A DNA stretch of 63,923 nt, filler included, from Lenisia limosa (GCA_001655205.1; 14 parts of 14 records of this genome joined end to end with filler, not necessarily neighbours in it); one strand, 5' to 3'; positions 1 through 63,923 are shown, counted from the first letter of the whole stretch. The notes: generated by a model not told the origin, from the letters alone. Program-made: numbers and translations.

Positions 1-12
1 TGATATCCGAGA

Positions 13-1372
13 CCCAGCCCCGGGCCCTACTGCGCTTTAGCCATGCCGTGCCGTACCTTCATGCTGCCGGCCGGCGCGACATCATCATTTCACTCCTCCA
101 AGCCTTTTCGATTAGTACGCCGCCGGGAAGGGTTATGTTAAGCATAGGGCTTCACTTCAGTTCGAAAAAAAGACTGAATTTATCGTTCCAGTCAACACTC
201 CCCTTGCCAAGCCCCTCGTTTCTCAGCTCAACGCGAGCGTCCAAACAATGGACACACTGTTTACTCCCCCAATTAACAGCTATTCGGTGGGGGGGGGGGT
301 GCTTTTCGATATGGTGGGACTCTGAGTNNNNNNNNNNNNNNNNNNNNNNNNNNNNNNNNNNNNNNNNNNNNNNNNNNNNNNNNNNNNNNNNNNNNNNNNN
401 NNNNNNNNNNNNNNNNNNNNGACTGATTTGCTCTCTGATTTACCTAATTAAACAGGTCAAAACTTATCCCAGTCCTTGTATGTGTTACATCCCCCTTACC
501 CACCCGTAGATGCCCGACGACCTGCTCTCGACGCTCCAGTCGATACACAAATCGCGTAGCATGGCTGGAATCCTCACGTTTGCAAGGTCGGTTGAGGTTA
601 TCAACCCTATGTTATCACCCAACAGAGTTGATTTGGGCTTTTTTTTGTTTCATCAATTTTCCAATTTTACGAGTATCCACTAATGATAATTGGCTTTGTT
701 TGTTCTGTTGTCTCTTTCCCAAATGCTTAGCCAACATTCTTGTTTTTTCTATCATAAATTTTCCATTTTACCACGGGATGCGGTGCTTTTGTTTGTTTTG
801 TTGCTATCAACCCTATTGTATTATCAGCCAACAGAGTTGATTATGGGCTTTTTTTTGTGTCATAAATTTCCCATTTCACCCTCCAGGATATCCACCAACG
901 AAAGCCCTGAAGTTTTGTTCTCCACTAGCCCTTGGGCCCTCTTCCACCCCGACTCCAAAAAAGTGGGCTTTCCGTGAGACTTGGCCCTGCCTTTTCATAA
1001 TTTCGCATTCTCTCGGAAGATCTTTTTATCATTTCTCATTTCTAAGAGGAATTTTTTTTTATTTTTTCGTATTCTCTTTTAGCATTGTCTGTGAGGATCT
1101 TTTCATATTTTCGCATTTTCTCTTGGAACATTCATACACAACATATTTTGCAAGTATGATAGATATTATATATCCAAAATCCATCAGTTCCAGGTTGTAT
1201 GATGTCAGGTTGTATGATGTCAGGTTGTATGATGTGACTAAATATGATATCCAAAATCCATCACGAACTATATAGGTCTTCCAGATTCCGCCCTCCAGCC
1301 TCCTGCCATCAAAGCTGCCTGCGTCCTTGAGTCACGTGACCGAGTTGGAACTGGACCGTCTTTGTGCCGAAG
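13..1372 (+). CDS. Fragment of a spliced gene, unknown product
   Basis: GC-richer open segments bounded by AG/GT at about 13-121, 509-590, 887-975 and 1286-1372. No recognisable motif. Confidence 0.5.
596..886 (+). repeat. Family B intron-3'-end element, three stacked copies
   Basis: Three head-to-tail units of ...tcaaccct..tcagccaacagagttgatttgggctttttttgtttcataaattttcc.... The last ends cccatttcaccctccAG, directly before an open exon. Confidence 0.85.
1191..1235 (+). repeat. 15-bp tandem repeat (caggttgtatgatgt) x3
   Basis: Three perfect units, flanked by a 17-nt direct repeat atatccaaaatccatca (1170-1186, 1247-1263). Confidence 0.95.
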
Positions 1373-1620
1373 TAGGGGAGAGGGTTGCGCTTTTGCTTTT
1401 TTGCTTTTTCGTTGAGAGACCGTTCGAGGACACGAATTTTACGTAAATTTACATTAAAATTGTAGCGTTCGCATTCGGATTCTCAAAAATTTTACTTAAA
1501 TTTAGAATTTTTAATTACCTCCTCTTGAGTAAGTACTTAAAAAATGTAAAATTTTATAAAAAAAAAAATACACGCAAATTTAAGTAACTTTAAAAATTTT
1601 ACGTGAATTTGCGTTTATGT

Positions 1621-1720
1621 NNNNNNNNNNNNNNNNNNNNNNNNNNNNNNNNNNNNNNNNNNNNTTAATTAATTAANNNNNNNNNNNNNNNNNNNNNNNN
1701 NNNNNNNNNNNNNNNNNNNN
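1621..1720. other. Artificial contig linker (44N + TTAATTAATTAA + 44N); first of 13
   Basis: The same 100-nt spacer with stops in all six frames recurs at 1621, 6485, 13203, 16053, 23382, 27911, 33065, 34942, 49424, 52216, 54318, 56215 and 62225. Adjacency across linkers is not biological. Confidence 0.98.
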
Positions 1721-1748
1721 AAATTTCCTTCGTTTACCCTCCCCCGAC

Positions 1749-4700
1749 CTTAAGAAGAAGAGCCTTGACCTGTCCGTCGAAGGAGGTGGGAGGAGCACGT
1801 TGATGGTTACAGAGAATTGCGACTTGTTTGTTGGACTCCTCGTACCTGAAGAAGGTATAATTGATAATTTAAGGAACAGAATCAACTTTGTTCATTGCAT
1901 TAGAGAAGGTTGAAAACAACAAAACAAACCAGACGGGGGGGGGGGGGNNNNNNNNNNNNNNNNNNNNNNNNNNNNNNNNNNNNNNNNNNNNNNNNNNNNN
2001 NNNNNNNNNNNNNNNNNNNNNNNNNNNNNNNNNNNNNNNNNNNNNNNNNNNNNTGTACCGGTCTTTTCCTTATGGAAGCCCTAATTATGAGTATTGAACA
2101 ATGTTAGATAAGGCCTCTTCGTACCAGCTCAAAAGACGAGCCTCCACCTCAGTGTCGTGGATTCGCGGATAGTCCGGATCTTCAGCAAGGCCTATGATAG
2201 TGATGATGATGGTGATGGATGTGATGGTGATGGTTGTAATGATGATGATGATGACGATGGTGTTAATGGTGATAATGACGATGTTGATAATGGTGGGGAT
2301 GATGATGATTGGTGATAATGATGGCGACGATGATAATGATAATGATGATGATGATGATCCCCTTTATTCAATCATATCCCTCATCATCTTTTCCCCAACC
2401 GCAACAGTCCCCCCACCTTCTTCAATCATAGCCATACTACTTGAGAGGGTTGTTTGCACCCCTGCGCTGCTCTTATCGTTCTTCTCAATTGTAGCAATTT
2501 CAGCATCAGTGTTACCCTAGGGGGAGGGGGGGTAAAATGGAGTGACGAAACAACAACAACAAAAAAACAAGCACAAAACCAATGGTGATGGGGGGAATTT
2601 ATGAAACAAAAAGCCCAAATCAACTCTGTTGACTGACAACAGACGAGGGTTGAGAACAACAAAACAAACAAAGCCCAAGCCAGTCGCTTCTNNNNNNNNN
2701 NNNNNNNNNNNNNNNNNNNNNNNNNNNNNNNNNNNNNNNNNNNNNNNAGGGAAGGAGAGGGGTATGTTGCCAATTTGTGAAAACAAAGCAAAAAAGCTTG
2801 GGAAAGCTTAGGAAGCTAAGGAAAGCTAACAAAGCAAAAAAGCTTAGGAAAGCTTGGGGTTTTTTTTTAAAAAAAAACAATTAAACTCGGCTTCTTATGA
2901 ACGGAATGGGAATACCTCCCACCATCGTTTAAAAAATGAATAACTCCCCATATTACCACCCACTATCACTTCGGTTAGAAAAAGACTGAATTTCCCGATC
3001 AATCCTAGAAACCTAAAAAATATTTGACGGTCTTTGTCGGACCGAAGTGAAGCCCTACATACGACCCCCACAAAAGACTGATAACGATAAAATATCAACA
3101 TTTATCGAGATATTCAGTCTTTTTTTGAAGCGAAGTGCCGCCCAACTCCCCATCCTACCAAAACTCTCTGAAGAGTCATAGAGGCGTTGCAAGTACGGAA
3201 CACCTTAGCTGACAGGCCGGGCATCAGAGTTTTCAGGTAGTTGTTAAGGGCGGAGACCTGGGGTATTAAGACTGGTTGTAACTCCAGAATATTATCCCGA
3301 ATATCCGACAAACAAGGTGACGTCATCTTTTCACTACTTATAACTCAAATTTACTACTGTTAACTCAAATGTAACCGTAACCGAGTCATCTTTTTTATCA
3401 ATAATAACTACATTATTTTTGTTTGTTTACAGAGAATCAAAAACACGCAATTCACGCACGTAGATTACTACAGGTTTTGGAATTACTATCTGCTTTAACA
3501 GGAAAACTAAAAAGACGTTTCACTCAAAATNNNNNNNNNNNNNNNNNNNNNNNNNNNNNNNNNNNNNNNNNNNNNNNNNNNNNNNNNNNNNNNNNNNNNN
3601 NNNNNNNNNNNNNNNNNNNNNNNNNNNNNCGAAAAGATCTTCGCTTCCCTTCTTGTTCTTTGTAAAGAGGCTCAGATTCTTGTAGACCTGAAGGGAATAT
3701 GAGAGGGACACCACCATTGTTCCTTCCTTGACTATATTGATGTTCAGACAATATATACTAATCGACACACATATTACACAGAGAGAGACATACTTCTCTC
3801 TCTAGTATCACCCCCCCCCCCCTACNNNNNNNNNNNNNNNNNNNNNNNNNNNNNNNNNNNNNNNNNNNNNNNNNNNNNNNNNNNNNNNNNNNNNNNNNNN
3901 NNNNNNNNNNNNNNNNNNNCAATTTTGTCCTGGTGAAATAATTAAAAACAAAAAAAAGGTAAAATTGGAAAATTAATGAAACAAAAATGCCCAACTCTGT
4001 TGGCTGACAATACACAAGGGTTGCAAACAAAGCCCAGGCCAGACGCTTCTGCAGCACCGAATCCCATGTGAAACGAAGGAAACGTAAAAGAAAATTGGCG
4101 AAAAGGTAAGAATACCCCTAGGGCTTCACTTCGGTTTGAATGACCGGTTTTCTTACAAATCTTCGATAACTTTCGGGTTTTTTTCGAACTGAAGTGAAGC
4201 CCATACCATGACTAATACATCCCCCCACCTTCTCGCCCTCGACCGGCGTGACCGTAGTAGTCAACGTCACATGCTCCACGCGCAACGAGCAGCAACCGAC
4301 AGTATCGGCCTCATCTTCCGACTTCTCGTTTCCGACTCTCAAGGCAAGATGGTCAATGAGGTACATTGCCGTCGCCATCTGGAATGTAAGGTAATGTAAA
4401 ATGTACGATATGTAAGAAAATGTAAGTTATAATGTAAGTTTCAATGTAAATCTATGTATTATGTGAATGTAAGGTGAAACATAAGACCACCAATATATAT
4501 GTATGTACATATAGCAATGAGAGATACAGTAAGGTATTGCCAGGTGCAATGTAACAATACAGCCCAATGTGATAAAACTTAATGAGAATAGAGCTTCACT
4601 TTGGTTCAAAAAAGACTGAATTTCACGATAAATTTTCAAAAATTATCGATATCTACCGGTATTTTTCGAACCGAAGTGAAGCCCTAAGTAAGAAGATGNN

Positions 4701-6160
4701 NNNNNNNNNNNNNNNNNNNNNNNNNNNNNNNNNNNNNNNNNNNNNNNNNNNNNNNNNNNNNNNNNNNNNNNNNNNNNNNNNNNNNNNNNNNNNNNNNNNN
4801 NNNNNNNNNNNNNNNNNNNNNNNNNNNNNNNNNNNNNNNNNNNNNNNNNNNNNNNNNNNNNNNNNNNNNNNNNNNNNNNNNNNNNNNNNNNNNNNNNNNN
4901 NNNNNNNNNNNNNNNNNNNNNNNNNNNNNNAAACAAAGCCCAAGCAATCCAATATGCTTGCCCAGGCAAGTCGCTTCTGTAGCACCGCATCCCATTACGA
5001 TATGAAAGCAATAAAAATTAGTCCTTGTTAATATCAATATCTAACAACAACAGCAACCTCACCATCACCATCATCATAATCGTCATCATCACTATTATCA
5101 TCAACAACAACAGCACCCTCACATCTTCATAATCATCACCAACAACAACACTAAAATCAACAACAATAACAACATCATGATCATCACCACAATCATCATC
5201 ATCAACAAAAACAACACATCATCGTTATTATTATTATATGATCGCCACCAAACCTTCAATCTCCTCGCCTTCTCAAACTTGTCCATGTCGCTTTGTCCCT
5301 TTAGCCGAGAAGCAGCGGAGAAAAACACGTATTTGTGGCCTATATGGGGGCGGGGTAAGGATTGCATTTTATGAAATAAAGAAGCCCAAAATCAACTCTG
5401 TTGGCTGATAACATATGAGGGTTGATAACAGCAAAACAAACAAAGCCCAGNNNNNNNNNNNNNNNNNNNNNNNNNNNNNNNNNNNNNNNNNNNNNNNNNN
5501 NNNNNNNNNNNNNNNNNNNNNNNNNNNNNNNNNNNNNNNNNNNNNNNNNNNNNNNNNNNNNNNNNNNNNNNNNNNNNNNNNNNNNNNNNNNNNNNNNNNN
5601 NNNNNNNNNNNNNNNNNNNNNNNNNNNNNNNNNNNNNNNNCACCACCATCATCACCATCACCATCGTCACCATCAACAACAACTCCCCCCCTTACCGGTC
5701 AAAGGATCCGACCAGCCAGCAATCCAGGTCACGTCAGACTTATGGACGACAGCCTTCCACTTATGCCCGGCTAGGGGCTCGGGAACCTTCTCGTTCTTTC
5801 CAATGTTGATCGTGATGTCCTGGAGGGGGGGTAAACGAAGGAAATTTATAAAACAAATAGAACCCAAATCAACTCTGTTGGCTGATAACACACAAGGGTT
5901 GATAACAACAACAAAACAAACTAAGCCCGAGAGGGGGGGGGGGGNNNNNNNNNNNNNNNNNNNNNNNNNNNNNNNNNNNNNNNNNNNNNNNNNNNNNNNN
6001 NNNNNNNNNNNNNNNNNNNNNNNNNNNNNNNNNNNNNNNNNNNNNNNNNNNNNNNNNNNNNNNNNNNNNNNNNNNNNNNNNNNNNNNNNNNNNNNNNNNN
6101 NNNNNNNNNNNCCACGGCCTCTGAACAGACCAGGAGGCTCCACCTTCGGGTTTCCAACCT
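1749..6160 (-). CDS. TOP1: DNA topoisomerase IB, multi-exon, truncated at both ends
   Basis: Exons give [16 protein letters not shown]; [26 protein letters not shown]; [27 protein letters not shown]; [31 protein letters not shown]; [12 protein letters not shown]; [23 protein letters not shown]; [19 protein letters not shown]. These match eukaryotic Topo IB in order, including catalytic R488, R590 and H632 equivalents. Confidence 0.97.
2195..2358. repeat. Imperfect (GAT/GGT)n microsatellite in a TOP1 intron
   Basis: gatgatgatggtgatg... Similar CAT/CAC/AAC tracts lie at 5040-5235, 5641-5685, 6162-6236 and 17220-17315. Confidence 0.9.
2517..2691 (-). repeat. Family B element (two stacked units) ending at a TOP1 acceptor
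   Basis: The minus strand reads agaagcgactggcttgggctttgtttg...tcaaccctcgtctgttgtcagtcaacagagttgatttgggc...ttttacccccccctccccctAG, followed by exon GNTDAEI. Confidence 0.85.
3930..4065 (-). repeat. Family B element, near full length, at a TOP1 acceptor
   Basis: gggattcggtgctgcagaagcgtctggcctgggctttgtttgcaacccttgtgtattgtcagccaacagagttgggc...atttcaccAG. Further TOP1 copies lie at 1846-1945, 4931-4993, 5340-5449 and 5820-5944. Confidence 0.85.
4591..4684. mobile_element. Family A MITE (A1 subtype), TA-flanked
   Basis: TA|gagcttcactttggttcaaaaaagac...gtatttttcgaaccgaagtgaagccc|TA: ~28-nt terminal inverted repeats, 94 bp long. Other A1 copies or remnants: 147-185, 2966-3055, 4121-4202, 15367-15440, 15945-15965, 16798-16877, 17680-17740, 18000-18093, 18118-18180, 45920-45999. 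Confidence 0.85.
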
Positions 6161-6278
6161 GATTGATGATGGTGATAATGTTGATGATGGTGATAATGTT
6201 GATGATGATGGTGATATTGTTGATGATGATGATGATATACATATATATACAGTACATATATTATATAATTTTATGTAC

Positions 6279-6445
6279 ATGTATGTATGTATACTCCATG
6301 CTACATATAGCTATATAATATATATCATATGTATGTATACTCCATGCTATATATAGCTATATAATATCATATGTATGTATACTCCATGCTACATATAGCT
6401 ATATAATATCATATGTATGTATACTCCATGCTACATATAGCTATA
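6279..6445. repeat. ~41-bp minisatellite x4 (atgtatgtatactccatgctacatatagctatataatatcat)
   Basis: Four near-identical units are directly visible. Confidence 0.9.
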
Positions 6446-6584
6446 TTAAATAATATATTAACCCCCCCCCCCCAAACAGTTTCGNNNNNNNNNNNNNNNN
6501 NNNNNNNNNNNNNNNNNNNNNNNNNNNNTTAATTAATTAANNNNNNNNNNNNNNNNNNNNNNNNNNNNNNNNNNNNNNNNNNNN

Positions 6585-8170
6585 AGCGACGACATAAGCC
6601 GAGGCCAGAAAAGGACCTGGTGGAGGAATTGCTGCGAGAGTCCGAACGCAAGCCGCCGGCACCGAAGAAGGCCCCGGAAGAGCCCTCCAAGCCAAAGTTA
6701 AAGGTCCTGCCAACTCGGTTACGCCGTGCTGCCCAAGCCAGTCGCCAGCGACCTAACATACGCAATGACGCTGACGCTGATGATAAGAACGACAATGCCG
6801 TGCCCGTAACCAAGGCCAAACCATCGCCGAGAGCTGCAAAGTTGTTCAACGCATCTGTCACAAAACAGGGTGACCAGTCCAGTTCACTGCGAGATATTTC
6901 GCAAGAGAGCAAAGTAGTGACCCCTAAAAAGCCTGTAATGGTCCCGACAATTACGTCAAAGCGATTCCCCAATACTGCCACCCGGGTGCCCCCCCAGGAA
7001 CCACGACCCTCATCATCCACCCCGCTTCCGAAACAGTTCCGAAAACCGCCGCGACCCGCTTCCGACGAAAGTTCCGACATTGTCTTGGAGGATTCAGACG
7101 TGCCGTCAGTCCCCACTAGGAAGTCGGAAGCAGAGCCAGCTAGGATAGTAGAGGAAAAACCGGCAGTCCAGGAGGTCAAGCCGAAATCGTCCTTCTTTTC
7201 TGAAACCGGTTTGTCGGGTGTTTATATCCCCCCCCCCCCTTTTTTTTTTTNNNNNNNNNNNNNNNNNNNNNNNNNNNNNNNNNNNNNNNNNNNNNNNNNN
7301 NNNNNNNNNNNNNNNNNNNNNNNNNNNNNNNNNNNNNNNNNNNNNNNNNNACTTCACCTTAGCCATCCCCAGGACTCTGTCCGAGAAATTTCAAAATTAA
7401 TTATGAATTTAATGTGGCATTTATTCGGCCCTGAGGGCGCTTTCATTCCATATACTATTTAATACATAGTAATATATCGATATCATCAGATACATTATTA
7501 TTTTGTTTGTTATTGTGTTTTGTTTCATTCCAATTAATCTTGCTCTGATTTTGATTTGTCCATTCTTACTCTGATTTAGCACCATTTATTCGCAAACTAT
7601 CAAAGGAAGAAAAGGAAAAGAAGGTGAAGGAGGAGAGGGAGAAGAAGAGGAAGGAAGAGAGAGAAAGGAAGATGAACGAAGAGAGAGAGAAGACCCTGAT
7701 TCGTAAGAGGAAGAAGGAGGAAGAAAAGATAAAGAAGCAAGAGCAAGAAACCAGAAGAAAAGAGAAACAGAAGATGAGGGATGAAGAAAAAAGGAAAGAA
7801 ATTGAGGAAGAAGAGAAGAGGAATGAAGAAGAAAAAAGGAAAGAAAAAGAGAAGAGGAAAGAAGAAGAAAAAAGGAAAGAAATTGAGGAAGAAGAGAAGA
7901 AGAAAGAAGAAGAAGAAAAGAAGAAACAAGTAGAAAAAGAGAGAAGAAAGAAAGAAATAGAAGAAGAAAATAAAACAGAGGAAGCGCCTAAAAAGACGCG
8001 AAAAAGACGTGCTGTGACGCCACCTGCGCTTAGAACGCGACGAGGGCGCAAAATCACGTGAGATAACCCTTTTAAAGTGGATGATCACAGATTTACTTTT
8101 GTAGAAGGATAATACAAATATTGCTACATATATGATACTGTCTCTCCCTTATTTTTTAATTCTCATTGCT

Positions 8171-8203
<33 letters not shown>

Positions 8204-9330
8204 GCTATATATATATGATATGCTATACATATTTACTATATTGAGCAAACTTATCTGTTCTTGCAATATTAGGAAGTGTACTTACCATATTAGGAACGAA
8301 GCGGTTGCAGTATCTTCGGAAGCGTCCGAGCCACTGACTGTACCCCTCGCCTCTAGTCCAAACCTAGTCCTTGATTCACCAGAAAAACAGAGAAAGTGCC
8401 AGGGATGTTAGTCATATTGCCCTTTCCAACCCAATCTACATAATTATTACATTTACACATCCAAGAGGGTTGCTGAGACGTTTTAAACGCCGAAAACACA
8501 ATTTCCTTCTGTTGCCTTTTATTCATTTCCTCCCCTTAACTTCCCAGAGAACCCATCAAACTCACAAGCCCCTTTCAAAAACGAGGTGCGTGCGGGCCTT
8601 TTGGCACATCATTGTTTGGATCTTTTTTTGAGTTTAATTGAAATTTGTCATTCAATTATCAGATGTATACCTAGTTTTTACATATTAGTACAATACATGA
8701 GCTGTATTGTGAGCTTTTGTCTTAATCAATGAGATCTTTAGCGCTGCGCTTAATAACTTCATCTTACTCTTTACACATCTAGTCGGATCAGCCTTAGAAG
8801 AGACTGTCAAGACTCCCACGTATGCGCCCATGTTCTCTATAAGGCTTTGTTTGTTTTGATTATCAACTTTCTTGTGTTGTGTCAGCCAACAGGGTTGATT
8901 TGGGCTTTTTTGTTTCATGATTTTTCCAATTTTACTCCCCATGTTCTTTATACACCCATGTTCTTCATATTTTTCTATCCCTAGATTGTGCTCAACCCCA
9001 CTCCCACTATTTATTTCTCTTTCCATATTTTTTTGTCATTGTATGCGTAATTGTTTTTGTCTAGTANNNNNNNNNNNNNNNNNNNNNNNNNNNNNNNNNN
9101 NNNNNNNNNNNNNNNNNNNNNNNNNNNNNNNNNNNNNNNNNNNNNNNNNNNNNNNNNNNNNNNNNNNNNNNNNNNNNNNNNNNNNNNNNNNNNNNTTTCA
9201 TAAATTTTCCAGTTTTACTCCCACCCCCCAGTCCCAAAAAAGGAGCACTCCACACCAAGAAAGTAGTGAACCCCGACACTGGAATTTCGCAATACGTTCC
9301 CGTTGTTACGTCCCAGGACATTACTAAGTT
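6585..9330 (+). CDS. Large low-complexity protein (P/K/S-rich exon, then K/E-rich repeat exon), unknown
   Basis: Long open frames at 6585-7207 and 7590-8061 (EEEKRKEIEEEEK repeats), plus small AG/GT-bounded exons to ~9327 (PKKGALHTKKVVNPDTG). Whether all belong to one gene is uncertain. Confidence 0.55.
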
Positions 9331-11516
9331 CAAATCGGTACGCTCTTTTCTGCTTTAGTTTTGGCATGATTGCAGAGTCGAAGACTCCGCCTTCATAACA
9401 AAGCGGGAGCAAATTGTCTATTATGGGCAATACAAATAAAGCGGTTTTTATAAGTCTTGACCGACATGAATCAGAATTCCTTTCAGAAATCGGTCAAGTC
9501 TTATCAAATACTGGAGACAGGGGATGATGCCAGTATTATCAAACAATGAATACCAGCCCAGCCCCCCCCCCCCCCTNNNNNNNNNNNNNNNNNNNNNNNN
9601 NNNNNNNNNNNNNNNNNNNNNNNNNNNNNNNNNNNNNNNNNNNNTTCCCATATCACTTTTGAACTGGTGATAATGCAACGTCCTCTTATTTTCCCCAAAT
9701 AACACCTGGCCAGGTGGTTCTCGCTGAGGTCTCGGCCGTTCTAAGCACCCTACCAAAGGCCCGTCTTCCAACACTGGTTGGGGGGGGGGGGGGNNNNNNN
9801 NNNNNNNNNNNNNNNNNNNNNNNNCATTGAAATTTGAGTTCTCATGTTTACTCATACATAAATAAAAAATAGTGAAAGTAAACATTCTTTTCCGCCCTTC
9901 CTTCTCATGTTGACACTTCTGTTTATGATATCCCAACATTCCTTCTAAGAGCTAGAGTGAACGTCTTTGGCCAGATACTACTCCACTATAGTATATAAAT
10001 ATTTGGTTTCTTTCCCTGTTCTGAGAAATTCTAATGGTTTTGCAGAAGAAACTGAAGAAGTTCCTGAAGAAAACTACCATGCACTGTTTGGGGGGTATAA
10101 GGCTTCCCTGTGGTCCCAAAATAGACAAAATCCTCGGTGAATATCGATATTTTACGGTCATGGGGAACTGTATGAAGGGAGGGGAGAGAGAAATTAGAGC
10201 ATCTTTCGATCCCATATTGAAATTTTCAAGGGTTGATTTGCTCATCACTGTGTAAAGGGTAACATATCTTAGTACATCAGATGTAATATTTTGAACCACA
10301 CTGCAATCCAAAATCTTAAGCGTGCTTGTGTGACGACTTCGGCCACATAGTACCTATTACTATATCATATGCTTTCATTTCTCATTTCCACATACCATAT
10401 GGCGGTTACAGTCAAGCATACCCACTCATTCATACACAAAGTAACCCACCAGGGACGGACGGAGTTGAACCGCACCTTCCACTCACAGACGAAGACAAGT
10501 CACAAATCAAGCATCTCACAATCACCAATATCACTGCCCTGGGCATCAAGCCCCTTCTTTAACCAATGTCTCATCTATAGGTCTAATGTATCCGTTTCCT
10601 CTGTTTAACTATCTTCAAGTACTTTTTTGCAAGCTGGGGGGTGCGGGTAGTATATATTATCTGTTCGAAGCCTTTTCTTCATTTGGTGTTCCATTTAACT
10701 CAATTGACCCATTCAAAGGTGTTGTTGGTAACCTGATAGCAAGTAAGGCAAAACCAGGAACCTCGGACTGTAAAGATGTTTTTGTTTTCTGGATTCTTGA
10801 TTTTACCAGCTTTTATAATTTTTTTTATTTGAGCGCTAAACTAATAAATCTATTACATTGATATTTACACCATTTATTGTCTCTTTTTGAGCAAGTAATA
10901 ATCCATGAATCTATTGAGATTATACGGTTAGACGGAGGGGCCTGTGGGGTTTCATGAACTGCCATGGCTTTTCATTACCCTCAAAATTCCTTTTATGTAG
11001 GAAGTGTCATTAAATTCACTAAGCTTTTTCGCTGTCAACAAGACCATTTTTTGTCATTAACGGAAAAAGTGGTTGTGAAGAGACTGCTATGGAAGCGAGG
11101 TGGCTACCCTAATCAGGGACTTTGAAATACTGAAAATACCAAGTTGCTAATTCATGGATTGGATGATATTGAGAGGAACTAACTCGAAACACTGAAAAAC
11201 CCTAATGTCGGTATTCAAGGAATTGAATAGGTCGAGGGGAACTCTATGATGTGAGTCAAACTTTGTTGCAATCAAAATGCTCTTTTTTGTTGATAGCCCT
11301 TGTGAAAATCAGAGAATCGTAATCGATGCGCCTCCCCCAGGATAACTATGTCAGATTGAGATATTGGAAAAAAATGTACCTTGTAAATGTACTCAGCTTT
11401 CTGTTACAATAATACAAACAATGCATCTCTCAAAGCACCAGAGAAATGACAATCACACGACTGCGACCTGTTAAACCATCATCTTTCAAAAGAGTAAAAA
11501 AGGAAGAGGAAAGAAG

Positions 11517-13095
11517 CTATGGGAGGTCCTTGATAGCAAGGAAGTTAGCTCGAATAGCAGCCAGGACGGCCTGAAGCGGCAGCGTCAGTGACGAGTGTGT
11601 GGCTGAGGGGATAGTATCGGGATGCGTGATTCCAAGCCAGCTGAGCACTGTCTCAACCTGTGGCGGAGTAAAAAAAAGAAAAGAAAAGAAAAAATATTGG
11701 AAAATTTATCTCAAATAATAAAAAAAGAGCCCAAAATCAACACGTTGGCTTGAAACACACAACGGTTGGAAACCACAAAACTAAGCCAATTCCATCACTC
11801 CACAAAACAAAGCCAATTCCATCACTCCAGCGTACCTTGGGGGTGAAGTCTCCGAGGACGTCAAGTTGAGGTTCCAGCTCGTACTGTGGGGGTAAAAAGG
11901 ATTATAGATAAATACACTTAAAACAATGCTGAATTAACCCATACTAACCAACCCATTCTGCTCTCCCAAACCATGAAAGACGAAGTATCCATTCGAACCC
12001 GATGTTTTCAACAATCTCAACCCACTCGCTAGCGTTTATTTGATTCCAATGGGATTCTTAACTCTCTTATGGTAAAAATAAACTCTTCCCCCCCCCACCC
12101 CCCATAATATCCCCCAACCTGGAGTCTGTTGTAAATGATCTGAGGCGGTCCGGGTTGTCCTCTCGAGATATCGACGGCATGAGTTGAGAGTGCGGCGCCG
12201 TACACCCGGAACATGTCACTGCGAGGTTAGAGGGGGGAACATGGAAAAGAGGTGTAAATGGACACTTTTCACTGTCCCCTCCCATTTCACCCCCCATACC
12301 TTAGGTAGTTATACAGTGCGATGTTGGTGGTGATGGTTACAGCGCCGTCAAACTCCGAAATGTAATAGTAGTCCACTGTGTTGGACGTTTCTGGCAGGGT
12401 GAGAGTATACATATACATAACAAAGAGAAATAAAAACAATAAGGTTGTATCCGGCCGAAGCCGTCCACACCATCATCTAGTATTATATTAATTCACCCAA
12501 TCATGAGCCTTAAAGCTCTGTGCACTACATATAATATTATAATATGATTCTGGGGGCGGGGGGGNNNNNNNNNNNNNNNNNNNNNNNNNNNNNNNNNNNN
12601 NNNNNNNNNNNNNNNNNNNNNNNNNNNNNNNNNNNNNNNNNNNNNNNNNNNNNNNNNNNNNNNNNNNNNNNNNNNNNNNNNNNNNNNNNNNNNNNNNNNN
12701 NNNNNNNNNNNNNNNNNNNNNNNNTTATTATAAAACACAAAGCACCGCACCCCCATTATTTACTTGTTTCGTATATTACTTTGCCCCCACCAGGCTGGGT
12801 AGTGTACATAACAAGGGAGACTGGCGGGATGTTGAAGATTTGGCTGGCGGCGGCCCGGGACTCGCGCTCGGCCGGGGTGAGGTGTGTGCTACTTCCACCA
12901 TCTAGGGGTGTGAACAAAGGACATATTGAAGAATATACGCGCGAAGGCTCTGAAACCAAATAATCCGAATCTCCAAACAAAGCCATGTACATAGCCCCCC
13001 CCCCCACAGGTCATTTTAGAAATAGCGGCCTTCCCTGAGGTCATGGTCAATTGCCGATGGATGTCAGCACCCTTCAAGTTCTGAGTCAAAGTCAC
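11517..13095 (-). CDS. 3' part of a spliced gene, unknown product
   Basis: Six canonical exons, e.g. YELEPQLDVLGDFTPK|VETVLSWLGITHPD...KDLP*, with TAG at 11517-11519. Confidence 0.7.
11658..11835 (-). repeat. 178-nt intron consisting almost entirely of a family B element
   Basis: GTacgc + tggagtgatggaa + ttggctttgttttg (duplicated)...ccaaccgttgtgtgtttcaagccaacgtgttgattttgggctc...gataaattttccaat...tttactccgccacAG. Confidence 0.75.
12415..12530 (-). repeat. Family C unclassified interspersed repeat
   Basis: atgattgggtga...gatggtgtggacggcttcggccggatacaaccttattgtttttatttctc, shared with the other family C copies listed below. Confidence 0.8.
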
Positions 13096-13353
13096 GCTAA
13101 AACGATGAGCTCAATGAACCACAGTCTCGGCTGAATATTCTGTTTTGCCATACATTCTTTTCAAAATTGGGGAAATGCTGAGGGAAGATGGACAAGATAA
13201 GCNNNNNNNNNNNNNNNNNNNNNNNNNNNNNNNNNNNNNNNNNNNNTTAATTAATTAANNNNNNNNNNNNNNNNNNNNNNNNNNNNNNNNNNNNNNNNNN
13301 NNCCCCCCCCCCCTCCCCCACACACACATTTGTCTAATTACTGTAGATCCAAG

Positions 13354-14697
13354 CCACATCCACAAACGAAAGTCTCCTCTCCGTCGAACTCGACATTGTC
13401 TCCGGACGTCTTTCGTTATACATGGCACCAAGCCCTGCTGACACGTTCGCCACCACCAATGACAATACCATTGCCGCCTTCACGGAAGAGATCTCGAGCC
13501 TCTTCGGCATATCGAGAGGACGGTCCTACAGTGTTCAGACCGATCAGAGTAATGCGTTTGAAGACAGANNNNNNNNNNNNNNNNNNNNNNNNNNNNNNNN
13601 NNNNNNNNNNNNNNNNNNNNNNNNNNNNNNNNNNNNNNNNNNNNNNNNNNNNNNNNNNNNNNNNNNNNNNNNNNNNNNNNNNNNNNNNNNNNNNNNNNNN
13701 NNNNNNNNNNNNNNNNNNNNNNNNNNNNNNNNNNNNNNNNNNNNNNNNNNNNNNNNNNNNNNNNNNNNNNNNNNNNNNNNNNNNNNNNNNNNNNNNNNNN
13801 NNNNNNNNNNNNNNNNNNNNNNNNNNNNNNNNNNNNNNNNNNNNNNNNNNNNNNNNNTTTACTCCCCTAGGGTCGCGGTCGATTTAAAGCCTGGCGACCT
13901 TCACGAGGCGTCTGGTACCACGTCTGCATCACAATGGCAAAAATAAAGCCCCGTTCAAGCGTCGCCCTAAGTTCCCTGTATATTAATGGGTCACTAATGG
14001 ATCGCGTGCATTTAGCCCACCCCTTCTACCACGGGCCCTCTGTGAATTGGCGCGCCTATCTTGGAGGCAATGTGTATGGTCACACCGCACGTCCCAATGC
14101 AATGGGCGGATGTCTCAATGGCACTTTGGCCTGGAATATGGGACCGCTTTACATCTTCAATGTGGGTGCGGGATTGTACCGTTTTTGATTGAAATGATAT
14201 CATCTTGCTTTGTATCTTTTATTATACTTCATCTCATTTACGCCCTCCCTTAATACCAATATGCTAATTTTTAGTTTGCTTTGTCTTACCATACACTGGA
14301 GTGATAGGATACGGTGTTGCAGACAGAAGCGATTAGCCTGGGCTTTGTTTGTTTTGTTGTTCTCAACCCTCGTGTGTTGTCAGCCAACAGAGTTAATTTG
14401 GGTTTTTTTGTTTCATATATATTTTCCAATTTTACTCCCCCCAGGAGGCTCTGAGTGCCACATCAGCGGGTTATTTGGCCGCGCTTGGCATGGACGTCTC
14501 AGGCCCCTTGCCGCTGGCTAAGAACAAGTGGGGGGAGGGGGTAAGAATAAAATAATTTTGGGTATGTGGGGGTAAAGCTAAAGGTTGTCATTTTTTGGTT
14601 CATTATTTTCATCACAACCATTCTTGCGTCCTTTCATCCAGTACTTTAGGTGGGATTCTTCGGAACCGTCTGCTGCCGAGGAAGATCCGTTCCAGAG
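13354..14697 (+). CDS. BEACH-family (WDFY3/neurobeachin-like) ConA/laminin-G region, fragment
   Basis: Exon GVWYHVCITM...SSLYINGSLMDRVHLAHP...LAWNMGPLYIFN|EALSATSAGYLAALG resembles the W.H...LY.NG...W.lGp.ylf.eaL segment of BEACH proteins. The BEACH domain itself is not seen. Confidence 0.55.
14305..14444 (+). repeat. Family B element, best-preserved copy, forming the intron acceptor
   Basis: ggatacggtgttgcagacagaagcgattagcctgggctttgtttgttttgttgttctcaaccctcgtgtgttgtcagccaacagagttaatttgggtttttttgtttcatatatattttccaattttactccccccAG|gaggct. Other + copies: 8862-8942, 9196-9231, 15536-15620, 17380-17475, 18365-18433, 35858-35975. Confidence 0.9.
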
Positions 14698-16152
14698 TGA
14701 GTGGGGGTGGGGGGATTTGTTGGTCCATTTTGTTGTTATTTGTTTTAAGTGCAAATTGGAATCATGTTTAAGAAATATAAGGGATTAGATCTTTGCTAGG
14801 TGAATTTGAGATGATTATTTGGATAAAAAATATGGACCCCGCCCCTTCCCCTCCCACATTATTACCCTTTAGAATCGAGCGACGACAAGGGCCATCTAAA
14901 CCATGCGTATTTGGACGACGTTACACCCTTGGTTGGTTTTTTTCGTCATAAATTGGAGAAAGTCTCTTGAAACTAGGACTATAGAGATGCAGCGGTTGAC
15001 TACACAAAATTGGGTGACAATGTAATATGCTATTTGAACTTACCTTCCCTTTAAGTGATGAACCTTTGAGTTAACTTGCTTGGGAAATGATTATGTTTTG
15101 TTATTAAACCTTGTAAATTGTACCCAATTCATGTGATGTACTGTTCAAGCTGATCACCTCTTCCATGAAACTTATATCGGTAGATGGCAGCACGCAACAT
15201 TGCGCATCTCAACAGTCGCACCATCTTTGCTACTCTCCCCGCAACCGTTTCCTACTACTCTCCACATCTCTCATCCACTACATCACCGGCTGTCGTGGCC
15301 TTCCCCTCTCTCACCCAGGTTTGTTTGTTCACCCTTATCATATCACTTTTTGGGTCATTTTCCCTAGGGTTTCACTCCGGTTCGATCTGTAAACTATCGA
15401 TAGTTTTCAAGGATTTATCAAGAAATTCAGTCTTTTTTCGATGATATTTGTGTCCACCCGTATATCGTTGTGTATGGGTTAATTGCAGTCCAATTTTAAC
15501 GGATTCATCCCACGGACAGATAATCCGTATTTAATTGTGTGACAGCCAACAGAGTTGATCTTGGGCTTCTTTTTTATTATTATTATTATGTATACTCCCC
15601 CCCCCCCTGCTCATAGATTCCTTGTTTCACAGATTTAGTCTGCCGTTAGTCCTAGAACTTGCCAGCCCCTCCTCTCCCTCTTTTTCGGTATGATTGATCT
15701 ATAGTTATTGTTAAAATTCCAATAAAACAAACATGCTTTCCATTTTGGAGTACCTACATATATTAATCTAATGAAGAGATATATGGCTAAGTTGTAATTC
15801 TTCCGCAGCTTTCATAGAAATGTCTTCTATTTCACAATTGCTTACTATGTTATCTTTCTCACGTGATCAGGCCCTTCCTCCGACACCACCACTTCTGCCC
15901 ACAGCCCTGGTATGCTAGGAGGAGGTTATGATGTACTGGTCATTTTTGAACCGAAGTGAAACCCTAGATACACTTCATCGTTTTTGTTATCTAATGATAG
16001 TTGAAACAGTCTTTTATGTTTAAAGCGATTCGTATTGTATTCTCCCTTTAAANNNNNNNNNNNNNNNNNNNNNNNNNNNNNNNNNNNNNNNNNNNNTTAA
16101 TTAATTAANNNNNNNNNNNNNNNNNNNNNNNNNNNNNNNNNNNNNNNNNNNN

Positions 16153-18487
16153 ATGGGCACGCTTCCTTCACAAGGTGCGTCGTGTCTTGGGCCTCTGCGG
16201 TCGCAGAAAAGAAGGATTTTTCAGGATTCTTAATATGTCTTGACTTTCCATATGTGGCATGCAGTTTTTAGCAACTTTCCTAATACTGCATGTTGTTTTA
16301 GCGACTTTCCTCATACGGCATGTAGGAGACCTTGGTGAGACCGGAGGCACCGCGGAACACACGCACAACTACCACGTACCAGGGCACACGCACAACCTCA
16401 ATCACACTCATCACGCTTCCGGCAACTCTACCTCCGCCCCTGACCATAAGCATCATCTTTTTGACTTTGAAGCAAAAAACTGGTTTGTACTTTTTTTTTT
16501 TGTCATTTTTAGCGATTATTTGAACCTTATCATCGTTTTTACATTTAGTAGTCATTTTTAGCACTTTTTGGACATTTTTAGCACTTTTTTGACATTTTTT
16601 GGCGCTTTTTGATGCCCCCCCCCCTCCCCCCCATTACNNNNNNNNNNNNNNNNNNNNNNNNNNNNNNNNNNNNNNNNNNNNNNNNNNNNNNNNNNNNNNN
16701 NNNNNNNNNNNNNNNNNNNNNNNNNNNNNNNNNNNNNNNNGGTCTGGTCAAATGGGCATGGAACTGCAGGATCGGTTGGGGGGAGGGGTGGGGAGTAGAG
16801 CTTCACTTTGGCTCGGGAAAAAGACTGTCGATTAATCCTCGAAGGATATTTTACCGGTCTTTTTCGAAGTGAAGCCCTGGGGGGGGGGTGATTTATGATG
16901 TACCTGTCACGTATTCTGTAGAGGCACGCCGAAAGCTGTGTACACAGAGTTGTAAGGCAAATGATTGGGAGAAATATAATTCAATATCTCTTATAAGTGT
17001 GATGGTGTGGATTTGGCCAGATACAATCTTGTTTTATTTCTCATCTTTTACGAACCTCACCTGTCTTTTAGGGCCAATACCCCCTGTCCCCTAAAGCAAC
17101 TCCTGAAAGGCACTATTACTCAAAGTAGGCTCTTTTGCTTTCTAATTTATGTACATTCATGTATATTATTTTATTTGGTTTATACATTTCAATTTTCTCC
17201 AGCGTCAGAATTATTATCAACATCACCATCACCACCACCATCATCATCACCACCATCGTTATCGTCACCAACACCACCACTCACCATCATCATAATCATT
17301 ATCATCATCATCACTTATAATCACACCTTACCCCCTTTCTTCACCCACACCCCAAGCAGATTTGATTTTGGGGTTGTATCTCATATATTTTCCATTTTGC
17401 TTTGTTTTGTTGTTTTGATTTTGGTCTTTTTGTTTCACAAATTTCCCAATTTCACTCTCCCCCCCCCCCCCGCAGTCTTTCCGGCAACCACACACACGTT
17501 TTTGACCGGGACATTGAGCACGTGGCACCTCCGGCGACTGTAGCGGACCAAACCCTGCAGACTGACAAGGTTGGGGGGGGGGAGGTTGGAATTCTCATAT
17601 TTTACATGGGAATACCAATTTTATTATTGTATGGGATTCCCATCTTATATAAGGGAATCCCAAGTCGATTCGCATTTCTCTAGAAATCCGCGAAATCTAT
17701 CGATATTTTTGTCAGTCTTTTTCGAACCGAAGCGAAGCCCAAGAGAGGAGGTAGTTATCGATGGGCGGCGGCGGCGGAGGGATATTATTTTACTATCAAT
17801 TGTGTGGGGGTTTACTACTTAGACATGCATAGCTTGGTCTGTTAAGTAAGCAAAGCGCGACTGGCAGGATCAACCAGGTATCTATTTTCTTTTTCGGGAG
17901 AGGGGGGGGGGGAGGAATTCGATGAAGATTGCTTAAAGGTACTTGCAGTGTGGTGAAATGGAGGGAATAGATAGGGTGTCGATGTTGGTATGAATTAGAT
18001 GTTCACTTTCTGTTCCAAAAAAAGACTAAATTCTTGATCAATCCTCAATAAATATCTATATTTTGCCAGTCTTTTGGAATCGAAAGTGAAGCACCTGTGA
18101 ATTGATATTATACTATTAAGGATTCACTTCGATTCAAAAAATACTGGTAAAATATCGTTTTATGAACCAAAGTGAAGCCCCATATACAATAATTCAATAT
18201 CTCTTATAAGCGTGATGGTGTTGACTGCTTCGGTCAGATACAACCTTGTTTTATTATCTCTATGTAGTATATAACTTTCAGTAACACAAACAATCACTAA
18301 ATAATGTATTTCACAACGATTCACAACTTCCACCAATCATTAATAATGGGAAAATTATATACTACAACAAAGTTGTTTTGGGGTTTTTTTTTGTTTCATA
18401 AATTATTTGTCCATATAGCCCCTCACATTTTAGGTCAACAACACCCCATCAAGCCTCTCTGTCATTTACATCATGAGGATATTCTAA
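16153..18487 (+). CDS. C-terminus of a protein with a phage tail-collar/tail-fibre-like His-rich domain
   Basis: Spliced reading: MGTLPSQG|DLGETGGTAEHTHNYHVPGHTHNLNHTHHASGNSTSAPDHKH...QDR|LSGNHTHVFDRD...TDK|VNNTPSSLSVIYIMRIF* (TAA 18485-18487). It shows G.TGG..HTH, repeated HxH, and the terminal NN.P....V.YI.R motif. Confidence 0.7.
16921..17042 (+). repeat. Family C unclassified interspersed repeat
   Basis: gaggcacgccgaaagctgtgtacacagagttgtaaggcaaatgattggg...caatatctcttataagtgtgatggtgtggat..tggccagatacaatcttgttttatttctc. Also at 18190-18260, 18545-18630, 20744-20872 (-), 24769-24886 (-), 34020-34085, 37960-38000 (-), 47533-47600 and 51816-51942. Confidence 0.85.
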
Positions 18488-19384
18488 TTAATATAATACG
18501 TGTTTTCTTTTTCAGCAAATTCAAGTTGTTGAGGGGGGGGCACTGAAGAGGCACGCAGAAAGCTGTGTTTACAGAGTTGTAGCAAATGATTGGGTGAATA
18601 TATTCCACACCAATATCTCTAAGCGTGATAGTAGAGAGTACGACGAGCTTATTTACATCTAAGAACTATTGTTCCTGTGTGAAAAGTGTTTAAATTCTTG
18701 TTTTCATGATTTTCCCATACGTCTGACTGTTTTTGGTTCAAAATAACGAAAAAATGGCCAAATTTCACATCGAGTATTTATAACTTCACATATTTCTGGA
18801 CGGTGTTGTGATATATTGGGTGGGTATTTTCTTTTTGTTGATGAGAGTTTCATTGGTAACAGATTATAAACAAAAAAACAAAGATTGGTTGGGATTAACC
18901 GGGTACCAAGTGTGGCGGCGCATGCGTCAGGATTCTGATTACAGGTCTTCCCCGAGCCGGGCCCTTTGGACTGGACCCACGGTTGGACCTTCGAATGCTT
19001 ACACTCTCAATTACGCTTCTTATAGATCCATAAACGATGATTATGATAGTATATGATAATTCTCCTCATGTTCTGCTACTCTCCTGTGCTCTAAGTCTCT
19101 GAAGGCAGCAAAAACAACACAAATAATGGGGACATTCCATGTCCAGAATTCATCCGAAGTTTCCTTTTTCGGAAGAAGTGGCAGCTAAAACATTTCACGA
19201 AACGGATTTATCAACATCTTAGTTAACAGTTTGATTTTAGTGAAGATACCTGTAGTGACGTTATCCCTCTTCCCCCTTTACCTATTCTGAGACAAAATAC
19301 CCCACACACTTGTACCTCCAATGCTTGTTGCCTTGCTGTGGGTTTTGGTTGAGTCTGGGTGTAAGACATCATGATTTGAGACCA

Positions 19385-19474
19385 GGGCTTCACTTCGGTT
19401 CAAAAAAAGACTGAATTTCTCGTTGGAAAACTATCGATATTTTTATCGATCTTTTTTGAACTGAAGTAAAGCCC
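19385..19474. mobile_element. Family A MITE (A1)
   Basis: gggcttcacttcggttcaaaaaaagac...gatcttttttgaactgaagtaaagccc. Confidence 0.85.
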
Positions 19475-20179
19475 GAGTTGAGACAGTATTAATCGCAATC
19501 TAGGATTCTTTCTTCAATATTCCATTCCACCAGAGCTGAAGAGGAGGTATAACATTAGCATTACAATAACCGTTGTAGGCTGAATTTGACACAGTTTTCG
19601 ATTTTGAAACAGGACATTCAGATGAAATTGACACATCCAGTTACTATACCGTTTGTCACAGAAAAGTCAATTTCCAATGACTTTCTAGGATGTTATACTT
19701 CCAAAAGCTGCACCAGGCCTGATTTTGGCTCTCATATTCCTGGTGCTTGGTGTCCTATATTTCCTCTATAGTAAGCATCTTGAAATGTAATCCCTCCAGG
19801 GTGGTGTCGCTGTTGTTGCCGATGTAAGTTTAGAATGTCCAAAAGGAAGTCAAGCTTTTTCCTGTTTGTTTGCCTTGTCGTTTTGCTTGTAGCAAGGTTG
19901 GAAGGATCCGTGAACTCACTGTGGTAGTATATTTTCGGTCTTTCTTCTTGCAACAAATGACAAACTTGAAAACGGAGTTGATAAGATCTTGGTAGGTTCA
20001 AGGAAGAAATCTGACGAGTAGGACAAAGCAGAAAACGCCACTTCTCAGACATTTTATGAAACTGTGGAAATCAATGATGCGCTCGAAAGTGCTGACAAGT
20101 ACATATCTTTGGTATGTAGGAAGAAATAGCTTTATTCAGTTTCTGTTCACTTTTATGTGCGAAAAAAAGCTCCTGATTA

Positions 20180-20273
20180 GGGCTTCCCTACAGTCCCAAA
20201 AGACCGAATTTCTCGATAAATCCTCGATGATATCGATATTTTAACGGTATTTTTTCGGACCGTAGGGAAGCCC
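20180..20273. mobile_element. Family A MITE (A2 subtype), TA-flanked
   Basis: TA|gggcttccctacagtcccaaaagac...gtattttttcggaccgtagggaagccc|TA. Other A2 copies: 36460-36549, 51502-51599, 53879-53974, 59195-59243. Confidence 0.88.
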
Positions 20274-20298
20274 TATGGTCATAAATTATTTTCATTGT

Positions 20299-20485
20299 CT
20301 GCGCATTGACTTGGGATTCTTATGGCAGTTACCCAACCAATATTTTCTTGAGAATCCAATTACCGATGCCGCCTAACGCGCGTTTCGCGACTACGCGGCA
20401 CTGTGAAGAATCCCATGTTGTTGAAAATATTTATGGGATTCCCAAGTACATGTATATGGGAATCCGAAGTCGATGCGCTTGAGTG
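20299..20485. mobile_element. Family E (CACTA-type) MITE, longer degenerate copy
   Basis: gcgcattgacttgggattc...gaatccgaagtcgatgcgc inverted ends around a GC-rich insert. Confidence 0.7.
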
Positions 20486-20651
20486 GAGTTTTTACTCCAA
20501 CAAATTTTGTGGACGTGAATTGTTACATTGTTACAAGTATCCAAATGACAATTGGAGTTGATTTTCTAGGTACCTTCGGACTCTGACCTCAATAGATTGT
20601 ACCAACAGAGTTTATCGGGTCAGTTTTATCTGATTATTTTCTAACTTTACA

Positions 20652-22270
20652 GAAATGAGTGAAAATATTGACGAGGCTGAAGATATTAAATCTGATGCAT
20701 TTGATGTTATTGATGCTGGTTGGTCTGATAACATTTCACAATATATACATATAGCAATGAGAAATAAAATAAAATAAGGTTGTATCTGGCCGAAGCCATT
20801 TACGCCATCACGCTTAGAAGAGATATTAGATTATAATATAATATTAACACACCCAATCATTTGCCTTATTACCATTTGACAATATAGCAAGACTTGCGGA
20901 AATTTGGAGAAGCTTCTTTCTATTTGTTGTTGTCATTGTGACTCTTAGCCTTTTGGGACTTGCAGTTTTGGCGCTTTTACTAAATTTGAGATGGCTTGCA
21001 ATTTTGTGAGGACAATTGTATTCACAATTATCATTCAGGGTCACACTTGCGTTTTTTGTTTTAGTTGTCAGTTGTTGGGTCATATACGCAGGTCACAGGG
21101 CTGCAGTGTTTATCATCGCGGTATGGTCATTGAATAGCTAACATTTAGGACTCATGTGTGGAACTTATCGATTTTTCTTCCGGAAATGGAACCGACAAAA
21201 TCACAAAGCTCATTGAATGTCTTGATGAAGACTCTTGTGAGCTTTCCCCTCCTCTCACGGCTAAAGTCGACACTCTCGTTCAGTTTACAGATCTTTTGGT
21301 TGACTTTATAAATGTGCTTGCAGATTTTGAAACTGATGCTGAGAAAGAGGCAGAATTGCGTAGCGATGTTTGCCATTGCTAGCGATGACTTTTTAGTCCG
21401 CTTTGTACCAGAAAAACTCAAATAAAGCAGTAGAATTGGGCACTTGTGTGTCTTTCAGGAAAAGCGTTGGAGATATTGTTGATGACTACTGCAAAGAGCC
21501 AGTAATGTTGGTTTTACTCTCATGGTTGTTATTTCATTTCCACAGGGGCAATTGTGACGACTTACAGGAGGAATTTGTTGGTTACAGTACTATTTATTAA
21601 CCACATAACTAAATAGTTCATTGTGGCCATGTTACTGTCAATTTCTTATGTGACGTTGATTTTCAGTAAGGAAGGGGAAACAATTACAGTTTAATTTAAA
21701 GGCTTGGATTACCAAAGTTCGGTTAATCGCGGTGAGGATGGTCCGACACCAGCAGATAGAGGAGATAATGTCAGCGTTGTTAAAGATTGTGTGCAAACTA
21801 ACAAACCTGCAGAAGCCGTCCCACTCAGTAATCGCTGCTGTTGACCAGCATTTCTCTCCATCCAGTTCACCCTTCTCTGAACGCCGTAGGCATCTGATTT
21901 CTTCTTACCTGGTAGCTGGCCCTAGTGCTCTAAACGAACAACAACCTGGTACTGTTCCTGTCTATGATGACTCTGGTTCGGTTGTCGTCAACTTGTCACC
22001 ACAGCAGATAAGGTGATAATCTTCATTCTCTCACCTTATAGCCAAAGCCGGTCGTTTGAACCAACAAATCAACGAAATGATGTTGGTATGTACTGCATTA
22101 TTTGTGTTCTTTGTCATATTTTTAGGTGTAACAAGACCATCAGGTTGGCAGAAACCACTTTCACCGTTATCTCATGATTTTGACTCTCTAGGAGCGCGTA
22201 GGAAGGCACCACCTCAACCAGATATACCTCCAAGTTTGTCTTATTCTCTACTACACTACACTGCACATTG
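20652..22270 (+). CDS. Probable spliced gene, unknown product
   Basis: AG/GT-bounded open segments, e.g. EMSENIDEAEDIKSDAFDVIDA, 21150-21300 and 21732-22013. No motif recognised. Confidence 0.45.
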
Positions 22271-22855
22271 ACTTGGGAGTCTTGCATATATTACATGGGA
22301 ATCCCATGAAAATTTTTGGAAATTTGAAGACATTTATGAGATTCTATAATACATAGGAATCCCAAGTCGATGCGCATTGTAGCCTGACAAAACTCTTGCC
22401 CTTCTCCAACCCCATTTTTAGGCTATTGGGCTGTGGTGTCGCGACCCTCCGATCTCTCTGGCCAAAAAGCAGGCCGGTTGGCAAATATTTGCGAAAACAA
22501 TACAGGGCGTTAGTAATACGTAATATATGTAGAGCTCTTGCCGATCAATTTCCAAATAACTTATGAATTAATTGGAAATTTTTATCTGTTTGCGATTATG
22601 CACAATTAATTGGCCAATTAATTGGTCCTTTAATGGACAAATCACCATCAATTAATTTCAACGAATTGGAGTTATAATTGCAAAGATCTCTTTTAATATG
22701 TAATCCGATAAACAGAGAACCGCCACCGGTATCCCCCTAGTTTAAATACGGCCAGTTCAACAGGTGTCCACTCAGCCCCAACCGTCCTACAATCCTTCAG
22801 GTGGGATATTTCCCTTATCACTTTGCTTGGTTTGTCCATGTTTTTTCTTGACAAG

Positions 22856-22964
22856 CACTACGCGCATCGACTTAGGATTCTCGTGAAAATGTTGGAATTC
22901 CCATATTTTACTCGGATACCCATATAATACATAAGAGGGAATCCCAAGTCGATGCGCCGTAGTG
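22856..22964. mobile_element. Family E CACTA (EnSpm)-type MITE with 3-bp TSD
   Basis: AAG|CACTAcgcgcatcgacttaggattc...gaatcccaagtcgatgcgccgTAGTG|AAG. Other copies: 22254-22384, 53369-53474 and a right end at 17590-17675. Confidence 0.88.
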
Positions 22965-23599
22965 AAGCACTAAATCTTCTCACCATTTAGAAACCCTAGA
23001 AGCCTGGTCACTTCCCGCCATCCAAAGGAGACAGTTTAGTTTTGAAACACATTTATTGTGGTACCAATGTTCCAACGCTGCTTATGATACATTATTAAGT
23101 TAAATAGATGCTCATCACATCATGAGCACTGGGAATCTCAGAGCATTTCTTTGCAGACACCCCACACACACTTAAATAAGTTTGGTCATGACAACGGATC
23201 TCTTAGTACTTGATTGTACTTTATGATGATGCCCCAAAATGCCAAAACTAAGGTTAATGTCGTATAAAAATACCGTTTCCAAATTTCAAAATCCACACGG
23301 AAAATAAAAGCCGTATTCCGTAATAAAAAAAAATACGACATTTTACACATCATTCCAAACCACAACCTTACTCATTGTAGGNNNNNNNNNNNNNNNNNNN
23401 NNNNNNNNNNNNNNNNNNNNNNNNNTTAATTAATTAANNNNNNNNNNNNNNNNNNNNNNNNNNNNNNNNNNNNNNNNNNNNGATTAATGAATTTCTAAGG
23501 AATATATTACTGTTTTGAAGGGGAATAGCTGATTAAGCGACCGTAAATAATTAATAAAATTAATACGAATAAACAACATAATTTTGGACCTTGAATTAT

Positions 23600-26137
23600 T
23601 CTCACACATCCCCCCCAAGCTAACAGCAGGAAGAGGCATTCGATGCTCGGGATGAAGAGTGGACGAGTGAATGAAATGCACCAAATAAGGCAGATTCTCC
23701 ATGAGTCCGTGGATGATGCCGATGCAGTCACAGTATTGGGACACCAGGGCAAATTGCTCCGCGTCCTGGGGGTGAATAAAACTGGAAAATTGATGAAACA
23801 AAAGAACCTGGGGGAACTGTTCACGGAGCTTTTCAGCCCATAGGCTATGGGGAGGGGGATGGAACGAAGAAAAATATAAAGCCCAAAATTAACTCTGTTG
23901 GCCAAAAAACACACGAGGGTTGAAATCAACAAAACAAACAAAGCCCAGGCCAGTGGGGGAGGGGTATACTGCTGTATTCCGTTGGGAAATACGTCATGAT
24001 AAGAAATATGTCTGGAAACAGGAAATGTTATGAAAGTTACTTCGCCAGAATCATTTGCCGCACACCCCCGCTCAAGTTATATTTGCACTGACTGCGATAA
24101 GTCCAGATAGGTTTCCTCATTGTTCTCCATATGACTCAAGAAAAAGCTCAATATACGTGCCGGGACTTATCCTAGTTAATCTTTATCATAGGCAAAAGGT
24201 GTTATTCTAAAAATTGTTACGTATTACCCTGATTATTCCATTAAGTCCAACGGAGGAAACAGATTCTTGGAACACTCATAAAAGATAAAAATCCAAGCTT
24301 ACATTGAGAGTGTTGTTTTGTTCGATCTGCTCTTTCACCTCCACAATGCCACGCACAATGATGTCAACTCTATCGATCAGCAGCTGAAAATCGGTTAGTC
24401 ACATCAATAGAAGAAGAAAAGTGAAAAACAGCACAAATTGATTAATAATACATGTACAATGTAAAATAAAAAACCAACGCAATACACCAACACATCATGT
24501 GGTATAATAATAGAATAACATAAACTGATCAGATGTATATCTTTACCAGGTGCTAAGCGCCTATGTCATAAAACTAACAAACCCGCGACTCCTCTTCCTC
24601 CCGTCAATAAGCTCACCTTGCAAACTAAATAGTCAGAAAAGGAAATGTAAGAAATATGAAGCACACTGAGGGTAACCTCAGAACGCTGGGGTAAACCCGA
24701 CTTTTGGGCATTTAAGTGATGACCAAACTGCCCTATAAATACTCTTATATAAGTAGAAATGAATTATGAGCGAAGCCGTCCACACCATCACACTTTTAAG
24801 AGATATTGGAAAACACTAAAATATTAACTCACCCAAACATTGCCTAACAACTCTGTTTACACAGCTTCCTGCGTGCCTCCCCAGCATTAATATCGAGAAA
24901 TGATGGTGATTACCCTCCACCCAATTCCTTGTACTAATGATATTAATAATAATCCAGACCCCCCATTACTTGTTTGATTCCCACATATCCAGGCCCGCAT
25001 TATTTATTTGATTCCCACATACAGTCGATAAGCGCCATGGGGCGGCAGTAACAGGTGCACTCAGCAGGGGCGCTAGGAGATAAACGATAATTATAGGTGG
25101 GGGGACGGGGTAAAAAGGGGAGATTTTTGAAACAAAACAAAATCAACTCTCTTTTCTAAACAAAGAAAATTGAGGGTGAAAATAACAAAACAATGATAAA
25201 GCCAAAAAACCTCAACCATAATTACCTCTAATTACCCACAGGCGGATTAATAAAACCTGTTGTTGGAGAGGGATAAAAACAACAGGAATTTACAAAATTA
25301 CTTGCAGATTTCCTATCAATTAATTGATATGGCTTCCCACCACTATTAACCACAATTTGAAGTGGCACTATTACATTAAACCCACAATCCTTCCCTCTCC
25401 AGGGAGAAACTAAAGGAACAAGAAAAACGCGCCAAAATCTGTTCTCCCCCAAAACAGCCCAAAACTTCTCCCAATGAGCCAAAACAAAATAGACAGCATC
25501 CCGGCAGCGCTCACCTGTCAATCAAAGTGGAATGCTCTTCGCACGGACAGCGGCAGGTGCAGATCCAAGGCGGATGGAAGACGTGGAACGGTCTCTTCCG
25601 GGCCGACGCCATGTCCTCCTCCTCCAGACTAAAGCGGCCGATGTTGTCAAAGACAAACTTGACGTCCTGATAGCACAATGATCCGGCGCAGAGCTCTTCA
25701 ATAGCACCCTTGACTGCATGGTAGCCTCGTCCTAAGGTCGGTTAGCAACGTGACAGCAATGAAGGAAACAAGAGATCTTCACGTTTGTAACTAGGAATTG
25801 GCAAAGAACTCAATTATAACACCGATTATACACATTTATGACTGCTGGTCGTTAATAATCAAATAAAAAAAAATGACGTTGCATTCCACCCTTCAAAAGA
25901 AAGCCAACCATGGGACTGGGTGGGACCCAGGGGAGGGAGGTCGTGGAGAAAATCCAGTCGAAGGTAGGATCCAAGATATTTTGAACGATGTGTGCTGAAA
26001 GCGTAGGCAGGAAGGGTCGTAAAGCGGCGATCTCTGTTGAGTTCGACTTCGAGAGGGACTTCGTCTCCCTTACGTCTTCTTTTAAGATTTTTGGCAACAG
26101 GCAACGCCTCTTTTGTGAAGTTCATGGACTCAACCAT
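23600..26137 (-). CDS. 5' part of a spliced gene, unknown product, divergent from ARPC4
   Basis: ATG at 26137 (MVESMNFTKEALP...), with further open exons at 25510-25735, 24300-24385 and 23620-23765. Truncated by the contig edge. Confidence 0.6.
23766..23965 (-). repeat. Family B element plus a second 3'-end unit at an acceptor
   Basis: cccctccccc|actggcctgggctttg...ccaacagagttaattttgggc...cccctccccatag...tttcatcaattttccagttttattcacccccAG. Further minus copies: 25095-25212, 31657-31780, 33434-33625, 50881-50953, 58809-58950. Confidence 0.85.
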
Positions 26138-26384
26138 TTTGAAAAGATGGTGGGGGGTTGAAAGATGAAACGCCTTTCTTGCCAAAAACTGGCTTCTTTA
26201 CATTCAATGGTGCTTGCTCCTCTACTACTATACTAACTAAAGGTCAATGGGTCAAATTTCTAGAAAAAACAATTGAGAAAAGAAAGCCGTGCGGCCGGAG
26301 AACGGTGTCACTTTTGTCTCTATTTTTGCCTTTTTGAGGGAAATCAAAAATTTTCTCGCTGTGATTTTGTATAATACCGTCAAA
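26138..26384. promoter_or_regulatory. Putative 247-bp bidirectional promoter region
   Basis: Lies between head-to-head ATGs at 26137 (-) and 26385 (+). No specific motif identified. Confidence 0.45.
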
Positions 26385-27344
26385 ATGGTATGTGATGAGT
26401 GGAATAAGAGATTGTTGAAGCAATACTATGTTCAATATTTTTAACTTATCTTTAGGCCAATACCCTTAAACCCTATCTTGATTGCGTTCGCAGCACTGTG
26501 ACTGCCGCTCTTTGCCTTGAGAACTTCGGTTCCCAGATTGTTGAACGTCACAACAAGCCCGAAATTGAGGCTAGGTGTGTTTAAATTGAGTTTTAGTAAA
26601 AAGTGAAGAGTCTTGGAAGAAGATTTAACAGTATTTAGAACTTCCAAGGAATGCCTCCTTACTCCCCTTATCGTCTCCCGTAGCCCTCAAGAGAAGGTTA
26701 TGGTTGAGTCTTCAATCAACTCTGTCCGTATTTCGTGAGCGGGGAGCACTTTACGCTCGGTTTCCCCGTAGTTTTTTTCAAACATATTGTCTATAATAAG
26801 GGATTTGTGGTGACTTTAGAAAGAAAATATAATTCTGACCTGAAAATACAGACTTTGCATCAAGCAGGCCGATGAAGTTGAGAAGATTCTTTGCAAGAAC
26901 TTCACACGCTTTCTTATGCAGAGAGCTGACAACTTTGTCGTCCTCAGAAGACGCGCTGTTAAGGTTTGAATTCCCGAAAATTCTGTGCTGCCTCTTCTTG
27001 GCTCCGCCTTAGCTTCAATATGATAATTGGAACCACAAAAGAAATTTATGATGACTATTACAGGGCTACGATATCTCTTTCCTGATCACCAACAAGCACA
27101 CCGAAACCATGTTCAAGCACAAGGTCGTTGACTTCATCATCCAGGTTTGTAAATGCCCCATTGTGTCGCTGCCTTTCCGTCTAACACTGCTTTCCACCCC
27201 ATTGTCATTATATGGGATGAATTGGTAACAAATTCTGATGTTATTCAGTTCATGGAAGATGTTGACAAGGAAATTTCTGACATGAAGCTTTCTGTGAACG
27301 CCCGTGCGCGTATTGTTGCTGAGGAGTACTTGAAGGTGTTCTAA
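26385..27344 (+). CDS. ARPC4: Arp2/3 complex subunit 4 (p20-Arc), complete, 6 exons
   Basis: Exons 26385-26387, 26456-26574, 26639-26734, 26852-26963, 27064-27144 and 27249-27344 give [41 protein letters not shown]...[58 protein letters not shown]. Confidence 0.98.
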
Positions 27345-28043
27345 GCTCTTTGGTAGTAGTAGTTTCTTGGGTTATGGGGGGTTTACATCAATGTATACTT
27401 TATTTATTCTCTTTATTCATGGCTGTAGTTTAAGTAGTTGAGCTGCCTGGTTTTCAAAAAATGAATAGTAAAGGCACACGAGGGGGGTAGACAGAAACAA
27501 CAAAAGAACTAATATCCGAAGCCGCCGGAGTTGGAGGGCTGACGTCCAGCACGGTAAATCAAGCCTCTGAAAGTGTTATGGATGAATGCCCGTGGTGATG
27601 CCCTCATTCCCCAATGATACTTCAGCTGAATTACTCAATTGCTAAAGAGAACAAAGAAGTGTTCGAGTATAAAGAATCCAGTATGCTGAACTTGATACAC
27701 AATGTACATATTATAAACAAATAAGAACAAAGTTTATTACTTTTAGATAAATTAAATTGTTTCATTCCTTCCACCAAATTTTAAAGAAGTCAAAAAGAGG
27801 AAAACAGCATCCAGTCATATTTTAAAAGTGACCTTTATCCAAAACAAACCATACAAACGGGCAGATTCAAAACAAATACCCAGGTTAGCAGTTTCAGCTA
27901 AAAAAAAAAANNNNNNNNNNNNNNNNNNNNNNNNNNNNNNNNNNNNNNNNNNNNTTAATTAATTAANNNNNNNNNNNNNNNNNNNNNNNNNNNNNNNNNN
28001 NNNNNNNNNNTATTTCTCGTTTCCACCTATATTCATATCGTAG

Positions 28044-29614
28044 AACGGATGGCAACACAACACCACCAAGCTCGAGAAGGCGGGTGCCCTCGCCGTCGAG
28101 TACTCTCTCTCTTGCCCCCAGGGTGGTGATGGCTCCGAAGGTGCTATTGCTTCTCAGGTTAGGAGGCGCCATTTCCACTTTTATTGATTCACCCCCCAAA
28201 GACTCATAAACCGTTTTGTTCTGACTCTTCCAGTCCGCCCGCGTGACAGGTGAGATCGTTGACTGGATTATGGAAGTTTCCGACCCCGAGATCCCCAAGC
28301 TCTTCAAGCTTTCCGCCGCCGTCACCTCCATCGAGGTCATCCTCAAGGTGAGCACTGTTTATTCTCGTCCTTGCTTCTTTTTATTTGTAGTTACCGCGTA
28401 TACCTATTTATTTAACGCTGAAGGCTGTCCGCGACACTCTTGACAAATACCCCAACAAGAAGGCTGGTGTCACCCTCGCGAACTCTTTCCCCTCTCTGAA
28501 CTTCAAGGAGGCCGAAGGTCTGTGGGCTTTTGACGTTGTGTTTATGATTGAGGGCTTATTTGTTCTAGTATTATTTCGACATTGTTTTTTTTTTTATTTG
28601 ACCCCACAGGCAAGGCCTGGGAAGAAGGTATCGTCTACGGTATGGCTGGACGTGGTGTTCTCCCCATCTCTTACCTGTCTCTTGCTTCCGCCAAGGAGTA
28701 GGCTGGGTTCATTTCTCCCTTTTTTCTCTCTCACCAAACCTACATCTGAATTAGTAAAAATAACATCTCTAACCCATTCAGCTCCGGTGTGACTGTCTCT
28801 GGAAACGGTGGTGTCTACGACTACATCTCCGCCGCCAACTTCCTTGCTCTTGGTGGGTAGGGTTATGAAAATGCTAGTACCTGTCTTGTTTTACCCTCTC
28901 AGGCTGCAACTCCGTCCAGATCTGCTCCTTTGCCACCACCTTCGGTGTCGGTGTCATTCACGACCTCAATCAAGGTACGCGCTTCCTTTTCTTTTGATAC
29001 CCTCCAGTAAACTATAACTTTTCTGCTTCTTCTTCTTTTTTTTCCCCCTCTTTAACCCTACAGGTCTTGCCCACATGATGGAGGCCCGTGGCCTTAAGGA
29101 CATCAAGTCCCTTACCGGAATTGCCCTTCCCAACCCCATCACTGACTTCATGGAGCTCTCAGGCGTCAAGAACGTGGGTTCGGCGCTTTCGTTATTGTGA
29201 CTGTATCCGGCTTTTTTTTTACTCTTCCAGATCTCCTACCTCGAGAACATCGACGACTGCGTTTCTTGCGGTAACTGCTGCCGTTGCCCCTACCTCGTGG
29301 GCGATTCTTCTGAGCCTCATGCTATGTTTTTAGTTACCTTACCCACCTTCCGCCTCCTTAAACTCACAATTCAGGCCATCAACCTTTCCAAGGAAGTGGA
29401 GGACCTCGGCCGCCCCGTCATTGACCCCTCCAAGTGCATTGGCTGCAGAATGTGCAACATCATGTGCCCCACTGGTACGCCGACTCTCTTCCTGTCCAAC
29501 GCCGTTAGATTCTTTCCCTATGCTCCTTTCTAATAACCCTTCCCTTTAACTCCTTCAGATGCCCTTGGCATGCGCAAGCGTACCGAGCGTGAGCTTGAGC
29601 TTTGCCCCGAGTAA
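28044..29614 (+). CDS. Dihydropyrimidine-dehydrogenase/PreA-like FMN TIM-barrel with 2x[4Fe-4S] ferredoxin domain, 5'-truncated
   Basis: Ten exons: EYSLSCPQGGDG...KLFKLSAAVT...GVTLANSFPSL...YGMAGRGVLPIS...VSGNGGVYDYISAANFLALGCNSVQIC...CVSCGNCCRCPYL...CIGCRMCNIMCPTDALGMRKR...E*. Confidence 0.85.
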
Positions 29615-29693
29615 ACTTGTTTTTTTCGTGTTCATACAATTTTCTTTCACAATTGCACCATAAAAAAGAAAACGAAATGAATATGACTGAAAC

Positions 29694-32600
29694 CTAAGTC
29701 CTTGCAATCGAGCAATACGATTGTGCCTCTTTGGAGTCTGGCTTCAGAGGAGTGCCCATTGAGAACATCAAATCAATCAACCATACCTTGCCCTACCAAG
29801 TATTAAAATAATAAAAAAAAGGGGCAGTATGATCGGAATTATCATGTCTGTTTCTTAAGTTGAATTTTGTCTTACCTCTTCATCGGGCACATGCACCCAT
29901 GCGCGGCCGTATTCACCTCTAAAGAGCTCGCAATCTAAGTCTGTCTGGTCGCAAAGGACTAAAAGAACTAAGAATGAAAGGCCAGCTGTTGTTGGGGGGG
30001 GGGGGGGGNNNNNNNNNNNNNNNNNNNNNNNNNNNNNNNNNNNNNNNNNNNNNNNNNNNNNNNNNNNNNNNNNNNNNNNNNNNNNNNNNNNNNNNNNNNN
30101 NNNNNNNNNNNGAGTAGGGCCCTGTGGTAGAAGCCTCCGGTTTTGATAAGCCCAAGTGGAACACCATTTGAGTTGAGTTGCCTCTGTTAGGGGGAGGGGG
30201 GAAGGCGGTAACCAACAATGCGGGAACAATGCGGGGTGTATCCCAGACAAAACCATAAAAAAAAAAAAAAAAAAAANNNNNNNNNNNNNNNNNNNNNNNN
30301 NNNNNNNNNNNNNNNNNNNNNNNNNNNNNNNNNNNNNNNNNNNNNNNNNNNNNNNNNNNNNNNNNNNNNNNNNNNNNNNNNNNNNNNNNNNNNNNNNNNN
30401 NNNNNNNNNNNNNNNNNNNNNNNNNNNNNNNNNNNNNNNNNNNNNNNNNNNNNNNNNNNNNNNNNNNNNNNNNNNNNNNNNNCCTGGAAGGGTAAATTTG
30501 ATTAATTGAGAAATAAGAGAACAAATAACATTGTGCTGATGTGAAAACAAAATATGAAGAAACACAAACACCCATTTCAGTTACCTGTGGGAGGCATTTC
30601 AGGTGCTCTTCCTTCTCCTGTAACACAGCATTCAGTTCATCAATTGTTGTCCTGCTTTATGAGACATATTCATGAATTCATAATAAGACATATTATACCC
30701 CTTCCCCTCGTACGATGTCGCCAGAACAAGGTCGGCGAGCTCAATGTCACTGGTTGTGTCCACAAGGATTGTCTCGCGGCGAGAGGTCGGAGGGGTGAGG
30801 GTCAGGTTTGCGAGCGAAACGAATCTGTGAGAGTGGGAAAATAGATATATACAAAGCGTGGAGACGGGGATTCAAGGTAAAAGCCTACTCATTCACACGT
30901 CCAGGATCGAAAAAGCCATCACTTATACTGTCATCGATTCCAAGATGTCCACGAAGGGCATACTTGGCTGAAGCATTGCAAAGTAAAACCTGGGGGAAAG
31001 AATGAACAAGCAAGCACAAGGGAGGGAAGGTGAAAATATAGATCAGATACCTCCTCATATGATGATATTGCATATCAATTAGTTCTGATAAGAGACGAAC
31101 CCTATCTAATCCGGAAACCCTTTGTACCTTCTCAAGAGCATCGGTTGCAAATTTCACCTGGTCCCTTGCCTCCCATAACACCTTCAGCCCATCACAATTC
31201 AGAACTTCCAAAGACAGTCCTAGAGATTGGTGTGAATAGGATACATTGTATACTATGAAGATGAGTAATAAAACAAAGGAGTATCTAAAATAATAATAAT
31301 AAGCAGGATGCTTGCTAACTTTCATCTGAGGCAGCGGCAGAGAGTACCCAGGCAGCAGCACTGCGGATACGCTTGGAATCATCGGATTTGATCTGTGAAN
31401 NNNNNNNNNNNNNNNNNNNNNNNNNNNNNNNNNNNNNNNNNNNNNNNNNNNNNNNNNNNNNNNNNNNNNNNNNNNNNNNNNNNNNNNNNNNNNNNNNNNN
31501 NNNNNNNNNNNNNNNNNNNNNNNNNNNNNNNNNNNNNNNNNNNNNNNNNNNNNNNNNNNNNNNNNNNNNNNNNNNNNNNNNNNNNNNNNNNGCGGAAATC
31601 TGTGCGCGAACAGTGGGTGACCGACAAGAAACACTGAGAGTCGTCATTGCAGTGACCTGGGTTTGTGGGGGAGGGGGGGGGGTGAAAATGGAAGATTGAT
31701 TATGAAACAAACAACAAAACAACACAAATAAACACTCCTAGCTGAACACACACATTATGGAAATCAAAAGCAAAGCCGAGACGACTGACCATAGCTGAAA
31801 AATACAGTGATAGAAAGTGAAAGCGGACACAGTTGTCACTCGTTAAAGAATAACAATAATGACAAACAAATCTGTATCAGATATACATTTGCAGTGAACT
31901 CATCTCAAAAAGAAGATTGCAGGCCCACCATGAGAGACTCCATGTTGGTCGCGGCTACTTCCTCGCTGGCTCTGCTTCGCCTGAAATTGTGATGGTGATG
32001 ATCCAAACTTACGTTGAGACTGCGCTTTCAGGACGTCCAGACTTCAAACCGATAATATCTTCAGTGGTAAAAACAATAGGGGGAGGGAAGTTAATATGTT
32101 GGACATTAAAACATCAGGGGGAGGGAAGTCAAATGATTTGGAGATTAAGAAGAAAATATATATAAAAACAAAACAAAATCAACAGGCCTACCTGTTACGA
32201 TTTCGACACCATTGGCATCCTCGAAAACGTCTCGAGCGTCGGGGTGCTGCATGCAGTTATTGACGGCATCTAGAGCGTAGAGCGAGGCGTTGGTGGGGCC
32301 TATCAAGTCAAAATAGCGACAGTAATATTAAAAAAGAAAATGGAAAAAGAAACAAGAAAAAATAAAAGATGTTGGTATCACATTTTCGAATACCTTTAGC
32401 AGCACAATTGAGGAGGTTGGTAAGGAAGTTAGTTGAGCGTAAGGTTGGCCAATTTTCGTCATACGCGGCTAGACCTGGGGGGGGGGGGGTCAAANNNNNN
32501 NNNNNNNNNNNNNNNNNNNNNNNNNNNNNNNNNNNNNNNNNNNNNNNNNNNNNNNNNNNNNNNNNNNNNNNNNNNNNNNNNNNNNNNNNNNNNNNNNNNN

Positions 32601-33064
32601 NNTGAAGATAAAATCAGAGTATCTGCCACCGCCAACCACAAGCGGTGCCTGCTGCTGCCTCACGAACATTCGCATGTTCACTTTTAAGGGCTTTTTCAAC
32701 AGCTGCAAACAGCCCACCAGTCGTTAAGGTTGTCTTAATAGTTAGTAGAATGAGGGAGAAAGAACGAAAAAAAAATACAATGGAGTGGAGGTTAGAATAC
32801 TATCTCATAAAATAAAAACTCAACAACAACAGCATAAAGCTGACCATTACTTGGTCATCCTTAACGCATGATGTGGCAAGATCCAGGGCTGCAGAAACTA
32901 CTCCCTCGTTACTGTCACTTGCAAGCTGAGGAGTAAAACGGATACGGGTAAAACGGATATAAGACTGTCAACTCTCAATATGATATAATATAATCTAATC
33001 AGACCTCGATCACGTTTGCAGTTTCAGGAAGGTCTGCAAGACGGCGAAGTACCTTCGCTGTTGT
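29694..33064 (-). CDS. ARMC3: Armadillo-repeat-containing protein 3 (axonemal), 5'-truncated
   Basis: RIRSAAAWVLSAAASDE...KFATDALEKVLLCNASAKYALRGHLGIDDSISDGFFDPGRV...FRGEYGRAW...WLIDLMFSMG...SKEAQSY* parallels the ARMC3 C-terminal motifs (DGFYDYGR, RGEYGRAW, IDLMFHPG). Confidence 0.85.
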
Positions 33065-33275
33065 NNNNNNNNNNNNNNNNNNNNNNNNNNNNNNNNNNNN
33101 NNNNNNNNTTAATTAATTAANNNNNNNNNNNNNNNNNNNNNNNNNNNNNNNNNNNNNNNNNNNNCCCCCATGCTAAGCATTACATAACTGACAAATAGAT
33201 TAAACGATTAACTATCATTTGTCACATTTATAGCATTGTACCACTCACTTATTATTTTGATTTTATTTTGTCCCC

Positions 33276-34885
33276 CTACCTGTTCTTATCTCCAGTATCC
33301 ATGACCATTTCAACGTCATCGATTTTAGCGACTTTTTGCCAGGTCAGATTCGGTACAAATGGACCGGAGGGGCCTTGGCGGACTTCGAGCTTGATGGGGT
33401 CGTCGATCAGGAGGTCTCGGATTTGCTCGTTGTCTGGAGGGGAGATAAATGGTTAAATTTATATATCAAAAAAAGCCCCAAATTAAATCTTGATAACAAC
33501 AAAACAAAGCCCAGGCCAGTCCGGGGAGGGGGTAACTGGAAAAAAATATGACACAAATGAAAAAAAAAAGAAGCCCAAAATCAACTCTGTTGGCTGACAA
33601 CAAAAGAGGGGTGAAAATGGAAAATGTATGTTTCGAGGAAATTAATAAATAACACCGTCCTACATATTTCTAGGAAAGATACTTGAATGTCGAAAGAGAA
33701 ATCGTCCTCCATTTCTTTGCTGGAGAGGTCAGAATGACAGTGGAGACGAGGAGGGTTATACTCACCTCCAACAACACGCAATAGCAAGCAATAGCAAGCA
33801 ATAGCAAGCAATAGCAAACAATAGCAAACAATAACAAAGAGAAACGAATAGTAACAAATAGTCAAACCCACAGTAAAAATGTCATATGTATCAATAACAA
33901 CCAGAATAAGAATAGCGAATGACAATAACCTGAATACACATATCGATAGATTATAAAAGAGTCATACAATAAGAAGAGTATATAACAACAATACTCAAGA
34001 ATAAGATATAAAAATAACACAAAGTTGTAAGGCAAGTGATTGGGTGAACTATAATTCTACTCTAATAAATTATCTCTTACAAGAGTGACACCCCAGAATA
34101 CCTAAGTTTAAACAGCTCTCCAAGGGCTCTGAAGTTCACGCCTCTGTTACCAGGCTCTCCCATCATTGTATATGTCTTACCCGCTCCTATAAAAGACAGG
34201 TTAAAATACCTTCTTTAAAAGGCAGGTTAGAGTACCTTCAAAATAAGGCAACTTCCAAAAAAAGGCAAATTTGAAGAGATAAAATACTAAACAGCTCAAA
34301 ACATAGTCAAATGAAACTCTACTCAAAAATATACAAATAGAAAAACCAAACCACAGACCCCCCCCCACCAGTCTGGCCATAGGCGAAGATGCAAACGTTG
34401 AAGCCGTCCACAACCGAGGCGATAAGCGGTTCGGTATCGGCAAAAACGTCCGCTGGAGGGGATAAACAAAGAAAATTTCGATGAAGAATAATTGACGTAA
34501 AGGTACTCAAAATTTGACTCCAATCAAGGTTTTGTACCACAATGAAAGGGAACAAACCTTAGACACACCACCCCCTCCCCCAACCTTGTGTTGCCTCTGG
34601 TCCAAAGACTTTGTCATATTCGAAGAGTTTATTATTTCCTCGGGGTCCGACAGGCATTCCCACTGCGTCCGTGCCGGGAGGGAGTTTCGCAATAAACTTC
34701 GTGCTGGACAAATAAAAACCTTTTTTTGGGGGTGAGTGAATTCTTAAATGATAATGTTGGAGGCAGGAGGATTGGAAAATTGACGAAACAAAAAACTTTC
34801 AAAATCTCCCTATTGACCAAAGTCCGCCGTACCCCCTATTGATCTCGTTGGGCATGAGGCATCGAACTCGGCAATACACTCCTAA
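33276..34885 (-). CDS. Kinesin-14 (C-terminal motor) fragment
   Basis: [70 protein letters not shown]. Confidence 0.93.
33778..33830. repeat. 10-bp tandem repeat (caatagcaag)n
   Basis: Four to five units inside a kinesin intron. Confidence 0.85.
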
Positions 34886-35041
34886 AATGTGTTACAGTGT
34901 TATAATGATACAAAAGCCAACCAGGAATGGAGGAATAATGTNNNNNNNNNNNNNNNNNNNNNNNNNNNNNNNNNNNNNNNNNNNNTTAATTAATTAANNN
35001 NNNNNNNNNNNNNNNNNNNNNNNNNNNNNNNNNNNNNNNNN

Positions 35042-37570
35042 TATCCCCAAAACCCATTCCACTCCTTCCGCCACGCCTTCAGTGTCACACAAGTGAGCGG
35101 GTCCTTTGTGCGCAGATATTTTCACGATTACGCGGAATTAACACCTCAGATGATGTACCATTTGATATCTGCAGTGCCTCTGACAAAGGACTTCCTACCA
35201 TGGGAGTGCCTGGCTCTCATGATCGCCTCCCTAGCCCACGACCTCAACCATCCCGGGGTCAACAATACGTATTTGATCAATAACAGCGACCCGATTGCGA
35301 TCCGACAGAACGACATTAGCCCCTTGGAGTTCTACCATGCGTCGCAGGCCTTCAAGCCAATGATGTAGGGTGTTCGGCCGAACTTTTTGAGCTAAAAAAT
35401 GCATTCAAGAAATAAAATCTTGGGATACCAAGAAATATGAATATAATAAACACAATTTTGATATTACATACTATATCATATATTATCATATATTAAACAT
35501 ATCATACTACTATACCACGTTCAAATGGTGAATCATGCGCGTTAGTCAGATACAATATCGATATTTTAAGAAGTAAAACCTTAACACGGACTAAAAAAGG
35601 AGGTAATTTTTATCCTTTCGTTTGACGGAGTAGGGAGCTATTGTCCTCTGCCGAAAAGCCAATGAAAATGAGAGTCCGCAAGCTGGTCAACAAATGCATT
35701 CTGTCAACAGACATGGCCCACCACTTCGATATCATCAACAAGTTCCAAGAGATTGTGGAAGACTTCAGGTGGGTGGCAAGAATAAATGATTCGACTTTTT
35801 CATGTACGTGGCATTGATTCGGGCGAAAATCTTTGATCAATCTTTAATTCTCATTTCTACACAACCCTCGTGTGTTTCTTAAAGGTAGGTTAGCCACAGA
35901 GTTGATAATAGGTTTTTTTTGTTGTATAAATTTTTAATTTTTAGCTTTCTACCCCCTCCCCCCCACTGATGGGCAGCAATCTGATCTTTTTTTTAGCTTT
36001 GAAAAGGAGAGTCATCGCGATTTGCTCTTGCAAGTGATCATCAAGTCATGTGATGTTTCCAATGAAATGAGGCGTATGAGGGATGTTCGTGGAGGTACAG
36101 TTGGTTGCAATCAGCAAGACTGTAAGATAATTTGATGTTTTTTTAGAAGACACAATACATCAAATACAATCTAAGGATCATAAACACAATTTATGTTGTT
36201 CAAACTCAATATAATGTACACGGCTTTAAGGAAGGAGTGGACGAGTAATCCATTCGTACTATCTGAAATAGTGATACTTGTCGTTGGGAGGTCACTTATC
36301 ATTTAGCCTGGTCTGTGGCAAAGCCTTGGGCAGACAAGTTGTTGACTGAATTCTCCGAGCAAACCGTCAAGGTGAGAGTCCTCTAAAATGTATTTTGCTG
36401 GTGATTTTAGTGTTGCCAGGTTCATGAACTTAATTTCAATATCCTATTTCCTCATTTCAGGGCTTCTTATTGTCCGTAAAACAGTAGACTATCGATATTT
36501 ATGGAGGATTTGTCGAGGATTTCTATCTTTTTTGGACCGTAGGAAGGCCGTGCTCATTTCCTTCGGTAATCAAATAGGAGCGTCGCCATGGCCTCCCTAT
36601 CACTGAGTGGATGTTGCCTGAAAACGTGATCCAGTCTAAATTACAGGTATGAAACAGTGGATGAATCGACTATTCCAGCGTGACCTCTTCCCAACCCCAT
36701 CCCAATCCATATTGACAATCCCATATTAACGCTCCACTCTAAAACTAGCCTCATTATCAATAATTGGGCCTTTAGGCCTGTGGTTTTTAAAATGTCTTAT
36801 TTATTTCCTAGGTGAACTTCCTCGACCATATTCTGATTCCAATGTGGAGTGTTTTGATGTGAGGGGGGGGGGGGCTCTANNNNNNNNNNNNNNNNNNNNN
36901 NNNNNNNNNNNNNNNNNNNNNNNNNNNNNNNNNNNNNNNNNNNNNNNNNNNNNNNNNGATTATACTCATTATCTTTTGGGCATTGAGCTTGTAAAAAGCA
37001 TTCAGAGTACACTGACCGTGTGGAGTCTGATTTAATCGGGCAAGGCGTAAGTCTTGACCGATATGCTTTGTTTTTCCCAAAAGGAAAATTGGTCAAGACT
37101 TATCCCAGTCATTGTCTATTGGATAATTCAATGCGCTGTTCTGTCACAAAGTAGTCTTTTGTCAATATCAAGTTTTTTTTTGGAGGGGTTTGATAGATAA
37201 ATTTGCTTCTTTTCACGAAGCAGGTCGCTGTACCCCTCTCTGGACGCGCATTGTGAACGTCTGGTCTTGAGCCGAGGGGCATGGCAAGAGAAGTACGACA
37301 AGTATCTCGCGTCCCTTTCACAGGACTTCACCCAGTAGGGTATTATATGTTGTCTGGGGTTTTCGTTCTGATATTTCCTTTTTGCCTCGTTTTCTTGTTT
37401 TGTATCCATTCGTATGCACTTTTGTTTCCTAAACGAGAGGGTACTGGGGGGGGGGGGGGGNNNNNNNNNNNNNNNNNNNNNNNNNNNNNNNNNNNNNNNN
37501 NNNNNNNNNNNNNNNNNNNNNNNNNNNNNNNNNNNNNNNNNNNNNNTTCATCTATCCTATCACAGTCTAT
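35042..37570 (+). CDS. Class I 3',5'-cyclic nucleotide phosphodiesterase catalytic domain, 5'-truncated
   Basis: NPFHSFRHAFSVTQMMY; AHDLNHPGVNN; ILSTDMAHHF; IKSCDVSNEMRPW; ERRHGLPITEWM...LQVNFLDHILIP. The 3' end is approximate. Confidence 0.93.
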
Positions 37571-38505
37571 AAAGCGGTTGAGTCGCCGATCGGCACCTCC
37601 TCCATGGGAATAACCCGCACATCCGAGCCAGTCGAATGTGTTAGCGGCGTGTTGTCGTCATCGTCATCACCCGGCGCAGAAATGGACCCTAGGAACGCCG
37701 CTGCCTCCTCTAAGGTCTGCCGTGTCTTGTGCTGCCGGTCCTCTAAGCGGCCTTCTGGCGAGAAGTCTATCACTATCTGGGGGGTTAATATCAGAGCATG
37801 TTATATCAATCACGTTCTGTTATATCATGAGTGAGGGTATAAATACATAGAATAATACCACAAGGAAAAGCTCCCTGAAAGTAGTATTCCTCCATTTTTT
37901 TTAGACGGAGGAGAGTATTTCTCAGGGTCACCACAAAAGTATGAAGAGATGAGAAATCAAAATAAGTAATAAGTAACTAGCCGAGGCCGTCCACACAATT
38001 CCAAGTGCCCAGACCTCTTCATCGTCCTCTTCATCAAGCTCAGGGGAGATGGAAGCCTCGCGGTTCGGCATCGGGGATGGTGTGTTGGACTTGGCTGGGC
38101 GGTTAGGGACTGGAATGGCTGATAGATGTGACAGTAAAGTGTTAGAATGGAGGGCAGAAATACCTTTGATATACTCATAGTTGATCTTCTGCAGGGAAAT
38201 GCTGCTTGGCTTATGCGGGAGGCCAACTTCACGAACCGGGACGCCGAGGCCTGCGGGATGAGACTTCGACAACCCTATGCCCGTCAATTCGAAGCTCACG
38301 CGGGTAATCAAAAGTAATCCCGGAACCCGCCTCTNNNNNNNNNNNNNNNNNNNNNNNNNNNNNNNNNNNNNNNNNNNNNNNNNNNNNNNNNNNNNNNNNN
38401 NNNNNNCTGAGTTGGTAGTATGGGATATCTGTCCGGTCTGTGTACCTAAATAGGTCACCTTTGGGCATGACGAATTCCGACGTTCTTCAAAGATAGTTCT
38501 CTCAA

Positions 38506-40843
38506 TCAAATAGGAGGAGATTGCCAAGCATTGACCCACATGAAGTGATGCTGGACCAAGAAGATGATGTCAAAGAAGATGGTGAGGAGGCTGAGACCAA
38601 GCTTTGGGTAGTCTGCCATAACTTGATTCATGTCACCTGGACAATCATGAGGGGGAGGGGGTTGGTTCACAACAGTATGGATGAAACATCATCATCCTTA
38701 ATGAAACCGCATCTTCATCCCCGCACCGATTCTGGCTGCGTCAATTGCCAGTTGAATGAGCGAAAAGAGGCCTCCAAGAAAGTCAGCCCAAACGTTGAGC
38801 ACCGACCATCCAACTGTCGACTTTCGACGGTAGTTCAGCATCACCTGCAACGCAGTGACACTAAGCTGCTCTGAACTATGTTCATTTCATATCAAGCCAC
38901 AGTTTCAAAAATGGATGTAGCTAGCTCTGAATACATGCTGCAATGGCAATTGTCACCAGTCACCAATTCATAACTGGTATATTTCAAATCACTCAAAGGT
39001 TCACTTCGTTACCAATTCACAATTGGCAATTTAATTTCCAAAATTAGTTCATACCTGAGGAACATACTTGAGAAGGGTCACAATCAACTTTATCACACCG
39101 AAGAGCTGAAACGTTACAGCTTCCTTCCCCCAAATGACTGAATTGTTAAAATAAGTTCCAAGCGAATAGTACAGAACTTTTCTATAATTACATACTATAT
39201 CATGTGATATTTAGTTCCTTCAATTGAGAAGGAAATTCACCCAAGCCACCCTGTGGTAAACTTGCCAGCCATATTCCTGGGCGATAACAATAACCATGAT
39301 AAGATGTGCAATTGAAAGTGCACTAATAAATCTACATAACTCCCTCAAGCAACCAGCCATGAAGATATGAATCAATGGCACAAAATTACCGTATACCCCC
39401 CCCCCCNNNNNNNNNNNNNNNNNNNNNNNNNNNNNNNNNNNNNNNNNNNNNNNNNNNNNNNNNNNCGACAGTTCGCGTTCCAATGAGGCAGAAGTTTACG
39501 ACAATGGCCAGCGACAGAACTGCTGACGTGACCTTGCACCATCTTGGGATCAGAATTGGCGTCGCAGCCATCTGGGTGGGGGGGGGGGAAGNNNNNNNNN
39601 NNNNNNNNNNNNNNNNNNNNNCGCGTCATTGCTAGTTTTAATGAGTTCTATTTCAAAGAATATATTTGTCACCCCCTTGCAGCCAACCGCATAGAGTATG
39701 ATCTGAGCCAGAAGCGTGACGTTGAGGCCGAGTCCGGTGGCCGTGAAGGCCAGGTCATTAATCTCAACGGGTACTCCTTCTTCTGCAAGTTTGTCAATTC
39801 AAAGAACTCAATTCAATACTGTCGATTCAAGGATACCAAAAAGGTAATTCAAACAAGTGGTGATTTCATGATCTATGACAGTGCACGTTCTCACGGTTAT
39901 TTCTTCTCTCGTACTCTTCTTGTGCTACGCGGTCGAAATAGAGCCACCAGGTGAAGATAGCATATGAAAAGTACCCTATGTCAGTGAGGTAAAAACGCAT
40001 AGGACAAACGTGTATGAAAATGTAAAACAAACTTGTACAAAAGTATGAATCGCGTCTGAATTGTTTTTATGAAAACCTATTTGTTAGTTTTTGAATTAGG
40101 GTTTATGAAATGGCATTTTCCCAATAGTGCCATTCAATTATTGCTTCTTTTTGTTTGGAAAATTTGCCCCTTTTGTTGTAAAATCTAGTCGTACTAATAT
40201 TAAACTTGCAATATGTCAAAACAATTGCGTCCACACTGATAAACTGACATTAGTGACCAGCTCAACCCCTCGGCAAACCAATGATATTGAGGATGACAAA
40301 TCCCGGGGAGAGTCCCACTGTTCTGAAAAGAGTAAAGTTATTGAAATCTTAAGTCAAAACAAATAGGTTGGTTGTTATTTGACAATTTGACATGAGAATT
40401 CAGATTATGAAGATTTTAATAGTAAGGAACATTCACTTTCATGGAGTCCAATGTAACTTAATTTGTATTAGCTGTATGTTTATTTTACTTTGATGGATGG
40501 ATTTATTGATGTATAATAAGATGGTAAGATGGACAAGATTCAAGAAAGTTGTGATCACTCAATATATATTTAGTGAACTGTTAAAATTGGGTGTTTCGAG
40601 TTGTTTCCTCTTTAATAAATAAATATAAGATATATACAAACAAAGAGAGTTCAATCACCGCGATGAGCATAAAAGGAAATTTCTGTGAACCCCTTACGAG
40701 CGTCTTTTCCAGTTCAAAATGACTTGAGGGAAGAAGGAAATGATCCAAAAAATGAAATACAGCCATCCTGTGACGAAAGACCAGTAAGAAAGCGAGGTAA
40801 AGTCTATAGAGATCGCATTATCGCCAGGATCGCCCACAGACAT
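38506..40843 (-). CDS. CTNS: Cystinosin (PQ-loop lysosomal cystine transporter); possible C-terminal extension to ~37567
   Basis: MSVGDPG...[39 protein letters not shown]...VEINDLAF...[45 protein letters not shown]...[20 protein letters not shown]. Confidence 0.93.
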
Positions 40844-41278
40844 TGTTCCCTGTTTATTTACTTGCTTTCTTATACATATATTTTATTCAACCTTCTATTT
40901 AATCATATCTTGCTTCCACCTCTGAAAAACGATCGATTTTTAGGTTTTTGTGCGATTACGATATTAGATATCAACATGATAATTTTTCATCAAAGCATCA
41001 TGGGGAGTAGTCAAGACCCATGGTGCACATGTGTCAGTATTTGGAAAATAGGTTGAACAGGTAAATAGATAAATACTGTACTTATCTACTAAAACTGTAT
41101 TGTTGCGTTGCCCTCAAGCCCTCGAACTTTTTTTTTTTGCACTGTTTATTAACCCATGATATTTGCTATCATAAAAAGGATACAAGAAGAGACTACATCA
41201 AATCAAAAAGAGAAGCCAGAGCGATTTAGAAGCTTGCAAATCAGAAGGAGGCACTCAGGTTATTCGATGACCCATCAT

Positions 41279-44070
41279 TTATGAGCTTTCCTTGGGCTTT
41301 TCCTGCCAGTCAATGCCCGTCTGTGAAGGTCTGTCGCTTGGCTCTTGCTCAGGCATCTGGAAAATAAATGTGGGGGCTGAAGTATCCGAGCTTCTGTGAA
41401 ATGGATGCGGGGATAAAGGTTTCCGATTCTGATCCGCAAGACCCACTTTCTTTTCGGATAGGGCCGCCGCGGCGCAGGTCCTCAGCAAATTCTCAATTCC
41501 TTCACCCTTCAAGGAGCTCACACATACATGTCTGAGCAGTTATTATTATGGGTATCAATAGTTTAACGGTCTTTTTTTATTATTATACATTATAAACCAG
41601 GCAATAAGAGCGATTCAAGTAAACTAAAATCAGACTCATCAAAACCCGTAATACGCCTGAAGATGTATGGGGCCCCATCACAAGCTCTCATATTGAGAAT
41701 TAATACCTTATCATCATACTATGATCCCCGCAGACTTGACGCTTTGAAGGAAGTCCGCCAACAGGACAATGACTGACTGACTAAAGTCGGACAGGAAAGT
41801 ACTTTGGGCTTGGGCTGCAGACTAAAGAAATCAGAATAGACTTGGTGGTCTTGAGGCCATTATGCCTTGTGTTTGTAACAAAGTCTAATGACAGCTACTG
41901 TACAACACAGATTTTGCCCTGCTCCTACCCCCAATGGGGCTTCACTTTGGTTCAAAAAAGACCGGTAGAATATCATTTATCGAGAAATTCAGACTTTTTT
42001 TTCGAACCGAAGTGAAGCCCTCCCATGTCATCTTCATTTATTAAAAACTCAGCCGTGTCTTAGTCAAGCCCTATCTTACACTGAAGGCTTCCAAGTCATT
42101 GACGTAGTTCACAACGTGCTCAGCGCCAGCAACATCGCACTTGTTGAAAACCTAAAATGTGACTACATAGAAAACAGTTGCTTTGGAACCTTTGATATCT
42201 TTGATATAAACCAAGGAAGATATCGATAAATATTATAATTATATCTACAGTCTTTTCAGCGGAAGTCCGGAACATTATCACATTAAAAAGAATATCTACA
42301 ATAGTGTGTGGAATGAAAAAAAAATATAATAAGAAATACCCTCAGTCCCAAAAAAAGATTTCCTAGATTTCTCGATAACGTATCAATATTTTCCGAGTCA
42401 TTTTGGACAGAAGGGAATCCCTCTACGTGGACGGTTTCCGCCTGATACAACCTTCTTATTTCAAGAGAGATGAACAAAGTACAAGAGCAACACTGTGGGT
42501 ACGCCACTTGAGAGCTCACCAAGACCACGGGTAGCGATGTGCGATAGAGAAGAGAACAGGCGTTGAGGATGGAGGAGGCGAAGGCCTGAGGCGAGATGCA
42601 ACGAGGGCTGTCGATAACGTATCTGATCAGTTAAAATAAAAGCTAAAGTATAATATGATATTAATATGTATGATGTATGATCAGTTAATAAAACGCTAAA
42701 GTATAATACTATATGATCAGTTTTTTTAAAAAAAAAAGCTGAAGTTTAATGTTATATTAATTATGACCAGTTAAAATAAGAGCTACAGTCAATGACATTA
42801 TNNNNNNNNNNNNNNNNNNNNNNNNNNNNNNNNNNNNNNNNNNNNNNNNNNNNNNNNNNNNNNNNNNNNNNNNNNNNNNNNNNNNNNNNNNNNNNNNNNN
42901 NNNNNNNNNNNNNNNNNNNNNNNNNNNNNNNNNNNNNNNNNNNNNNNNNNNNNNNNNNNNNNNNNNNNNNNNNNNNNNNNNNNNNNNNNNNNNNNNNNNN
43001 NNNNNNNNNNNCCTTGCCTCCAGCGCTCCACGTGAACGCCTCGATTTGGCCCGGAGTATCGATCACAAATGTGCTGCAGGTGGAGTTAGTAGTGTAAAAA
43101 GAGACCAGCGTGATTGTTTTGACAGCTCCCTTCATGACTTTTCCCATTTTAAATCATAAAGTAGAAACAGTGAGTACTCAATCATGATAAAAAGTATTAC
43201 ACAACTAATACTGTGTCTAGTACACTGCTTTCAGTTTACCTCCCCAGCAAATAAAATAGTGATGATGAAAATGGTGAAGATGAGAGAAGAGGGAAGATGA
43301 GGAGTGATGAATGAAAACAATGATGATGGTAGTGATGATGAGGGAAGTTATGAAGCTTGAGATTTTAAAAAAGTGGTAGCTTACTAGTCCTCCTCCGATT
43401 GGGCTTTGATTGTTTCAACCAGCTCATCAATACGAGTAGCAAAGAGGTTTAAAGATGTCAAAATGGCGCCATTGGGTCCCTAGAGGTAAAATAAACACAT
43501 AAAAGAAGCTCTTTTGTCAGCATTTGGGTGAGGGAACATCTCTACAACCCCTACAAGAACAGCAGGACAATGAGCCTTTCATCACCCTTATGAGTCTTTG
43601 TTGTGTTTTGTTAATTTTACAACCAGAAAAATACGTATCCCCCCGCCGCGTTCCAACCATTTGGTAGTCCTTTCGAACACGGTTGTAATCGATGGAGTCT
43701 CTGATGTCGATGCAGGGTGCAGGCACGTCTGTTTTGTCAGGTTCCATCAAGATGAAAGTGAGTATATGTTTGTATATTCCTCATAATAACATTCAAATTC
43801 ATCCATGCCCCACACCTTGTTTTGTTGCCGGGTCAAGGTTGATAGTAAAAACGTCTTCGTTGTAGTCTGCCAAGGTCTGGATAAATCAGAATAGTGATAT
43901 AAACTTGATGCGTGTGATAAACTAACAAAAAGAAGAGTAGTGGATGAGAGGGTATCAATTGTTCCACAAAAAAACCCATTTCCCTTCCTCCCTGCAATTA
44001 CCTTTGTGAGAGTAGACTTGCCACTTCCGGCCATTCCAATCACAAACATGGCTGTGTTGGTCCCGAACAT
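41279..44070 (-). CDS. GPN1: GPN-loop GTPase 1
   Basis: FVIGMAGSGKSTL; INLDPA; IDIRDSIDY; GPNGAILTSLNLFAT; IDTPGQIEAFTWSAGG; YVIDSPR; VFNKCDV. The start and one late junction are uncertain. Confidence 0.93.
41937..42020. mobile_element. Family A MITE (A1) in a GPN1 intron
   Basis: gggcttcactttggttcaaaaaagac...gactttttttcgaaccgaagtgaagccc. Confidence 0.85.
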
Positions 44071-44607
44071 CTAAAAGTAAGAAGTGTTTCAAAATGAAGA
44101 GCAAATCTCAGTAGTAGAGAATATTTCAGAATTTAGGGTAAATCAAGGAGGTAGCGTGGTGAATAGATTTGGTAATTATCTATATTCCTCCTCAATAGAT
44201 CAAGAAAGTACACATACACCCCTCCTTGAAAGATCTCAAGGAGAGCATACCTTGAATGAGTTGTGATCTCCTGCTAAACAACAAACTGACTACTTTCTTC
44301 TAAATTCTAATATATAGAACAGAACACTAAACAACTAGCTAAAGAGGGGCTTGAGAAAGTGCTTCCTGACTTTTTGACAAAGTATGGCGGCGTGATTCTT
44401 CTTTTCACCAAATTTTTGCATGCTTGCGCCCCTCTTTTGCATAAAACATTGTAATATTAGTGTAACTGCAGATTGTTTGCGAAAAAAGACTGAAACTACT
44501 AAACCATCCTCTGTCCTCCCACTTGCCTCAACCTTCGAACTATCAACTTCATTCTCCGTCCTCACAAGCCCCAACCCGAAAACGAGTCTTCACGTTACTC
44601 TTGACAG

Positions 44608-46296
44608 ATGCCTCCCCCAGCTGGCTTGAAGCCTGAAGCCAATGTGCCTGAGACAAGGCCCCCAACTATCGCCGAAGCCGTGAGGGGGGGGGGGTGCATA
44701 TGAAATGAGGTGTATTATTTGTTAAAGCGTCTGTAATTGCAAAGAGTGGTTGTTTATTTTCTAATTTTTATTTACTTTCTAAAAAACCACGTTTATGAGA
44801 CATACAACTGAGCCAAATAGCCACCTATTGGGTTCCTTTTTTGAAACAGCCAACTAATTATCTCATAATTTGATATGATATGGATCTTTTCGTCAGAACG
44901 TTTCTCTCCTATGATAGCTGATGATTTGATAGCTCTTTTTGTAGTCTTTTATCATTTCTCAGGCGGCTGAGATTTCCAAACACCATCTTGCAAGTCTTCA
45001 AGTAAGAGGGGGTGGACCATCTTGCAAGTATCTATGTGTCAATATACAAATGGCACATACATACTCCCACTTTGTTGAAGAGCTTTGCCCAGTCCATCAA
45101 TCGATCTATAGTATTTAATACATATTTAATAGCTTAATTATAATGTGGCATGCATCTTGGCCGGGGGTACAAGTATACTATATCATCTACGATGAAGAGA
45201 TGACAAGAGTCATCAATTGCGTGTTTCCAAAGATTAAAAAAAAACCCGCAATGTTCCCGTAAAAGCAAAAAATATGACAGAAAAAAGTGAGTAAATTACT
45301 GACTGTGATAAGTCTTATATCTTGAATATGGTAGTGCTTTTGTGAACTGCTGTAACGCCATTTAGAACCTCGAAATGCAGGCCAAATCAGCAGCCAGTAA
45401 CATGGCCGTACTCATGAAGGGCCTCAACTCAAATGTCGACCAGGTGATCTCAGTAACTCTATTATATCTGAAAAATTTTCTTTTTCGCTACATTATCCAG
45501 ACTTAGAGTATAATACTATATATTTTGGTATTATTCAGAGATGTTTCTGAAGAATTATGAATGATGAAACAAATATATTTTTTTCTCCAAAAACTAGCCC
45601 AATGTTCTTCCTCCCTGGGTCCTCACCAGATTTGCCCATATAATCCAATATCTCTTATANNNNNNNNNNNNNNNNNNNNNNNNNNNNNNNNNNNNNNNNN
45701 NNNNNNNNNNNNNNNNNNNNNNNTTCTCCCTTCATCAATATTTTTTTTTACTTTGTTGTTTTCTACCCTTGTGCCTCAATACCTCTAACGAATGACCCTC
45801 TAGATGACTGGTCTGACACTCCATGAACTAGGGGCGTATAACCTTGGGGCAAGCCGGATGCATCAAGAAGTGTTTTCTGGTATTTCTTCAATGGTATGCA
45901 GGGATTGGGTACAAATGGACTGATTGGACTTGACCGATAAAATATCGATAGTATTCGAGAGGATTGAGAAATTCTATCTTTCATGTCGAAGTGAAGCCCC
46001 TATACAGTCTTGGGATACAAATACGCACCACCCAAACCCACAAGACTTAATTTGTTTTAGGTTTCATTTATAAAATTATTACCAGCAAGAGCATCATTTA
46101 CTTTAAAATAACACCCTCATGTGGACCTTCACTTCAGTTACAAATAAAAACGTTATCGTTATGTTTTTTTTTTGTTTCGTTCACACATTTCCACCCTATT
46201 ATTAACCATTTAGAACCAGTATGTTGAGGCGGTGGAGCACTTGAGTTCGGACCTAGTGCGAGTGCGAGAAACTGCAGCCTCAATGTGGGCTTTGTT
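44608..46296 (+). CDS. Small spliced helical protein, unknown; weak resemblance to BORC/BLOC-1 subunits
   Basis: MPPPAGLKPEANVPETRPPTIAEA|AAEISKHHLASLQ|AKSAASNMAVLMKGLNSNVDQ|MTGLTLHELGAY... with in-frame canonical junctions. The family guess is weak. Confidence 0.45.
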
Positions 46297-47717
46297 GGAT
46301 AGGGTTATATATGTTGGATGTTGGGGGTATAGTGTTGTGTGGGCTTATAGTGTTGTCTTGGGTGATAGTGTAACAGTCTGGGTCGTTTTTGTTAAAATTG
46401 TCATTTTTGGTATCTGTTCACCCGCATGCCCTTTTTATCATGGTTCATTCTAATTTATATTGTGAATAGAAGCTCAGCATATCATATTCAAAAAATTCAG
46501 CCAGCTTACCACGATTAGTGTCCATAACTTTGGTTCTTCATGCGGTAATGTTGTGGTTTTCTTCCTATCTAAATCCTAAACTCACCGTTTCTTGTGACCC
46601 TTCAGCACGGCCCTTCATGATGCGGTGACTGAGCTGGAGGCGTCTTTGTTCAACGATAAGAAGTAGACTTGCAATTCCTTGCTGTAATCGCTTATAACTA
46701 CTTTTTACCAATGTATCATGTTCTCTAGATCTCTATATCTCCAGATTCAACAGGTCAGTTAGGTTATAGGGTTGAGGTGAATATTTTATGGAGGTGTGGT
46801 CTCCCACAATTATTATATTTATTAATTTTTGAAAAAAATGAGAAAATGATGCCCATCAAACTCGACATACATTCAGGCTAACAGGCTCATCGGCCAATCA
46901 CGAGAATTAATATGTTTGGCTGGAGACCACCAACACAAAAAACGTCCAAAAAGAAAAGATACCGTGGAGACTTCCAAAAAGTAAGACATCCAACAGGCCT
47001 CTACATCCCGTCTTCTTGGTTTTATCAACAATATTAAATAGGCATTTAAAATTTCAACGCTAACCGTCAAAGGAGTACATTTTCCAGTGTAACGAAGAAA
47101 ACGTTGGCCGCCCCGATCCTGAGCTAACAAGAGTGAGCAACAGCGTAACAAGCTCATTCCTGACATCATTAGCATCTCCATGAGGCCTTCATTGATGCTA
47201 ATCTCGACCGACTTCCTGCCGCTCATTGGCCAGCTCTGATCTCGGCTCTCACCAACAACAAGAACCTCCAGTATGTTAACCGTTTTGGCGGGGTTTCTAT
47301 TGCTTATTGTCATAATTCCCTTTCCTGCAAAAACAAGTGCTTTGCTTGCTTTCATATTTTTTTTTTCTTCCTGAACAAAAATAAATGGTAATTTGCTCAG
47401 TGTTTTAGGGTAAAGGTTCTGATATAATATTTTCCATTTATAACTGTCACTGTGCTGAGGTTTTCTATTTATAACTGTCACTGTGTTGAGGTTTTTTTTT
47501 TGTTATTCCTATGCCTATGTATATTGCTTTCTTAATCCAATATCTCTTATGAGCATGATGGTGTGGATGACTTCGGACAGAGACTACCTCTGGTTATTCC
47601 TTATTTCTTAAATATCGATATTTTGCCGTGTGGGAGTGAAGGCCTAACTTGGATGTTCACCGTACAGGGGTCTTCGTTTGTACTCACATCGCTACCTCAG
47701 CCTTGCTGTCGAGCAAA

Positions 47718-49423
47718 ATGGTGAGTCTGGACCATGCTCAAGAAATTCGAGCCAAAGTTGATTGTTTTTTTTTAAGAAATTAATGCAGAAAATTGATTTG
47801 TATCTGCCCGTTTTTTTTATATAAAAAAAACACATCATACTATATACTCCCAGGTTTATTTGAGACTTGTTATTAGGAGCTTTTTTGTTTGGTTCTTTTC
47901 CCAGATACCTACATTCTCATGATACATAACCCCTATGTATAACCCATCAATGCATAACCACCCCAGACATTCCATCATCAATACGCGAACGCGCAGTGGC
48001 AAAGGCGCGCGCGCCACTCGTTGACGACAAGCAGAAAATGCTGCTTCTTATGAGGTGGCCAGGGGTGTTTTGACACTTGTCGGAAGAGCCCCTTACCCCA
48101 CTCGTGTTATATTCGCCCCCCCCCCCTCCTCTCGATACTAACCCGTATTAGATCTATCAGCTGCTTGCTGTCAAAATCATCAAAAATCGAGTGGCTCGAC
48201 CTCGAGGGTCTTCCGTTCACTGTGGGGGGGGGGNNNNNNNNNNNNNNNNNNNNNNNNNNNNNNNNNNNNNNNNNNNNNNNNNNNNNNNNNNNNNNNNNNN
48301 NNNNNNNNNNNNNNNNNNNNNNNNNNNNNNNNNNNNNNNNNNNCGGTGCCAAAGTGAAACCCTGGTGGCAACCGATACTGTCTCTTATATCTCTTATTTC
48401 TCTTAATATATCTCTTATGCCTCTTATGTCTCTTATGCCTCTTATATCTCTGATATCTCTTCTGTCACTCACTTCCCTTACCATATAGACTGCCGGAGCC
48501 TCTGCGTTATCGAAGGGCCTCTGCGAGAACAAAACCCTCATTAAAGTTTCGCTCAAGGCCAGTCATCTGGTTGACAAAACGGTGGATAGTTGGAGGGGTG
48601 TCCCTTGATATTATTGGTTATTCTGTGTTATGGCTTGTCTTGGAAGATGGGTTATTCTTTGTTATGGCTTGTTATGGANNNNNNNNNNNNNNNNNNNNNN
48701 NNNNNNNNNNNNNNNNNNNNNNNNNNNNNNNNNNNNNNNNNNNNNNNNNNNNNNNNNNNNNNNNNNNNNNNNNNNNNNNNNNNNNNNNNNNNNNNNNNNN
48801 NNNNNNNNNNNNNNNNNNNNNNNNNNNNNNNNNNNNNNNNNNNNNNNNNNNNNNNNNNNNNNNNNNNNNNNNNNNNNNNNNNNNNNNNNNNNNNNNNNNN
48901 NNNNNNNNNNNNNNNNNNNNNNNNNNNNNNNNNNNNNNNNNNNNNNNNNNNNNNNNNNNNNNNNNNNNNNNNGGACTACACTGAAGTGTCCGACCAGTCC
49001 GCCTACGGAATTGCCAGTCTTTTGCAGGTGAGGGGCATGGAATTAATAGAGTGGTCCAGGGAGGCATGATCTGCTCTTGTATAAATGGACGGCTTCGTAC
49101 ACAACGTTGTTTTTTTTCTCTCATTGCTAGAAACATAGTATATTATGATATATATTAATGTAATATTTCCCTCCAACACGCCAACATTCTTCATAGAAAT
49201 TTCCGTCGTTTCCCTAATCCCCTCCCCCAGTGGCACGTAATGCGTCGCCACACAGAGCGATGGGAGTCCACCCTCCGCGGCCGGAAGGTTCAAGATAAGC
49301 CCATTGCCCACACCGGGCTTCTGTCACTGTCTCTGGCACACACGCATGTCGGTGACGAAACCGCTGTTCAGATGGCAGCTGCATTGCGTGACGATCTTTG
49401 GATCGACCGTATGGGGGAGAGAT
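47718..49423 (+). CDS. CEP78: Centrosomal LRR protein CEP78-like, 3'-truncated
   Basis: M|TFHHQY...; LSKGLCENKTLIKVSL; AYGIASLLQ|WHVMRRHTERWESTLRGR...LSLAHTHVGDETAVQMAAALRDDLWID resembles CEP78 MRRHEETWAESLRYR...DLWL. Confidence 0.75.
48378..48462. repeat. 9-bp imperfect tandem repeat (tctcttatr) in a CEP78 intron
   Basis: It produces the spurious RDIRGIRDI ORF on the minus strand. Confidence 0.85.
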
Positions 49424-49523
49424 NNNNNNNNNNNNNNNNNNNNNNNNNNNNNNNNNNNNNNNNNNNNTTAATTAATTAANNNNNNNNNNNNNNNNNNNNN
49501 NNNNNNNNNNNNNNNNNNNNNNN

Positions 49524-52215
49524 GTCGGCCTTGGCCTGCGCGTTGAGTGCGACACTACACGCGTCTTGCGCCTCAGCAGCGGCGGCGAGGGCCTCGTCTG
49601 CTTCCTTACGCATGGCGCTCATGTGGCTGTGGAATTCAGCTTCCTGGAGGGGGTGAAGATTGTCCTGAGGTGTTTATATGATACTTGACCTGTTCAAATA
49701 CAATGGGCTTTTTACATGTGATACACATCAGAAATATCGAAAATGAATCGTAATATATCTTAGACTAGAAGATTTGTTCCGCCCTTTACTGTTAAAACTT
49801 GTTATGACCCCCCCCCCCCCNNNNNNNNNNNNNNNNNNNNNNNNNNNNNNNNNNNNNNNNNNNNNNNNNNNNNNNNNNNNNNNNNNNNNNNNNNNNNNNN
49901 NNNNNNNNNNNNNNNNNNNNNNNNNNNNNNCGATCCGAAATGAAGCCCCGCCAGCAACATCCCACAAACCTTTTCAGCAAGGGTTTGCTCGGCAATAAGC
50001 TGTTTCTTCTCCGCCGCAGCGAGCTGAGTGCGGGCCTCCTCAGCGACCTTTTTGGCCTCTTCGGCTTCCTAATATGGTAAGTTACGAATGGGTTCCTAAT
50101 AAGGTTTGATGATTGATTGCATATTTCTCCTTAAACTGATGATTTTCCAAAAATGATCAACTATGATGCTAAAACGGTACCTTGCTCTTTTTATTGACCA
50201 TAGGGAAGCACCTAATGACATCCCATTCATTCTGTACAGTGACCGGGAATAAGGCTTGACCGATTTGCTGCGTGATTTCCCAAGGAAAATAGATCAAGAC
50301 TAATCTCGGTCATATCATATGATATGTACTATCTTCTGCCCACCTTCTCAGCCTTCTCTGCTCTGTCCTGGGCGTTCTTCATCTGTTCTTCAGCCTCGGA
50401 CTGGGCGGCCTGAGCGGCTTCCGACTCGTTTCGCATGATCTCGCAAGTCATCATGGCCTCCCTGAAGATGGTAAGTTGATGGTAAGTTCCTAGTAAGTTC
50501 CTGTTGCTTTTTTTATTGTGGTTGTTTGGATATTTTTAGAGTTGTACCAAAATTAACATTTGAGTTTTATTCCGACATAGTTATATGATGGACGATAATA
50601 TATCATATATACATAGCTATACGTATTATCTACACTGACCATGATAAGTCTGAAACAATTTTCCTGGTCATTGAGCGATTTTCCTATGATGTACAATATG
50701 TATGTAGCTAGCTATGGACATACAGTTACATACATATTGATACAGTATTATATCAATAAGCCACACGGACTTGGCCTGGTTGAGTGCGTGTTTTGAGGCT
50801 GACTCGGCCTCAGCTTCGCGGGTCTTAGCAGCCAACAGGTCTGTAGTAGTATCGGCTAGCTTCTCCTGAGTCTCGGCCAACTATATGGAGTTTGGGAAGT
50901 AAAATGGGAAAATTTATGAAATAAAAAAAACCCAAATCAACTCTGTTGGCTGANNNNNNNNNNNNNNNNNNNNNNNNNNNNNNNNNNNNNNNNNNNNNNN
51001 NNNNNNNNNNNNNNNNNNNNNNNNNNNNNNNNNNNNNNNNNNNNNNNNNNNNNNNNNNNNNNNNNNNNNNNNNNNNNNNNNNNNNNNNNNNNNNNNNNNN
51101 NNNNNNNNNNNNNNNNNNNNNNNNNNNNNNNNNNNNNNNNNNNNNNNNNNNNNNNNNNNNNNNNNNNNNNNNNNNNCGGGCTTCGAGTTCGGCAGCCTTG
51201 TCCATCACAACCTGGAGTGTTATATATTGGCCAGTGTTACTACACCACGGCCTGTATAGTTCATTAATATACCCCACTGAATTGACCGTTGCATACTTTC
51301 AGTGTTAATTTGATTATGTAATCATTCCCTTATTCCTTCACTGGGTGCCTGTATATTGCCATAATTTTTGTTATCCTACATGGCCCCCCAGATTGTTTTT
51401 TGTTATCTCACAGCAAAGTAACAACAGAAGAAACGTAAGATCTTTTTTGCGATGATTTTGATCTTCAAGGTACTGAAAGCCGTTTTCATACACAATATAT
51501 AGGGCTTCCCTTCGGTCCCAAAAAAAAAGATTGGATTTCTCGATAAATCCTCGATAAATATCAATATTTTACCGACCCTTTCGGACCGAAGGGAAGCCCT
51601 AACTGGATGTAGAGGAGTTACCCCAATGAACACCCAACCTCCATAGCGGCTTCAGCAGCAAGTGCAGCCTCGGCTGCGGAATTGCGCTCCTCAACCGCCT
51701 ATTATGGTGAGCGGTGGCTAAAAATGGTTGCTCGTCACAAATTTTATCGATTTCGACCATATTCGCTTGTGTTACATATTACATGTACATGTTTACATGA
51801 TTGGGTTGATTAGTATGCTGGGAGGCACGCAGAAAGCTGTGTGCACAGCGTTGTAAGGCAAAATAATATTATACTATAATCCAATATCTCGTGTAAGCGT
51901 GATGGACGGCTTCGGCCAGATGTAACTTTATTGTAGTTCTCATCTCTACATACCACTATATTATACAGTGACTGAGATAAGTCTTGACCTCTTTTCCTTG
52001 AGAAAGCACACAAATCGGTCAAGACTTATCCCGGTCACTGTATATATGGTAAGACCGTTTCAAAACCCCATAAGGAAAGTCATCCCCCCAACCTGGGCAC
52101 ACTCCTCCTTGGCCATCCTGAGCTGTTGCGAGGCCTCCTCGACTTGGGCGTCTGCCTGGTCCGCCATCATCTCCGCAGCCATAGCCGTCTCCTCCGCGGC
52201 CTGCGGGGGGGGGGG
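49524..52215 (-). CDS. Ala/Glu-rich coiled-coil protein fragment
   Basis: Several exons, e.g. AETQEKLADTTTDLLAAKTREAEAESASKHALNQAKSV and EAEFHSHMSAMRKEADEALAAAAEAQ. Confidence 0.7.
51966..52040. mobile_element. Family D Tc1/mariner-type MITE
   Basis: TA|CAGTGactgagataagtcttgacc...ggtcaagacttatcccggtCACTG|TA. Other copies: 9440-9510, 37046-37115, 50237-50313, 54433-54508, 59074-59151. Confidence 0.88.
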
Positions 52216-52831
52216 NNNNNNNNNNNNNNNNNNNNNNNNNNNNNNNNNNNNNNNNNNNNTTAATTAATTAANNNNNNNNNNNNNNNNNNNNNNNNNNNNN
52301 NNNNNNNNNNNNNNNTGAAACGGACCCCTTCAGAGTTGCATTTTGACTCCTTAAGTGTTAATGCAAATCATCAGTTTTTTTTCAAAAAAAAAACGCTGTT
52401 AAAGTTAGATAAAAATATCCAAAGCCCCCCCCCCCACAGCAATATCCAAGACTGTCCTTCCAAGAGTGGACAGGTGCTGAAAGTTCAGGTCATAGTGGGC
52501 CATCCTGGTCAAGTTAGCAGGAAGACCAATCGGGTCCAATCGGGAGCCAATCGGGATTGGGCAGACACTTCGGCTTGGTCTATCCAAAAATTTGAAGTGA
52601 AATTTTTTGTAGAATCAGTAGAATCAGTAGAATTAAGAGGCAAAAACAGAGAGAAGGGAAGCACATATAAATACCCGAGCATGGGGGAGTAGAGTACATA
52701 ACGGAATTCGGAAATTCGCAGGAAATCGCCGCCTCGCCGCCTGTTAAGTTAAACTTTGCAACTAACCTAGGAGGTGTATAAAATTGCAACTACTTTCCAA
52801 TTAACAAGGTTTCATTGAGTAAGAAGGCAAT

Positions 52832-54317
52832 ATGCGTGTTGCTGAATTTTATGCGGGCAAGGTAAGTCACTTTATCGCTAAGGTCCACTTAATTTTAGAC
52901 TGTCTTCGTTTCTGGTGCAACCGGCTTCATCGGGAAGGTGGGTATTGGCTTTCTGATTTGTGTTGTGCCTGCACTCGCAACATTCCTAGCTTTCAAACCT
53001 CTTTCATTTCTGCAGGTTTTTGTTGAGAAGGTGCTAAGATCATGCCCTGACGTCAAGCGGTTTGAGGGGAATTATTGCTTCCTTCGCTTTGTACGGCTAG
53101 TTCCAACAATGGAGGAGGCTCGATTGTTTCTCTTTCGGCCCCTCTTTTGAGGATGAATAAGTATCATACAATCATGCTCTTNNNNNNNNNNNNNNNNNNN
53201 NNNNNNNNNNNNNNNNNNNNNNNNNNNNNNNNNNNNNNNNNNNNNNNNNNNNNNNNNNNNNNNNNNNNNNNNNNNNNNNNNNNNNNNCTGCCGAACGCCT
53301 GAGTGACGAGCTTCTCAAGTCGCAGGTGGGGTGTAAGAATATAGAGCCTCAAGTTGAAGGTGTGGGTGCACTACGGCTCATTTACTTGGGAATCCCTGTA
53401 ATTTTATGGAAATCGGAGAAAAATTATGGGATTCCCAAATAATCCATGGGAATCCAAGTCGATGCACCGTAGTGTGTAAGAATATAGAGCCTCAAGTTGC
53501 AGGGGGGCATTAGCCTGAAAATGCCTTTTTCTTACCATTTGCAGTGCTTCAGCCGCCTCCGTCTGGAACGCCCCGATTTCGACCAATGGACTGCTGAAGT
53601 TTGCCATGCCATTGCGGGCGATATTTCATGCCCGGATCTCGGTAAAGGGTGCTGTTCGACATTTACATTTCAAATGGTGCGGATTTTTTTCTGAGAATGA
53701 CTCGGTAAGTTAAGGGTGATCATCCAATTACATATACTAGTAGTAGTAATATAAGCCCTAATACCACCCTAAATGATGGGCTGAATGGAGATGACAATTC
53801 AATCAATATAATCATCTTCTTTTTTTCCCATTTAAACATAGTCTCCGATTGTCTTTCCGAAGAACTTTATCGGACCTAGGGCTTCCTTACGTCCGAAAAA
53901 GACCGGTAATATATCGATATTTATCGAGGATTTTTCGAGAAAATCATTATTTTTTTGGGACCGTAGGGAAGACCTAATCGGACCCGTAAGGCTGATTTCA
54001 AACATTTATCCACCCAGGTATCTGTGAGGCGGACTGGCAGACACTTTGTAATGACGTTGACATTTGCGTCAATCTCGCCGCTTCCGTCGACTTCAATCTC
54101 CGTCTTGACCAGGCAGTGCAACAGAACGTCTTGGGCCCCTTGTCATTTCTGAAGGTATGCTGGGGCCTTGTCTTTCGGGTTCAATATTAACAAAGGTGAA
54201 ATAGAGTGCCATTCTTCTCCATTAGGAAACTAAGTAATCCGTCCAGCTCTGCCACGAAGCGAAGCACTTAAAGTCCTTCGTGCACGTGTCGACTGCCTAC
54301 GTTAACGCCTCCAAACC
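52832..54317 (+). CDS. Fatty acyl-CoA reductase (FAR/male-sterility family), 3'-truncated
   Basis: MRVAEFYAGK|TVFVSGATGFIGK|VFVEKVLRSCPDV; AIAGDISCPDLG; VNLAASVDFNLRLDQAVQQNVLG; FVHVSTAYVN. Confidence 0.93.
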
Positions 54318-55164
54318 NNNNNNNNNNNNNNNNNNNNNNNNNNNNNNNNNNNNNNNNNNNNTTAATTAATTAANNNNNNNNNNNNNNNNNNNNNNNNNNN
54401 NNNNNNNNNNNNNNNNNCCCCAATACCATATCCTGTGACCGATAAGTCTTGACCTATTTTCCTTGGTAAATCATAGAGCAAATCGGTCAAGACTTATCCC
54501 TGTCACTGCACATGTATTATATACGTAATAAATGGTAGGAGACGTAACTACTCCATCATATGTTATTTGACACAGCTTTTCCCTATGACATGAGTAATAC
54601 AGGATTATAAAGGTTTTCAAGTTAAGACGAAGCGCACTTTTGTGACAATTGCTGCGGCTTTGGGTTGCAGCAAAAGGGCGTGAGCATGGTACCAGTTCCT
54701 GCGGGGTGAATGAGACTTTGCTTCAGTCCAAAAAAGACTGGTGGGGTATCAATCCACTCGAAAATTACAGAGGATTCATTCAAATTTATCGATATTTTTG
54801 AGGGGTTTATCGAGAATTCAGTCACATTAAAATACTAAGAGATTGAGTCCCCTCCTGAATAAGAAACTGAATTCCTTTTGAGCTTACTTTGAATTGTCAA
54901 TGATTGCAATGATTGCAAGAAGATCTAAGGAGTAAAACAAAGAGGTCAACAAGAAGTACGAGGAAAAGCAGTTTTCCACCAACAAAGACAGGACACTTCG
55001 CGAATTTTCACCATCAATCTTGAAGCACTATCCCACAAACCGCAGATTCTCCGAACGTTTAAACAGAGGCAAATCAGTGCCCTGGTATGACCAATGGAAG
55101 TCTTGCCGAGACCTTTCGCTCTAATTTCGTAAATCAGTCAGGTGTCAAGGATTGATCATAATAT

Positions 55165-55700
55165 TATCCAGTATTTTCAGACTGAAACGGAGCCTTCTCC
55201 CACTTTTTCATCAACTTGTCCATGCCCGGAAGTGACAGAGATGTGAGCTGAAGGGCCTCGAAAGCGTCTGTCATTACCTTGCCGCGGAAGCCGACTGGAT
55301 AGGATAAATATATCATATGATATGTCTTTATGAAAAAAAAACAAAAAACAAACAGTTTTATTGGAAAAGAGTATAGATGATATGATACAGCATGTCGAAA
55401 AGATAAAAAAGAAAATAGCATGCACGCATACGTTTTAAGATATTGAGTAACATTCAAGCACTTGCTATCTACGATTAGTATATATCATATCTGATACTGC
55501 ACACCACAATATAAAATACTATATGATATAGCTATAGAAAAATATAGTATGAGTACACAAAATATCACACGTAACATTGAAACACCCACTCTTAATGCCA
55601 TGCCGGATGATGTTGAGGATGGACTCAATGAGGTCCCGGGTAACCCCATGATAATGTGTTGCAGGCTGCGGTGCCGACAAGAAGTAGGCTGGGGAGGTAA
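55165..55700 (-). CDS. Exon fragments, unknown product
   Basis: GC-richer open segments: YHGVTRDLIESILNIIRHGIKS and GFRGKVMTDAFEALQLTS... Confidence 0.45.
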
Positions 55701-56329
55701 GGCAGATAATTAAATAACAAAAAAAATTCAATGTAAAGAGGGGTAATCGAAACGGGGTACATTTACGAACAAACAAAGCCCAAAATATAGAGGAGTATCT
55801 GGCAAGAACCATCATTTTTGAGAGTTTAATATCAACTCACAGAAAGGCAAAAGGTAAAGATTTTCGAAAATGGTTAGCCGTAAACGCAAAGGTTGAGATA
55901 TCAATACGAATGAAGAAAAAGAATATAAAAAAACCAAGATACGGCCGGTGAAATATTAACCATTCAGCGCTTTATTCGTTCAGTACACCCTGAGAATGTA
56001 CTTTTGTACTAGCTGTGAGGATTTAAAAAGGAAATAAATAATAAAGAGTAAATATAAACGATTATATCCAGTGTATATAATTATATAAAGGGGTCAGGAC
56101 AAATGGGGGTGAGACTGGTAGCTCATAATAGTACACACCACGGGAGAGAAGAATCATCATACCTGAGACTCAGGAGTTCTGGATTTGAAGAAAAGCGCTC
56201 ATCATGAAAAACAANNNNNNNNNNNNNNNNNNNNNNNNNNNNNNNNNNNNNNNNNNNNTTAATTAATTAANNNNNNNNNNNNNNNNNNNNNNNNNNNNNN
56301 NNNNNNNNNNNNNNGGAAAACGGCATAAA

Positions 56330-59300
56330 GTTGAACATTTTGTCTGTTTGATCCAATTCATCATGTTGAAAGGGGGCTGAGTTGTTAAAAATAGGAGGCA
56401 TATTTGGTTTCCTGTGACTGTTACTCTGCATGTGTAACAATCAGTGCTATTCTGCCAGATTATTGACTCATCGTTGGCAGCAATAAACTTCGCAAACTTA
56501 GCATTAAGCAGTCTCAAAAGAGACCCCACCTACCTAAAATAATCCATATTCTCGCCTATTAAAAAAACTATCCGAAAAATGTCCATTATCACCCTACTGA
56601 AAACATCGAGAGGAAGGCAACGAGCGGATTCAATTAGTGTTAAACCTTCACACCCTCCCAAGTAATCTGTGACGTGACGTGGGGAAGAGTGAGTGAGCTG
56701 GAAATGAACTATTATATATGACCTGACCTGCATTTGCATTTTGCATATACTCTCTCAAAGTACTATTATGATATGATATAGTAAATTGTAGAAACTCTAT
56801 TATATCATGATCTAAGCATTGAATAGCTTTCATAACAGCTCCCACCAGAGAATATTTCTCGATAGCGGTCAGAGGGCTGGCTGGTGATCAGCCAAATAAA
56901 GATATTAATGATGAACCCGATGACTCCGGTCTAATTCGGTCAGGGTGAAGAAATAGAGAGTTTACTTAGGTATGATTTGGTCAGTACCACAACTAAAGTG
57001 AAGTAAAGAAATCGAGAGAAAAAGAAGAATAACAAGACAAAAGAGCACAGAACACAGATTATGATAGCAAAGTTTATGTTATTGTAGCTCCAAACAAATA
57101 TTTCAGGGGGGGAGGGGGTCTTCTTTGCTTGTGTTAGGTTCTTTGATAGGTTTTGTTTGGAGGATTGTTATCTGTATCCTTGTCAACCCAACTTACGATA
57201 GCAGTTCCAACAAATCTATGCCAAACTGGACCGTCGTTATTGGCTGCAAATAGGCCCCCGTAGAAGATTATACTGTAGATCATGAACACTAAAATGGTAA
57301 AACTCTAGGTCTGTGGAAGTTGATAGTGCTTGCGTGATGTATTTTGGAGTCGAAATGATGAGACAATGTGTGTCCAGCTCTAGCTATTCAAAGGTGACAC
57401 GATCATATATTATATAGTATAGTCAAAGCTCTGGAAATCATTCAAAATTCACCAGACGCACTAAAACTCCCGGACAGTTTTCCATATAAATCATCATAAA
57501 CCCTCTTTCCCTTTTGTTTTCGAAGTAATTTCAATCTTAATCAAAGGATAAAACGCCTACTTCATATATTGTCGGGTCAAAACCAAATTAAGTCCTTAAG
57601 CTCTCTATTTACGGTCCAAATACTGTCAAAAACACGCAAAACCGTTATAAAAGGCCACATTCAAAGAATAAATCGCACAGTGCCTTTTGAGCATTTTTCT
57701 CTCAAATTCACCATTACATTATCAACGCAAAGGGGAACCCGGAACCAAATACTCCGAGGGGTGCAAATTTTTGTTTCTTAACACTAAAAGAGGGTAAGAT
57801 TCAGAAAAAAATCCTGTGAAAAGNNNNNNNNNNCACGGACTTTTGATATTTGCTCCAAATTGAAAAAAAAAGTCGGGGAATATTAGGAGGTCCATTTCTC
57901 TATGTCTGTCGAAGCAGTTTTTTAAAAAACACTAACATTGGCCTATACAAGGTGTCAACTTCAAGCTGTCCGGGAGTTTTGATGTGTCCGGTGAATTTTG
58001 AATGATGTCCGGAGCTTTGAGGACATAATATATACATATATACATATATATTATATCGATATAAAATAATATCATATGTAGAGTAATTTTTACAGATGTA
58101 CTTATAATATTAATATATGTAGTACGTCAACCCAAAATTATATACCTATGAACGTAAAAGTCTGACATATCTATGTACTATCCCCAGAGATGCCCGAATT
58201 GAATAGATAAGCCAATCGTACAGTAGCCGTAGAAACCAAGGTGGGTATAGGCTCCGGGGACCTTGTCAAGGTTGTCTCTTCTTGAAGGTGAAAAACTAGT
58301 ACAAAAATCAACAAGAAAACATGGATCAAAATATGATATGATACTCAAACTGGTCATAATGAGCATACACAAATTGATCCGCCATATTTGGAACCGCTCC
58401 GCTCACGTCCTCGAAAATGGAAATCTAAATGGAAATCAGGAGGCAAGCTGAAACTAGAATTGATTTTTAAAAAAAAATTTAAATAGAAAGCATAATTTTT
58501 TTTTCCTGGCTAGAGTATCCCAACAGTATCAGATTTAGGCTGTCACACCATGAAAATTGAGCCTGGTTCCTAATTGCATCCATAGTCCACAATAAGCCAC
58601 GCCCAATACATGATTTTTGCCCCCATTCCCCCCTCCTGAGAAATAAAAAAAAGCACGATTTATGGCAGTTTTTGTCAAATAATATNNNNNNNNNNNNNNN
58701 NNNNNNNNNNNNNNNNNNNNNNNNNNNNNNNNNNNNNNNNNNNNNNNNNNNNNNNNNNNNNACAACAGTGAACCCGCCGTCTGTAGTGTTCAGCCGCACA
58801 TCTTTGACCTAACGGGGATAGGGTGAAAAATAGAAACTAATGAAATAAAACCCCACAATTAGAGATATTGGCAGAGCATTTGCGAAACACCCAAGAGTTG
58901 AAAACAACAAAACAAACAAAGCCAAGTCCAGTCGCTTCAACAGGCGGGAGGGGGGTAGGCGGCTTAAGAAATATCAAAAAAAAAATACAGTTGAGGGTAG
59001 GAGGAATATTATTCAGCCGTCTATTAGAACTGAACGGGAAGTTCGCCACTCGAGCTTTGGTTTCGCTTACATACAGAGACCGAGATAAGTCTTGACCGAT
59101 TTTCCTGAGGAAATCATACAGCAAATCGGTCAAGACTTATCCTGGTCCCTGTATATCAATGAGAAAAAAAAAAGTTGTAGCCGAAGCTTAAGAGATATTG
59201 ACATCGATATTTTACCGGTCCTTTTCGGACCGTAGGGAAGCCCTGCATAATAGCCCAGGAAGGCCCGCTCACATAATACATTGGCTCCTGGATGGGAACT

Positions 59301-61900
59301 GCGAACTTTGTTGCGTTCTGACGAGTCAGACTTATGTCATAATAATGGTTATTCTGGAGCCCCATCATCTTTTACACCATTTCTTCTGGACCGAATGGGT
59401 TGTTTCTGTTTATGTGGTTTTGTGTATCAAAGCTGAATTCGGATATTCGCATGCTACTTCTCTCATCCTGATATTCAACCACGTAATATAGTTTGATACA
59501 CTCAGCTGCACAAAGATAACGTGAATGACACGTTGGCTTCAACTATATCATATACGTTGTATTCCTCATTTCAACACAGTGCTGCTCCCCTCTCACCATC
59601 TGAACAGAGAGCTGTATGGATACAATGATGAACCCCAAGACTGTTGCAAAACATGCGCATTTTTCCCCAACCTGAGAAGTAAGTTGAAGCTGAAACCGCA
59701 ACATAAATTGAAATATCAATTAATGGATGCATTGTATGATCCGACTATAGCAGGGATAAACGATCACAATCGAATGTTTAACTCAGACTTCAATAGAAAA
59801 GAGTTAATAGACTTCCTTGGGCAAACAAAATAAAAAACTTAACTATTGGTCAAGTACTCTGGTTTTCTATCCCAATACTCAATGCCACCAAAATAAGCCA
59901 ATATGAAAAGTTAACAGCAACCAGACCCACCGTAAAGTGTCGGATTGAAGGGAACAGAGAGAATACCATAGCGCAGCTCGGGGGAGGTCACAGTTCTTTT
60001 TCAGTGCCAACAACACCACTTCCTTGGAGAGGCGACGACGGTGGTGCTGTATATTATTGGATATTTTGCATTTTTTTGTTTGTAATGCAGATAAAGCAAA
60101 AGCTGAAAGCCACGAAGCAGAAAGCACAACAAAACCAACAACAAAGAGTGCCGGACCACCCAGACCACCCATATCTTGACGACCGCGGTCGAGCCGAGGC
60201 CGAGGAGATCGGTGAAAAGGATGGTTGATGGATATACTATTTATTTTTGAATAAGCTCGGGAACTGTTTTTTTGTTTTTTTTCAGCTGAGGATTTTTGCA
60301 CTAATTGTAGTGAATTGTGTTCTCGTATTGGTATAGGACAAAGTCAGAGTTAGAGAGGAGAGGGAAGAGTCTACCAACTTCAGAAACAAGCAATCATGGC
60401 GTGGAAGGTCTCTCCTGTAGTGCTGGTGCTCTTAATGGCAACATCTTGCTGTTACTGCTGGTATGATAGAATGGTTGAACGTGTTTGTTTGTCCTCCTCG
60501 GTCCTGGTATCATTTCCCCGAATTCCAAACCACGTTTGTCTGAGCGTTTTCTGATACAAAAACACAAGCTGAATTGACATCTTCTCACACTGTGAGAGTT
60601 TTATTTTTGCCTGGACGTGGAGGACTTATCATTCCAAAAGATTATCTTTTCAGGTCCGTTGAATCCAATCAACAAATTGTCACCTCTTCCACTGCTACTG
60701 CCTTGGACTTCGCCACCACAGATGGGAGTTTTAACGATGTTGTTGCTCGAGGTGAGATGGGAGTTGTTGGTGTGACTTTTGCTTTGTTTTGATTTGCCAA
60801 GCAGTTTGACTAGTATCTGTTACTGTTTACTTCTTCGGACTAACAATCTCTTTTAGTCAAGGCTTTGGAGAAAGCAGTCTTCAAAAGAGGTTGGTCCTCA
60901 GGAAATACTGGGACAAAAAGGGCTTTGTGGATATTTCAATATGATATCAAATTGTTTGAAAGGATAATTTCGTTTGGTTCTATGATGAAAAAGGAATCAT
61001 ATTATGGCAACCCAACACCTTCTCAAAGTGAAAATTCATGGCCACTGCAGTTTCAAGCTGCCAAAATGCGACTGCGAGTGGGAACTACATGATTCCTCTT
61101 GTGGATGGCTCGGAGGTGGAAGTCTTCTGTGAAATGGTTAGGGGACACTCCAACGTATCACCCAGTCCTTTTAGCAATTCTCATTTCCTTTTTATTGAGT
61201 GAAATATACATGTACCATTTGTCTGTTTTTTTGACATATTGCTCATGATACCAAATATCACCAAAATAGAGTCTTTTGGGCGGAGGATGGACCATAATTG
61301 GACGGATGGTTGATTCGCCATCCGACGCAACATTCCTTTGGGACCCTATCGATATGGTTTGCACTGGCGCTTCACCAAAGTCCTATAATCTCCAATTGTT
61401 TTTGATGGTTTATCTGGGGGGGGGGGGGGNNNNNNNNNNNNNNNNNNNNNNNNNNNNNNNNNNNNNNNNNNNNNNNNNNNNNNNNNNNNNNNNNNNNNNN
61501 NNNNNNNNNNNNNNNNNNNNNNNNNNNNNNNNNNNNNNNNNNNNNNNNNNNNNNNNNNNNNNNNNNNNNNNNNNGTATCTTATTTTTCACATTGGGGCAG
61601 CTATATTCAGGGTATTGAAGGCACTGGCTTGAGTAATCTTTTATTATGTTCATCACTTCTCATTGTATCCAGTTTGAAGCGAAAGTTGGACCTTTTTCGG
61701 AAGCCACTTTTGGAATTCCTATTAGGTGGGTACAGTTTCGAAATATATCGAGGATTTGTCGTGACTCGTGATAATGGAAATGGGATCACGATGATCCTTA
61801 GATAAGCAGCCCTTTGGCCAGCACCCATCAAGGCTGACCTTATTTTAGGAACCTCGACTTTCCGATTGCTGAAATGATATTCGGCATTGGGAATACGATG
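56330..61900 (-). CDS. Scattered exons of one or more unknown genes
   Basis: AG/GT-bounded open segments, e.g. 58762-58808 VKDVRLNTTDGGFTV and 59970-60045. Gene boundaries were not resolved. Confidence 0.35.
57422..58024. mobile_element. Family F ~600-bp non-autonomous TIR element
   Basis: Left end (57422-57479) caaagctctggaaatcattcaaaattcaccagacgcactaaaactcccggacag is the inverted match of right end 57964-58024. A second left end lies at 62175-62224, cut by the contig edge. Confidence 0.75.
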
Positions 61901-62324
61901 GTGACGTCGGACATTCATGGAATGCATGTATGTTGGGGTCAATTCGACTTCAATAGATATATGACAGACACATATCTAATAATCTTTATCAGACAGATGA
62001 AAGGGTGGGTTAATCATCATATAAAACAGTTATGCATTCATCCCTTCAAGGTATCAGCAAACTTCGACCAACTCAATGCACTTTCACCATTGGCTGTTCC
62101 TGGGGAAACCTGTATTGAGACTGATGTTTGTGGGTGCTCTGGTTGTATTTGAGGGCCGGGTAAAATATATGTGGGTCCTCAAAGCTCCGGACACCATTCA
62201 AAATTCCCGGACACATCAAAACTCNNNNNNNNNNNNNNNNNNNNNNNNNNNNNNNNNNNNNNNNNNNNTTAATTAATTAANNNNNNNNNNNNNNNNNNNN
62301 NNNNNNNNNNNNNNNNNNNNNNNN

Positions 62325-62693
62325 ACCCACCTTCACGAACGTAGAGGTCGTGGCACGTGACGATGCCATCAACACAGTCGCCGTGTTTGGGGCATGGCAC
62401 ACAGGCTAAATGGTCAATGGCAGGTATGCACAATGAATATGGCAGACACACAGCAAATCCAAAACAATCTTGTTCCTTGTTCCTTTGATTGATTCCCGTT
62501 CCTTTGGATCCGCCTTAGAAGCCATACCCCGCCCTCGAACTCTTTTCAGCCCCGATGTGAGAGGGCGACGAGGGGTTAAGGTTGTCACAGAACGGCAAGG
62601 CAGGCTGGGTTGAGGGCATGCCGACAAGAAGCATGATAGCCATGCCAGCGACAAGACTCGTGAAGATGGTGATCAGCATCATGAGATGGCCCT
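62325..62693 (-). CDS. Src1/Man1/HeH-like inner nuclear membrane protein fragment (gene continues upstream)
   Basis: TM segment LMMLITIFTSLVAGMAIMLLVG, then PFCD, then CVPCPKHGDCVDGIVTCHDLYVREG: the C.PCP..G.C..G...C pattern of the Man1-Src1 lumenal domain. Confidence 0.55.
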
Positions 62694-63923
62694 GGATTTG
62701 ATTATTTCACATGGAGGACACACTACCCGAATTGATTATTTCACACGGAGGAGACACTACACGATATGATTATTTCAGATGGACACACAATCCGATATGA
62801 TTATTTCAGGGAGGAGACAATCACTCTGTCATCATTCTATTTTGTAGTTATGTCCCCCCCCCCCCCNNNNNNNNNNNNNNNNNNNNNNNNNNNNNNNNNN
62901 NNNNNNNNNNNNNNNNNNNNNNNNNNNNNNNNNNNNNNNNNNNNNNNNNNNNNNNNNNNNNNNNNNNNNNNNNNNNNNNNNNNNNNNNNNNNNNNNNNNN
63001 NNNNNNNNNNNNNNNNNNNNNNNNNNNNNNNNNNNNNNNNNNNNNNNNNNNNNNNNNNNNNNNNNNNNNNNNNNNNNNNNNNNNNNNNNNNNNNNNNNNN
63101 NNNNNNNNNNNNNNNNNNNNNNNNNNNNNNNNNNNNNNNNNNNNNNNNNNNNNNNNNNNNNNNNNNNNNNNNNNNNNNNNNNNNNNGTCAAAGTTGACCT
63201 GGGAGTGTCATGGAGTCACGATTAACTCTTAACTCAAATTCTGAACCGAAGTTGACTCACCTTCCTTGACCCTTCGATTCTCCCAGAGATGATATTGTCG
63301 CGAGGGGTTTCTATGGGGGCCTCGTAGACCTGGATGATATTATCTGGGCTTTGGAAGGAGCAAAGGAGAGAAGCATTTTGAAAGAATAAGAAAAAAACTA
63401 AAAAAAAAAGAGGAGGGGGGGGGGGNNNNNNNNNNNNNNNNNNNNNNNNNNNNNNNNNNNNNNNNNNNNNNNNNNNNNNNNNNNNNNNNNNNNNNNNNNN
63501 NNNNNNNNNNNNNNNNNNNNNNNNNNNNNNNNNNNNNNNNNNNNNNNNNNNNNNNNNNNNNNNNNNNNNNNNNNNNNNNNNNNNNNNNNNNGGACATGGG
63601 AGGGTTCTTCACTACTACTTACGTCAAACTCGTCAACCAACATATCATATCTACACTATATAATACCATGACAGTATTCAGAAAACAAAAAAATGGGGTA
63701 TGAAATGGGCTACAATAATACTCGCTACAGATGAAGTGCCTAATCAAAATCAAATATGAAATATGATATAGCGTTTCATGTTAAGATCCTGAGATCATCG
63801 CCTAGTTGACCGTCACACCTGAGGGGTGCATGCGGACGTGGCGCGTGGGCAGCCGGGGCCATGGAAGGAATCGGAACAGCAAAGTTGGACACGGAGGGGG
63901 CAGGAATGGCGGAGGGATGGGTA

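Follow-up and report, generated by a model that had tools for sequence, protein, structure and literature searches.

How does a dispersed repeat come to form the 3' ends of introns? The question is raised by a stretch of 63,923 nucleotides, filler included, in which 14 records of the Lenisia limosa genome (GCA_001655205.1) are joined end to end, hereafter called the window. A sequence-only reading had proposed, from some 20 loci on 10 contigs, a mobile element associated with 3' splice sites. A profile built from 13 window copies as seeds was used to search the whole window and gave 38 matches at E<10. Twenty-seven copies scored at least 10 bits, 14 of them non-seeds, and the null maxima of the profile were 5.4 bits (reversed window) and 7.9 bits (10 local shuffles). 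The repeat is non-coding and about 140 nt long. Its dispersal stood up, and the scored copies were spread over 11 of the 14 contigs rather than 10. Four partial copies (9196+, 12765-, 2583- and 49178+) were added by eye or via a 3'-end model. A 21-nt terminal motif had 10 matches in the window, every one inside a copy (0.02 expected). The copies are diverged (identity median 72%, maximum 94%, 127 pairs), so their junctions are worn. Pattern scans of metagenome contigs and viral contigs gave no match to the repeat.

An assembly artefact was ruled out: DNA contigs and the window showed 0 differences over the pieces listed, an RNA contig skipped copies, and the family recurred in another record. 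DNA depth over the repeat is thousands of times single-copy depth, a value not readable as copy number. Assembly gaps cluster at G/C runs.

Whether the AG in use belongs to the repeat could be checked with RNA in TOP1, where four RNA-confirmed acceptors (5820, 5340, 2517 and 1846) lie at copy ends. The copies in this gene are as follows.

1721..1748 (+), antisense 3' terminus matched by eye and without a profile score; on the gene strand it opens a TOP1 intron, taking up 28 nt from donor 1748 (loose end and edge of an RNA exon).
1846..1931 (-), copy truncated at its 5' end, behind a C-run, with acceptor 1846 (RNA and profile).
2517..2691 (-), copy 2691-2584 plus a degenerate second module giving acceptor 2517 (RNA and profile).
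3930..4067 (-), copy of nearly full length behind an older terminus; its branch-like A precedes the AG at 3930 by 30 nt; exon mostly in an N gap (profile).
4931..4998 (-), full-length copy seen in its 5' half and then entering an N gap, in which the next exon is hidden (profile).
5340..5450 (-), copy with acceptor at 5340 (RNA-confirmed, profile).
5820..5928 (-), 5'-truncated copy adjoining a C-run, acceptor 5820 (RNA-confirmed, profile).

The remaining copies of the window are distributed over many other host introns.

587..886 (+), hand-annotated 300-nt intron made up almost wholly of three head-to-tail copies (592-671, 691-773 and 775-886), the last giving the AG (profile).
8826..8953 (+), mid-intron copy 8843-8941 with a flanking direct repeat (flank comparison).
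9196..9231 (+), 3' terminus at the acceptor of the intron holding the 8843 copy, remainder in an N gap.
11658..11835 (-), 178-nt intron consisting of repeat from base six onward (profile, sequence only).
12725..12765 (-), 5' part of a copy near the donor, with a family A repeat between it and the used acceptor (by eye).
14296..14444 (+), fullest copy, filling the final 149 nt of a 279-nt intron (profile).
15538..15616 (+), 5'-truncated copy at an acceptor (profile).
17353..17475 (+), two truncated tandem copies behind an older C-run, acceptor at the end (profile).
18365..18433 (+), truncated copy, weakly annotated acceptor downstream (profile).
20602..20652 (+), weak copy (10.6 bits), acceptor of an 83-nt intron (profile).
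23766..23807 (-), 42-nt GT..AG piece in a coding region, with a 3' repeat fragment (read from the sequence).
23845..23954 (-), 5'-truncated copy adjoining an older branch site and C-run, acceptor at the end (profile).
25073..25203 (-), diverged copy, branch-like A 38 nt upstream of the AG (profile).
31657..31782 (-), diverged copy, acceptor (profile).
33434..33617 (-), kinesin intron with two copies in tandem, the second starting right behind the first one's C-tail and giving the AG (profile).
34760..34818 (-), weak copy (11.1 bits), about 60 nt upstream of the likely used AG (profile).
35861..35965 (+), copy in a PDE intron, used AG 35996 outside the copy (profile).
49178..49230 (+), degenerate 3' terminus, acceptor (by eye; sub-threshold in the profile).
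50881..50953 (-), copy at an acceptor, 5' part in an N gap (profile).
58809..58942 (-), copy adjoining an older branch site and C-run, acceptor at the end (profile).

The claim that all copies are sense to their host, bar one inverted terminus, was upheld. All 27 scored copies are sense to the annotated host (P 1.5e-8), as are the 10 of 10 copies whose host strand comes from RNA or Pfam (TOP1, kinesin, PDE; P 0.002); the remaining host strands were annotated by hand from element-free introns and open frames. The ARMC3 host, whose strand had been called secure, was not confirmed as such. The inverted terminus at 1721-1748 is present, with the correction that it lies exactly at the RNA-supported TOP1 donor. 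Family A, a non-palindromic repeat used as control, has 6 sense and 3 antisense copies (Fisher P 0.012 versus 27:0) and persists mid-intron in both orientations. The hairpin family, presumed to be the family C for which both orientations had been reported, indeed scores on both strands and is therefore a poor orientation control. G-rich donors, which are antisense C-runs, occur in 29 of 71 introns, and one antisense repeat terminus was seen. Since antisense C-runs are plentiful and yield only this one terminus, C-run priming alone cannot give the strand bias.

The repeat is the acceptor region in 20 of the 71 annotated introns, or about a quarter; at least 59 of the 71, together with the copy boundaries, were set by hand. 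The branch-like A of the last copy lies within 40 nt of the AG in 17 of the 20 complete repeat-bearing introns (5.1 expected). It had been stated that every copy sits at or just before an acceptor, which is too strong: the distance from branch-like A to used AG is 296 nt for 8843, about 170 for 12765, 45 for 35861 and about 60 for 34818. The proposal that the element's own TTTAC, C-tract and AG form the acceptor agrees with this position and with the RNA at four copy ends, and needs amending for the branch-like motif. YYHAY is found in the last 30 nt of 47 of the 51 element-free introns; the motif is the host's generic one, and the C-run is what the repeat adds. An acceptor C-run is present in 14/20 repeat-bearing introns versus 7/51 element-free ones. 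In the repeat, the 3' tail is a C-run of variable length after the branch-like motif. Pairing specific to the two ends of an intron received no support across 64 introns (own -9.65 versus permuted -9.25 kcal/mol, P 0.17).

The same pattern recurs beyond the window. On outside contigs of G001, seven of eight copies are sense and the eighth has no assigned orientation; in four, the copy's own AG forms the end and is followed by an open exon, and one (C43:1449) has no exon downstream. Contigs C49 and C54 hold no copy. Together with the orientation and position tests and the RNA support, this recurrence supports the view of a dispersed element associated with 3' splice sites.

The two ends of the repeat behave differently. 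The 5' terminus is reached by 6 of the 26 copies with a visible 5' boundary, whereas the 3' end is kept, and 3' termini are intact also in the upstream unused copies 592, 691, 8843 and 33617. The well-kept copies 5928, 8843, 23954 and 33521 have sharp truncated 5' junctions. At C39:3756, on an outside contig, truncation is secondary and due to a 2.3-kb insertion with terminal inverted repeats. The 5' terminus is common to six window copies and three outside copies. A loose-end consensus of 70 DNA contigs (agreement 0.53, weak) places the start of the full element at GTGATGGG, behind pyrimidines and not at an exon-end AG. Long inverted ends were not found on the repeat; one subfamily of three copies has a possible 7-nt match.

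Copies are stacked head-to-tail, and 8 of 26 start directly behind an older C-run, compared with 221 of 8899 intron positions (2.5%; P 1.5e-7). The earlier wording that the element inserts at or replaces 3' splice sites is kept for insertion and dropped for replacement, because just upstream there usually remains an earlier branch site with its C-run, or else a previous copy's tail. Copy 8843-8941 is flanked by a 15-nt direct repeat with one mismatch that starts CCC and scores above all 21 other flanks; at 23806, a specific 8-nt duplication starts with C's. Most copies show no duplication, and a permutation test over 22 copies was not significant (P 0.11; scores of at least 7, P 0.06). The two junctions of intron 2124-1846 share a 7-nt repeat. 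Outlying junction repeats number only two, of 7 and 8 nt, the maximum in 51 other introns being 5 nt, and junction repeats were not supported as a general mark of repeat-bearing introns (P 0.93).

Could such a distribution be left by an ordinary small transposon that inserts blind to splicing? Purifying selection would then leave the sense copies at acceptors, where a U-rich body and C-tail make a good 3' splice signal. Copies off acceptors do exist (8843, 12765, C43:1449), the antisense strand is A-rich with YAG sites, and the repeat is rare in introns under 150 nt (3/31, versus 17/40 longer ones). However, family A, of similar size, survives mid-intron both ways (6:3), the upstream C-runs point to site choice, and only a single copy in about 82 kb examined lies outside a host intron. 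This explanation appears improbable.

To the question of how the repeat arrived, the answer given an even chance is a non-autonomous, C-tailed retroposon that lands on acceptor C-runs, its orientation coming from selection and possibly from an intron-RNA template. The repeat has a fixed 3' end with variable 5' truncation and a simple 3' tail of variable length, as SINE-type non-LTR elements do, and tail-to-target matching is a property of non-LTR elements. The C-rich tail of the RNA would pair with the G-rich bottom strand at a nick within a C-run, where an enzyme encoded elsewhere would start reverse transcription, 3' end first. Frequent early stops of copying would give 5'-truncated inserts, with the target duplicated in some. 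An insert at an old acceptor, or at the tail of an older copy, would rebuild branch site, C-run and AG, so that splicing survives. The strand bias would reflect selection against antisense and mid-intron inserts and possibly the use of spliced-out intron RNA as template. No reverse transcriptase or endonuclease was found among the 386 open frames of the window, and a longer parent element was not seen. Against this reading, selection by itself would suffice to preserve the 3' ends of copies at used acceptors. The T-runs of the repeat speak against Pol III transcription. A structured RNA or snoRNA origin found no support (no Rfam match on any copy; fold z -1.68; covariation term 0.13, double change in 1/7 pairs).

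A more tentative version, rather unlikely as it stands, is a retroelement that homes to splice sites and has neither promoter nor end signal of its own. The RNA's 3' end would be made by the spliceosome, since C-run and AG close the excised intron; this end would pair with the DNA of other acceptors and be copied there. Only sense copies at used acceptors would reproduce, which would lead to the takeover of thousands of introns' 3' splice sites and sometimes to new introns from exonic CCCCCAG/G.

The main rival, possible though again on the unlikely side, is repair-templated copying. Breaks would occur at G/C runs, and the broken end would invade the C-run of another acceptor, in DNA or pre-mRNA, and copy a variable length upstream; the commonest intron end would spread without a true transposon. 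The same anatomy is predicted: a fixed 3' end, a variable 5' end, C-run microhomology and tandem stacks. Also counted in its favour are the lack of duplication in most copies, a terminus variant shared locally within one gene (5928, 1721-1748 and the flank of 4067), the clustering of assembly gaps at G/C runs, and the direct repeats from staggered breaks described for new Daphnia introns (PMC4202315). The defined 5' terminus in six window and three outside copies and in the 70-contig consensus speaks against it, as does the 15-nt duplication at 8843, of the kind that a staggered nick would produce. Pure conversion, moreover, should also spread unrelated upstream sequence.

Under the retroposon reading, the repeat would probably give rise to a new intron occasionally. 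In exonic CCCCCAG/G, duplication could give the donor and the insert the acceptor. In 3 of the 20 complete introns (587, 11835 and 23807), no more than 5 nt separate the donor from the start of the repeat, each time at a different repeat position; in the rest the start lies 14-575 nt inside the donor. The 42-nt piece at 23766..23807 is in frame, is flanked by two exact CCCCCAGG copies and has an 8-nt junction repeat, making it a candidate new intron. The sole homologue candidate for this site (E 8e-4), a thrice-repeated, unrelated-looking protein with 23 residues aligned, was discarded. At 11835-11658, the upstream exon ends in a C-run and the donor comes from the 5 nt outside the repeat; this 178-nt intron is a candidate for one made by the element. 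No empty site or allele without the repeat was seen in the material examined.

The label Introner-like fits the action of the repeat in these few introns. It does not fit the published criterion, under which family similarity extends to both splice boundaries (PMC9860276). Introners of Micromonas and Aureococcus (PMC9860276, PMC12130899, PMC11282704) are alike in that a repeated element supplies a splice site, here working acceptors at four RNA-confirmed TOP1 sites. The other site can come from target duplication, as would the donor G of the 42-nt piece, its acceptor region coming from the element. Introners, however, are whole introns, similar near both boundaries, whereas this repeat is mostly a truncated, often tandem 3' part of older, longer introns, as the sequence-only reading had recognised; a start near the donor is found in just 3/20.

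It is unlikely that the family is a decayed classic Introner, whose whole GT..AG copies entered splice junctions, either through reverse splicing or in the manner of a MITE whose inverted ends are short, and later had their 5' parts lost or buried. The full unit does start with GT and end with AG, three copies begin CTGGAG, whose reverse complement resembles the ACTCC..CAG end, and the AG overlaps the first G in four full copies. In addition, Micromonas introners and fungal introner-like elements have been reported in co-linear orientation to transcription only, and the reverse splicing suspected there preferred existing intron positions (PMC3443670). Yet of the 10 copies at or near the 5' end (six in the window, four outside), none makes up an entire intron starting with its own first base, 11835-11658 coming closest; the well-kept copies are sharply truncated, and 20/26 copies do not have the 5' end that a MITE needs. 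Two hallmarks of a MITE, inverted ends at both termini of most copies and occurrence in both orientations, are not seen here (27/27 sense).

Other systems share single traits with the repeat. Fungal introner-like elements (PMC3443670) and sister stwintrons (PMC8469720) are likewise co-linear with transcription and decay into ordinary introns, and in stwintrons a new intron is nested within a splice element of an old one. Nevertheless, they are complete introns, and sister stwintrons have inverted ends of 45-55 nt without flanking duplication, whereas long inverted ends are absent here. Retroposons of SINE type and those of snoRNAs (PMC1687206) are non-autonomous, tailed and 5'-truncated, with duplications of 8-15 nt in some; the snoRNA-derived ones come from intron RNA and often insert into introns in sense. 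Their tail is A-rich, unlike the C-run and AG seen here, and the present repeat differs in its many sense-strand T-runs and in serving as acceptor. Among classified introners, non-LTR retrotransposons account for about 5% (PMC12130899).

No description of such an element was found in the literature searched; the species tables in the supplements of PMC9860276 and PMC12130899 may bear on its novelty. The introner survey pipeline was designed to exclude secondary insertion into existing introns, and since Introner surveys demand likeness at both intron ends, an element of this sort would be missed. Splicing-coupled mobility of the repeat is inferred, and selection against antisense and mid-intron insertions may also account for the pattern. 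Such an element would be a route for the turnover of splice sites inside old introns, and for the lengthening or origin of introns. Whether spliced intron RNA can serve as a mobile template has long been asked (PMC3443670), and a family of high copy number, fixed at its 3' end and with junctions that can be scored, makes the question testable in one genome.

The repeat found at the 3′ ends of introns is a real family. A profile built on 13 of its copies gave 38 matches at E<10 in the window (14 contigs of an intron-rich eukaryote with spacers between them, 57,938 nt of non-N sequence). The threshold for a counted copy, 10 bits, was reached by 27 matches, including 14 non-seeds, and the null maxima were 5.4 and 7.9 bits. 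The sequence-only reading is thereby confirmed as to the family and corrected as to count and spread: the 27 copies are spread over 11 of the 14 contigs, at one copy per 2.1 kb with N's excluded. Four more partial copies were added by eye or with a 3′-end model. The copies are diverged (median identity 72%). Reads came from a single study with a DNA-like run (X1) and a polyA RNA run (X2). DNA depth, which is not itself a copy number, was 57,000–137,000 in bins holding the repeat versus 24–30 on single-copy pieces, and this suggests thousands of copies. A subfamily with a different internal stretch (..CAAATGC..) occurs at 691–773 and 58942–58813, with a loose RNA end at 23923; CTGGAG is the start of three other copies.

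Complete GT..AG introns numbered 71, of which those of TOP1 and ARPC4 are supported by RNA and the others were annotated by frame and motif. The repeat is present in 20 of them, and the median intron length is 288 nt with it versus 132 nt without it. In 17 of the 20, the branch-like A of the last copy is at most 40 nt from the AG (expected 5.1, P 8e-10). The earlier claim that every copy adjoins an acceptor is too broad, as the copies starting at 8843, 12765, 35861 and 34818 break this rule. One RNA contig has TOP1 exons starting directly 3′ of the copies ending at 5820, 5340 and 1846, and in it the acceptor at 2517 is reached through the degenerate second module of a copy. The repeat is absent from four further TOP1 acceptors and from four introns of ARPC4. 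The branch-like motif is a general one, present in 47 of 51 element-free introns, and an acceptor C-run accompanies the repeat (14/20 introns with it vs 7/51 without). Within the minus-strand intron 25514–25073, a C-rich, acceptor-like stretch at 25257 ends in AG followed by GT, 50 nt upstream of the repeat; it is possibly a recursive splice site or a left-over acceptor. At 32070–32148, an acceptor-like stretch of 38 nt (a C-run on the gene strand) is tandemly duplicated directly before an acceptor.

The full unit starts with GTGATGGG and continues through the branch-like motif and the C-run to the AG. Of the 26 copies whose 5′ boundary can be seen, only 6 reach that start. The 3′ ends are retained, even in unused upstream copies, and head-to-tail stacks occur at 592–886, 2691–2517, 17353–17475 and 33617–33434. 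A C-run stands directly 5′ of the copy in 8/26 cases; among intron positions in general the share is 2.5% (P 1.5e-7).

C-runs directly upstream of copies (named by start coordinate)
23954, 58942, 17353: an older acceptor
33521, 2583: the tail of another copy
5928, 1931: a C-run adjoining an N gap
11830: the end of an exon

Target-primed reverse transcription leaves inserts with a fixed 3′ end, a variable 5′ end and a simple tail, which stack in tandem and now and then have long duplications. Our judgement that the repeat spreads in this way is evenly balanced; no partner enzyme was found among the 386 frames of the window. Flanking repeats were seen at copies 8843 (15 nt, one mismatch) and 23806 (8 nt, exact). 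Pooled over all 22 scoreable copies, target duplications gave no significant signal (P 0.11), since every copy has frequent C-runs downstream of it. Repair-templated copying, as another origin of these junctions, seems rather unlikely.

All 27 copies are sense to their hosts (P 1.5e-8). Tallied per intron, with the antisense terminus counted, the ratio is 25 to 1 (P 8e-7), and hosts whose strand is set by RNA or Pfam give 10 to 0; other host strands came from hand annotation of element-free introns. The sole antisense terminus, 1721–1748, makes up the opening 28 nt of a TOP1 intron. The sense orientation first noticed, with this one inversion, is upheld. A second, non-palindromic repeat served as the orientation control.

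Family A, intronic repeat of ~120 nt
12433–12526, 16921–17038, 51822–51937 and six more: 6 sense, 3 antisense

Random insertion followed by selection is an improbable source of the copies. Donors are G-rich in 29/71 introns, often as GT plus a G-run mirroring the acceptor C-run (287+, 3825−, 12299−, 14528+, 16775+ and 34584−, for example). These offer many antisense targets, and C-run priming therefore cannot account for the strand bias; putative selection, or a putative template made by splicing, must be added to target-primed reverse transcription. It is doubtful that the spliceosome makes the template. In element-free introns, the number of G's at the donor correlates with that of C's at the acceptor (rho 0.39, P 0.005), although pairing specific to each intron was not shown. 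Many assembly gaps fall in these G- and C-runs.

At 23807–23766 there is a 42-nt GT..AG piece that is poorer in GC (36%) than the sequence on either side (57% and 51%) and matches copy 592 in 26 of 27 letters. It has CCCCCAGG on both sides and is in frame and stop-free, and its removal by splicing would keep the reading frame. From its sequence it is a possible newly created intron; alternatively, it could be a 14-residue insertion in the protein. Its gene has no coverage in the RNA, and searches for homologues favoured neither reading. Introns 11835–11658 and 587–886 consist almost wholly of the repeat, and TOP1 intron 2124–1846 has a 7-nt junction repeat.

The window also holds an abundant hairpin (MITE-like) family with 36 profile matches, both strands counted (2966–3056, 4591–4685, 19385–19474 and 51502–51600 among them), for which Rfam gave weak, below-threshold microRNA-precursor matches. 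Two further hairpin families were seen by eye (e.g., 22868–22962, 50235–50315). Exons at 11520–13010 (−) may resemble the C-terminus of BLTP1/KIAA1109-type proteins.

A pattern scan located the repeat family on small eukaryote-like contigs within a bacterial record, G001. Contigs C39, C43, C67 and C69 carry introns and are probably contamination of that bin. They have other repeat families in common with the window and share no unique sequence with it in the parts compared. On these four contigs (23,759 nt), 8 copies score 10 bits or more with the window-built profile, one orientation per contig, at a density that is biased because three of the four were found via the repeat. Seven are sense to hand-annotated hosts (P 0.016): four end at their own AG with an open exon next, one lies ~43 nt from an AG, one ~90 nt as read by hand, and the last is the upstream member of a tandem. 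The eighth (C43:1449) has no exon downstream and sits upstream of a DDE_1 transposase frame on the opposite strand. One repeat copy on C39 is split by an inserted 2.3-kb element (L018:1416–3755) whose terminal inverted repeats measure 56 nt or more. DDE_1 transposase-like frames occur at L019:234–1109 (−; Pfam E 1.4e-5) and, by eye, L003:1250–1950, apparently with an intron in at least one. A DnaJ gene at L019:4060–5480 (+) has apparent introns of only ~25 nt, unlike other parts of these contigs.

MITE and snoRNA-derived identities were rejected for the repeat. It acts as an Introner does wherever a copy provides a splice site or gains one through its duplication, and the proposal of a splicing-coupled, Introner-like element at 3′ splice sites stands insofar as acceptors are supplied. 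Unlike an Introner, for which PMC9860276 requires likeness at both intron boundaries, it lacks such likeness, and there the proposal fails. Its descent from a decayed whole-intron Introner is unlikely. No description of a repeat rebuilding acceptors of existing introns was found in the literature covered, chiefly open-access articles.
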